Positions 1-64,000 of a DNA stretch of 64,000 nucleotides are shown here, one piece after another. Every line of letters starts with the position of its first letter. The stretch's first letter is position 1. The DNA comes from Amoebophrya sp. A120 (taxonomy: Eukaryota > Protista > Dinoflagellata). The notes beneath the pieces are model-generated. The model saw nothing but the letters and a program-made list of their open reading frames with translations. It did not search any database and was not told where the DNA came from. The stretch spans positions 302,722 to 366,721 of the forward strand of contig CAJINV010000017.1 in the NCBI GenBank assembly GCA_905178155.1, in the 5' to 3' direction. A program made the position numbers and the translations under genes.

Positions 1-143
1 GTGCAAAAGTATCGTATTCGTATAAATGCAAGTCTTGCATCACAAATTTCTTTCTCAAGGTAAATCAGCATTACAAATTTCATTTCTCATGCTGAGAAAA
101 TTTGTAATGCATTTATACGAGTACGATACTTTTGCAGTTCATA
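1..143. mobile_element. Introner-like TIR element, family A (left end cut by window edge)
   Basis: TIR TGCAAAAGTATCGTA.TCGTATAAAT / ATTTATACGAGTACGATACTTTTGCA, ending GTTCATA. Near reverse complement of the element at 56699-56842. Confidence 0.9.
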
Positions 144-3100
144 TGATTGACATCATTTTCGCGCCCTGCTCGCTCTCCGACGCGGCAACAGGGAGTTTGA
201 TTGTCGTGCCCCACGACTTGACGACTTTAAGAGAGGCGTTTGATGGCACAAAGGTGAAAAAGCTGACTTGTTTAATTCCCCAGGGGCCAGTCAATTCAGG
301 CGTCTACTTGCCTCGATTCGCGATTTCGAGACAGATCCTCGCGACAGTCGTTCCTGAGGAGTTTTACGAGACTTTCTTCACGATCAAGATGCCGTCAGAC
401 GTGAAAAACGTCGTGCCGAGCTACGCGCTGATTGGCGAGGGCTACGACAATCAGTACAAGATTTTGGAGGAGGACTACGAGGGCGAGGAAGTATCCAGTG
501 CAAAAGTATCGCACTCGTACTAAAAATTGCAGTCTGGCATGACAGATCCGCTTTGCTACTTGAACCTGCATGACAAATTTCATTTTTCTTTCTGGGAAAA
601 TTTGTCATGCGATTTATACTAAATACGATACTTTTGCAATGCATAGGAAGATTACGAAAACGACTTCGGCTACGCGGACCAGCTCGTCACTGCCTCCGCC
701 GTGCACGTCGATAACAACGCAAGAACTTTCTCGTCCTTATACGACGAATTATCCGCTAAGGAATCCCAAATCTCCAGCGGTCTCTGCGCGCTCATTCCCG
801 AGTCAGAAGCCATGTCCACCTCGATCAACAACGAGCAATTCCGGTGGGGAATGGTGTATGATAACGCGGTGTGCACGGGCCCCCGGCCGATCGACTTAAC
901 CAAAAACGTCTTCCGTTATTCCCCGTCGAAAGACCCATACCGCGATTGGGCGACGTCGAATCTGCGCGTCATCACGATCCGACTGTTCGGGGTGGACACG
1001 ATGACGCCGAAGAGGATCTTGGGTTACAACGCCGACTACACGGTGGAAATGAAGCAGAAAGACACGGATGTAATTTGGTACGACCAGGCGGGCGTCAGCA
1101 AATTGGTTTTCAACGGCAGTAATTTCACGGATGTTGCGACGTTGATCCCAAGTGGGGTGTTCGCCTGTCGCTTTGAAAACTCACTTTTGACAAACGCGAC
1201 CGCTTTGTCCGTTTCCCAAGCGGCTTGCGACATGCCGAAGACCGATTTCTTCCGCGCAAAGGGAAAAATCAAGGTGGATTTAGGGCTGAAGATCGACGAC
1301 GACGCGTTCTACCCAGCGAATGAAGAATCTTTCACGCTGGAAGTGTTGCAGTCGCCGAAAATAACCGCGACAAATCGGTTCATCGTCTACAACACCACGG
1401 CAGACCCGGTACAGCTTATCACAGACGATCAACCCACGATGGACCTGTATGGAAATGCGCACGTGAAGCAAAATCGGTTTTTAACATTGAACCCCTTGAA
1501 ATTGGGCTACAGCTTCATCCTGTACGGGCGGAACTACCCCGCGGCCGAAGATGTTTCTACTGTGCTATGTATCTTCAGGATCGCCGCTGCCGATCCCGTC
1601 AAGGAGTACATCCCGAGCGCGCAGCAACTGTACAAGACGACGGCGGTTTGCTATGCGCAGAAGGTTTGCTACTGTTTGACGCCGAGATTGCACGACAATG
1701 TGATGAAGACGACGACGAAATTGGAGCTGTTTGTGTCGCTCCGGTTTTTGTTTAATTACTACGAACTCACCAATTATCACGACACCAGCGAGTTCCCCGT
1801 GGAAGTGGAGGTATGGCAGACGAATGAGAAAAAAACCACATCTATCAAGTGCAAAAATGTCTGGGTCTGGAAGAATGCATGTTTGTCATGGTTGTCTAGC
1901 ATAACTCTTAAATCTGTCATGCGCGTTACCCAAGAGCTCCATTCTTCTGTGATGCAGAAACGCAGTCTGTCATGCAGAATAGGCAACACCTAGAATCTCA
2001 GAAACTTGTCATGCTGAGCCAGCATTTGTGGCCTCATCATGAGACGCCACCCAGCATCACAAGTTTCCAGACCCAGACACTTTTACATTTGATAACATCT
2101 GCCCCGATTATGTCCTCTATGCAGACGACGTTCACCAGCTCGATCCAGATCCCGTACAGATCCTTCAGGAAGAACAATCTGCAGGAATCCATAACTATGC
2201 ATTGCAAAAGTAACGTACTAGTATAAATTGCATATACAAATTTTGGCAAGAAGAAAAATGGAATTTGTAATGCTGTTTTACCTTAGGAGGAAGATTTGTC
2301 ATGCGTATTTGCAATTAGTACGTGTGCGATACTTTTGCACAGCATAAGAACAAAGTCGCAAGTCCGTCAACCGGTGATCGGCGGGGTGACGCGGAAGATG
2401 ACGACAACAACGCACGACTCGATGTTCGAATCCTACCCGGCGTCCGCGCCACTGAATCTGAGGAAACAGAGGCTCTACGTGAAAGCCGCCGCGCCGATCG
2501 TGGAGTTTCTCGGTTACGCCCCTTACACCTGTAATTTCGAAGACAAAAACTTCGGGTACAACACAAGGAACGTAATCAGGCGCAAGTTGGATCCGAACGC
2601 GACAGACTCGGAGGAAGTCGAGGAGCAGGAAAGAGACATCATCAGAGCGGTTGTTTCCGTCGGTATTGCGGTGGATGACACGAGCTTTTACTGCTTGATA
2701 CCTAGTGTGTCTGAGCCGAAATCAGTCTCGGTGCGCATCATGTCGCCGTTGGGGCGAACGGTGCACCGGATTGATAATTTCATCTACTACGAGCCGCTGC
2801 TGAATGGGGAATTTGTGTTGAACGAAAGGGATTTCGCTGGCGCGACGGAGGAGCAAAAGACGAACCCGGATGTCCCGCTACCGGCAAGAAGCTACAAATC
2901 CGCTTTGTTTATCAATTTCCGGGTGGAAACCCCGACCGTTGCGTACCGGTCACTCAATATGCAGTGCATGTTCGACTTCCGGCACGCGGTTTTCCCGGCT
3001 TTGATCGAATCGGATCGGATTACCTGTGACTGGGACCGCTACGGGATCGACCTCGCTGCGAAATTTGCGTACTTGGACAGACACGATTTGAAGAAGCAGC

Positions 3101-6100
3101 TGAATGTGACCACCCCGAACTTCTTGGTGAATGAAACGCGACTGTTTTCCAGAAGGTTGAGACTCTTGTACGACAACGTGTACGAATCCGAGCAGTTCTT
3201 GGATGTTCCGGTCGATCCAGAAGCGGAGCGGACGAAACTGTTTGGCCCGGAGTTGGAGAAGAAGGACTTGTCTTCCATTGTCGACCCGGTTACCGGGAAA
3301 ATCACGCTCGCGGACGAGATCGAGGCGGCCAAGCCGGTCATGCAAGTCAGCTACTTGGATGCGAACTCGCCCGGTCCGAGGCCGAGCGACCACCACAACT
3401 ACTGCGACTCGGAACTGTTACTCCTGGCCGCGGAGCCGAACAAGGGGCGGATTTTGTCCGGTTTGCAGCAAGTTACTTTGTACTTCGAGTCCGTCGCGGA
3501 TTGGACGCAAGACCCGTCGGACTGCATCATGCGCGGAGAGTATCGTACGAAAAAAGTGTTTCACTGTAAGGATTTTGCAAGTTTGGCATGACAAGTTCGT
3601 TACACATGACAGGGAAAACTTGCCATGCGAGGTTCCTAAGGGAAAACACAGCTAAAAATCGCCTGTCTTGCATGTGTAGCAAGACAAACACTTCTGAGAT
3701 GCAGTTTCTGCATTACAAGTTTACAGTGAAACAGTTTTTTATTGCGATAGAGAGCAGTCGCACCAGCCGGGCGGCGGGGAGATTCGGAGAAGGAAAATCG
3801 CGGGCTGCTTTTTCGACGAGTACTTCGCCCCGGCGGTGGAGTACGCGCGGGATTTCGTTTCGTGTGTCGCGCCGACGGTTTTGATGGCCCACCAAGCGGA
3901 TGTGTTTGTGGCATACGAGTATGAGTATCTGGAAACCGCGGAGGAGTACGAACAGTACATAAAATTCGTGCAGTACAGAATCGAAGAAGAAAAGCAGCTG
4001 GCGCTTTCCGGAAGTGAAAAACCTTTAACCAGGACGGAGAGAAATCGGTTGGCGCAACTGCCGAGCAGGACCAGCATCGTGAAGGGGACTTACGCGCTGG
4101 CCTTTTTCTTCTACGAGGCAGAGACGGTCGAGCAGGTGTATTTGTCGATGGAAAACAAGTTGGTTTTGCAGATGAAGCCGAACCCGTTTTTGCAGTCCGA
4201 CGATTTGTCTGTCCAACTAGGGGATTGGACGGGGGAGAACGTACGGTATTTAGACAACTCGACCTTCGAAGTTTCGGTTCCCGCGCTCGCAAGCTCCTAC
4301 GGGTCCGGGGAAATAAGCGAAGATGCGGATGAGTCTGAGAAGAGTAGTCTTTTTTCCTACAAGGTGCCGGAAGTTTTGGGGATGGACGGAAAGGGCGATC
4401 CGGATCTGCCCTTTTCTTTCTCGAGACAAACGAAACTCTCGGAAAGCCAGCATGGGCTGATGCGCAAGTTCAACTTAACGCTAGACTCGGACCACGTGCG
4501 GTTTCACGACATGCTGATGAACGTGGGGCTGAAGTTTTACTACGTGCCAGTGGATAACGTTGACAACACGAGATACTACGTGAAATTTGATCCTCCACCG
4601 ACGTCGACACTAGGGGGCGGCGGAAGCAGTGTTGGTGGAGGATTTTCTCTCGCTGGAACATCAAGCGATGGTGTAGTTTCTGAGCCGGTGGAAGTTTTGT
4701 TCGTGCGGCAGGCGAAAGAGCAAGAGGCAACCGAACCTGTTTCCAAGCCGCATTTTCTCGACAACGTCGAGCTAGAGTCGGGAACGACGGGCAAGAAGTT
4801 GAAGCTGCACAATTCCACGCTTTTTCAAATTGCCTACAACACGGATTCCAGCACTCTGAAAACTCCCGTTGACGTGATCGAGGTGGCGATTAAACATCCA
4901 GACACCGAGTCGTTCATCTGCGTGGACGAGTTGACAAGTCAGCTGATTCATCTAGAAAATTCCGAAGCCAGGTGCAAGTTCAGAATCGATTTCGTCTTCC
5001 CGACCGCGAAATCCATCGATTTCACCAGTCGCTATCTAGAATTCTTGCGGAACTTCGGGCAGCAGAACGCGGCAAAGGCACTGGAATTTCTCTACACGGA
5101 CGGGGACAAAGTGTTGACGCCTTTACCCGGTAGCTCAAGCAGCACGGATTTCCAGATTTCCGCGACGAAAAAGAAGTACAATGCGCTGCAGCTCCGGGCG
5201 AGCTACAATCCGGTGAACTTCGACGGAACGTACTTCCCTCTGCGGAGTTTCAGCAAGTACCCCTTTATCCGAGAGGCGAAATTCTCGATGGACGGCGGAA
5301 AAATGTTCTTCGCGCCAAACGCTTACGGCCTAGTCGGGAACAGCAACGCCGTATGCAGACTCGGGAATTACGGGCCTTTCCCGGTGGAAGCGGTTTCGGT
5401 CAACGCGACATCATCAACCGGCAGCTCTTCCAGTCGTGAACAAATCACGTACCGAAAGTGCGACATGGCGACGGCGGTGGTGTCTGGGATTCTTTCTGCC
5501 GGCGCGGAGCCGAATTTGGTGGAAGCATCCAGTATCTCCCGATCTGCGTTCTACGGGTCTCGCGCGGCGGGCTTTTACGGGACCACAGTGGATGAATTAC
5601 CCTTCGCCGTGGTGCAGGCTGGGATAAATGCGACGGAGTTTGGAAATTTACTCGACTTCGAGTCCATGGCGGTTTTTGATTCTCGGTTCACGAAATTGGG
5701 AGAATTTATCGTGGAGGAGACGGAGGAAGAGGAAATCGCGCGCAGACAGGCCGAACAGGCGGTGGAAGATGCGAAGACGAACCCGCTCTATTCCTCTACG
5801 TCGACAAGCTCCACGAGCACGACGACGACGACAACTTTACCCGAGGAAAAAAAGCAGTTCTACTCCGTGAACATTCCGTCCGAATCCTGGGGGTCTATTA
5901 CCATCGCAGAGATTGAGCCGAAGTTTGGAAGGCTCGAGGGCGGCACGCCTCTGACCATTCTCGCAAAGCTGCCGTTATTGAACGACAGGATCTCCCCACT
6001 AGCGTCGTTGACTTGCAACTTCGGCAATCTCTACACGACCCCAGTGGACGTGATCGCGCCTACGTTTCCCAACGCATATGCATTGCAAAAGTATCGTACT

Positions 6101-9100
6101 CGTATAAATTGCATTCATGCATGACAAATCTCTTTCTAAACCTGAAAAAGCATTACAAATTCCACTTCTGTTCTTGCCGGAATTTGTGATGCAATTTATA
6201 CTAGTACGATGCTTTTGCATTGCATAACGCAACGAGAATCACGATCAAGAACAACGCGAACGGGAAAACAACGTTTTTGTCGGTGCACCGGAACCCGCAC
6301 AACCTCGGGTCGTTCAATTCGATGGCATCTGTGAACGACTACCCGAGACTAGACCAGGCGTTCTACGACGTCGCGCTTTCCGACCAGGAGCAGGAGTGGG
6401 AGATTGTGACGAAGTCGAGGAATACGGTCGCAAGCCCGATCGACCACTACTATTACTTGTTTCACCCGGAAACGAAGTTGTTCTTACATGTAAAACCGGA
6501 GTTCCTCTACTGTTCGTCCGAGCACGTGTTTGACGGGTTCAAAAACGAAACCGAGCCAACAGTGGTGCAGAACTGCACGACGTACATGCGGGACAACACG
6601 ACTTTAACCGCGTCGGACTACCACTTCGCGATGATTGATCTAGACAAAAACTTCCGAGTTAATACAGAACACCAAACCGAGCCTGATTTCGACGAAACGG
6701 ACGCGTTGTTTGAGTTCCGAATCACGCAAGCCGCTAGTAAACTATTGGGGAACGGGGCGGAGTTCACGATGTTCCACGTGAAAACCAACACTTTCGCGGA
6801 GGCGGTGCACAATTTCTCGACGAACAGCTTTGAACTTTCCGACTACGACAACGATGTCTACAGTCAGCCGCCCTACAAGGCGAACGTCACTTTCGACGTC
6901 GCGGGGTCGGTGCGCGTGAAGCCCAAGAAGCTTGAAAAATCATCCCTACAAACCGGGGGTGTGCAGGATTTTTTCCAACTCAACAGCTTCCTCACTTTCC
7001 AGATGGACATCCGCGAAACCGCCTACCCCTGGTGGTCGGCGTTGCGGTGCAAATCCCCAGCGCACACCGAGCCGGGGGTCTTGCCGATCATCATCTCCAC
7101 CGGTATGGGGGAAGAAACGGACAACAAAAAGATCGCGGACATGATGCAGAAAAGCTTGGGCGCGGACCAAAGCTTCAGTCCCGGCGGCGAGGATGACGAT
7201 TCGCTTGGCGCGGGAATTGTGAATATGGGGAAAGGGGCGTTTGAATATTTGCCAAACTTCTACGTGAAGGACTACTCCCCGAAGCAGCTGTTCGATGTCG
7301 TGCACACCGACTACGAATTGATGCCGATTCGGTACGTCACATTCACGGTTGGCAATCTGGACCAGCCGGGAATGCGGAGCTTGGCAAACAGCTGGACGAG
7401 GTAAGTGAACGATTTGGTTTTTGTTTTTCTTTTCTTGTGGTAAAGTTTATTCACGCGGCCCAACGAATCAAGTAGAAAGAACAAGCGTGTGATAGCATGC
7501 TGGGTAATGTTACTCTGCATGGTATCACGCACTAGATATTGATGTGGTGCGGGTTACTGCCGTGACAGCATCGTGGATAGAGTTACGCAGCACGACACTA
7601 CAGCGATTTTTTTCTCAAACACACGATACCGTCGTGTGACAGATGATGGTGCATGGTGTTAAGGCATCTCTCTTGCAGCATCTCTTTGGCACCATTCGTT
7701 ATTCTTCCAAGTGTATGTCACAAAACAGGTACGAGCCCTGGTGCAACGTCAACACCCTGATCGCCCGGGGCGTCTGGATCGGGCGGGACAAAGTGCAGTG
7801 CCCGATCAAACGAACCTTACCGCTCCTGGGCCGCGCGCGGTTCTTCTCCGAGCCGGTGAAACGCGATCTGACCCCGGTGGTCAAGACCTACATGCAGGAC
7901 CCAGACCACCCCGCGAACTACACAGTTCTGAGACTTCTCCGCGGTCCGACGGTCAAACAGCCCGAACCCTTGTACCGGTTGCGGGACGGGGAGGTTGGGC
8001 CCAGCCGGGATTATTGGGACGACTTCTACGAGCACGAGTCTGAGAAAGCCAACCACGAGTATTACGTGGGCTTCAGTTTGAACGGACCCAACGGGGATTT
8101 TGTGTTCCCGGAAGCGGGGAATATTCGGGAGGAGCAGCTGAAAATAAAAGCCGGAACAGCAAGTGCATCAACTTCATCTGTGGACACAAATAACCCACTG
8201 GGCCTCTACCCGGATTCAGGCACCGGAGCACCCTACGACAGTGAGACCGCTAAACGAGAAGGGGAGGTTTTGTCAAACCCGAAAGAGATTTTGAACATTC
8301 CAGTGAAGAAGTTCTCCGTGCCCTTCGCCGGTACACCTCTGTCGCTCTCGCGTGACGGCGGGCAAATCACTTTGAATGGGTTGGATTGGAACGAGGACCT
8401 GGTTGATCTGTCGCAGCAGGGGGTTTTTCAACTTTTCCTCATCTTCGAATTCTCCATGGTCTCCAACAACTTGCAGAACGAAGAGCACCCTTGTTTCTAC
8501 CTGAACAGGTTGGAAGCAAAGTGCAACCGGCCGTTTATGTACGACGAGGCCTTGCTCCCGACAGTCTCCATCCCACTCACCATGCGGGCGGTTTTAGACG
8601 GGGCCTCGTACCAGTTTGCTTTACCGTTCAATGTCACCTTCGCGGACGTGAACTTGGTCACGAGCGTGTTCCCCAAGTACATCCCGATGGTGCGGGACTC
8701 CGCCGAGGCCTGGCAGTCCTCGTATCCGGTTTCCGACCTGAGTACGCAGCAAACGCAGCTGGTGAAGAGGTCCGCGGACTTCACCCTCTTCGGCGGGCCG
8801 TTCAACGCCTTGCTCCCCTACGTCTGCGTGTGGTTCGAGCCGGACGGGAAAGCGTTAGCCGTGACGAACGTGACGAGCTCCCAACCCGACAGGCTGCTCT
8901 GCAACACGCCAAATGCCTACGTCCCCGGGGACATGGAGGTGTCCGTCTTCGTATTCCCCGCGTTTGAGCTCTTGTCCATGACGACGCTAGAGAGCCCGGA
9001 CTTACGCCTGCCGGACATCTACGAGGATTTAGGCGGTCTGGCCGTGGGCTCCGGGTCCGTTGCGTTTTACTCCGCGCCGGTCGTGACAAGCGTCTACCCC

Positions 9101-12100
9101 GCGAGCTGCGGTCTCGGGAAGGATCTGCAGCTTACCGGGTTGTACTTCGACAGAGTCTATCAAATGTAAAAATGTCTGGGTCTGGAAGCTTCTGAAACTT
9201 GTCATGCACGTTGTGCATGAGCCATGATGTCTGTGATGCATACCCTAGCAAAACAGATTTTTTGAGGGCTTCTTGATGCGTATTCCGCATGACAAAACCT
9301 TCTCAGCGTAGCAAAAATTGCATTCCCTTTGGTACTCATGCAATACAGATTTTTTTGGAATCCACGTGCAGCATCACAAGTTGCAATCTTCCAGACCCAG
9401 ACATTTTTGCAATTCATAAAGTCCCTGATAAGACCAAGATCCACTGCACGTTCAGCGACATCGGGTCGCCGCGAGGAGTATCAAAATGAAAAATCCCCCC
9501 TCCCCATATTGAGACGGAAACTTCTGTTGCTGAATTTGTGTACACAAATCAGCCCTGTCTTGCAGTGAGGCACTACAGGCAAGGCCCCAGCCTGCGTATG
9601 GGTGTTTTGTTGTAGGCTCTTGGCATAAGAGAGGCCTGCCATGTAGGTGAAACAGCATTACAAATCGCCTCCATAAGGCGGCGGATTCTTTGGCTTTGCA
9701 TTCTTGCAAGACAGATGTGATTTGTGACCTCAAATCCGCAACGCATGCAAATTTTTGCAAACATACCTTTTCGATAAGGGGAGGGGGGATCTTTCCTCTC
9801 AATAAGGAGATGCGTACTTGCGGCAAACGCACACGCAGATCGCGACCGAGTTGATCGTCGAGACAATCATCCCGCCGTCGTTTGAGAACAAATTTTCCAG
9901 GCAGGAATCCTACGCGCGCTGCGCCTGCCCGGACCGGGATTTGCTGGGAACGGCCAGCCAAATCATGTTCCAGCTGATGGCGAACGGGGAGCAGTTTATC
10001 TCCAGTCCGCAGATCCTCGGTGTGGAACAGATGCCGTCTTTCTTGAAACTACCGAATTTCGTCGACATGGACATCCCGACCGCTGAGGCGTATCCACCGC
10101 AGTTACTCCAGTACGGGGTGAGCAGCGGCGCTTTGCTGCCCTTGTTTGTCCACCCGTCTTCGAGTTATTCCGGGCCAAGTGGGGAATATTTGAACACCGA
10201 CAAGGAAAAAACACTGTTTTGCCAAGTGGCGAACGTCGCCGGGAGGGTTTTGGCCGTCGACCAGAAATTCGCGACCCAGGCTGGGGAATTCTCCCCCCAG
10301 TCGCTGTTCGGCGGTGCGGCGGCCAGGCATTACTGCCACCTCCCGGTCTTCACGCTGCGGAACCAAACTTTGCCATCCGCCGAAATGTACGCTTCGTTCG
10401 ACGGGGTCACCTGGTTCTTCGTGAACAAGGTAACCGTGAACCCAGCGCCAGTTTTGAAAGAACTTAAAGCTCCTCCGGGCTTAACGGAGGGCGGGTTGTA
10501 CCGACTGGACGAAATGCAGTATGGCGATATCTTCGAAAAGGGCTACATGGAGATCGGCACGGTAATGGGGGAAAATTTCGTCCCGGGGTGCAATTGCTTG
10601 TTCTCCTCCGACTACGTAGCGGATGGTCCGGGGAACCAGATTGTTGATTTGATGGATCAGCAAAAGTACGCCGTGTCGGAGCACTCCACCGTGGTGGACT
10701 CAACGAAAATCATGTGCGCGTTTCCGCCGAAACTCTTCTTCGAGAAGTTCCTGGTGTCCGTCGCCTGTCCGCCGACGACGATCGCGCAAAACTCGCTGTG
10801 GTTTATTCCGCCGAACCGGCTACCGAAAATCCGGCAAATTTACCCGGACTCCCTCGGCGCCTATTTGCAAAACACGATCACCATCTACGGGCACAACTTC
10901 CACAGCTACATTGGGCGCGTGAAGGAGCACATGAAGAACAAATTTGATCAATTGATCCCCAGCAGGGATGACTACAACGCGATGAATTCCCCCTTAAGGG
11001 TTCGCTTTAGTGGCTACCCAATCGGCGGCGACGACAACGATTTCCCGGTGGAAATTGTTTCCGACACGATTTTGCGTGCGAAGATCCATTTCCGGTTCGA
11101 CCCCCCGCCAAGGTTCGTCAAAGCGGGGTTTACGAGGAGAGATTACAACAATCGGGTGCGGGTGACGTTGTTTCTGTCCGACGTGAACCAGGAGACAAAT
11201 TACGTGGAAATTGATGTTAGACGACCCAGTTCCGCGATTTTCGTGGCCGCGAACCCGCTAAGTCTCGCGCCGCAGGTATCGCAAGAAAAAACTGCTTCAC
11301 TGTAAACTTGTGATGCATAGAACGGAACGCAAATGCGTTTGTCTTGCTACACATGCAAGACATCGGATTTTTAGCTGTGTTTTCCAATAGAAAGCACGCA
11401 TACCAAGTTTTCTATTGTCATCTGTAACAAACTTGTGATGCAGATCTTGCAAAATCATCACAGTGAAACAGTTTTTTCGTGGGATAGCAGGGCACGCGGG
11501 ACTACAGTTTGGTCGTCGAGGGGCACAACTTCCACTATACGGATTTAGAGCGGCAACTGGACTTAACGCTAGTTCCCTATCCCTACGTGTGGTGCCGAAT
11601 TGGCGATTTGGTCACGGATGCCTACGTGAAAAACGACACGCGGGTCCAGTGCCGGGTCCCTGCGTCCTTCTCCCAGCAGACGTCAATCCAGATTATCAAC
11701 ATCAAGGAGGGAATTTCCACCCCATTGCTCCCGTTCGAGTACTACAGCGTCCCGAAGAAACTCACCTACAGCTTCAACGAGCTCCCCTACGCGCTGACGC
11801 CATACTCGTCTTTGGCGATTTTTGGCGAGCTGTTTCCGATTGGCAGCAGTGAATGTGAGCTGTACTTTGATTCCATGCCGACCCCGGCGTTGGTGCAGAC
11901 AGTGGAGCTGATGACGGTCACGATCCCTCGCTTCACGTCCGCTTTGCGAGTGACTCTCACCCTGAAATGCGGCGCCGCGCAGATGGGCCCGACGCAGAAC
12001 TTCTACTTCACGGAGAAGCCGGAGTTGTTAGCTGTGTACCCCACGAAATTCAACGTTGAGGGCTATGAGTGGGTCACGCTGCACGGTAGGAATTTCATCG

Positions 12101-15100
12101 ACACCGTGTACTTGACCTGCACCTTTGGCGGAAAGCACGTGGTTTCCGGTCCGGACAATGTCGCGTACCTGAATCCAACCACAGTGAAGTGCCGCACGCC
12201 GGAATTCCTCCCGTCTGATTCGAAAGTCACGATTCAAGTTTCCACGGACGGGGTAGTGTTCAGTAGTTTGTTGGAGAAGACCATGGATCCGGTTTTGAAG
12301 ATTTACAAGGACGCGATGATCCCGCTCACGGCCCGAATCCGCGTTCTCTCCATCGCACCGCGGCTGATCGCGCGCGCAGCGACGACGGTGTTGAAGATCC
12401 GCGGGAAGAATCTGGTCGCGGGGATGTACTGCTTTTTTGAGAATTCCATTACGAGCCCCGCGGTCGTGATCGACCAAAACAACGCGGAATGCACGTTGAC
12501 GGACGAAACAACGGAGTTCGCTTTGCAGTCGCAGGGCGGAACCGCGAAAGTGCAGCTGCAGCTGATTCTACCATCAGATACCCTCCGCTTCGCCTTCTTT
12601 CACGTGGCGGAACATTTATTGTCGGTCAAAGTCCGAGAGCGGCCGATGTTCTACTCGCTCACCCCGTTTTTCGGTTCGACGTATGGCGGCACAGAAGTGT
12701 CCATCAAGGGTCAGAACCTTCTCCCCGACGACGAGCAAGACGCGACAGTGAAATGCATCTTCTGGTTTGGCCGCTACGCATTGCAAAAGCATGACCTTCG
12801 CACACAGTAGAATTCGCATGATGAATTTTTCCACAAGGAGAATGAAAGGAAATTTGTCATGCCGGTTCAGGTATAAGCGCAGGGCAGCGGCAGATCTGTC
12901 ATGTCAGCCTGCAAATTGTACGAGTGCGATAGTACTTTTGCAAAAATCCATATCCTACCAGTGGAGGCGATTTCCGTGAACCAAACGGTGATTACTTGTG
13001 TGACCAACGCGGCGCTGAACCCGACCCAGTCCTGGTCGCAGGAGGTCCAGGTGCAGTACTTGAACAGATTCCTACGCGTCTACCCGTCCGAAGCGCAGCT
13101 AGATCCGCGACCGTACAACGTTTCCACTTTCACAGAGGGCTTCGAAGAACCGATGATGCTCTCGACCGGCTTGAAATTCAACTTCGAGCCGCCACCGGAG
13201 ATCAACACGATCGAGCCGTTAGTTGTTGCGCAGCACGACTACATCCTGGTCGCGGGGAAGAACTTCCTCCGCGCGGGCGTGAAGACGCACATGCGGTGTC
13301 GGTACCGGTTGAAGTTGGACAATCTGAACACGACGGCGGAGCAGGCGCGAGTGTTGCGGATGAATAATGAAGTGTCGGAAACAAAAGTGTTGGCGAACAT
13401 CATCAACCACGACTTGATCCGGTGTAAAACCGTTCTAGTCGGGAACATCACCGTCGACGTGACGATCTCGATCCAGGAGAACCCGTTGCTAGAGTGGTCT
13501 AACAGTAGGGAAATCAAAGTCTACGAGGCGCCGAAGGCTTTCCAGACATTAGACTTGGCGCTGGAAACGGTGAGAAAACAGAAGGAAGCGCAGTTGCAGT
13601 TAGAAGCGAATCAGGCGGCTGGCATAAGTTACAACGTGACGACGACAAGCACTACGACCACCGACCCGTTCCTGCCTCTGAACAACAACACAAACGAGAC
13701 TTTGGCGACTTTGGTGTATCACCAGTCCGTGGAAACGATAGCGGTTGCGATGGACCTGGAGAAATGCGAAGATAATGAATCAGGTGAATGTCTCCGACCG
13801 CCGCCCGGTGGCTTGTTTGCGCCACTTAGCTGCGCAGATTACGCGGCGAAGGGGGGATGCTTCTCTCTAGTCTTCGACGGGTGCTGTCAAAAAACTTGCG
13901 GGATGTGTCCGGATGTGTTGAGTAAGAACTCGCAGAATTTGGTCTGTTTGATTGTCGATCTAGAAACCGATAGAGTTGTCATCGTTCCGAGACGCTCCGA
14001 CAACCTCTTCGGAACCGACGCGCGGGTCACGACAAACATGACGCAGGAGTTAGTGCTCGCGAACTGCCTAACCGCACCCCTTCCTCCCTACAAGAAGTTT
14101 TTTGTCAAAGTGGCGCTGTTATCTCGGAATTATCAAAACATTTTCGAGCGGTCGATGTTCTACCAGGAAAACTTTCACCAGATCTACCAGCAGCGCACGA
14201 ACGACACGAAATTGCTTCAAAACGAGCACGACATCTTCGCGATTGCGGCCACCGGCGGGGCGCCGATGCTGACGTACACCGGGGGCGTCGCGCAATTGCT
14301 GGAGAGAACTTTGTTCCCGAAGTTCGGGCAAGCCGGGACGCCTCTGTTGATCAACGGGGTCGATTCGGCGTATGTCAAGTGGTGTCGGTTCGGTACGCCG
14401 GAACTCGCATCGACGACGCCCGGATCGAGTCCTCCGTGCCTGGAGTGGTGCGTGAACGACGCAGCTAGCACGGTCCCGTATTGTTGCTCGGAGACATTAT
14501 CCTCCGGTGGGAACGCTTTAACCGTAGCCGCGGTCGCCCGCGGGCCGAAGCAGGTGCAGTGTGTCGTTCCGCTTATGCCGCTGCGGTCGAAATTGCAGGG
14601 CAGAGTCCCGCAGATCGACGCGGCGTTCCCGATTTTCTTGGGGTACACAAAGCAAAACCTGTACGACAGCAGGCTGACATTTTACTACGAACCGGACTAC
14701 CAGGTGACGAGGATTACGCCGCAAAGAGGGACGAAAACCGGCGATGTGCCGGTGATGTTGGAAACAACAGCAATCTGGCTTGAAGGCTTCCCTCGACGGG
14801 CCGACTGCTTCTGCAGATTTTCCTCCCCACCCGGACAACCTCTAGTCCACGACTTCGAGCGGCCCGCAACCTGCGACTTCGCGCTCCGCGTCATCAACTG
14901 CACGACGCCGACGGTCCCGGCCCCGACGATTCTGAAGGTGCAGGTGGCGTTGGCGGGGACGTTAGGCGGTTATCACCAGTGGTCAGTGGAGCCCTATGTC
15001 TACTTTGAGTTCTACAACGAGGAAGAGCTTAGCTTCGTCTCCATCTACCCACCACTGGGGTCCTTGCAGGGGAACAACACGGCGGACATCTACGCCACGG

Positions 15101-18100
15101 GGAACTACCCGATCTTGTTCAAGAACTTCTACAAACAAGTGCTCGAACCGTACAAATTGGCGAACAAGGACCCGCTGGCGATTTACGAGACGCAGGAGGA
15201 ATCGGATTTCCCCACCCCGGTGACGTACTGCAGATGGAACAACGAGTACATCGTGATTGCGGAGTTGGTTTCCAGCACACAGTTGATTTGCAACGTGCCG
15301 AGCAGGTTCATGTTCTGTCAGAACAATCTCCCCACCAAGAACGAGTCGCTCATTCTGTCGAAAGACCCCCAGTTCGCGATTCCGGAAGACCCGTGTTACA
15401 ACGGGACGTTGTTCGATTTGGAAATCTCCTTCGCCGGCAATCCGCCGAATTTCCTCCCGATCAACAACTTGCAGTTTATCCAGCACGATCTAGTTTCGTA
15501 CAAACAGGAATTCCAGTTGCGGATCGATCCATTGTATGGGTTCGGTCAGGTGCAGTTGAAAGTCACCGGGTCGAATCTGAAGTCCCTTGCGCCGGAGCTG
15601 CCGAACTGCGTCTGGAACTACGGCACGTACATGACAAGATTGACCGTGTTCAATTCCAGTTACGGCGAGTGCGACGTGCCGTTATTGAAGGACATCATCC
15701 CGTCGCAAGCGGAGTACGACGCAATCGAGCTGCCGCACGACATCAACGTCGACATCACACTGGACGGGGGAGAAACGAGGTCTTACTTCTCGGTGATTTA
15801 CCAGTTCATCGCGCACTTCCAGATTCTCGCGCTCTCCCCGAACCGGGGGATTTGGTCGGGTGGAACGCCGTTAGAGGTTCTCGGGGATTTCTTCATCAAG
15901 TCCCCCCAGCTCTTCTGTCGCTTTGGCAACGTCGAGGTCCCTATCAAATGCAAAAATGTCTGGGTCTGGAAGAATGCGAGATTTGTCATGCTGATCTGGC
16001 ATGGCCCTTAAATCTGTATTGCGTGGCCACAAACAGCCTCTCTCGCCTGTCATGCAATAACGCAGTTTCTCATGCGGAATACGCAGCACAGAAGCACGAA
16101 GCAACTTGTCATGCTTGGCGGCGCATTACACTGCATTTGTTATTGACTGACTTGCATCACAAGTTTCGAGACCCAGACATTTTTGCATTTGATAGTCCCG
16201 GCGGTGTACGTGAGTAGACTGCTCTTGACCTGCGTTGCCCCGGCCTTACCCCGGCCGACCACCGTGGACGGGCAAACGGCGTACCCCTTTTCCTACTCCG
16301 TCGATGCGCAGCGGTTTTTGCCCGCGCTGGACGAAAACGGCCAGCAGATCTTCTGGTACGCGATGGAAGAGCCGGTTTTGGACTTGATTAAGCCGGACAT
16401 CGGGCCCTACACGGGTGATACGAATGTCACGATTAGAGGAAAGTTTTTCCAAGACGTGTCCTACCTGTCCTGCAGCTTCGGGGTGTTCATCACACCGGCG
16501 TTTTACGTGAACGCGACGGCGGTGCAGTGCGTTGTGCCGCCGTGTAAGGACGCGTTTGGGACTTCGATCTCTATGACGGACAACGGCTTTTTCCAGGCCT
16601 GTTTCGGAACCGTTGCAGTGAAATTGACCATGAATCAAGAGGAGTTCTACGGAAATCTCACCTTCGAGTACACGAACCGGCAACGGATTTTACAGGTGTA
16701 TCCCTGGTCGACTTCCTTCGAGCCGATCGACTTGTTCGTTTTGATCAACGGAACGAATTTCGCCGAGGAGGGCATGTACTGCCGGTGGTCGACGCCGGAC
16801 GGGTCGCATTTGGACCCGGTGAAGGCGGTGGAAGTGCAAAAAGAGTCGATGCGGTGCCGGGTGCCGGGGTTGCCGCCAAAGTACCAGATCGACACATCGA
16901 TCGTGCAAGCGGGGTCCGCCGGCGCGATTCACGACACCGTGATTGGGTACTTGGAGATCTCGCCCAACCCCGACCAGGACTACACGCGGGACCGACTGCC
17001 CTGGACCTGGTACCGACCGGCCATCGTGAAGAAGGTGATGCCGGAGACGGTGTACCACGGGAAGCCCGTGCAGGGGGCTTTTGTGATTACCGGAAGACAT
17101 TTTAGGCGGTTGGACGCGGAACGGGAGCTGCAGTGCCAGTGGTTTGCGGACGCAACAAACCCGGCGAACTACGAGTTGGTGCAGGCACACTACCAATCGC
17201 CGACGGAGGTCCGGTGTCAACCGACGCAGGCGGTGTATTCTTCCACCGGGTTGGACATTTCGCAACTGAATGTTCCGACGAGGATCGAGGTCGGCATGTC
17301 GCAACTAACCTACTCCGTTTCGCAACACACGGTGATGGCTGAGCCATTTGTCGATTTAGTGCACCACTACGAGCCGAGTCCGATCAACCCGCTGATTCAG
17401 ATCCAGTTCCCGGCGTTAGATTTCGACTACGACAACTTGAACCTCGGGGGAGCACCGAGGTGTATCCACCTCGGGGGGTGCACGCTCGGGTTGCGCGGAC
17501 ACAATCTCTGGAACCCGATGCTGAACCATCTGAATAAGCTGTACGTTGTCGTCGGGGACACAATTGTAGAGGCCAGGCACTGGTTCGCCTACCCGTACGG
17601 CTCCAGACGGAAGTACGCGACCTTCAAAGCGCCGCCGGTACCCCACAGGGCCGATTTGGCGAGAAACGCCGCGGTGTTTGTCACGAGAAACTTGCAAGAT
17701 TTGTCCACCGCACGGTTCGATTACAGGATAACGTACGTGAAATTAGATGCGGGGAAGTACTACCGGCCGGAATTGCAAAACGGAACCGCGATTCCCTGTC
17801 CCCGTGGTCACTACTGCGAGGGGGCGCTGCAGACGAACTTCTCCGAGTGGCTGGTGCCGCCGACCGAGCCGCTGCCCTGTGCGTCCGGAACGTTTCAGAA
17901 CTTCACCGGGCGGGGCGACTGCAAGATCTGCGAGGAGGGGACGACCTGTCCGGAAACCGGGATGGGCGAGCCGATCCAGTGCGCCGTCGGCTACATCTGT
18001 TGGACGCGGGGCGGCTGGGACGCCGCGATGCCACTGTGTCCGAGCGGAATTCTGTGTCTCCGTCCGCCTTACGGGAAGTCTTCGCTCTACATCGCGACGA

Positions 18101-21100
18101 CCAGCCGGATCCGCCGGCTGCTCATCGCTTCAGAAACGGGAGATCCGAAGTACTTGGAGCAATTACTAGATCTTGTGCAAGACGACGAGATGAACGACTT
18201 CCTCTCTTCCACCCAGATCACCAACGCGGAGAGGAAGGTTTTGAAGGAAAACATGTTCAAACCCAGGCTGTTGGAAAAGATCCAGCGCTTCAACGAATCG
18301 CTGCAGGCGGAGCGGCGTGCGATCTTCGCGTCGGGGAACGACAAGCAATCCATCTTCGGCGTCGAGGGGATCGATACAGACGCGGCGCAAGCGAAGGAAA
18401 ACTTCCTCTCCCGAAAAGCGCAGGCGAAGCGGTTGCTGCGGCAGTTCGTTTTGCCCGATGGACAAAGGTACCACAAATCCGTCGGGGCCGAGCCGCCAAT
18501 CCGGAAGAAGAACATCATCACCTCGCATGCGAAAAACCAACTCTACCACGAGTACACCACGACCAGCCGGTCGATCTTCGACGAAACTGCGAAGGGGAAA
18601 GTTCCTCTGGACGAAGAGGAGGAGGGCGAAGAGAACACGCTGCACTTTTACAGGATGATACGCATTGCAAAACTGTCGTACGTAGTAGAAATTGCATCGC
18701 AAATTTTTCCAGAAGAAAGCACAGAGTTTGATGTCATGCGGATTCAGATTAGCAAGCAGGTTTGTCATGCAGAACTGCAAGTAAAACTAAAAACTGCCAC
18801 TACGACATTTTCGCCGAGGATAATTGATGAACCATTACTACTACGACCCGGACGAGTTGACCTACATCATCGACTCACACCAAGCAATTTGGGAGGCGAT
18901 GGACATGCCGGAGCGCCGACGTGCGCTGCTGACCAACGTGATCGGCAGCTCGATCGAGGAGATCGCGAAGGGCGTGGAGGCGGAGAAGAAGAAGGTGGAG
19001 TCCGTCGGCGTGCTCCCCTCGAACAAGCACTTCGGACCTTTGGGCCGGGGCGATTTGGATCTGCACGAGGACGGGCTGCAGCGAATCCGGGAGATTCTCT
19101 ACCGGAAGAAAGCAGACAGACGGGAGCTGCAGGAACGCGATGCGCCGACGATCACCGGCCTACCGATTCAGGTCGTCCCGTGTCCGGCGGGTGTGTACTG
19201 TCCGCCCGGGTCGATGGCGCAGCAAAATGCGGATGGGTCGTTTCAGGTGGTGTCCGCGAGCCAGTGCTCGATCCCGGGGGTGGTGTGCACGCCGGGAACG
19301 AGCGTACCCGTTGCGGTGGACACCACCGTGCCCGCGGGCATGTACGTCGACCCGCAGTCCGGGTTACTGGTCTCCTGTCCTCCCGGATACAGCTGCCCGG
19401 GCGGGTCGCAGACCAGCGGACTTCCCTCCGCTTGCCCACCGGGGCAGTTTCTGGACTCCGCGGGGGGCGGTCAATGCCGGACCTGCACCGCGGGTACCGC
19501 GTGCTCCGGCTTCGGCGGGGCGCTTCCGGAGCCCTGTCCCGCGGGGAAGGTGTGCGTCTTCCCGGGTAGGTCCGGCTCGGTGTTCAACTGCCCGGCCGGG
19601 AGTTACTGCCTGCCCGGGACCTTCACGATGAACTCCAACGCGGTCGTGCCGGCGGGCTTTAACGCGCCGGTGATTTGCCCGGTAGGGACGTATTGTACCC
19701 AGGGGACAGGGAAAGTCGAAGTGGACGACCTCGACCCCATGGCGCCGAAGAACTGCGTCGAGGGGACGTTTTGCGGCGTGAACGTGACCAGTCCCGGCGG
19801 GACGGACAACTGCCCCCTCGGGTGGTACTGCGAGCGTGGCGTTCCGTTCCCGAAACCCTCGCCCCCCGGACATTACGTCTCCGACTACGGCCAGGAGTAC
19901 CCGGCGAAGTGCCCACCGGGTCTTTACGCGGACGTCTGGGCGTCGATCCAGTGCAAGCCCTGTCCCGCCGGTTTTGAGTGCGGACAGGATGGAACGGAGG
20001 ATCCGAAACCCTGTCCGGAGGGAACGTTCCGGGACGCCAGGGGGGATCCTTTGGAAAACGTGTTCTGCAACCCCTGTCCGCAGGGCACGTGGTCGCCGAA
20101 CACGCAAGTGAAGCGCGAGGAGGACTGTTTGGATTGCGACGAGCGGTACGTGTGCTCCATCGAGGGGATGGTCCGGTTCGCGACCATTGAGCAGCCCTGT
20201 CCGCAGGGCGCCCCGCCGACGGAGATTTGCTACCAGAACTCGCTCGGGACCGACTGCCCGCCGGGTTTCGCCTGCGCCCGAGCCACCACCCAGTACACCG
20301 CCGGCGACTTCCCCTGCGACCCGGGGTACTACTGCGCGCCGCGGACGGTTCCGCGAGAGATGCGCAACTTGCTGTGTCCCGCGCAGTACTTCTGCAAGGA
20401 AGCAACGCGGTCCTCGGCGAAGAACCAGTTTCCGTGCCCGGCTGGGTTTTTCTGCCCGGCAGGGACGGCGGCGGAGTCGATTCGTCCCGCGGGGTCGAAC
20501 CGGCTAGAAACGAAATACTACAATGTCCGGTCCTGCGACAGCTTCATGCTCACGATCAGCACCTACGCGTGCCAGTTCTACACCTTCTCCGGCCCCGCGA
20601 CGGAAGCGCCGCGGACGGAGGCGGGGGAGTTGATTTTCCCCATGGCGATCCCGAAGGCGAGACGCGTTTTGTCGATTTTAGGGCTGGATTCCCGCCCGAC
20701 GCAAGAGATGGACGATGTCACCGCGAAATCGATTTTAGCCGAGTACATCTTCGACGTAGAGACGGATCGGCAAAAGGAGTACGAGAAGCACACTGGCCCG
20801 GCGGCGCGCAGGTCCCTTCACGAGGCGAAGAACCCGTTTACAAAGATGGAGGAGCTGACGAAGGCGGAGCAGAAATTGTTCGAGACCAAGGCGAAAGTTT
20901 CGCAGGAAGCCGCGCACATTTTGCTGCAGTTCTCGCCCAAAACCGATTTGCCACTGCTATCTTACAACACCGCGAAGCAGTTGCAAGACATGCACCACGC
21001 GGTCACCGACCCGTACAACATGCCGAAGACTTTCGAGATGCTCGGGAATCTGCGCGACCCGTATTTGTACCCGGAATCGGCGTACGAGTTCATGGAGAAC

Positions 21101-24100
21101 ATCCTGTCCGAGCAGTTCGCGTACACCGAGGTGGAAGACGAGGACGACGAGGACGATATGAACGAGCCGCTCTTCTTCAGCGAGCCGAAGGTCGCCTCCG
21201 TGCAGGTCGGGGGCACCGCCGGGTTTGTTTCCAACGTTTATCAGCCACAAGCGCTGCCGGGGGCCGGCGTTGCACCTTCTAGGTTCTCGAGTAAGACGAT
21301 GTATTTGAATGACATTTACGGAAACGACGACGTCCGGTACGATCAGGAAACGACATTTCTCCCTGGGCATTTCTCGGTGGAGGAGGCGTTGTACGCGGTG
21401 ACGAGGGAATTGATGATGAATACGACGTGCAAGATTATGTTCTTCAACTTCATGCTGCGCACGATCGAGGATTTGGCCGCGAAATCCGCACAGTTCGCGG
21501 TCGAGGAGAAGGGGCCGGAATTCTACCAGGTCGATTGGCACGACGTGGGTGAGGCGAACGAATCCCTGCCGCCCGACCTCCGGGGGTCCAGCTGTGCGAC
21601 GAGGACGCTCGTGAAGACTTTCAAGAACCGGATTATGAAGATTGTGGCGCGGGAGCGGCAGAACGGCATGAAGGATCTGGTGAAAGAATCAAGGATGCGC
21701 TTGTTTCCACATTTGAAGGAATTAGAAGACAGGATTGGCAAGGTTGTGGCGGAAGGAGGGAACAAAGGCACAGCAGCTGGAGCAGCAGCTGGCTCTCCCA
21801 GCGAAAAACAAGAAGCAGCACCGCAGGAAGAGAAGCGCACTTCGTTTATCAACGTGGACACTTTGCGCTCGACAACGCGGAGGTTGCGCGCGTGGATGTT
21901 CGGAGGCGATTCCCCAGATGTAGAGGAGGAGTCGGCTGGCGCGAATGCAGCCGCAACCCCCACTGCTGTAGCAACGTCAACATCTACTACCAAGGCGTCT
22001 ACTGCGCAAGAAGACCAGCTGAAAATCCCCCGGTCCTGGGGACCGGCGATCGACGCGCGGGGCTTGGCAGAGGAGATTTTGGTGCGACGGGAATGGAGTT
22101 TGGAGCAACATGCGCTCTCGCCTACGAGCATTTTCCGGGTGGTGGCGCCGGAAGCCTGGCGCATGGCGACGGGGGTGGATCTGTACGACCAGTACCGAAG
22201 CATGCGGAAAAGGCGCGAGTTGCTCCGGCTTCCGGGTCCCGAAGGAGAACAAACAAGCTCTTCAATCCAGCCTGTCATCCCCGTCCTCGACGAGAGTTTT
22301 GACGACCCACTATCCGAAACCTCCCTGCGCCGCCGCGCCATCGAGATTCTCGCGCTCGACGCGTCTTCTCTACCGGACAACAGTCGGGAAGTCGCGACGT
22401 TGGTCGAATCCCTGCGCTACAACAGCATGCGGAACATCCAGGAGAACCGGCTGCTGGAGGAGAAGTCCGAGGAGGAAAAGAGAAGAAAGCTGCAGACCCT
22501 CGGGGTCGCGAATTCCAAAAACGACACGATCTCCTTTCGCGGGGAATCCATCCTGCTCGACAGCAACCAGGTGCTCACGGTCACGCAGTACGAGATCTCC
22601 GAGGTGCCCTACTTCGCGATTCCGAAGGTGGACCGGGATACGAAGGCGCTCTGTCGCTTCTGCGACCCGGCGAAGGAGGAGTTACTCCCTGGCGCTTTTG
22701 TCTACGACAACGTCAACTGCCCGGTTTGCGACTACCACTACGAGTACCGCTCGCTGAAGTGCCCGAAGGGAACGGAGTCTCTGTTCCGCTCGTCCCAGCC
22801 AGACGACTGCAAGCAGACGGGGACGGTTATTGCCGCGATGAACGCGTACGTTTGTTACCCGCCGCGCATCTGTTGGGAGACCAACTACCGTCGCGAGATG
22901 GAGAACAAGCCGCGGCCCGAGGGCGAGGCGCTATACATCCCGAGCACCGAGGAGTTCTGCGGCCCTCGGCTCCCCGTCTCCGCTTTGTGCGGCATGAACT
23001 ACCCGCAATTCCTCACCGGGGGCATGCAGCCCCTGGAGGCGGTGAAGGCGAACCCGATGATCAAGAAGTCCTTCGTGTGGGGAGACCCGCTGCCGAATAG
23101 TAACAAGGTGGTGACGTTTTTGGGTTACGACCCGGACATCGAGTGTGTCGAGTTCCCCAACGACTGTACGTGGCCGATCCAGAAGGTGTCCATGCAGCCC
23201 ATGGACATGATCGTGCTGCAGATGAACTTCACGAAGGTGCACCAGGATATCCGGTACAACGCGCAGGGCGGTGGACATTACCTGATCTACATCATGACCA
23301 GCTCCTTCGAAAATCTGCTCTTGTCCGAGGGCTCGACTGCAAGAAATAGGCTATTGGCAGGTCACGCCCTGCCCCCGTACTTCAAACGCGAGCGAAATGA
23401 TAAGTTGCACCACTACTTCGAGATCAAGGTCTTCGCCCTGTACGCGTTAGATATCCGCGTCGAGATCCATTTATTGCACGGCATCCACTTACCGCGACTC
23501 GCTTCGTTCAACGAGACGATAGATTTGAAACTGTACTCCCCCTTCCGGACCTGGGCGGGCACGCGGAAGTTCTTCATTGCGTTGCTGGACAAGGATTTAC
23601 TGAACAACGGGGAGTACGAACTGCCCTACAACATGCCGCCCGACCAAGCGAACGTCGCGAAAACCGGGGAGAAACAGATCCTGATCGACTTGGCCCGGTA
23701 CGAGTCCCCGGATTTCAACAACGAGCCGCAGAACGTGCTAAACGATGGTGAAGAGGACGCTTTGTTCTCCCTGCAGACCCAAAGTAACATCTTCTGGAAC
23801 GTGGAGCGGATTCAGACGGTGGCGATGAGCTGGATCCCGTTCTTTTCGAACTGTGAGGACTATGACAGCCACATCGTGTTCTGGGACTTGCTCGAACAGC
23901 CGGAGGGGAGGTTGGACAAGAAGCGCGGGCGCTGCGTATCCTGAGTAAAAACGTACCCACCCCAGAGTCGAGATGGGGAATTTGCAACACAAACCTAGGA
24001 GTTTTAGGAGTCACGCGTGACAAGTTTCAGTCCGTAAGGTAGTGCAAGTTAGCAAGGAAAGCCGCATCACAAATCCACCCTCTGATCCTGTTTACAGCAT

Positions 24101-27100
24101 TACAAGTTCCAAAACACGATTGGAAATGGCTCTCATGGGGATGCGCATCACAAATGTTCCTGTCGTGGCAAATCTGCATGACAACTATGGCGTGGGTACG
24201 TTTTTACTCAGGATACTGCGACGTCGAGGAGCCGGACGAGGAGGCGTGTCCGAACGCGGCCGAGGGGCTATGCATTGCAAATATGTCTGGGTCTGGAATA
24301 AAAGTGGAATTTGAATTTGTATTGCGTGTCTTGCATTCCTAGAAAATCTGCGTTGCGTGAGCAGCAGCAGAGCCGCTTCCTTTGTCATGCGAAAACGCAA
24401 TTTGTAATGCGTGCTAGACATTAGAAAGCGTTTAAAAAACTTGCCATGCGTGGCTGCCATGGCAGGCGTTGCAATTAGCAGCGAGTCTGCATCACAGGTT
24501 TCCAGACCGAGACATATTTGCACTGCATAGGGGGGCCAGGATGACGATTGCGAAATTTACGATAAGGACGAGGTGAAGCCGGTGGCAGAGTTGTTCTTGG
24601 ACTTCAACACGATGGAGATCATCATCGAGCCCACGGCGGACAACTGCGAGTTTGTGCTGAAGTGCAGCTACGAGGAAGAGAAGTCCGAGGATAACATGAA
24701 TACCGTCTGGCGCGAAATCGAGGAGGAAGAAACCAGCATCTACTACATCACCCGCGATCCCATCGAATACGAGATCTACATGGAACCGTCCGACTTCTGG
24801 GAAGAAAATTTCCTCGGCACCGACGACTTGGTCCCCGTGGGCTTCGGCGCGGAGGAGCGTGAGGGGCCGTACCCGCGGCACGTCACGTTCAACATGGACT
24901 TCTACCAGATGACGCCAGGGAGGAAGCGGTTAATCGGGGCGGAGATGTCCTTAGGCGAATTCGACGACGACGATGCGGAAGTTGGGTACTGGCTATTGAT
25001 CACGTTTTACCAAAAGGAAAAATCCCCCCTCCCCATATCAAACCGAAGTTTCTGATGCTGGATTTGCGTACTCAAATCAGATCTGTCTTGCTGGCGAGGA
25101 CTGCAGGCTCCTGCCGAGCCTGAGTAGAGAGCTTTTGGCCTAGACGCTTAGCATGAGAAACGTCTATGCTGTAGGCCCAACAGCATGACAAACCGCCTGC
25201 ATAGTGCGGCAGAGCCTGCGGAGTTGTCTTCTTGCAAGACAGACTTGATTTGGGATCTCAAATCAGCAAGACAAATTTTCGGAAACATACCAACCTTTTC
25301 GATATGGGGAGGGGGGATTTTTCCGCTCAATACGTTTGCCGCCATGGACTGGCCCGACCTGATGAACAACTTCCAGCTCGGAACGCCGGTCTACATGGTG
25401 CTCTATGCGGTCGTGGGTCTCGCCTCCGTCTTTATGTGTGTTGCGGCCTGGTGCATGGTGCGGCTCGGGTCGAAGAACATGCGGCAGCCGCCCGTCGATT
25501 TGTTTGAGTCGTATGAGTTTATGCTCTTCTGGCCGCTCCAGGGGGTTTTGATCGCGTCCGTGCCGGTCATGGTCTTGTTCGGGATAATTGTAATGATCAC
25601 CGAAGTGGACCCCACCAGGACGGTGCCCTGCGAGTTCATCCGCCTCGACGAGATGGGTGCAATTGTGGATAAAAAATGTCTCCAGGGGAGGTCCGGGGTG
25701 TCGTTCTTCCTTGCTGGCTTCTTTATGCTCTGGTCGGGTTCGAAACTCATCGTCCCGAAGTTGCGGGTGGAAGAAAGTCAGTACTTGCTCACGCAAAACA
25801 CGGTGAGACTCACGACCACAGAACTCATCCCCGTTCCGCCCGCACAGAAGACTCTCGTGGAGCAACTCCCGATCCGGTGGAAGCGGTGCCACCTGATCTG
25901 GTGCTCGATGCTGATCACATTACCCCTGGTTGTAATGTTGGAGTTTTCCTACGCCGGATTTTTCGGAGAAAACGCCGTCGAATTTATCGTCGGATTTCGC
26001 GTGTTATGCATTGCAAAAGCATCGTACTCTGCAGTACCAATAGCACTTGAAAAAAATTAGAGCCTGTCATGCGCGATCACGTATAGAAAAAAAAGCAGAT
26101 CTACTGTCATGTCTTCCGACTGCTATCAGTACGAGCGCGATACTTTTGCACACTGGATAGCCGTTCATGATGTTCACGGAGGGAGTTTTGTCTAAAGCAG
26201 TTCGGGAAGCCCTGCTCGTCGGCCCGTTGTCCGCGGCCTGCGAGGTCGTGTTGTTTGTGGCAACAATGGGTGCCGATGATTTCATGGACTTCATTGACGG
26301 TTACTTCACCGAGTTGGTGCTGGCCATTGGGGAGCGGCTGTTGCTCGGATCGATCATCGCATTAGTGGACGAAACCGCGGCGGCTGCGATCAAGTGGGTG
26401 CGCAGCAGGGGCTGGTACTGGATGGTCAGGTCGATTTTCAAATCGGAACGAGTTGGCGGAAAGGGCGGAGGAATCATCTACAACGTGAATGACCCGGACG
26501 ATGCGGATTCTCAGGCCGAGGAAGAAGACGAAGAGGAGGAGGAAGAATACGAAAGGAGATTTCAATTCTGATATTTTTGTCCTGAGGCTGAGCTGATGTG
26601 CTTGTGACCAAAAGCTGCAAAGTGAAAGTTGAACTGCGTTGTTCCAATCTGATTCACTTATGGCTTGCTTTGCAGAATAAAGGAAAAGGCTACGATGATC
26701 CGCCGCTAGGGTCGTGACTACAAGTACTGACTTCTACTTTACACAGCTCATAACTTCACGAGCCAGCAGCAGCATTGGGCGTCCAGGATGAAAACTACGC
26801 ATTTCCTTTCCATACCCCGGACGAAGAGGAAGAAGAGGATATGGGATTCTCAAATGTTACATTCTCGGCTGTTACATGATTTACCATGCAGAATGGTCAT
26901 CGGCATCGGCGCGATAAAGCTGGCGCGCGTGACAAATTCAAAGTCTCGAAGGGGTAAGTAGCATGGAAGTCCCTTGCAAATTTGTATACGCAAGAGGCGC
27001 AAAGTACCCCCACCCAATTTTGCTACTCTTGCAGTGCAAATTCATGTAACAGCTGTGAGTGTAACGCTTGAAAAGTCCATAGAGGAGGAGGCGGTCGTGG

Positions 27101-30100
27101 AAGAGGCCATGGAGGAGCACATCGGTGGTGGTGGCGCGGTACGCATCGCAAATGTGTCTGTGTCTGGAATCACGAATCGCATTTGTGATGGTAACTTTCG
27201 ACTAAAGACAAAGACCTGCATTGCATAACAAGCAACAATGGAATGCACTAGATTGTTGCCGCTCGGACGAGGCGTTTCTCGTGCAGGATAGACATGAGCA
27301 AGTCTTCGCTTGTTTACCTCTGATGCTGGGACATGCATCACCGTCTTCGCGGGCGGTCATGTAAAATCTAAATCTGCATATACAATCTTCCAGAAGTAGG
27401 TTCAGAGTACATTTGCAATGCATATGCGGCCATGGCGTTGATCCTTTCGCCGATCGTGCTGGTCGCGATCTTTATCTTCCCGCTGACCACGGAAATCCCC
27501 GCGCAGTACGGAATCAGAATCGGGGACTTGATCTTTTACATGTTGTTCGGTATTCTGATGGCCCCGTTTCAGGTGATGATGGACATCATTCTGAACAACG
27601 CGGTGGAGATCCAGGCCGGGGTGAAGATCTTTGACTACATGATGTACGCGAAATACCGATGGAGGAACCGGTACTGACTTTATTTTTATTTGCGAGAATG
27701 AATTTGCTGGGCTCGCTAGCATCGATCTGCGGGTAGGAGGGGAGGGATCCAAAAATCGTGAGGTATCAAAGTGCGTCATACCGTGGGGAAAAGGCCTTCT
27801 TAATCGCCAAAATTACAATTTTCGTTTTGGACCCAAAACCGCGAGGGGGCAAAGTGCGTCAGAGCGTGCGGGGAAGCTGATGTTATTGTTGCGTTTTTTT
27901 GGGCTTGCTGGCACTCGGGAAGGCCGGGGTGGCCCAAAATCGTGAGGGGGCAAAGTGGCCGACAGCATCGGGGATAGGCTTTCCTAATCGCGAAATTTGC
28001 AATTTTTGTCCCGGGCCCAAAACCGCGGGGGGGCAAAGTGCGTCACAGCATGGGGAATAGCTCATCTTATTCCGAAAAATTGCTGGCGATGAGATTGGCA
28101 GGGGACCCAAAAATCGTAAGGTATCAAAGTGGGTCATACCGTGGGGGAAAGGCCTTCTTAATCGCCAAGTTTGCAATTTTGGTTTCGGGCCCAATACCGC
28201 GAGGGGGCAAAGTGCGTCACAGCGTGCGGGGAAGCTGATCTTATTGTCCCGTTTTTTTGGGCTCGGTGGGACTCGGGGAGCCCGGGGTGGCCCAAAATCG
28301 TGAGGGGGCAAAGTGGGCGATAGCATCGGGGATAGGCTCTCCTAATCGCGAAATTTGCAATTTTTGTCCCGGGCCCGAAACCGCGGGGGGGCAAAGTGCG
28401 TCACAGCATGGGGAATAGCTCATCTTATTCCGAAAAATTGCTGGCTTCGCCAGCAGCTGAGATTGGTAGGGGACCCAAAAATCGTAAGGTATCAAAGTGG
28501 GTCATACCGTGGGGGAAAGGCCTTCTTAATCGCCAAATTTGCAATTTTGGTTTCGGGCCCAATACCGCGAGGGGGCAAAGTGCGTCACAGCGTGCGGGGA
28601 AGCTGATCTTATTGTCCCGTTTTTTTGGGCTCGGTGGGACTCGGGGAGCCCGGGGTGGCCCAAAATCGTGAGGGGGCAAAGTGGGCGATAGCATCGGGGA
28701 TAGGCTCTCCTAATCGCGAAATTTGCAATTTTTGTCCCGGGCCCGAAACCGCGGGGGGGCAAAGTGCGTCACAGCATGGGGAATAGCTCATCTTATTCCG
28801 AAAAATTGCTGGCTTCGCCAGCAGCTGAGATTGGTAGGGGACCCAAAAATCGTAAGGTATCAAAGTGGGTCATACCGTGGGGGAAAGGCCTTCTTAATCG
28901 CCAAATTTGCAATTTTGGTTTCGGGCCCAATACCGCGAGGGGGCAAAGTGCGTCACAGCGTGCGGGGAAGCTGATCTTATTGTCCCGTTTTTTTGGGCTC
29001 GGTGGGACTCGGGGAGCCCGGGGTGGCCCAAAATCGTGAGGGGGCAAAGTGGGCGATAGCATCGGGGATAGGCTCTCCTAATCGCGAAATTTGCAATTTT
29101 TGTCCCGGGCCCGAAACCGCGGGGGGGCAAAGTGCGTCACAGCATGGGGAATAGCTCATCTTATTCCGAAAAATTGCTGGCTTCGCCAGCAGCTGAGATT
29201 GGTAGGGGACCCAAAAATCGTAAGGTATCAAAGTGGGTCATACCGTGGGGGAAAGGCCTTCTTAATCGCCAAATTTGCAATTTTGGTTTCGGGCCCAATA
29301 CCGCGAGGGGGCAAAGTGCGTCACAGCGTGCGGGGAAGCTGATGTTATTGTTGTGTTTTTTTGGGCTCGCTGGCGCTCGGGGGGCCCAAAATCGTGAGGG
29401 GGCAAAGTGGGCCATGGCATCGGGGATAGGTTTTCCTAATCGCGAAATTTGCAATTTTTGTCCCGGGCCCGAAACCGCGGGGGGGCAACGTGCGTCACAG
29501 CATGGGGAATAGCTCATCTTATTCCGAGATTTGTTGCATGTGGGATCGCTGATGTTATTCCGAGAATTTGCTCGGCTTGCCACAATCCCCAACCCCATGC
29601 CTGAAAAGTAAGGAAACCCAAAACCCCGTTGTATTTTGCCACGTTGTGCTGTGCCAAACCCCACCACAGGCTGGTCCGCTGGATGTTCGACGACCCGCGG
29701 TTCGATCGTACCGTGAACGAGACCGTGCAGTCGGTGAACCACCTGTGTTTCTCGCCGCAGTACTACTTCATCCAGTGCTACTTCACCTGGGGCATTGTGC
29801 TGATCATCCTGGCGATCACGGTCATGTGCCGCGCGCAGTTCAACCCGTTGGAGGACCCGGCGTTTGGGTACTTTATGCATTACAAATATGTCTGGGTTTG
29901 GAAGAATGCAAACTTGTGATGCGCCTTTCACAACACATACAGATCTCTCATGCATAGGCAGCAAGCGTTGCCCACTTTCTGTCACCAAAATGGGGTATTT
30001 GTCACGCGGATTCTGCATTGTGGAAGCAAAGCTTCTCGAAACCTGTGATGCTAGAGCTTCCATGCCAGACCTTCTGCGTCATGCAAAAACAGCATGACTC

Positions 30101-33100
30101 TTCCAGACCCAGACATATTTGCATTTGATATACTTCGTTTTGCAGCAGTTCTTCGCCAACAGGATGCTGGATAAGCTGGTCCGGTTATCGAAAGGAAAAA
30201 TCCCCCCTCCCCATATCAAAACGGAATTTCTGATGCTGGATTTGTGTACACAAATCAGGTTTGTATTGCAGAGAGGCACTGCGGCCAGATTCCCAGGCGC
30301 TAGGTAGGGGCGTATGGGTCTAGTTGTTCAGCATGGCAAGCGGGTCACTTTTAGGGCCAATAGCATGACATATCGCTTCCATAATGGGGCGGAAGCTTCT
30401 GCCCTTGTCTTCTTGCAAGACAAATGTGATTTGTGGCCCCAAGTCAGCAACGCAAATTTTCGGAAACGTACCGTCTCGATATGGGGAGGGGGGATTTTTC
30501 CTCTCAATACCGGTTCATTTCCTTTTTGATCTGGCAACCGCCGAAGGCCAGCGTCGCGGCGAAGAAGTTTTACCGGGAGGTGACGCGAAATTTGAAGGTA
30601 AAGCAGCAGGAATACCATTCCCACCAGTGGCGAAGCACGTTCTACAGGAAACACAAGCACTGGATCCTGCAGAACTTGGATTTGGTACAGCTAATTTAGG
30701 TTCTATTCAGACTTGTGATAGCAACAGCACTCACTGTCACATTGATTTCTTTTCAACCCATTCGCGAGGGTGGTGTGGTGGTGTTTTCATGCAGTGTATG
30801 GGTGGAGAAGGAGAACGAGGAGGAACACCACCACCAGCCCGGAGCGTTAAAGGCAGGTGGAAGATGTTGACCGGTAGTGCGACAGATTTTCCGTGAATGC
30901 GAGGGTGTTATGTACTTGTAGAAGAAAAAAACTTCACAAAACGTCTTTCTTTGCTTTGAAAATTGCAACTATGCGTGGATGTAGTAGAAGAAATCAAAAT
31001 CACGGGAATCAGGTGCGGTTTGAGGATGATCTCAACATGCAAAAACCGCTTCTGGCCGTAAACTCTGATTTTGCATCTAAAAACCAGCTGTATCAGCTGC
31101 GGATTCGGAAGGAAAATGGATACAGTTTCAGGCTCATGTCACCGAGCGGCGGATCCGGCAGCACGTCAGATTCCCTGAAGCCTCCACAATGCTTTGAAGT
31201 TGATGAGACGTCAATGTTTTGTCCTTAATAAAAATAAAATTTTAAAACTTCGCGGATTTGCTTCCGCGATAAAAATAAAATTTTGAAATTTCGCGGATTG
31301 GACTCACTACATTTCATGTTTCTCAACTATGAAATAAGCAAACGTCAAGGCGTGGGTGATGGTTCTGGTGACTCGTTCAGCGCTTTTATTGATTTTCGTA
31401 TCAATAAAAATAAAATTTTCAAATTTCGCGGATTGTTCTCCACGAAAATTGTTGAACTTCAAGCATAAACCACACCCAGATGCGTGCTGGAAGCGTATTG
31501 GCGAGTATTGATGAGCTCAAGTGAGCGCTTTGAAGCTGCTGGAGCTTGTTCGACTGGGGATAAAAGCTAAATTTTTAAATTTCGCGGATTTTCGACATGA
31601 ATAAAAATAAAATTTTGAAATTTCGCGGATTGGAACTCCCTATCCGACTTCTCGTCGCTGCGCGCCTACAAGCTCATTACCCTCGGTCGTCCTCATCGCC
31701 TCCTTCGATGCGGTGAAGAAGAGTGCTCACTTCGGACCAATTCCGAGCACACGCTCGGTTTTAGCTCGGAAATCGCACTTGCACGCCGGCGAAGCGATAT
31801 AGCGCAGTTTGTATGTGGGTTCTGTATACTAGGGTGGAGCTACTAGTACAACGTCACTGTTGTGCAAAAATCCACTTTGTTCATTCAGATTCGGAAAAAT
31901 TTAATATCATAGGTCTTCACTCCGCGTTCCATGCGCCGGTACCGCAACGTTCTGGATGACGCGTACCAGAAAGTTCTCAACCTTTCCGATGAGAAACAGT
32001 ACTCAGTGATTCGGCAGAAAGAAGAGAGAATAGAGACCGAAAACGTCGCCTCGCAGGACATGGTGCGCGATGAGGATCTGTCGGCGCTGATCAAGATGGG
32101 CCAGAAGAACCTACCCATTCTGGATATCGACCGACAGATGGCCGAGGAGGCTCTGGCACAGGAAAGGAAAGAGCAGTGGGCGTTGTACCCGATACCCGGG
32201 TTCAAGGAAGAGCGAATGGAAGAGGAAAAGGTAGAAGATTTGCATAGTAGTTTTTTTTTCCTCTTATTTTGCATATATTTATGAAAAACACAAAGTGACA
32301 CTTGTAATTTTCTTTCTTGACGACCTTGTTGGTTTCCAATCTATCAGGCAAAAATTACGCGAAAAAAATCCACCTCCATCAGATCATGCCTCTCGCCGGT
32401 CTGTCTCTCGTGTCCTGGCTCCGGACCGCGCGCAGACACGTGGAGATGCTTCGATTGGCCGAAAAGTGGCGCACGGAAACAGAGCTGCTGGACTACTGCG
32501 AGACGTGCGGTGTCCGTGGGGACGATCCACGGGCGAATCAAGAGAACGATTCCCCCTGGGCGCCACTTGGGCCGAAGCTGAGGATGTACGATTTCCACGA
32601 CTTACCCGCGTTAGTTGCGAGGTTCGAGGAAAGGTATTGCGGTCAGTCGAGCGAGGATTTGATCGACCAGGCGGACATCCAAGCGCTCGGACTGCCCGGT
32701 GGAGATTTGCCAAAGGAAATCTTGGCCATGACGCTAGAGTCGAATTCGGTAATCGATCCGTATGCCGCCAGTCTCAATCCCAACGCCGCGCAGATGGAGG
32801 AGGAGAAGGGAGTAGAAGGGAAGTTGGCCGATATCTTCAAGAAAAAGGAAAACGAGATGGACGCCGAGACGAAGGAACAGCACCGGCAGTACGTCGAGGA
32901 GATGCAGAGACAGGCAAACGAGGTCTTGCAGAAAAAACTCGATCAGGGTGGCAACACGGTGGACGGCGCCATGTACAACGGGGCGACATTCAACCCGCTG
33001 CTGTGGAAGCAGTATCTCACTAGGCAGCATCTGTTCGCGACGTTGTGCTGGCGGTGCGGACATGTTCTCGGTTTGGTAAGAACCCCCACGGCGTCTGTCG

Positions 33101-33324
33101 CATCGGAAGACGCGGATGAGCCCGAGGATCCGGAGATGAGCCGGCAGCTGATGAGCTCCGACAGCGACGAGGACGAAAACGTCGACGAAGTCGCGGAGGT
33201 CTTCCCGGAATGGCTGGAAGTGCACATTGCGGCGAAGACACGCGAGCAGATGTTGCTGTGGAGTCGGTTGGCCAAACAGAACCTGCGGGAAAGGAAGAGG
33301 TTGGCATTGATGGACAAGACGTGA
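144..33324 (+). CDS. Giant multi-exon surface/membrane protein (>8,200 aa, 5' end outside window): IPT/TIG repeats, ShK-like module, GCC2/GCC3 cysteine repeats, C-terminal multi-pass TM region; CRMP-like architecture
   Basis: 25 exons join in one frame: 144-491, 651-1842, 2100-2195, 2352-3540, 3755-6076, 6232-7400, 7729-9157, 9424-9478, 9810-11276, 11492-12774, 12958-15941, 16200-18658, 18828-23936, 24221-24268, 24535-25007, 25338-26004, 26165-26547, 26820-26839, 27087-27139, 27430-27670, 29670-29873, 30136-30185, 30515-30684, 31913-32246, 32348-33324. Junctions can slide within the 5-bp repeats. The sum is 24,722 nt = 2 + 3x8,240. IPT motifs (e.g. PNRGIWSGGTPLEVLGDFF...CRFG...TCVAP), CPxGxYC repeats and hydrophobic helices near the C-terminus. 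Confidence 0.85.
492..645. mobile_element. Introner-like TIR element, family A
   Basis: TA...TA ends, TIR, perfect flanking repeat GGAAG. Removal gives EGEE-DYEND in frame. Confidence 0.9.
1843..2094. mobile_element. Introner-like TIR element, family B
   Basis: TIR TATCAA.TGCAAAAATGTCTGGGTCTGGAA, perfect repeat ACATC. Removal gives KKTTS-APIM. No AG acceptor is possible. Confidence 0.9.
2196..2346. mobile_element. Introner-like TIR element, family A
   Basis: TIR present, repeat ATAAC/AGAAC (4/5), frame restored. Confidence 0.85.
3541..3749. mobile_element. Introner-like TIR element, family C
   Basis: TIR TATCG...AAAAAA.TGTTTCACTGTAA, perfect repeat GAGAG. Removal gives MRGE-QSHQ. Confidence 0.9.
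6077..6226. mobile_element. Introner-like TIR element, family A
   Basis: Perfect repeat ACGCA. Removal gives FPNA-TRIT. Confidence 0.9.
7401..7728 (+). other. Canonical GT-AG intron
   Basis: AG|GTAAGT...AAACAG|G joins SWTR-YEPWC in frame. Confidence 0.85.
9158..9418. mobile_element. Introner-like TIR element, family B
   Basis: TIR, repeat GAGTC/AAGTC (4/5). Interior is similar to 44095-44357. Frame restored. Confidence 0.9.
9479..9804. mobile_element. Introner-like TIR element, family D
   Basis: TIR with AAAAATCCCCCCTCCCC / GGGGAGGGGGGAT, perfect repeat AGGAG. Removal gives PRG-DAYLR. Confidence 0.9.
11277..11486. mobile_element. Introner-like TIR element, family C (opposite orientation to 3541)
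   Basis: Perfect repeat GCAGG. Ends and interior are reverse-complementary to 3541-3749. Removal gives APQ-GTRDY. Confidence 0.9.
12775..12952. mobile_element. Degenerate introner-like element, family A
   Basis: TACGCATTGCAAAAG...CTTTTGCA..CATA. Flanks GCCGC/TCCTA have diverged, but removing element+5 nt restores the IPT domain frame. Confidence 0.75.
15942..16194. mobile_element. Introner-like TIR element, family B
   Basis: 26-bp perfect TIR TATCAAATGCAAAAATGTCTGGGTCT, perfect repeat GTCCC. Removal gives NVEVP-AVYV. Confidence 0.92.
17750..23170 (+). other. GCC2/GCC3 (ephrin-receptor-like) cysteine-repeat region of the giant protein, in three clusters split by Cys-poor inserts
   Basis: Repeated CPxG(Y/F/H)YC and C..CPxGT motifs in ORFs 16183-19569 and 18824-23944 (e.g. 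CPRGHYC, CPAGVYC, CPAGSYC, CPLGWYC, CPAGFFC). Confidence 0.8.
18659..18822. mobile_element. Degenerate introner-like element, family A-related
   Basis: TACGCATTGCAAAA...TTTTCGCCGAGGATA, flanks GATGA/ATTGA. Explains the frame change between ORFs 16183 and 18824. Confidence 0.75.
23937..24215. mobile_element. Introner-like TIR element, family E
   Basis: 24-bp perfect TIR TATCCTGAGTAAAAACGTACCCAC, perfect repeat CTGCG. Same 279-bp length and highly similar to 41559-41837. Confidence 0.92.
24269..24529. mobile_element. Introner-like TIR element, family B
   Basis: TIR, flanks GGGGC/GGGGG (4/5). Frame restored into QDDDCEIY. Confidence 0.85.
25008..25332. mobile_element. Introner-like TIR element, family D
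   Basis: Perfect repeat CGTTT. Removal gives LITF-AAMDW. Confidence 0.9.
26005..26159. mobile_element. Degenerate introner-like element, family A
   Basis: TIR recognisable, flanks CGTGT/GCCGT. Removing element+5 nt restores the frame (GFRx-FMMF). Confidence 0.8.
26548..26814. mobile_element. Highly degenerate introner-like element (singleton family H)
   Basis: TACGAAAGGAGAT vs ATTTCCTTTCCATA ends. Flanks AAGAA/CCCCG are unmatched, yet removing element+5 nt continues the poly-Glu tract in frame. Confidence 0.6.
26840..27081. mobile_element. Introner-like TIR element, family F
   Basis: About 40-bp imperfect TIR TATGG..TT.TCAA..GTTACA.TC.C.GCTGTTACATGA, perfect repeat GAGGA. Confidence 0.85.
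27140..27424. mobile_element. Degenerate introner-like element, family B
   Basis: Flanks CGCGG/TGCGG. Removal gives GGA-AMALIL. Confidence 0.8.
27671..29669 (+). other. Canonical GT-AG intron (2 kb) containing a satellite
   Basis: CG|GTACTG...CCACAG|G joins WRNR-LVRWMF. Confidence 0.8.
27745..29530. repeat. 368-bp tandem repeat (about 4.8 copies) with internal ~184/~92-bp substructure
   Basis: Identical ORFs recur at 28355/28723/29091 (period 368). Each unit has four CCC...AAAGTG-headed subunits in an A-B-A'-B' pattern. Confidence 0.95.
29874..30130. mobile_element. Introner-like TIR element, family B
   Basis: Perfect repeat TACTT. Removal gives FGYF-VLQQF. Confidence 0.9.
30186..30509. 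mobile_element. Introner-like TIR element, family D
   Basis: Perfect repeat CCGGT. Removal gives KLVR-FISFL. Confidence 0.9.
30685..31912 (+). other. Canonical GT-AG intron
   Basis: TTG|GTACAG...TCATAG|GTC joins NLDL-VFTPRSM. Confidence 0.75.
31227..31632. repeat. Five dispersed copies of a ~31-bp AT-rich motif ATAAAAATAAAATTTT.AAATTTCGCGGATT
   Basis: Copies at about 31227, 31269, 31403, 31560 and 31600, inside the intron. Confidence 0.85.
32247..32347 (+). other. Probable canonical GT-AG intron (donor position uncertain)
   Basis: AT-rich gap between ORFs 31931 and 32317. The phase-1 donor CATA|GTAGTT and acceptor TATCAG| give DLH-SKNYAK. Confidence 0.55.
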
Positions 33325-46029: not shown

Positions 46030-47036
46030 AATAAAACCTAGTGCATCTTCACGATCACGTGCGTCCGTCGGTTATTCTTGCTGCTTCCGGCTTTGCCGTT
46101 GGGGATTCCGGCTTTGCCGTTGGCATGTTTTTGAATTCATAAGATTTTTCCTCTTCTTTGCAATTGGTAGCGAGGGGCTTCAAGGGGGTGGAAAGTGACG
46201 GACGAACCTTGAGAATTTCAATGTCAAGGGTTAAGAGAAGAAACATCTTATGCCCCTTCTCTTCGGAAGATATAGATGTCGCATTTTGATAAGAAAGCAG
46301 AGGATGACCCCTAGTCCCGAAATTTCCGCTACCATGGGCATTATTTGTCGAAAAGCAGTCACGTGTCTTCAATTTGCAGGTGCCCTGCGCGCTACCTCTA
46401 GAGATAATTTCCGTCTCCTCTAATCAGATTTTGTCTCTGAAGAGGGCAGAAAGAAGACTAGCTACGCTGACGAGAGATCCTAACTCGTCACGATTGCTCT
46501 TTCCAAAAATGTCCGCCACTGTCGTTCCTCGCTGATGGCCATGCCTTCCAATCCCCCTTTTTTTTTATCCAACAAAAAGCTTTGTTTTGGGCTAGTCAGC
46601 TTGGACGCCAGGGCACAAGGAGACAGGTATAGTGACACAGCCGCCAAGACATAGCAGAGGCGAACGGAGTCGAAGACAGCGCCAGCCTCTTGGGTGCCCG
46701 CTTTCTTTGCGTAGCAAGATCGTGCGCACCCTGGCTGTGTCTTCCCAAGCGTGACGGGGTGGAGCGATTACGTACCTACGAGGATGAGGAGCCTCGGCTT
46801 GCTAAAACATCATTGCGGACGGCCCCGCATTGATGTCGGACAAGTCCCGAAGACGCATGTTGATCACGTTGAACCGCGGCGGAGGAGGAGATGAGCAGAC
46901 ATCTATCTTAATCCTCCTTGAACACTAGGATCTGCACTACTTCTCTTTGCTTATGGTTTATAGTTGATCTCATACTAAAAAAATAAAACCTAGTGCATCT
47001 ACTTCACGATCACGTGCTTCCGTCGGTTATTCTTGC
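46030..47036. repeat. Pair of ~52-bp direct repeats about 950 bp apart
   Basis: AATAAAACCTAGTGCATCT(ACT)TCACGATCACGTGC.TCCGTCGGTTATTCTTGC at 46030-46081 and 46982-47036. Confidence 0.8.
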
Positions 47037-48294
47037 AAAAACGATCACGTGCCTCTTGCAGCCAAAATGGATAAGAAATATCGAGACCCTGGACAAAAAA
47101 TGAATAAATGCAGATCGGTCAGGTGACGTAATTGCTACTAGACGTAGGCATAAGAAATATCAAAATAAGCAGGATCCTGAAGAAACTGAAGCGTAAAAAA
47201 TGTTTCAGTGGAAGGAGTTCTAGTTCTCGTCAGATGAATGAAGACGGAAATCGGTCAAGAGAGCAGCACAGAAATAGATCCGCGAAGTACCTCTATTGCT
47301 CCTGGAGGTTCCTCGGATCATTCTGAAAGGCTAGAGTCAAGATCGGTCGAAAAATCACGATCAGACAGAAACAAGATCCGCGTAATTAGGGCTCCTAAGA
47401 GGATGATCCTGCAAGAAATGCGAAGCCCTTTTTTTAGGAACAAATTGGCCTAGCAAGGAAAAAGGCTCCTAAACGCCGACCAAATGAAAACAAAACGGCA
47501 ACTAACGGGGCAGAAAAGCACGAAAGGGCGGCCCAAGAGCGCCCCGGCCTTTTCAGGTTGTGCCCCCTCTACCCTGACGCGCGCGCCCTCGTTCCGTGTG
47601 CCAATTGGCGGCCTTCGGTGGCACCAGCGGGAACAGCGCGAATTTCTATGCGCGGCTGTGCGCGCATGCCTTCTGGGCTGTCCGGCCACCGGCGTGCTGC
47701 TTAGCGACTATCGCGAGGACTATTTTGCGACAAGCACCCTCAAAGCAGACGCGCCGCTTTTTGACAGACGCGCAGGCTCCATACCGGTGCCGAGGGGAAG
47801 TCGTGCGAATGTCGGACCAAGCATTGCGGCCCTCTGTGTGGGGTAAAGCTAGTAGAGGGCCAAGCGAGGACTCCTCCGCCCTTGTGTGTCTGCCCCAAGG
47901 TCGCGAGATGTTGAGTCAGGTCGGAAGAGGGGCGGGGGAATGAACCGACCTGAAGGCCACAGAAAATGCGAAGGGAAGGGCGAAAAAAGAACAGCAACAG
48001 GCGCCACGGGAAGGCCTCGACGGCCCGTCGGGAAGCCGTCGGCCCGTCCTCAGACACGGTGGGACTCTCGATTTTTTCCGGTTGGGAGGGGCCCCCAACC
48101 GGAGAAAATGGAGCGCCCCACCATGTCTGAGGACAAACCGGCGGCTTCCTGGCGGGCCGCGAGGCCTTCCCGGCCGGTGCGCCTGCACGTAGCTGTATGG
48201 CCTGCCACATAGCGGCCCCTTCCCCTTGTCCCTTTCCTTGAGCCTTTCCTTCGGATTTTGGTAGATTTTCGGCAAATTTTTGGGAGCTTTCAAA

Positions 48295-48945
48295 AACGCA
48301 GAGTGATACGCACTCCGCCTTTTTTTTGAAACGCACAGTGACACGCAGAGTGACACGCACACTGATACGCACTCGTCAAACACGACCTGTTTCTCGTTTT
48401 TGACGGGTGTGTACTGTCAAACCGCTCTGTAAATTGACACGCAGTGAGTGCGTGTCAGTGCGTGTCACTTTTACAGAACGGAGAGAGGTTTTGGAAAGTT
48501 TTGGAAATATAATTCACCGACGGTATTGAGTGACACGCACTCACTGCGTGTCAAGTGCGTGTCACTCTTCACGCCTGTATTCTCGCCACCAGCGATTCGG
48601 TCGTGCGTGTCACCAGAATATAGGTGCAAAAAGTGACACGCACTGACACGCACTAGATGCGTGTCACTATCATACCGTGCAGGAGAGTGAGAGACAGCGC
48701 CTGTCGTCTTTTGGTCTTCCCCGATGGTATACGGTGACACGCACTGAGTGCGTGTCACTTTTTGCACCTATATTCTGGTGACACGCAGTGACACGCATTG
48801 CGGTACGCAAGTGACACGCAGTGTGACACGCACTGCGTGTCACTTGCGTATCACTTTGCGTGTCAACTGCGTGTCACTTTTTGGACTCAACTGCGTGTCA
48901 ACTGCGTGTCACTTTTTGGACTCAACTGCGTGTCACTTTTTGGAC
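48295..48945. repeat. Dense array of TGACACGCA/TGCGTGTCA motifs in both orientations, with nested inverted repeats
   Basis: More than 20 copies of the 9-mer. A 41-bp perfect inverted pair lies at 48604-48644 / 48747-48787, and there are 26-bp tandem units at the right end. Confidence 0.9.
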
Positions 48946-49047
48946 GTTTTGCTTGTCTGAGCGTGTTCATTTTTTTGCGCCTTTTCTTCCCGAATTCGAG
49001 TGCCTTTTTTTGCGCCACATTCTGCTTTTTTGAACAACAGAAAATAC

Positions 49048-49600
49048 GGCTTTTTTCTGTACTTTGGCAGCTCCAAGTTGAAGAAAAAGGCCGCGCTGTA
49101 TGTTTTGCTGCAGAAAGTACTCAAGACCGGCGCCCCCGCCCTGCTGGCGGGGGTCGGTTGGCCGGCATGGGAGAGAGCACGAAGCGCCCGGAAAAGGGAA
49201 AAGAGGCCTTTTCCTGAAACTTGGCGGCCCGAAGTTGCAGAAAAAGGCCTCCAAATGATTGCCGCGAGCAAGTGCGCGCGCTTGGTCTGGCTTGGCTTCT
49301 TTGGCTCGGGCGATGCTTCCTCGCTATTGTTGGGCGCGCAGCTGGGCGCGCGGTTGGGTGCAAGCCGGCTTCTTGGCTGCGATAGCTGCGAAGAAACGAA
49401 AAGACGAGCTTTTTCTGCAACTTGGCGGCCCCAACTTGTCGAAAAAGCCTGTCAGCCGAGACCTGTTGAACAAGACCGCTGCGCCTTTTGATGCTGCCTG
49501 GCCGGAGGGGCCCGGTGACCTTCCGCCCTAGGCCCTCGCATTTGTGCCTGGCCGCTAACTGAGGCCTTTTCTGGCAACTTGCAGCTGGGAACTTGTCCAA
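49048..49600. repeat. Four diverged ~45-bp imperfect palindromes (GGCCTTTTC...CTTGGCGGCCC.AAGTTG..GAAAAAGGCC)
   Basis: Copies near 49050, 49205, 49408 and 49563. Confidence 0.6.
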
Positions 49601-50435
49601 TTTGCGCGTCTTCTTTTTGTGTTTCTTGTGTTGGGCTCTGGGGCCAAAAGAAACACTTCGACAGCGCCACTCCCTATCGCCGCCTGGCGTCCCATGGCCA
49701 TGGTAGTGGACATTTTGAGCGCGTTTCAGAAGCCACCCAGTTGCTAGGCCGATTTGACTCCGACTTTTTTACCCTGAGGCCTCTATGTTGTTTCTAGTTC
49801 TAGTAGAACTATTGGAGTCTTCGTGTCAGCCACTTGCTTCTGGACGTCAGTCCTGGTGGAGCTCCGGGTCATTTACTCCTGACCAAAGTTCAAATATGCT
49901 TGCTTTCCAATCTCCATTGCAGTTGTTTTGTGCCAATTGATGCTGGTATTTTCATTCGTGAATCTTCCTCGAGCTGCAGCTTGACGTTTTTTGGGATACT
50001 TAACAACATACTGCATACTACTTCTCTCATCAACCCCGAGCTTTCATCATTTTATTTCGCTTTTCATCTCATAAATTTGGGGCAGTACTACCACGCGGCC
50101 ACTCGAATCGGCAAGTCGGCTTCATTTATTTTAGCATATTTCTTTGCATTACTTCTCGTGACAGCTACTGAGATTTTAACGCTGACGAGTTTTGTGCAAT
50201 TTATTATCGGCAACGACAACATTATTCCTAAGTTTTTTTTTACCAACACCAACACGAACCAGCCGCAGATTCCTCGCACTTTTGTAACTATTGTTGATCT
50301 TCCCCATCCTTTAGTGAGGGGGCGTAAATAGTTGTACGGTTAGAAGCAGCTTATTTGTGATTCAGATATCAATCCGCAAGAATTTTCAAAAGGAACAAGA
50401 AAAACGAACAGCTATAACAGTACACCACAGCGAGA

Positions 50436-53131
50436 ATGCTTTTGCTTGGAGCAAATCGATCGTCTCTCGTCCTTGGGAGTGTTTGCTCTCTCTACTCCTA
50501 CGGCGTGTTTGCAGATGCCGCAGGTCCGGTGGCGGGGGTCGATGGGCGTCAACGACGGCCGCGCTCCACCTCACCAGCGAGTGGGACGCGCAGCAGGACT
50601 AGGGCCCCGGCGGACCGAGACCCCACGGGACCGGGCCCGCGCGCCTCCAGCGCCCCGCCAGCACTGGACCGCCATCATCTTGGATGGGTATCTGATGTGC
50701 CGCTGCAGTTCTTTTCTCTTGCCGGCGGACCCCTGGCAGACTTGGGTGAGCTCTCGCCGCACCAGTGGTCACAATGGAGTTCGGCAGAGCTTTACCACCA
50801 TGTGGAGACCGTGCTATTACGTGCCGAAAAGCTTCCCTGTAAAATGGTCGACATTGTCTTCCGTAATGGTGCCGCAACATCAACTCCTGTTATCCTACCT
50901 CGTCGGGATGTCTCTCGGAATCTATCCGCAGTAAAAGCGTCGCTGCGATCCCCAGGGTCGTGTGGTCCAAATCTGCATCCACAGCATCAATCTCTCACGT
51001 GAAACAAGCCCTATGAAGAGAGATGTTCTTCTAAATGGTACAGTTTAGGATTTGTCATGCTCAAATCAAGACCAGCACAAGCTGCAATGAAGTTGAAGTG
51101 GCTGTGCTGGCTCCGTGATCTGTCCCGCCTCGCGCAAACTACCAAATACGACCACCCTGTAGACACCCAAATTTCTCATGCATGTCTCCCGCGACAGGCA
51201 CGGCAGCTCGGCGACTTGTTTTGCCCTTTGCTTCTCATCTTGACCACTTAGGTGGGGACCGACGAGCACACTTTTACACCGGATAGAACGGAGCTCCGCT
51301 TTTGTTAGCAGAAGTGTTGCGGGAGGATATTGTGCGAAGTGGAACTACCAGGGCAGCACAACCCCACCAACTCCATGTCGTCGCTCTGAGTGGGGGCAAC
51401 AAGCCTTTCCCCGATCGGGGGAGGTATCAAGTGCAAATATGTCTGGGTCTGAAGATGAAAATTTTGGATCAGACAAAAATCTATCTGTCATGCATGAAAG
51501 GCAATTCACCTGATACACAATGTCTCGCCCGCAGTTGTAGCACAGTCTGTTTATGTCATGCATGACAGGCAAACACGCAGCAAAATCTGGGATTTCTCAT
51601 GCGGGATAGGCATTCATTGAGAAAGCTCCTCAAAACCTGCGATGCGATTGCTTGCACGCCAAAGCTTGTGGGTAATGCAAAAACTAAAACAGCATGACCA
51701 GATCCAGACAGAAACATTTTTGCAATGCATAGGAGGCTCGCTGATGCGATTGATCTTTGGCGGGTTGATGGTCCTCATTACTTCGATGACGCGAAGAAAG
51801 TGGAGGGGCGTCGCCGCATCGTTGCCGAGTTCGGCGATGTAAACGAGTGGAATGTCTGCCTAGTCAAGAACATCGGCTTGTTGTTCTCTGAGCTAGATTG
51901 GCCGCAGTTCTTTCATCCGACCTTCAAAATTTCGAAGTGGTACACACGGGGCGTGCGCAAAATGGAGGGAGTCTTCCGTAGTGCTGTCAACTTCAACGAA
52001 GACATCAGTGCGTGGGACGTCCAGGACGTGGTCAGCGTATGGCATTCTCAAACTTGGCTACGTTGGTCGTTCTTGATAGTATTTGTCATGTAGAAGGAGC
52101 ACCATCAGCATCACCCTTCACGCGGTCTAGCTTCCTCGCATGGCGCAAATAAGCCCTCGACGGGCTAGTAAGAAAATAAATTTGTAATTAGCACTGGAAT
52201 CCGTTGTTTCAAATCTGTAATGCAAGACACGCAACATCATGCGGATGCGTCCAGTCCTTGGAGCCACCGCCCCCCTTTTTGTTTTGGCTTTTCCTTTTGC
52301 TACAGCTAGTGTTGCATAAAACTACATGAGTCCGCATGTAACATCGCCGACCAATGTAAAAACATTTGAGAATGCCACATAGCATGCGGGGAATGTTTTC
52401 AGGCGCGGAGCACTTCAATCAGCCACTTGGACCTTGGAAGGTGGGCGCTGTGCGAGACATGAGCTTTATGTTTTCTGGTGCTAGTGCTTTTAACCAGGCC
52501 TTGAATGAGTGGGACGTCAGCAATGTTTTGACCATGGAGAGCATGTTTGGGAAAGCTAGCGCCTTCAACCAAGAAGTCAGCAAGTGGAACGTCGTCAGGG
52601 TGCGCACTATGGCCGGCATGTTTCGGGAAGCGGATGCCTTCAATCAGTCGCTTGCCGAATGGGGGGAAAAAATCGGGCTGGTCGATCCTGGGCCCCAATA
52701 TGCACATCGCTGGGACGTGCGTGCCACTGGAATGTTTTTTGATGCCAGGTCGTTTATCCTGTGCAAAAGTATCGTACTTACTCGTATTGCAGTCATGCAC
52801 TACAAATCTTTTTCTTACGGTGATTTCGCATTACAAATTTCATTTCTCATGCTAAGGAAATCTGTAATGCATTTATACGAGTGCGATACTTTTGCAGCGC
52901 ATATCGTTCAGCCAAAGTTTGGTGGCTTGGGATGCGTGGATGCTGAAACAGCACCGCCGGAACCCAAACGTCTTCTTCGGAATGCTGCAGGGCGCTGTGA
53001 GTTTTGTCCCAGCGGAGCAATTGACGGAAAATCAGAGGAACATTATGCACAAAAGCTATGGCTACGGGTACGGCATCAACCAGGCCGGCCGCGTCGACCG
53101 CGTCGCCGCGGACCAGCTGCCGGATGTGTGA
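50436..53131 (+). CDS. DUF285/PARCEL (bacterial surface 25-26-residue repeat) protein with putative signal peptide (5 exons)
   Basis: Repeats FNQxLxxWDVSxVxxMxxMFxxAxA. Exons 50436-50922, 51291-51424, 51737-52037, 52385-52754, 52909-53131 join in frame. The N-terminus is hydrophobic and ends VFA-DA. Confidence 0.8.
50923..51285. mobile_element. Introner-like TIR element (singleton family G)
   Basis: Imperfect TIR TATCCG..GTAAAAG.GT...CG.TCCCCA, flanks GAATC/GAACG, frame restored. Confidence 0.78.
51425..51731. mobile_element. Introner-like TIR element, family B
   Basis: Perfect repeat GGAGG. Removal gives DRGR-LADAI. Confidence 0.88.
52038..52379. mobile_element. Introner-like TIR element, family F-related
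   Basis: TATGGCATTCTCAAA / TTTGAGAATGCCACA (terminal TA changed to CA), flanks CAGCG/TAGCA. Restores the DUF285 repeat WDVQDVVS-MRGMF. Confidence 0.82.
52755..52903. mobile_element. Introner-like TIR element, family A
   Basis: Perfect repeat TCGTT. Removal restores ARSF-SQSLVAWD. Confidence 0.9.
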
Positions 53132-55341
53132 TCTACATGGCCCCGATGAAGAAAAGCAAAAGAGAAGTCGAAAGCGCCTTGATATGCGCCCTTGCAGTTC
53201 TTACACGCGAAACTGCAAGAGCCGGACGATTTCTGTTTTTTTTATTCAGCGGCATCTGGAAAATTATGATGGAAGGCTGGAACAGCCGCCGCTCCACCTT
53301 CGCACTATTTCAGCATCGTAGTGCGATAAAGGCGCATCTTTCTCTTCACTCGAGGCGTCGCTTTTTTTATGCAACAGTATGCAGATCGAGGATGCTCTAG
53401 CTCTATCCAGCCTGGATGAAGATTTTTTCGTGTTACTCAAGATATTTCGGATTCCTTTGAAGATTTTACTTTTTCGTGCTTGCCAGTCCTTCAGCCCCAG
53501 CTCCTTCCAGGTCAGCTCCTTCACAGACGAAAAACCCGCTCCGGCGACTCAGCTCGATGCTCTAGAGGATCTGGCACTGGACGAGGACCTGGAGGCTTTT
53601 ATGCGTGATTGAATGAACAAGAACACCACGGAGGAGATAGTCCTAATGAATCTACTTAAGCAGAGCGCTAAAAACTTCTTCGAAGAAAAAAGTGCATAGC
53701 AGATGGGGCCGATCATGATTCTGAAGAGCTTTATTATGATTAATTTCATCTTTCCTTGCATCTTTTTCTTTTTGCAAGGTCCTTTTGTTTCTCAGTATTT
53801 CTTGCGCCGGCGAACTTGGGTCGGTGCAGGAACTCTGGGACCAGAGGAGGAAACATCGGAAGAAGCTGAGCTTCTATGGCCGCGTTTTATTACAATTACT
53901 ACAGTCCGAAAATAATTCATTTTCTTAGTCTTTCCTTGACTAGATCTACAATATTTGGTTCAAATGTGCATCATATCGTGTGTACTAGAAGTGGAGATGA
54001 TTTTGTTTCCACTTTTCTCATGACTCATGAGTCATGAGATCTACATTCAACACGACCCGCATTTGGAACTTCTTCCTCGTGTAATGTTTTACTACAAAAT
54101 AAACTTTGTTACCTCCAGGAAAGAACATTAACAAGTGAAAGCTCTTGGGTAGACGTAGAAGTTATTTCTGGCGCACGAACATGACTCACGTGGAAGCTTG
54201 TATGTTGTGCGGTGCCCCCTGAGGAGCTACTTGCGCCGCAGCAGCTACAACATGGAGGCACATTGCTGATTTACGTGTATGATTACTCACAAGATCTATT
54301 GTTATCGCAGGTGCAGCTCATATCAAAGACTAGAAGAGCTTTCTTTCTTTCTTTCTTTCTTTCCATGCCCGGGCATGGCTTCAAATGTTCTAGGCCCTAA
54401 AAGTTCCGTTGCAATCCCAATTTCTTCTTTCTCGATTTGATCTCGCAATAAGGTGAAGAACGGTGAAGAACCACGCCGCGCTATTTTGCGCGACGTATCA
54501 ACCTATACTTATCGATGACAAGCGGAAAAACTGTGCTGATTGACGAGCTTCTGTGGTTTCATTTGTGTGGGGAGCGCAAGACGCTCAATGAGGTCACGTG
54601 TTCGAATTGTTCGGATTTTGTTGGTCTCCCATTTCGTTAGTGATAGAGTGTCCGTGTCGTCGCCTAGGCGTCTACCAATAAATCGCACACGGCTAGTGCG
54701 TGGCGTTATTTTCTTGGTTCCCCTTCCATTGATAGGCATGTCCATGTCCTCGGTGCCTTACTAGCGGAGGAGATCGATGAACAAAACGAAAAGCGCCCAA
54801 GCTCCAAGACACACTACAAGAAATGCCAGTGCGATCAGATCCAAATGCCAACCATTGATTTCGCCCATGAGTTAGGACGCGTCTTGTGCGGGGAGTACAG
54901 ATCTACTTCTGAGCCCGGCACAAATCACTAACGAGGATTATTTGAAAACCTCGCTTAACAGTATATGGACCAATCTTCTCCTGCCGACGACTCCCCTCTG
55001 TCATGCGCAGCTGCAATAAGCAGCATGCCCTCGTCGACCTCGTCCCAGGTCGACCACAGCAGGGGCTTCAGAAATGTTATTTATTTCATAGTCATAGACA
55101 TAGCCTTTTTGCCAGGCGCCATAAAGAGCTGCAGCAGAGGTGCAAAACTAGCATACGTTCTGTCCATTTAAAACTTGTGAACAGCCCAGAGACTTCTCAC
55201 TCTTGCCGTTCTGCTTCACTGCGGAAGTTTTCATCATCTTCCCGTTTTCCACACCACGCGCCTTTGTACACTCCTGCCACCGATATTCACCCACATCGAG
55301 CATTTCACGATATCTTCAAAAAGACTCTCTGCTCACCAAAG

Positions 55342-58142
55342 ATGTCCCGAGAACAAGTAATGAACCGCCAGCATCTCCTGGCGCATCGCTCCATTTCCTG
55401 CTGCATCGGCGGCGGTGGCGCATCAACTTCCCGCGGCGACAAAAACAATCCAAAGCCCGAAGGCGAGGCTCAGCCCAAAGAAAAAAAAGATCTTGTCGAT
55501 TACGACAGCAACAACCTCCCGATCCCGCCGGTTGCCGTCGAGCGGCCGGAAACCGTCACGATCGGGTTGGTGGAAAACGAGGATCGCGGCCCGAATCCAA
55601 TGAACCCGCCGAAGACGAAGACTGACAACTACTTCTGGCTCCGCGATGACAGCCGGACGAGCGAGGAAATCTTGCTGCATTTGAAGAAGGAAAACGCGTT
55701 CACGGCCGCGAAGACGAAGGAGAACAAAAGTTTGGAGAAGGAACTGTACGACGAGCATCTGTCCCACCTGAAGCAGACCGATCAGCGGCCGGCGTACGCG
55801 CACGGGGAAAGGTTTGAGTACTACACGAGGACAGTCGAAGGGCTGAGCTACAAGATCCACTGCAGAAGGCCGATCGGGTCATCAAACGTAAACGCTGAAA
55901 AATCCCCAGACGGCACGGATGAAGAGGTCTTGCTTGATGAGAACAAAGTTGCAAAGGGGCAGTCGCAGTGCGACATATGCGTGGTAGCGGTGTCGCCGTG
56001 CCACGAGTACTTGGCGTACTGCGTGGATTTTTCGGGAGACGAAGTGTACCACTTGCGGGTTTTGAAACTCGGCGCAGGAGCTGCAGGAAGTCCAAGCGAC
56101 GGTGAGCAGCATGTCTTGATCGACGAGCTACTGAGCCGCACGGGTGAAGGAGCTACTGCCGGCGAAGATGAAAATGCCGACGCTCCTCAAGGTGACCCAG
56201 CGCCCCCCGGAACTCAGCACCTGATCTGCGGCAACATCGTGTGGGGAGCGGACAGCAAGGAGATCTTCTACGTGACGCAAGACCCGGTGACCCACCGCCC
56301 GAACAAGATGTGGAGGCACAAGATCGGTGAGAAGAACGAAAACAGCGAGGCCAAAGACCCTCTGTTCGAAGAGAAGGACCAGCTGTTCATTCTGGATATC
56401 AGCAAAACGAAAGACGGAAAGTTTCTTCTGCGGAACAGTGCGAGCAGCGAAACCAGCGAGGTTGCCGTGATGCCACTTGAGAAAAGCGGTAGTGATGCCG
56501 ACGCGACAATCGTCCACAGCCGGGAGTTTGGTCTCCGCTACGAAATCGAGCACTGGGAAGGGTATGTGATCGCGGTGACAAATTACGACAAAGCCAAGAA
56601 CAACAGGGCGCTGGTGAAGAAAATAATTGGAACTACAGCAACTTCATCAGTGCTCGAGACTACGCCAGATTTTTCCGCCGCGAACGATTGGCAGGAACTA
56701 TGAACTGCAAAAGTATCGTACTCGTATAAATGCATGACAAATTTCCTCAGCATGAGAAATAAAATTTGTAATGCTGATTTGCCTTGACAAAGAAATTTGC
56801 AAGACCTGCATTTATACGAGTGCGATACTTTTGCACAGGATAGGAACTGTTCCCCTACGACAAGCTCCGGGAAATCACGTACGTCGAAGTGTTTGAAAAT
56901 TTCCTGATGTTCGAGGGCAGGGAAAACGGCTTGACGAAGATCTGGTCCTTCGACATCAAGCAGTTTACAACCAGTTCTGGCACCGCAACTCATCATCTTC
57001 AGCCGATTGACACATCGCTCTTCCCCGAGCCCGACATCCACGAGATCCACTTTTCCATCAACAAGAATTACGCCACAGATTTCGTCCGACTCGTGTACAG
57101 CTCGTTGGTCACGCCGACGACCTGGTACGAGTACCGCCCGCTGGAAAAGAGTTGCAAAATCATCCACGAGGAGCCCGTGTCGAACTTCGATAAATCGAAG
57201 TATGACACGACGCGGGTGTTCGCGACGAACGGGAAGGATGGGTGTAAAATTCCAGTTTCTCTCGTCTGGAGCAAGGAACTCTGTCCCGATGTTAGGGAAA
57301 GGCTTTATAATAATTCCGGTAGTTGTACTACTAGCAGTGCCGCAAAATCCTATCCCCTCCTTCTCTACGGCTACGGGTCGTACGGCGCGTGCGTCGACCC
57401 GGGCTTTGACCGAGACGTGCTCACCTATTTGGACCGGGGCATCATCTACGCCATCGCGCACATCCGTGGGGGCGGGGAGATGGGACGAGAAGTTTGGTAC
57501 GAGGAACAAGGGAAATACTTGACGAAGAAAAACACCTTTGAGGACTTCATTGCCTGCGCCGAATTCTTGACGAAACCCGGGGGCGAAGATGAAGGTAATA
57601 AAACTCTAGCGCCTTTGACGACCCCATCCAAACTTGCCATCGAAGGGCGGTCCGCGGGTGGGTTGCTGATTGGCGCGGTGTTGAACATGCGGCCGGATTT
57701 ATTCTCCGTGGCAGTCGCGGGTGTGCCGTTTGTGGACGTCTTGACCACCATGGCTGATCCGAGCATACCGCTGACAATCGGTGAGTGGGAAGAGTGGGGA
57801 AACCCAAATTTGGAAAAGTTCTACGAGTACATGAAAAGCTACTCGCCGGTGGACAACGTCAGCTCCGGTCTGCGACAGGAAGAGGTGCAAGTGGAGGTGG
57901 CGGGCGGAGAAACGCGTCAGTTGACGACTGTCCTGATTCTCGCCGGCTTGCACGATCCGCGGGTGGCGTACTGGGAACCGGCAAAGTGGGCCCAGCTGCT
58001 GCGGAAGGAGAAAACGCGGTTTGGCGACGTGTTGCTCAAAGTGGATTTGGAAGTGGGGCACTTCTCAGCCAGTGACAGATACCGGCACATCCAGGAAACC
58101 AGCTTTTCGCAGGCGGTGGTGGTGAAAAAGTTGACGCAGTAG
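55342..58142 (+). CDS. opdB: Oligopeptidase B (peptidase S9A), 2 exons; start uncertain (ORF open from 55003)
   Basis: N-terminal DNYFWLRDD..ENA, then YGYGSYG and RGGGEMG, catalytic GRSAGG, HDPRV and GHFS. Exons to 56698 and from 56848 join as DWQE-LFPYD. Confidence 0.92.
56699..56842. mobile_element. Introner-like TIR element, family A
   Basis: Perfect repeat GGAAC. Near reverse complement of the element at 1-143. Confidence 0.92.
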
Positions 58143-58619
58143 AAAAAGATGAAGGAAAATGAGGAAAAATGCACAATAACGACTGACGAAAATAGAACTT
58201 GTTGAGTTCTTGTATTTGTGACATACTAGCGCCATCAACATTATGTGACCTTGACCGCAAACGCTACCGCATAGCTCAACCGATGAGCTCGTGCTAGGCT
58301 GTTCTAGATTTTTTAGAACAAGCTGCAAGTGTGACTCTGTCTAAACTGAAGAAGGAGGAGAGGAGATTTTGTGTGACTCTGTCCAAATAACTGAAGAAGA
58401 GAGCGAGGAGAGTGACAAGGAGTGTTAACCGTGCCACTACGTACCGTCCAAAACCTTGAGAATGAGACCATCATTGGTATATTATTGAGGTCGTAAGAAA
58501 AGTATGAGTTTTTACCTGGATAGGTTGAAGGTTTTCTCCTCCGGCGTGGATTTCTTCGCTTGGCAGAAAACTAGCTGTAGTTGTTCGAAGTTCATCCTGA
58601 TGAAGATGAAAATCGCCGG

Positions 58620-61600
58620 ATGAAGATGCCGGCGTTCGATCCGGGCCCGCGGGTATCGCGCGTCGGATTGTTTCCCTTCAGAGTACGGAACTTTCACTCG
58701 TTGTTGCAGATTTTTCTGCTGACGCCCGATGAAAGCACTGCTTTCACAGGTCATGCTCCGTCTCCGGTGGATGAGTTGTATTCGACAAAGAACAGCGATG
58801 ATCATAGTGGCCTTTCCGCGACTGCCGTCTTGAACGAGGACGGAGAAGATGATCGAGATGGGGATGATGATAATCCTTTACCGGCGGACGACGATACGGA
58901 AGTGGACGTCACACCACGCCACCACCACAAAATCAAGAACCGTCACCGCGGCCACCACAGAACAGATGCCGGGAGGAGGCACAAACGCAGGAAGCACAAG
59001 CATCATAGGCGGAAAGAACCGCACAGAGAACTCGAAGAGGAGGACGACAGCGAGATCGTCGATGCCAACGCAGCCTTGGAAGATTTGGCGGAAGAAGCTG
59101 CGCCAACAGTGGTCAGGCCCTCCGCGTTTACTGCACTGGAAAGTCGAAGTACCGAAAATTATCCTGAAGGAGTGGCATCTACTACTTCCAGCAACTCTGA
59201 CGCTGCACCACCAGACGACACGATCGATCCTGAGCAGAACGACATCACTAGCTCATCGTCCCTCGACGTCGAACAAACAGACCATCGAAAGCAATTGCAC
59301 CAGCGTCCCGCGAGGAGCCCCCGCGGCTTCCACGCACCTTTCCCACTGCTCCCCGCACCTTTAGTAAAGCAACACCTCGTCGCGTCCGCGCTGCAGCAGA
59401 AGCAGAGACAGAAACAGAAATCGGACAACACGGGCGTTTCTAAGGACGAGGAAAGCGCGAGTGGCGTCGGCGAGGACAGCAAGGACAGAAGTAAAAAGAA
59501 AACAGACAAAGGCGGCGAGGACAGCACAACGGACAATGAGCAAGACGACGCGGATGACGCGGAGATCGCGACCGAGCAGTTGACGCCGCTGAAGCCGGAG
59601 AAACTGTGGGACCTGTTTAAATCTTGCGGCTGGAAGAAACAAGGAACCGACAGCGAGAAAGAAGACTACTTGGAAAAAAAATTCCAGGATTTCGTCGCGA
59701 CCGAACTGAAGTCCGCGTTTTCCTCCCCGAATTCCCACCAGCAGCTCCCCCGGGATTTGTCAACAAGGAGCAAAAGAACAGTTTTTGTAAGAGTTTTGCA
59801 CGAACAGGCGGATTTGTTTTGTGAGTCGTTGATCGAAGACGACGGGGAGCAAAGCACCGACGCGAACAGCATTGAGGCGAAGACGAAGTCGCAGCTGCCT
59901 TCCCCGCAGTACGACCGGCACCAGCAGAGGAAGCCGCGGTTTGTGACCGATAAGTGTATCCGCGACAAGAAGGAGGACACGAAGCAGCAAACCATGGTAT
60001 GCCGGAACGCGTTTGGCGAAGACTTGGGGAAGTACGTTTTGGCGAACTCGCAAAGGACGCAGGACTTGAAAAGGAAGTGGAAGGGGAAGAAGTTGAGTGA
60101 AAAGGACTTCACGGAAGTGAAATCTCTAGCATCGTTACCGATGTTCGGATCGGGCTCCGAAGAAGTGTTTTTCACCACGCCGAACGAGTCGAAACGAGGT
60201 TTGTATTGCGGCATGGACAAGGAACAAATGCTGGGGAAATTTTACGAGGGGAAGGGAAAGGAATCTGCTTCGGAAGATAAGAAAAAAGGCGGGGAGGACG
60301 AAGGGTCGTCGTTTTTGGAGCAGGGAAAAGACGACGAGGAAAAAGGAAAAGGTAGTACATTGTCGCTATCGAACTTGAAATGTTACAAGCTTGCTACGAT
60401 GCTTGCAATAAACTTGTGTATGAAGATGTGCTGCTTGATGTTGCTATGAATGCTGCGATCGCCTCTGCTGACTCTGAGACGACTTTTGTAGCACGTTCTT
60501 TGGGACGTCGACGTGTGTTCATCACAACAAATACAGTGACGAGCGACCCGGAGCAATCTGAGAACCACTTCTACGAGATTGCCGATTACGAGAAGGCCTG
60601 CAAAGACATGTGTCCGCACTACGACGATTTGCTCCACGAGGCTGAGAAGGACGCGAAGAGCGCGCAAAGTAGCAAGCACGCCTCCTTTCTGGTCGACGGC
60701 ATGTGGGTTTGTGTGTCGACTCTCCGGTACGATAGCTGCAAGAAGGATTCTGTTGCAATCATCCAAAAGATGAACAGCAAACAGGGAGCAGGCTCTGGTG
60801 GAAAAGCCGGGCAGCAGCTTCTGCAAAAAACCTCCAATCTGATCCCCGCGTCAGCGGACTGCTTTCTGGAATTTCTGCAGTCCATCCTGGATTTCCAGCT
60901 GGAAAATGCCAGTATGAACAACGAAAAACGCACCACCCAAGCGATCAACCTCCCCTCGGCTCAGGACATAGAAGACCGATTAGAATACCTTCGTGTCGGC
61001 ACAGCGAGAAAATTACGAGAAGACTGCGAGTCCTGGCTGGGCAAAGAAACCCGAGTCGGGCCGGTGTTCGGGCTGGGTCGCGTTTGTGACAACGGTGCGG
61101 ACGTCGCGCCCGCGATTGCGCAGACGAATTTTGATTCCGCCAGTTCCGGCGCAAACGAGTTTCAGGCGATGAATGCGCAATATAGTATCATGGAGCGGAA
61201 ATCCTACCACGCCTTTCTCCATCGCGAGTGCGAGGCGGTACAGCGGCGGTCGCCGAACTGGTTTCTCCCGAGCCTCTGGAACTTCCAGCATTCCGGACCC
61301 ACGGAGCACTGCTCGCTACACCGCGTGCAGGCGAGGCAGGCGCGGATCGATTTTATGATCCGGGAATTCAACAAGTTACCGGAATACCTGTCGAAAATCT
61401 TCATCGCGAAAGTGTTGCTGAACGAACTAGACGACGACGCGGTGCACGCGTTAATCGGATTGGATCGCCCCGCCCGGAAGGCGTCAACCACCATGTCTTT
61501 CGTCACGTCGGAATTGCTCGGGAAGTTCCGGAAAGTGTTGAACAAGTCACAGCCGAAGGGGAAAAAACTCACCGGCGAAGAGCACTTGGACGTGATCTTC

Positions 61601-63981
61601 GCCAGGTTTTTGTCCCGAAGCGAGCTGTGGCCGCAGAAGTTTTGGCAAAATTACGTGTCCCCGGCTCAGATGGCGGCGTTCAAGCAGCGGAAGGCGATTT
61701 ACCTGAAGGAGTGCGACCGGCTGGGGCTGCCGATGGCGTTTCGGGACGACATGGACCCCAATTCCGCGACGGGATGCACGCGGGAGACGATAAAACTGCA
61801 GCTGCAATTAAAAGCGGACGAGTATAAAATGAATCTAGATTCCGAACAGAGACTGGAGCAGGAGGCGAGGAGCGCGCAGCTGATGGCTAGGACAAACTCC
61901 GGGAAGAAGCGGGCTTTATCCTTTCCGGACTCATCCGTCCCGAAGCAGACGGCGCAGGACCTGCTCGACGAGGCGAATAGTGGGAAGGCGAAGTTGGCGG
62001 ATCAGACGACCGATAATGGGATCGTGGTATGGAGTGACAACAGCGAATCTCATCGGAATCTGGGCCGATTGCAGGATTACAACACGTGGCGGGCATATTC
62101 GGACGAGGGCGGGGAGATGGCGGTGCATAAGAAATTGAAGTTCATCGACCCGAAAACTGGGGAGGAAAGTAACGACAACAGCGGGGGCCGAATGGATCGC
62201 AGTGTCAAGGCGTCGGAAGCAAGTGGGTCGTCTGGCTCTGCGGATTCGGGTAAAAAGGAAGGCGAAGGGGAAACAAGCCCAGACTCCGAAAACCCCGAGC
62301 AGCCACCGCAGCAGGAGGAAAAGGGGAGACAGCCGGAGGAGCCACTAATGGCCGATCATTTACCGGTGACGCAGCAGGTATTCAAGATTCCCGGGGCGAT
62401 TCTGGACGAGATGAAAAGCGGGGAGAAAGTGGATGCGAGTGGCGAGGTGGTTCCGGAAGAGACGCCGGCGGGAACGGAGGAAGGTGGTGGGTCGGGTGAA
62501 ACTACGGGTGCAGCTGCAAGTTCCGATGGCGCAGCAGTCGCTGGCGCACCAAGAGAGGAAGGTAAAGAAAAAGATTCCAGCGAGATCACCATGCCGAATG
62601 GCGAGAAAGAAGCCATAGGTGGGGAAGAAGTGGCGGGAAAGGGACGTGAATCTGGAACACAAGTGGGTGACCGTGACGCTGGTGCAGCAACTGAAGACAC
62701 CGACTCAAAGAAGGATCATGACGGAGAAGGAACTAAGGGCAGTCCTGGAAATGAACCCGCTGAAAAATCAGCCAACTCGGTAAGCGACAAAGAAGACGGG
62801 GACCACGGGGCTGGAGGTCACGAAGGCGACTCTCAGGGCCGCAAAGAGGAGGCTACTGCGGCTGCGGACAAGGACGAGAAGAAGTCCGAAGCTAACGAGG
62901 AGAAGAAGGACTCAAATTCGGATGATGAGTCCGACAAGACAAAAGTTTCGGAGGAGGAAGACGCGTCGGGAAAAAAACCAGAAGAGTTCGATGATTCTGA
63001 ATCGAAAAAGGACAGTGAAGAAAAAGAGGAGCCCGAAAAAGCGTCAGCAGAGAAGGACTCTGTTGCTGGTGATGCTAAGAAGTCTGAATCGGAATCGTCG
63101 GAAGATAAAAGTGATAAAGAGGACGGAAAAGCCGGGGACGAGCACTCAGAGTCAAGCGACGGTCCCCCGAAGAGCGAACAGGAACACGAGGAAAGCAAGG
63201 ACAGGGGCGATGCCGCAAAAGGAGGTGAAAACGACCACGGGAGGGATGAGGGATCTCCTGGCGATGACAAGGACAAAGATGAGCACGAATCCGGGGCAGC
63301 TACAGAGAATGAGCACGCGGAAGAGGAGCATGAGGAGGCGGAAGAGCATGAACACGAAGAGAAGAGCGGCAGTGGAGGTGCAGAAAACGAGGATATGGAG
63401 GTGCCATCGATATTTACTATCACGCCAGGCCTCATTCGTACCCGGACTGTATCTCTAGCAGTCTCGCGACAACCGAAACTTGCGTGGAATAAAATTAAAG
63501 CTTCCTTCTCTCTGCATATGCATTACTCGATGAGACGAGTGAGATGGAACAGCACCGCGAATGGCCATGTCTGACGTGACAGAAGTTTTTTCACAGGAGA
63601 ACGGGCGAGGACACGAATGGCAACGAGGATGGCGGGCAAGACGACAATGACCAGGACGCCGCTTCTTCCTTCGTGGAAGAGAAGCCTAAGCGTAAGCCAA
63701 GACAGAAGAACGAAGTTTCATCTATCATAGTAAAAAAGCCTGGCAGCACCAGCACCAGCATCGAGAATAGCTCGGCAAGAAACAATGAAGTCGCGTTTAT
63801 ATCAAGAACAAGCAGACCCCAGCATCAGCAACAGCATGCGACAGAGCCAGACCGAGACGAGAAGTGTGTTACTGCGAGCAGCATCAGGCATGTGGACGAG
63901 GCTCGAAAGGATGTTCAGATCCACACTGTCGCAGTGCTGGGTGGCTCACAGAAATATAAAGAAAACCTACATTTGCTGTAA
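58620..63981 (+). CDS. Large acidic, low-complexity orphan protein, possibly secreted; 3' structure uncertain
   Basis: ORFs 58581-60449 and 60380-63574 are joined by GT-AG intron 60352-60536. A probable further intron at about 63401-63582 leads into ORF 63673-63981. Contains a His/Arg-rich tract, a Cys-containing middle region and an E/D/K/S-rich tail. No family recognised. Confidence 0.6.
60352..60536 (+). other. Canonical GT-AG intron
   Basis: AAAG|GTAGTA...ATACAG|TG joins EEKGK-VTSDPEQ and resolves the ORF overlap. Confidence 0.75.
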
Positions 63982-64000
63982 TTACTTTGCAACTTTTTAA

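What the first reader, a model, noticed from the sequence alone, without database searches (positions are those of the whole stretch)
1..56842. 31 TIR + 5-bp-duplication elements act as precisely removed non-canonical introns
Seen: 31 elements of 144-363 bp in about 8 families, each inside a coding exon, with TA...TA ends (one CA) and TIRs. Of 30 complete copies, 20 have a perfect 5-bp flanking repeat, and deleting element+5 nt restores the frame in all 30, including within conserved SNF2, oligopeptidase B and IPT motifs. Only two (11277, 51425) can be read as GT-AG. Eight with perfect repeats (ACATC, ACGCA, CTGCG, CGTTT, TACTT, CCGGT, AACGA, TCGTT) offer no AG acceptor in any register. Established: inverted/direct-repeat introner elements and a majority of non-canonical introns are reported in Amoebophrya, with the mechanism unresolved to my knowledge. 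Inference: MITE-like transposons are neutralised by a structure-guided removal system that coexists with the GT-AG spliceosome (6-7 ordinary introns here).
Basis: partly seen in the sequence, partly recalled or inferred. Interest (0 to 1): 0.92.

Follow-up and report, generated by a model that had tools for sequence, protein, structure and literature searches.

The report
Transposon introns without GT-AG ends
Thirty-one small transposon copies interrupt four genes of a marine parasite (an Amoebophrya), and where RNA-type sequence covers them they are missing together with exactly one copy of the 5-base repeat they made on landing, mostly without normal splice signals; this intron class is already published, and it is likely removed by a loosened spliceosome, though that is untested.

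Summary
In detail: 31 elements (30 complete), all in coding exons, 20 of 30 with a perfect 5-bp repeat, and element+5 nt opens all four genes. They match the published introner elements of Amoebophrya A120 (Farhat 2021). Contigs of one run (RNA by guess) skip element+5 at 3 of 11 complete elements laid, two with no GT-AG reading; the other 8 showed no joint. A related strain's assembly gives 178 of 235 perfect 5-bp repeats and 7 of 7 empty-site comparisons differing by element+5. Imperfect repeats suggest the cut lies 1 or 2 nt before the terminal TA, so the 'variable splice sites' in print may be one fixed geometry laid on random target sites. One site (30186) favours +2 by homology. A loosened U2 spliceosome is somewhat more likely than a separate structure-guided system; neither is shown. 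Possibly new: at 2 of 2 sites shared with the relative, position and repeat are kept but the element body differs (about 68-74% identity; exons 96-100%). The scan noted similar introns earlier in other protist genomes.

The parts
1..143 (.). element, cut by window start (150-bp family)
492..645 (.). element, repeat GGAAG perfect
1843..2094 (.). element, ACATC perfect, no AG in any register
2196..2346 (.). element, ATAAC/AGAAC
3541..3749 (.). element, GAGAG perfect
6077..6226 (.). element, ACGCA perfect
9158..9418 (.). element, GAGTC/AAGTC
9479..9804 (.). element, AGGAG perfect
11277..11486 (.). element, GCAGG perfect; contig joint skips 215 nt (210+5); GT-AG readable
12775..12952 (.). element, GCCGC/TCCTA (degenerate)
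15942..16194 (.). element, GTCCC perfect; contig joint skips 258 nt (253+5); no GT-AG reading
18659..18822 (.). element, GATGA/ATTGA; contig joint skips 169 nt (164+5) and keeps the first two upstream repeat letters
23937..24215 (.). element, CTGCG perfect
24269..24529 (.). element, GGGGC/GGGGG
25008..25332 (.). element, CGTTT perfect; +5 best in 26 of 26 homologs
26005..26159 (.). element, CGTGT/GCCGT; homologs favour Val over Pro (cut at repeat position 3 or later)
26548..26679 (.). degenerate element or odd intron, AAGAA/AAGGA; uncertain
26840..27081 (.). element, GAGGA perfect
27140..27424 (.). element, CGCGG/TGCGG; +5 best in 17 of 17 homologs
29874..30130 (.). element, TACTT perfect
30186..30509 (.). 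element, CCGGT perfect; homologs favour +2 (18 of 20), the main counter-example
41559..41837 (.). element, GAAAG perfect
43042..43303 (.). element, TGAAG perfect; site empty in the relative, which has its own 325-bp element 13 nt downstream
44095..44357 (.). element, AGAAA perfect; same site in the relative holds a body only 68% identical
44953..45103 (.). element, AACGA perfect; site empty in the relative (156 nt absent)
45194..45337 (.). element, CCGAG perfect; same site in the relative holds a body 67% (74% inverted) identical
50923..51285 (.). element, GAATC/GAACG
51425..51731 (.). element, GGAGG perfect; GT-AG readable
52038..52379 (.). element ending CA, CAGCG/TAGCA; conserved DUF285 Met needs the fifth repeat letter from the downstream copy
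52755..52903 (.). element, TCGTT perfect
56699..56842 (.). element, GGAAC perfect
1..33324 (+). host gene 1: giant IPT/TIG-domain, Cys-rich, membrane protein (over 8,200 aa, 5' end outside the window); 21 elements and 4-5 ordinary introns
40211..45452 (+). host gene 2: SNF2-family helicase, 5 elements, one GT-AG intron (44438-44611)
50436..53131 (+). host gene 3: DUF285 (BspA-like) repeat protein, 4 elements

Best explanation
These are the A120-type Amoebophrya introners: non-autonomous transposon copies that made a 5-bp target duplication and are missing with exactly one copy of it where RNA-type contigs cover them, likely because a loosened U2 spliceosome is positioned by their shared terminal motif rather than by GT and AG. 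Shown: insertion with a 5-bp duplication, no target consensus, both orientations tolerated, removal of element+5 at three sites. Inferred: the signal is the symmetric end (TA[T/C], about 7 variable nt, AAA); the 5' cut lies 1 or 2 nt before the TA and the 3' cut 4 or 3 nt after the closing TA. A cut 1 nt before gives N-U-A donors like the G-U-A of all six ordinary GT-AG introns here. The published diversity of splice-site pairs would then be random target letters seen through one fixed geometry. Untested: which machine cuts, and which transposase moves them.
For: 5-bp duplication: 20 of 30 here, 178 of 235 in a related assembly, 7 of 7 empty-site comparisons best at +5. Removal: 3 joints, all +5, in contigs with 0 mismatches and depth rising toward the 3' end; +5 wins a majority of homologs at 10 of 17 scorable sites. 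Register: at least 2 from the joint at 18659; at least 3 from 26005 (28 homologs, no Pro, 1 Ala) and from the relative's own SNF2 element (Phe as in the window); at most 4 from 52038 (Met in 106 of 120, Val in 0). For the spliceosome: A25/A120 keep 83 of 89 spliceosomal proteins but U1 snRNA was not found (PMC7789003), whereas U1 was found in a GT-AG-only Amoebophrya (PMC12005148); a U2 spliceosome handles non-GT/AG transposon-derived introns in Fritillaria (PMC11282704, PMC13326754); outer stems are imperfect and show no G-U excess.
Against: No G is enriched just before the TA (11 of 30 here, p 0.27; 26 of 90 in the relative) and AG at the matching acceptor is rare (2 of 30; 13 of 90), so both ends would break normal spliceosomal chemistry more than in Fritillaria. 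A branch point would have to exist on both strands; none was identified. 30186 favours +2 (18 of 20 homologs) and 26548 favours +11 (9 of 11, low-complexity tract). Register 3 versus 4 is unresolved, and a single fixed register is assumed from four different sites; Farhat et al. call the splice sites variable. Only 3 joints, each from one contig of one run whose RNA status is a guess; no GT-AG joint and no DNA run were seen as controls. In the relative only 90 of 132 oriented elements fit the +5 frame class (noisy phase calls, chance one third).
Confidence: 0.55

Rival explanations
1. A separate nuclease-ligase system reads the terminal hairpin and makes staggered cuts around it, beside the GT-AG spliceosome, as suggested for euglenid nonconventional introns.
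For: Orientation does not matter (the 150-bp family is about half in each orientation); flanks have no consensus; 28 of 30 elements are predicted to pair 10 or more terminal bases; euglenid introns with TIRs and TSD-like repeats leave circles, not lariats (PMC11282704 passage).
Against: Positions 4 and 7 of the stem pair at chance level; A-C mismatches are not rarer than G-U; 26548 and 51425 fold little or no terminal stem; apparent U1 loss tracks with these introns across Amoebophrya strains.
Confidence: 0.33
2. The elements are cut out of the DNA in part of the life cycle (like ciliate eliminated sequences; recalled analogy), or the laid contigs come from DNA of an element-free allele.
For: TA ends and precise loss; run X1 is only guessed to be RNA and no DNA run was laid; empty DNA sites exist in a relative.
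Against: X1 pieces are identical to the window over 434-1046 nt while the relative differs by 2-4%; depth climbs toward the gene's 3' end; an old element with a decayed repeat is also skipped; the published genomes with long DNA reads retain the introns (PMC7789003).
Confidence: 0.05
3. Ordinary GT-AG splicing at nearby sites removes most of them, with small changes in the protein.
For: 14 of 30 have some frame-keeping GT-AG within 15 nt of the ends, five of them at +2.
Against: 16 of 30 have none, including two with observed joints (15942, 18659); at 11277 the joint is +5, not +2.
Confidence: 0.03

Closest known systems
Introner elements / non-canonical introns of Amoebophrya sp. A120 (Farhat et al. 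2021, PMC7789003; 58 A120 families in Gozashti et al. 2025, PMC12130899)
   Same: Inverted repeats starting TAT + 7 nt + AAA (25 of 30 elements at one end or both); 3-5 nt direct repeats; mean removed length 237 nt versus 240 reported; family lengths near 149, 208, 252-260, 278, 305, 320-340 bp in the 22 of 58 dataset rows read; nearest named SNF2 relative is A25 at 51%.
   Different: Print describes variable repeat lengths and variable or unknown splice positions; here one rule (element+5, cut at repeat position 3 or 4) fits nearly all sites. In-place change of the element body between close strains was not found in the passages read or in search.
Non-canonical introns of Fritillaria borealis (PMC11282704, PMC13326754)
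   Same: MITE-like origin with TIR and TSD; non-GT/AG ends alongside ordinary introns.
   Different: Ends there are restricted (AG-AC, AG-AT) and U2-spliceosome use has experimental support; here the end letters look unconstrained and the machine is unknown.
Euglenid nonconventional introns (via PMC11282704 passage)
   Same: TIRs near both ends, TSD-like repeats at junctions, no GT-AG, mechanism unresolved.
   Different: CAG/CTG stems and a pyrimidine-purine junction bias there; excised as circles. Here TA-ended, 5-bp repeat, excised form unknown.
Canonical introners of Micromonas, Aureococcus, Symbiodinium, Polarella (PMC11282704; bioRxiv 2020.10.14.339549)
   Same: DNA-transposon-derived introns using the target duplication.
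   Different: Those supply or co-opt GT/GC/GA and AG sites; most of these cannot.

Membership tests
Amoebophrya A120 introner elements | 8-20 nt inverted repeats at both ends starting TAT, 7 variable nt, then AAA | tested here: met
   Strict motif at 23 of 30 5' ends and 23 of 30 3' ends, 25 of 30 at either (definition)
Amoebophrya A120 introner elements | 3-5 nt direct repeats over the exon-intron boundaries | tested here: met
   20 of 30 perfect 5-mers, mean match 4.4 of 5
Amoebophrya A120 introner elements | repeated across the genome in families | tested here: met
   5 multi-copy clusters in the window; 23 of 31 have near-full-length matches in a related assembly
Amoebophrya A120 introner elements | removed from RNA at non-GT-AG ends | tested here: met
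   2 of the 3 joints have no GT-AG reading; run is RNA by guess
Amoebophrya A120 introner elements | host is strain A120 | tested here: inconclusive
   Amoebophrya, not A25 (51% identity); A120's own proteins were not returned, no genome held
MITE (non-autonomous TIR DNA transposon) | short, TIRs, no coding capacity, fixed-length target duplication shown by empty sites | tested here: met
   132-363 bp; 7 of 7 empty-site comparisons best at +5
MITE (non-autonomous TIR DNA transposon) | autonomous partner with the same ends and a transposase | tested here: inconclusive
U2 spliceosomal intron | GT/GC donor and AG acceptor | tested here: not met
   GT-AG at +5 in 3 of 30 and at most 4 of 90 per register in the relative
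U2 spliceosomal intron | lariat and snRNP dependence | not testable with these tools
   needs lariat sequencing or inhibition
Euglenid-type nonconventional intron | conserved terminal stem under selection; circular excised RNA | tested here: inconclusive
   Stems predicted in most but no sign of selection for pairing; no end-to-start joint, which would not be expected in such contigs anyway

The most novel reading that the evidence does not exclude
All these introns obey one ruler: a machine indifferent to GT and AG cuts 1-2 nt before and 3-4 nt after the shared transposon end, and because any family member fits, element bodies are swapped in place by homology-directed repair while intron position and target repeat persist, so intron positions outlive their sequences within a few percent of exon divergence.
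Probability: 0.35. Interest if true: 0.8.

Novelty: already known. Interest (0 to 1): 0.5.

Why it matters
How Amoebophrya A25/A120 remove over 60% of their introns without GT-AG is an open question in print. The window reduces it to a testable rule: fixed length (+5), two candidate registers, signals confined to a symmetric end. If a spliceosome does this it tolerates any letter at both ends, beyond the tunicate case; if another machine does, it is a second splicing system. Either way insertion into exons is nearly free, which explains tens of thousands of copies. The close relative offers a way to measure gain, loss and in-place replacement.

Tried and rejected
No whole genome is held, and the relative's contig could not be extended, so the strain comparison rests on one 3-kb locus. 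No RNA holder was listed as such. Runs X6-X8 did not cover the exons. RNA coverage was obtained only for window 1-20000, so the sites most informative for register (24269, 26005, 26548, 27140, 50923, 52038) and the outlier 30186 have no RNA evidence. A homolog search with exon 24537-25004 found nothing among proteins up to 2000 aa; the strain's own annotated proteins never appeared. No match to the end motif in viral contigs. Table S4 of Farhat et al. lists nine top A120 pairs all starting N-T, which suits register 4, but I set it aside: 13 of 20 perfect repeats offer a GT and 12 an AG in some equivalent register, so aligner preference could produce it. The internal GCATNACAA-type motif (83 hits inside elements, 13 outside) was considered as a branch point and rejected as unproven: its orientation near the 3' end differs between families. 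The excess of TAC at 5' ends in the window (5 vs 0) did not repeat clearly in the relative (4 vs 2). Mismatch position within repeats was flat in the unoriented set. My first reading of 43042 as a same-site replacement was wrong. A strict first orientation pass kept only 17 of 235 elements (16 fit +5) and was replaced.
Full report
Observation. Scans for inverted ends and flanking repeats gave 30 complete elements and one cut by the window start. All 30 start TA; 29 end TA and one ends CA. A perfect 5-bp flanking repeat is present in 20 of 30 and no repeat of 4 or 6-9 bp in any; chance is 0.0013 per pair. All 31 lie in coding exons of four plus-strand genes, none in about 15.6 kb of non-coding DNA (p about 5e-5; gene ends approximate); two other genes have none. 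Removing element+5 opens all four frames. For 14 of 30 the length class is forced independently of neighbours and all 14 fit; the 26548-27140 cluster depends on a GC-AG intron that I chose to fit.

What it is. The closest named SNF2 relative is from Amoebophrya sp. A25 at 51% identity, and the giant gene has dinoflagellate homologs. Farhat et al. 2021 (PMC7789003; I read the abstract, passages, sections 10-12 and 16, and supplement parts 2, 3 and 5, no figures) describe A120 introners whose inverted repeats start TAT, seven variable letters and AAA, with 3-5 nt direct repeats and a mean length of 240 nt, and call the splice position variable or unknown. Here 25 of 30 carry that motif and the mean removed length is 237 nt. 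Gozashti et al. 2025 (PMC12130899; passages and 22 of 58 A120 dataset rows) list families of matching lengths, mostly as TIR DNA elements of unknown superfamily. The window is therefore A120 or a close relative and the elements are the published class.

Removal. Laying four runs on window 1-20000, which holds 11 complete elements, gave joints across 3, all in run X1 (RNA by guess, one contig each, depth 2.5-8.2, listed pieces without mismatches, depth rising toward the 3' end): 215 = 210+5, 258 = 253+5, 169 = 164+5. The last two have no frame-keeping GT-AG nearby. The other 8 showed no joint; X6-X8 did not cover exons. Against homologs, 17 of 30 sites could be scored with six or more sequences: +5 won a majority at 10, a plurality at 3, tied at 2, and lost at 30186 (+2, 18 of 20) and 26548 (+11, 9 of 11). 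Twelve sites had too little coverage and 56699 was not tested.

Insertion. A motif scan of metagenome contigs returned 176 loci of one assembly (the scan stopped early, about 680 stretches estimated). Of 235 elements detected without using the repeat, 178 have a perfect 5-bp repeat. Locus L021 is the ortholog of the SNF2 gene. Sites 43042 and 44953 are empty there, it has one element the window lacks, and a tandem gene pair (L010, L012) adds four more cases; all 7 fit +5 best. Target letters show no consensus.

Register. Imperfect repeats show which copy stays. The joint at 18659 keeps the first two upstream letters. At 26005 homologs have bulky hydrophobic residues, no Pro and one Ala of 28, favouring a cut after letter 3 or later; the relative's own SNF2 element needs the same to give the window's Phe. 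At 52038 the DUF285 Met (106 of 120 aligned homologs; 1497 of 1662 repeats, Val 10) needs the fifth letter from the downstream copy. If one register holds throughout, it is after letter 3 or 4. Register 4 makes N-U-A donors, like the G-T-A start of all six GT-AG introns here. Evidence separating 3 from 4 is weak and mixed (26548 leans 4, one homolog at 12775 leans 3).

Mechanism. The signal must be symmetric, since both orientations occur. Most elements can pair their ends, but positions 4 and 7 pair at chance level and A-C mismatches are not purged relative to G-U (25 vs 8 in the window, 62 vs 36 in the relative; per element 11 vs 3 and 34 vs 20, not significant alone), which points to recognition of the terminal sequence more than of a perfect stem. 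A25 and A120 keep nearly all spliceosomal proteins but U1 snRNA was not detected, while an Amoebophrya with GT-AG introns has U1 (PMC12005148, passages), and Fritillaria uses an altered U2 spliceosome for such introns (PMC11282704 and PMC13326754, passages). I put a loosened spliceosome at 0.55 and a separate nuclease-ligase at 0.33. Against the first: no enrichment of G before the TA and AG in only 2 of 30 and 13 of 90. Searches for a mechanistic study returned none; subscription journals are not covered. The Roy et al. preprint (passages) does not mention Amoebophrya.

A possibly new point. At both sites shared with the relative (44095, 45194) the position and 5-bp repeat are identical but the bodies are 68% and 67% (74% inverted) identical, whereas exons are 96-100%, the GT-AG intron between them 90% and the 3' non-coding DNA 97%. 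Each copy has closer relatives elsewhere (86-93%). The replacing body is of the same size family both times, which suits homology-directed replacement after a break (like P-element replacement in flies; recalled, search found no paper). Independent insertion at hot spots is the rival: the two strains also have separate insertions 13 nt apart, and L021 was fetched because of the 44095 family motif. Two cases only; search found nothing on it.

Verdict. Real, precisely described, and already known as a class. What is added is a single +5 rule, a narrowed cut position and a hint of in-place turnover. Earlier notes of this scan on similar introns in other genomes were not tested and did not change the reading; none exist for this genome.

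Noticed in passing
L021 versus window 44095 and 45194: Same insertion site and repeat in a related strain, but a different element body of the same size family, one best matched in inverted orientation.
   Followed up: partly
window 27730-29580: Tandem array of about 368-bp higher-order units built from 83-101-bp repeats, inside a 1,999-bp GT-AG intron (27671-29669).
   Followed up: no
window 31228-31634: AT-rich repeats of about 41-75 bp inside the GT-AG intron 30685-31912.
   Followed up: no
window 47900-49600: Intergenic stretch dense in inverted and direct GTGACACGCA-type repeats and a 66-bp hairpin at 48021-48159; perhaps another mobile element or a structural site.
   Followed up: no
window 1-33324: Giant protein of over 8,200 aa with IPT/TIG domains, Cys-rich repeats and a C-terminal membrane region, with homologs in dinoflagellates; resemblance to apicomplexan cysteine-repeat modular proteins is recalled, not tested.
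   Followed up: partly
run X6 on window 9158-9188 and 9370-9408: About 50 RNA reads carry this family's ends with a foreign flank, i.e. an unremoved copy at another locus, in a run that does not cover the window's exons.
   Followed up: no
window 26005-26159: All three repeat mismatches create a GT-AG reading, yet that reading would put Pro in a membrane helix; possible drift toward canonical ends or chance.
   Followed up: partly
window 34980-38627 and 58600-63574: Two long genes (one with a weak cyclin match) carry no element, unlike their neighbours.
   Followed up: no
all element families: An internal GCATNACAA-type motif recurs in both orientations in otherwise unrelated families; a candidate transposase or host-factor site.
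   Followed up: partly
L010 and L012: Tandem gene copies about 90% alike differ at four element sites, so insertion has continued since the duplication.
   Followed up: yes

Follow-up and report, generated by a model that had tools for sequence, protein, structure and literature searches.

How an intron can be removed whichever way round it was inserted is the question raised by a 64,000-nucleotide stretch of the Amoebophrya sp. A120 genome (contig CAJINV010000017.1 of assembly GCA_905178155.1, positions 302,722 to 366,721; hereafter the window). Two copies of one introner family, C1 (3541-3749) and C2 (11277-11486), lie in opposite orientations within a single long gene on the + strand. Both have TAT...ATA ends, which in C1 belong to imperfect inverted repeats of about 30 nt, and both are flanked by an exact 5-nt direct repeat, GAGAG at 3536-3540 and 3750-3754 for C1 and GCAGG for C2. 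The copies are reverse complements of each other (BLAST, 82.4% over 210 nt, E 6e-54; 175 of 211 positions, or 83%, identical in a global alignment). Their relative orientation is set by the interior, because they still align in this way once 35 nt are trimmed from each end and the inverted repeats are gone (alignment score 160 as reverse complement vs 29 forward, with none of 200 shuffles above 16).

The modelled part of the host gene runs from 149 to 26553 on the + strand, its start lies upstream of the window, and RNA contigs extend it to about 34,250; the exon at 11494-12774 encodes IPT/TIG domains. When 15 elements, each with one 5-nt repeat, and a frame-predicted canonical GT-AG intron (7401-7728, + strand) are taken out of 149-26553, 7,558 open codons with 0 stops remain. 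Any single element left in place brings in 2 to 286 stops, and removal of the element plus 0, 3, 4 or 6 nt instead of plus 5 breaks the frame in 15 of 15 cases. The removal of C1 and C2 rests on this reading frame; their splicing is unseen in RNA because cover there is only 0-2x. The same frame holds further elements, given here without strand and with their orientation class where one was assigned: A1 (492-645), B1 (1843-2094), A3 (6077-6226), B3 (15942-16194) and B4 (24269-24529) in class 1; A2 (2196-2346), B2 (9158-9418) and the decayed A5 (18659-18822) in class 2; and D1 (9479-9804), E1 (23937-24215) and D2 (25008-25332). A4 (12775-12952, class 2) is likewise decayed, with repeat copies alike at 2 of 5 bases, and its junction removes 183 nt or, as an in-frame GC-AG alternative, 189 nt. 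Another family A copy, at 1-143, is truncated at the start of the window, which excludes its left end and left repeat.

Judged by sequence, the window elements match the transposon-derived introners already described from A120. According to the accessible part of Farhat et al. (2021, PMC7789003), these are defined by an inverted repeat that starts with TAT, followed by about seven variable bases and a run of A; they carry direct repeats of 3-5 nt at their borders, have non-canonical ends, fall into many families and show RNA-supported removal. TAT stands at 95 of 100 5' arms, ATA at 99 of 100 3' arms, and A occupies positions 11-14 in 86-97 of 100. An exact 5-nt direct repeat flanks 195 of 245 candidates from related loci, as well as most window copies. 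The elements are repeated and occur in families, and the depth of sequencing run X3 over them is in the thousands. Their end motif fits the A120 definition and not that of strain A25, and we found no structural difference from the A120 introners. Viral contigs gave no match to the two element end patterns searched.

Removal is seen directly farther along the window. RNA-type contigs skip all 11 elements in 25600-45500, with joints at exactly the element plus 5 nt for nine and, by record length, for two more, in runs X5, X6 and X7 alike; these are contigs labelled 'RNA?' rather than reads, and come from two samples of one study. In the distal part of the long gene the joints skip 160 nt at A6 (26005-26159, class 2), 290 at B5 (27140-27424, class 1), 262 at B6 (29874-30130, class 1) and 329 at D3 (30186-30509). 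At G1 (26548-26814), which is D-like but decayed and has lost its direct repeat, the joint removes 272 nt, and F1 (26840-27081) is removed after an exon of about 20 nt. An SNF2-family helicase gene (40211-45453, + strand), which reads as 1,315 codons including the stop once its elements are gone, contains E2 (41559-41837), B7 (43042-43303), B8 (44095-44357) and A7 (44953-45103), all of class 2, and A8 (45194-45337, class 1); each run has one RNA contig from which all five are precisely absent, with 156 nt skipped at A7 and 149 at A8. The RNA contig comparison covered 1-20000 and 25600-45500, and in the former, with likeness set at 90%, other copies of the elements masked the true joints. There, one RNA contig breaks off at the repeat of B3 (position 15936), and a contig piece ends at 18655 beside A5, consistent with removal of the element plus 5 nt and retention of the first two bases of the upstream repeat. 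The X5-X7 contigs also skip four listed GT-AG introns and leave a satellite intron uncovered, as expected of RNA, and the DNA-like run X3 retains A4 and A5 across both borders. Raw RNA reads of runs X8, X9 and X10 (118, 4 and 0 matching) gave no exon cover, the few that matched being element ends from other loci, and they say nothing about expression. Beyond the region compared, A9 (52755-52903, class 1) lies within a DUF285 reading frame on the + strand that its removal restores, and A10 (56699-56842, class 2) lies in an oligopeptidase B gene (55342-58142, + strand) of 884 codons with A10 removed. Homologues of this protein, the best named one being from Amoebophrya sp. A25 (57%), are contiguous over the A10 junction. 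B9 (51425-51731), whose host gene is not established, was excluded from the orientation counts.

RNA joints and even counts both support removal that is independent of orientation. A7 and A8, which are oppositely oriented, are both removed in one SNF2 transcript contig, and B5 and B6 run opposite to B7 and B8, all four being spliced in RNA contigs. Relative to the host gene, the two orientations number 25:25 in family B and 9:8 in family A, with no bias in either, 7:4 in E, 3:1 in C and 4:0 in D. Read in transcript orientation, none of 22 positions differs between the 5' and 3' arms. An earlier note on this DNA had suggested orientation-independent removal from the letters alone. Its description of C1 and C2 as reverse complements within one + strand gene is borne out by their identity and shared 7,558-codon frame, as is, by comparison, its placing of the family A copies at 1-143, 45194 and 52755 in one orientation and those at 44953 and 56699 in the other. 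That all these copies restore the frame holds for C1, C2 and the copies at 44953, 45194, 52755 and 56699, the one at 1-143 being cut by the window edge. Neither an orientation count nor a cut register of the kind described below was found for Amoebophrya in the literature searched, figures and subscription journals being outside its scope, and the accessible part of a tunicate paper (PMC13326754) contains nothing on orientation.

The exact position of the cuts was approached through the junctions at which the choice of register is narrow. At G1, two reported mismatches fit only an intron of 26547-26818, which begins 1 nt ahead of the element and ends 4 nt past it; this register is read from the mismatch count of one junction, not from printed letters. 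Expressed as repeat offsets, G1 allows only 4, A6 allows 3-6 (its mismatched repeats limiting the 5' cut), A5 2-6 and B5 1-5. From one decisive and three compatible junctions, together with a published table, we infer that the 5' cut precedes TAT by 1 nt and the 3' cut follows ATA by 4 nt, and the borders would then be 3540-3753 for C1, with the register carried over from G1, and 11276-11490 for C2. Because the cut would lie 1 nt before TAT, the intron would start N-U-A, like the canonical GUA. This agrees with the A120 splice-site table of Farhat et al., of which Table S4 gives nine non-canonical motifs (GT-AC, CT-AG, AT-AG, GT-CG, GT-AA, CT-AC, AT-AT, AT-AC and TT-AG), 9 of 9 starting N-T, although such a table may reflect the aligner's choice among equivalent registers; the legend of Fig. 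3 leaves the border position unknown (PMC7789003, accessible part). The same table has 9 of 9 A25 motifs starting TT, the A25 repeats start TTA, and T+2 and A+3 would thus be common to A120 and A25, given the agreement of motif tables and repeat starts. GTA opens all five canonical donors of the window (GTAA, GTAC, GTAC, GTAG and GTAT). Coding-flanked copies, taken from a relative's assembly and checked by reading frame only, all keep the 5' TA (95 of 95), whereas the 3' TA is intact in 89 and broken in 6 of 95 (p 0.029 in a post hoc test); four of the six variants break the terminal pair and two keep it as G-U.

The elements offer no usable GT-AG. Ends of the GT/GC-AG type are possible, in any register, in only 6 of 100 elements, and G[TCA]-AG in 12 of 100. 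That the target repeat supplies GT or AG was considered and rejected, as few ends are usable and the target shows no bias. Target sequence is free, resembling ordinary coding sequence with no exon-start preference, and coupling of first and last base at the inferred register is like that of coding sequence (p 0.20). TAC is more frequent at 5' arms, with 6 of 123 vs 1 of 123 position-3 changes, but not significantly so (p 0.12). Near-perfect sites of a U-run plus CAG lie within the 3' arm of 22 of 100 elements, including the spliced A8 and B8, and are ignored by splicing.

For all 28 window elements that were folded, the minimum-energy structure of each strand has the two arms paired (12-30 pairs). 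Signs of selection for an RNA stem were sought and not found: G-U pairs number 87 vs 118 A-C, slightly contrary to it (p 0.036, on copies that are not independent), and repeat positions 4-7 are paired in 50, 61, 79 and 36 of 100, no better than in re-paired arms. In family A these positions are paired at 0.29 vs 0.49 at random. End-to-end pairing in canonical introns was no better than in shuffles (5 of 5). The earlier note had proposed a search for branchpoints on both strands, and no conventional motif is enriched on either one; in the last 60 nt YTRAY occurs in 37 of 100 vs 47 shuffled and CTRAC in 2 of 100 vs 10. G1 retains only about 13 complementary terminal bases, yet it is removed exactly. 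A subterminal motif, TTGT[CAG]ATGC, is found at 218 sites, 113 of them sense and 105 antisense, spread over 94 of 100 elements from all families, vs a single site outside elements in 57,455 nt of the window.

Introners that work in either orientation have precedents. Those of Polarella glacialis and Aureococcus anophagefferens are spliceosomal and inserted either way (Roy et al., 10.1101/2020.10.14.339549), and they share with the window elements inverted ends, target duplication and the making of introns in either orientation. As described in the accessible part of that work, they keep GT/GC/GA-AG ends with a splice site recruited from the target repeat, need particular targets and show orientation bias in the described classes, whereas the window elements do not keep such ends, target plain coding sequence and show no bias in families A and B. 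With G[TCA]-AG allowed in so few copies, the latter fall outside the canonical-ended (GT/GC/GA...AG) introners. In Fritillaria borealis, according to the part of a review available (PMC11282704), MITE-derived non-canonical introns are removed by an altered U2 spliceosome. Inverted ends, target repeats and non-canonical borders are common to both, but the Fritillaria introns prefer AG-AC or AG-AT ends and an exonic context while the terminal bases of the window elements are free. The altered spliceosome sets a precedent for a relaxed one here.

We propose, with about an even chance of being right, that the elements are introners of the non-autonomous DNA-transposon type and that a relaxed spliceosome reads N-U-A and places a sequence-free 3' cut by its distance from the paired ends. 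With inverted ends, the RNA would begin N-U-A-U...AAAA and finish UUUU...AUA-NNNN in either orientation, and orientation would be immaterial because the signals are polar on RNA but mirror-symmetric on DNA. U+2 and A+3, as in canonical donors, may be read by U6 without U1. In ordinary spliceosomes G+1 and the 3' AG pair together, and the two may have been lost together. The ruler for the 3' cut could be the end stem or a branch A within the 3' repeat, the candidates being the As just before the U-run and, 7 nt ahead of the cut, the A of ATA. The spliceosome of Amoebophrya is nearly complete, with U1 not detected, in the accessible part of Farhat et al. (PMC7789003). As for what speaks against a relaxed spliceosome, an ordinary U2AF-led one would use the U-run plus CAG sites, neither branch motif is enriched, and there is no sign of stem selection. 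The earlier note had argued that an element working both ways cannot depend on a polar donor, branch and acceptor set; this does not follow, since inverted ends give identical polar RNA signals either way, and the inferred asymmetric 1/4 register and the invariant 5' but variable 3' TA show polarity. Its symmetric stem signal stands in that a stem could join the ends in either orientation, but the two 5-nt repeats that the stem was to bring together are dispensable as sequence, G1 being spliced with no repeat left.

The spacing of the cuts also invites comparison with euglenids, whose intron code, 5'-N3CDG...CH'G N5-6, is followed by a purine (Nomura et al., 2025, PMC12501133; review PMC11282704). 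Euglenid nonconventional introns and the window elements have in common inverted ends, repeat-like junctions, absence of GT-AG and a paired motif at fixed asymmetric spacers from the cuts; the euglenid introns have CAG/CTG and spacers of 3 and 5-6, whereas the window ends read N-TAT...ATA-N4, with inferred spacers of 1 and 4, and thus lie outside that signature. Release of circles is reported for the euglenid introns, which favour a purine at the exon start, while Amoebophrya shows no exon-start preference. The Euglena introns show the same asymmetric spacer geometry, which counts against a relaxed spliceosome, and the authors there favour a non-spliceosomal machine. A similar route here, in which a nuclease and ligase cut 1 nt and 4 nt from the end stem and join the exons, perhaps releasing a circle, strikes us as unlikely though worth serious attention. 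It would suit the free first base, the absence of a 3' terminal dinucleotide, a stem possible in both orientations, the exact removal of G1 with so few complementary bases, and the failure to find U1; in both systems, too, the spacer beside the paired motif is shorter on the 5' side than on the 3' side, the overhang difference being 2-3 in Euglena and 3 here (PMC12501133). Such a stem-led cut sits poorly with T+2 and A+3 matching canonical donors in two strains with unrelated elements, with pair-breaking changes at the 3' TA in four of six variants, and with the lack of a G-U excess and the poor pairing at positions 4-7.

RNA pairing would be incidental if the ends were marked and brought together by proteins that bind the repeat core or the motif TTGT[CAG]ATGC, whether on the nascent transcript or on its DNA template. 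The abundance of that motif, the lack of wobble-pair selection and the mismatched family A arms agree with such a bridge, but we consider it improbable. Subterminal repeats in DNA transposons can be transposase binding sites, and such a site, serving mobility alone, explains the motif equally well; moreover, the spliced G1 keeps little past its terminal bases and a candidate protein is not identified. That there is no RNA splicing at all, the gaps arising from reverse-transcriptase template switching across a hairpin between repeats or from DNA excision, is very improbable. A hairpin with a short direct repeat is a known sign of template-switch artefacts, X5-X7 are contigs labelled 'RNA?', and the comparison with DNA runs lies outside 25600-45500. 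Against this, the proteins need the removal, as the 7,558 codons and the continuity of the SNF2 and oligopeptidase B proteins attest, G1 is removed without any repeat at its junction, and the same contigs skip four GT-AG introns while DNA-like X3 keeps A4 and A5.

As introners of either orientation and the A120 elements themselves are already published, the headline is unsurprising; what is added here is the even split of orientations, the freedom of target sequence and a candidate 1/4 register. Somewhat short of an even chance, in our estimate, is the broader reading that any insertion, at any target and in either orientation, is silent and cut in a fixed 1/4 register from a paired end, with no terminal dinucleotide, which would call for either a spliceosome whose second step requires no 3' sequence or a second, non-spliceosomal machine that has converged on the Euglena geometry. 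Amoebophrya has tens of thousands of introns that lack GT-AG and are removed apparently with no U1, and the result bears on how this is done. If it is right, every exonic insertion would be neutralised, and the free spread of these transposons would be explained.

As the earlier note had proposed, the family C introners C1 (3541-3749) and C2 (11277-11486) are reverse complements of each other, with 82.4% identity across 210 nt, and their interiors are alignable in reverse only (score 160, versus 29 in the forward direction and no more than 16 in 200 shuffles). Both start with TAT and finish with ATA, each with an imperfect inverted repeat of about 30 nt, and both are flanked by exact 5-nt direct repeats. 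The family A orientations given in that note also agree with our comparison within the window, which contains 29 elements: 27 complete, a family A copy cut by the window edge (1-143), and G1 (26548-26814), a decayed element detected through RNA only. Long inverted units and short repeats (TGACACGCA-type and others) are clustered at 48013-49450 and have no relation to the introner families.

When 15 elements, along with one copy of the repeat for each, and a single GT-AG intron are removed from 149-26553, 7,558 codons remain without a stop, and the frame is lost in 15 of 15 cases if the element is kept or if 0, 3, 4 or 6 extra bases are cut rather than 5, lengths that cover both wrong frames. 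The same restoration is seen in the genes for the SNF2 helicase (40211-45453) and oligopeptidase B (55342-58142), and in a DUF285 frame; the claim that all copies are frame-restoring thus holds for the named copies tested, the copy at 1-143 lying outside the test. The DUF285 (bacterial surface-repeat) frame, at 52363-53130, is broken by the family A element A9; B9 and what may be decayed elements lie upstream. Of 120 oligopeptidase homologues returned, four were inspected, and all four cross the junction of A10 (56699-56842) without a break. At this site a 96%-identical oligopeptidase B (P0001) from a close relative, a single 770-aa product, is uninterrupted, which is compatible with an empty site. 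Among named homologues of window proteins, the best match is to Amoebophrya sp. A25 (57%).

Among the ten runs listed, RNA evidence comes from X5, X6 and X7, contig runs on two samples of one study (labelled 'RNA?'), which are RNA-like in that four listed GT-AG introns are skipped and the satellite intron is uncovered; the raw RNA runs X8-X10 did not cover the exons. Among the 15 of 16 joints displayed in 25600-45500, those of A6 (160 nt), B5 (290), B6 (262), D3 (329), E2 (284), B7 (267), B8 (268), A7 (156) and A8 (149) equal exactly the element plus one repeat copy. G1 and the adjoining F1 are both removed, one on either side of a tiny exon (about 20 nt, 26819-26838; other inter-element exons are 50-85 nt). 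B5 and B6 are opposite in orientation to B7 and B8, and all four are skipped. Support for C1 and C2 comes from the reading frame only, because cover is low and joints are crowded out in 1-20000. In X5 and X7 a further joint (38623-38898) skips 274 nt with GT..CT ends, its short side just 30 nt, at the 3' end of a gene without elements. At 9158-9408, raw X8 reads from another strain or relative have family B ends joined mainly to a single foreign flank; they represent a copy elsewhere that is unspliced or non-intronic.

In a metagenome scan, one family B end motif was matched at 130 loci, of which the 80 listed are contigs of a single assembly. Of the 245 candidates returned by the element finder, 195 carry an exact 5-nt repeat; removing duplicates and requiring a match at 4 or more of the 5 repeat positions left 220. 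Removal of the element plus 5 nt gave one coding frame across both sides in 74 of these, against 1-2 for five other lengths tried; the remaining 146 could not be classified and were left out. Together with 26 copies from the window (B9 excluded for want of an established host gene), the 74 form a test set of 100 elements in transcript orientation. Orientations relative to the host gene were 25:25 for family B, 9:8 for A (plus one weakly assigned), 7:4 for E, 3:1 for C and 4:0 for D (plus one weak), with two F and ten unassigned elements outside the scoring. Orientation is even in the families large enough to test, D being too small for judgement, and these counts, together with the skipping of the opposite A7 and A8 within one SNF2 contig per run, bear out orientation-independent removal.

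The further argument, that an element working both ways cannot depend on polar signals, is not supported: inverted ends yield the same RNA 5' and 3' sequence in either orientation, and orientation independence is therefore compatible with polar signals. In transcript orientation the 5' and 3' arms differ at none of 22 positions. The unusual trait of the elements is that canonical ends are unavailable, GT/GC-AG being possible in any register for just 6 of the 100. The target repeats resemble ordinary coding sequence.

Elements with differing repeat copies allow the cut register to be tested, as the RNA reveals which copy is retained. Permitted 5' cut offsets were 1-5 for B5, 2-6 for A5 and 3-6 for A6. 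G1 has lost its direct repeat, and 272 nt are removed, a length fixed by the record lengths; the two mismatches in all three runs match offset 4 alone (one would indicate offset 5, three offset 3), giving an intron at 26547-26818. We therefore infer the form N-TAT...ATA-NNNN, from the mismatch count rather than from the junction bases themselves. Table S4 of Farhat et al. (PMC7789003) lists nine non-canonical motifs for A120, all starting N-T, and nine for A25, all starting TT, the A25 repeats starting TTA; this is independent support, though aligner choice may shape the table. All canonical donors in the window are GTA-N. A search by repeat cores, in which terminal TA was not required and to which TA-finder copies were added, gave 244 elements, 95 of them coding-flanked; in these the 5' TA was always intact (95 of 95), and 6 had a broken 3' TA (post hoc test, p 0.029).

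The canonical GT-AG introns (7401-7728, 27671-29669, 30685-31912, 32231-32382 and 44438-44611) are T-rich at the start (35-55% T in the first 40 nt) and mostly A-rich at the end (30-50% A and 10-30% T in the last 20 nt), the reverse of the A-run/U-run polarity of the elements. They have neither a pyrimidine tract nor a clear branch motif, and their end pairing is no better than that of shuffles. The 1,999-nt intron holds a tandem array (27744-29527) of nearly five copies of a unit of about 368 nt with two related halves.

The best explanation, which we hold to be as apt to prove wrong as right, is removal by a relaxed spliceosome. In ordinary spliceosomes G+1 pairs with the 3' AG; the relaxed form would have lost both together and would still recognise U+2/A+3, the 3' cut being set by distance from the paired ends or from a branch A inside them. 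The altered U2 spliceosome acting on MITE-derived introns in Fritillaria is a precedent (PMC11282704). Three observations count against a relaxed spliceosome: the consensus branch motif is not enriched in the 100 elements, U-run+CAG decoys are ignored, and there is no sign of stem selection (87 G-U versus 118 A-C pairs, with repeat positions 4-7 frequently unpaired), although in all 28 copies folded a stem can form in either orientation.

A Euglena-like machine is a lesser but real possibility, its code having the same spacer form, short 5' and long 3' (PMC12501133). It is rather unlikely that the ends are instead bound by protein through the subterminal motif TTGT[CAG]ATGC, common to all families, which occurs 218 times, in either orientation, across 94 of the 100 elements, versus one copy outside them (51052); its sharing suggests a single mobilising protein for all families. 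That the joints reflect artefact or DNA excision is very improbable, since proteins are continuous across the removed elements, G1 is removed despite its lost repeat, and A4 and A5 are in place in the DNA-like run X3.

The elements are a real feature of an already known system, the introners that Farhat et al. (PMC7789003) described in A120, with which they share repeats of TAT, seven variable bases and an A-run, as well as 3-5-nt direct repeats; those authors found no U1 and leave border position and mechanism open. In Polarella and Aureococcus, inverted-repeat transposons create introns in either orientation and, unlike the window elements, take G[TCA]-AG ends from the target repeat (10.1101/2020.10.14.339549). 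The search of Gozashti 2022 admitted opposite-orientation matches, and Gozashti 2025, which deals with A120 introners, gives no orientation analysis of them in the text passages and 12 of 14 supplements searched. The analysis confirms and strengthens the observation, does not support ruling out polar signals, and adds a testable cut register to the known system.
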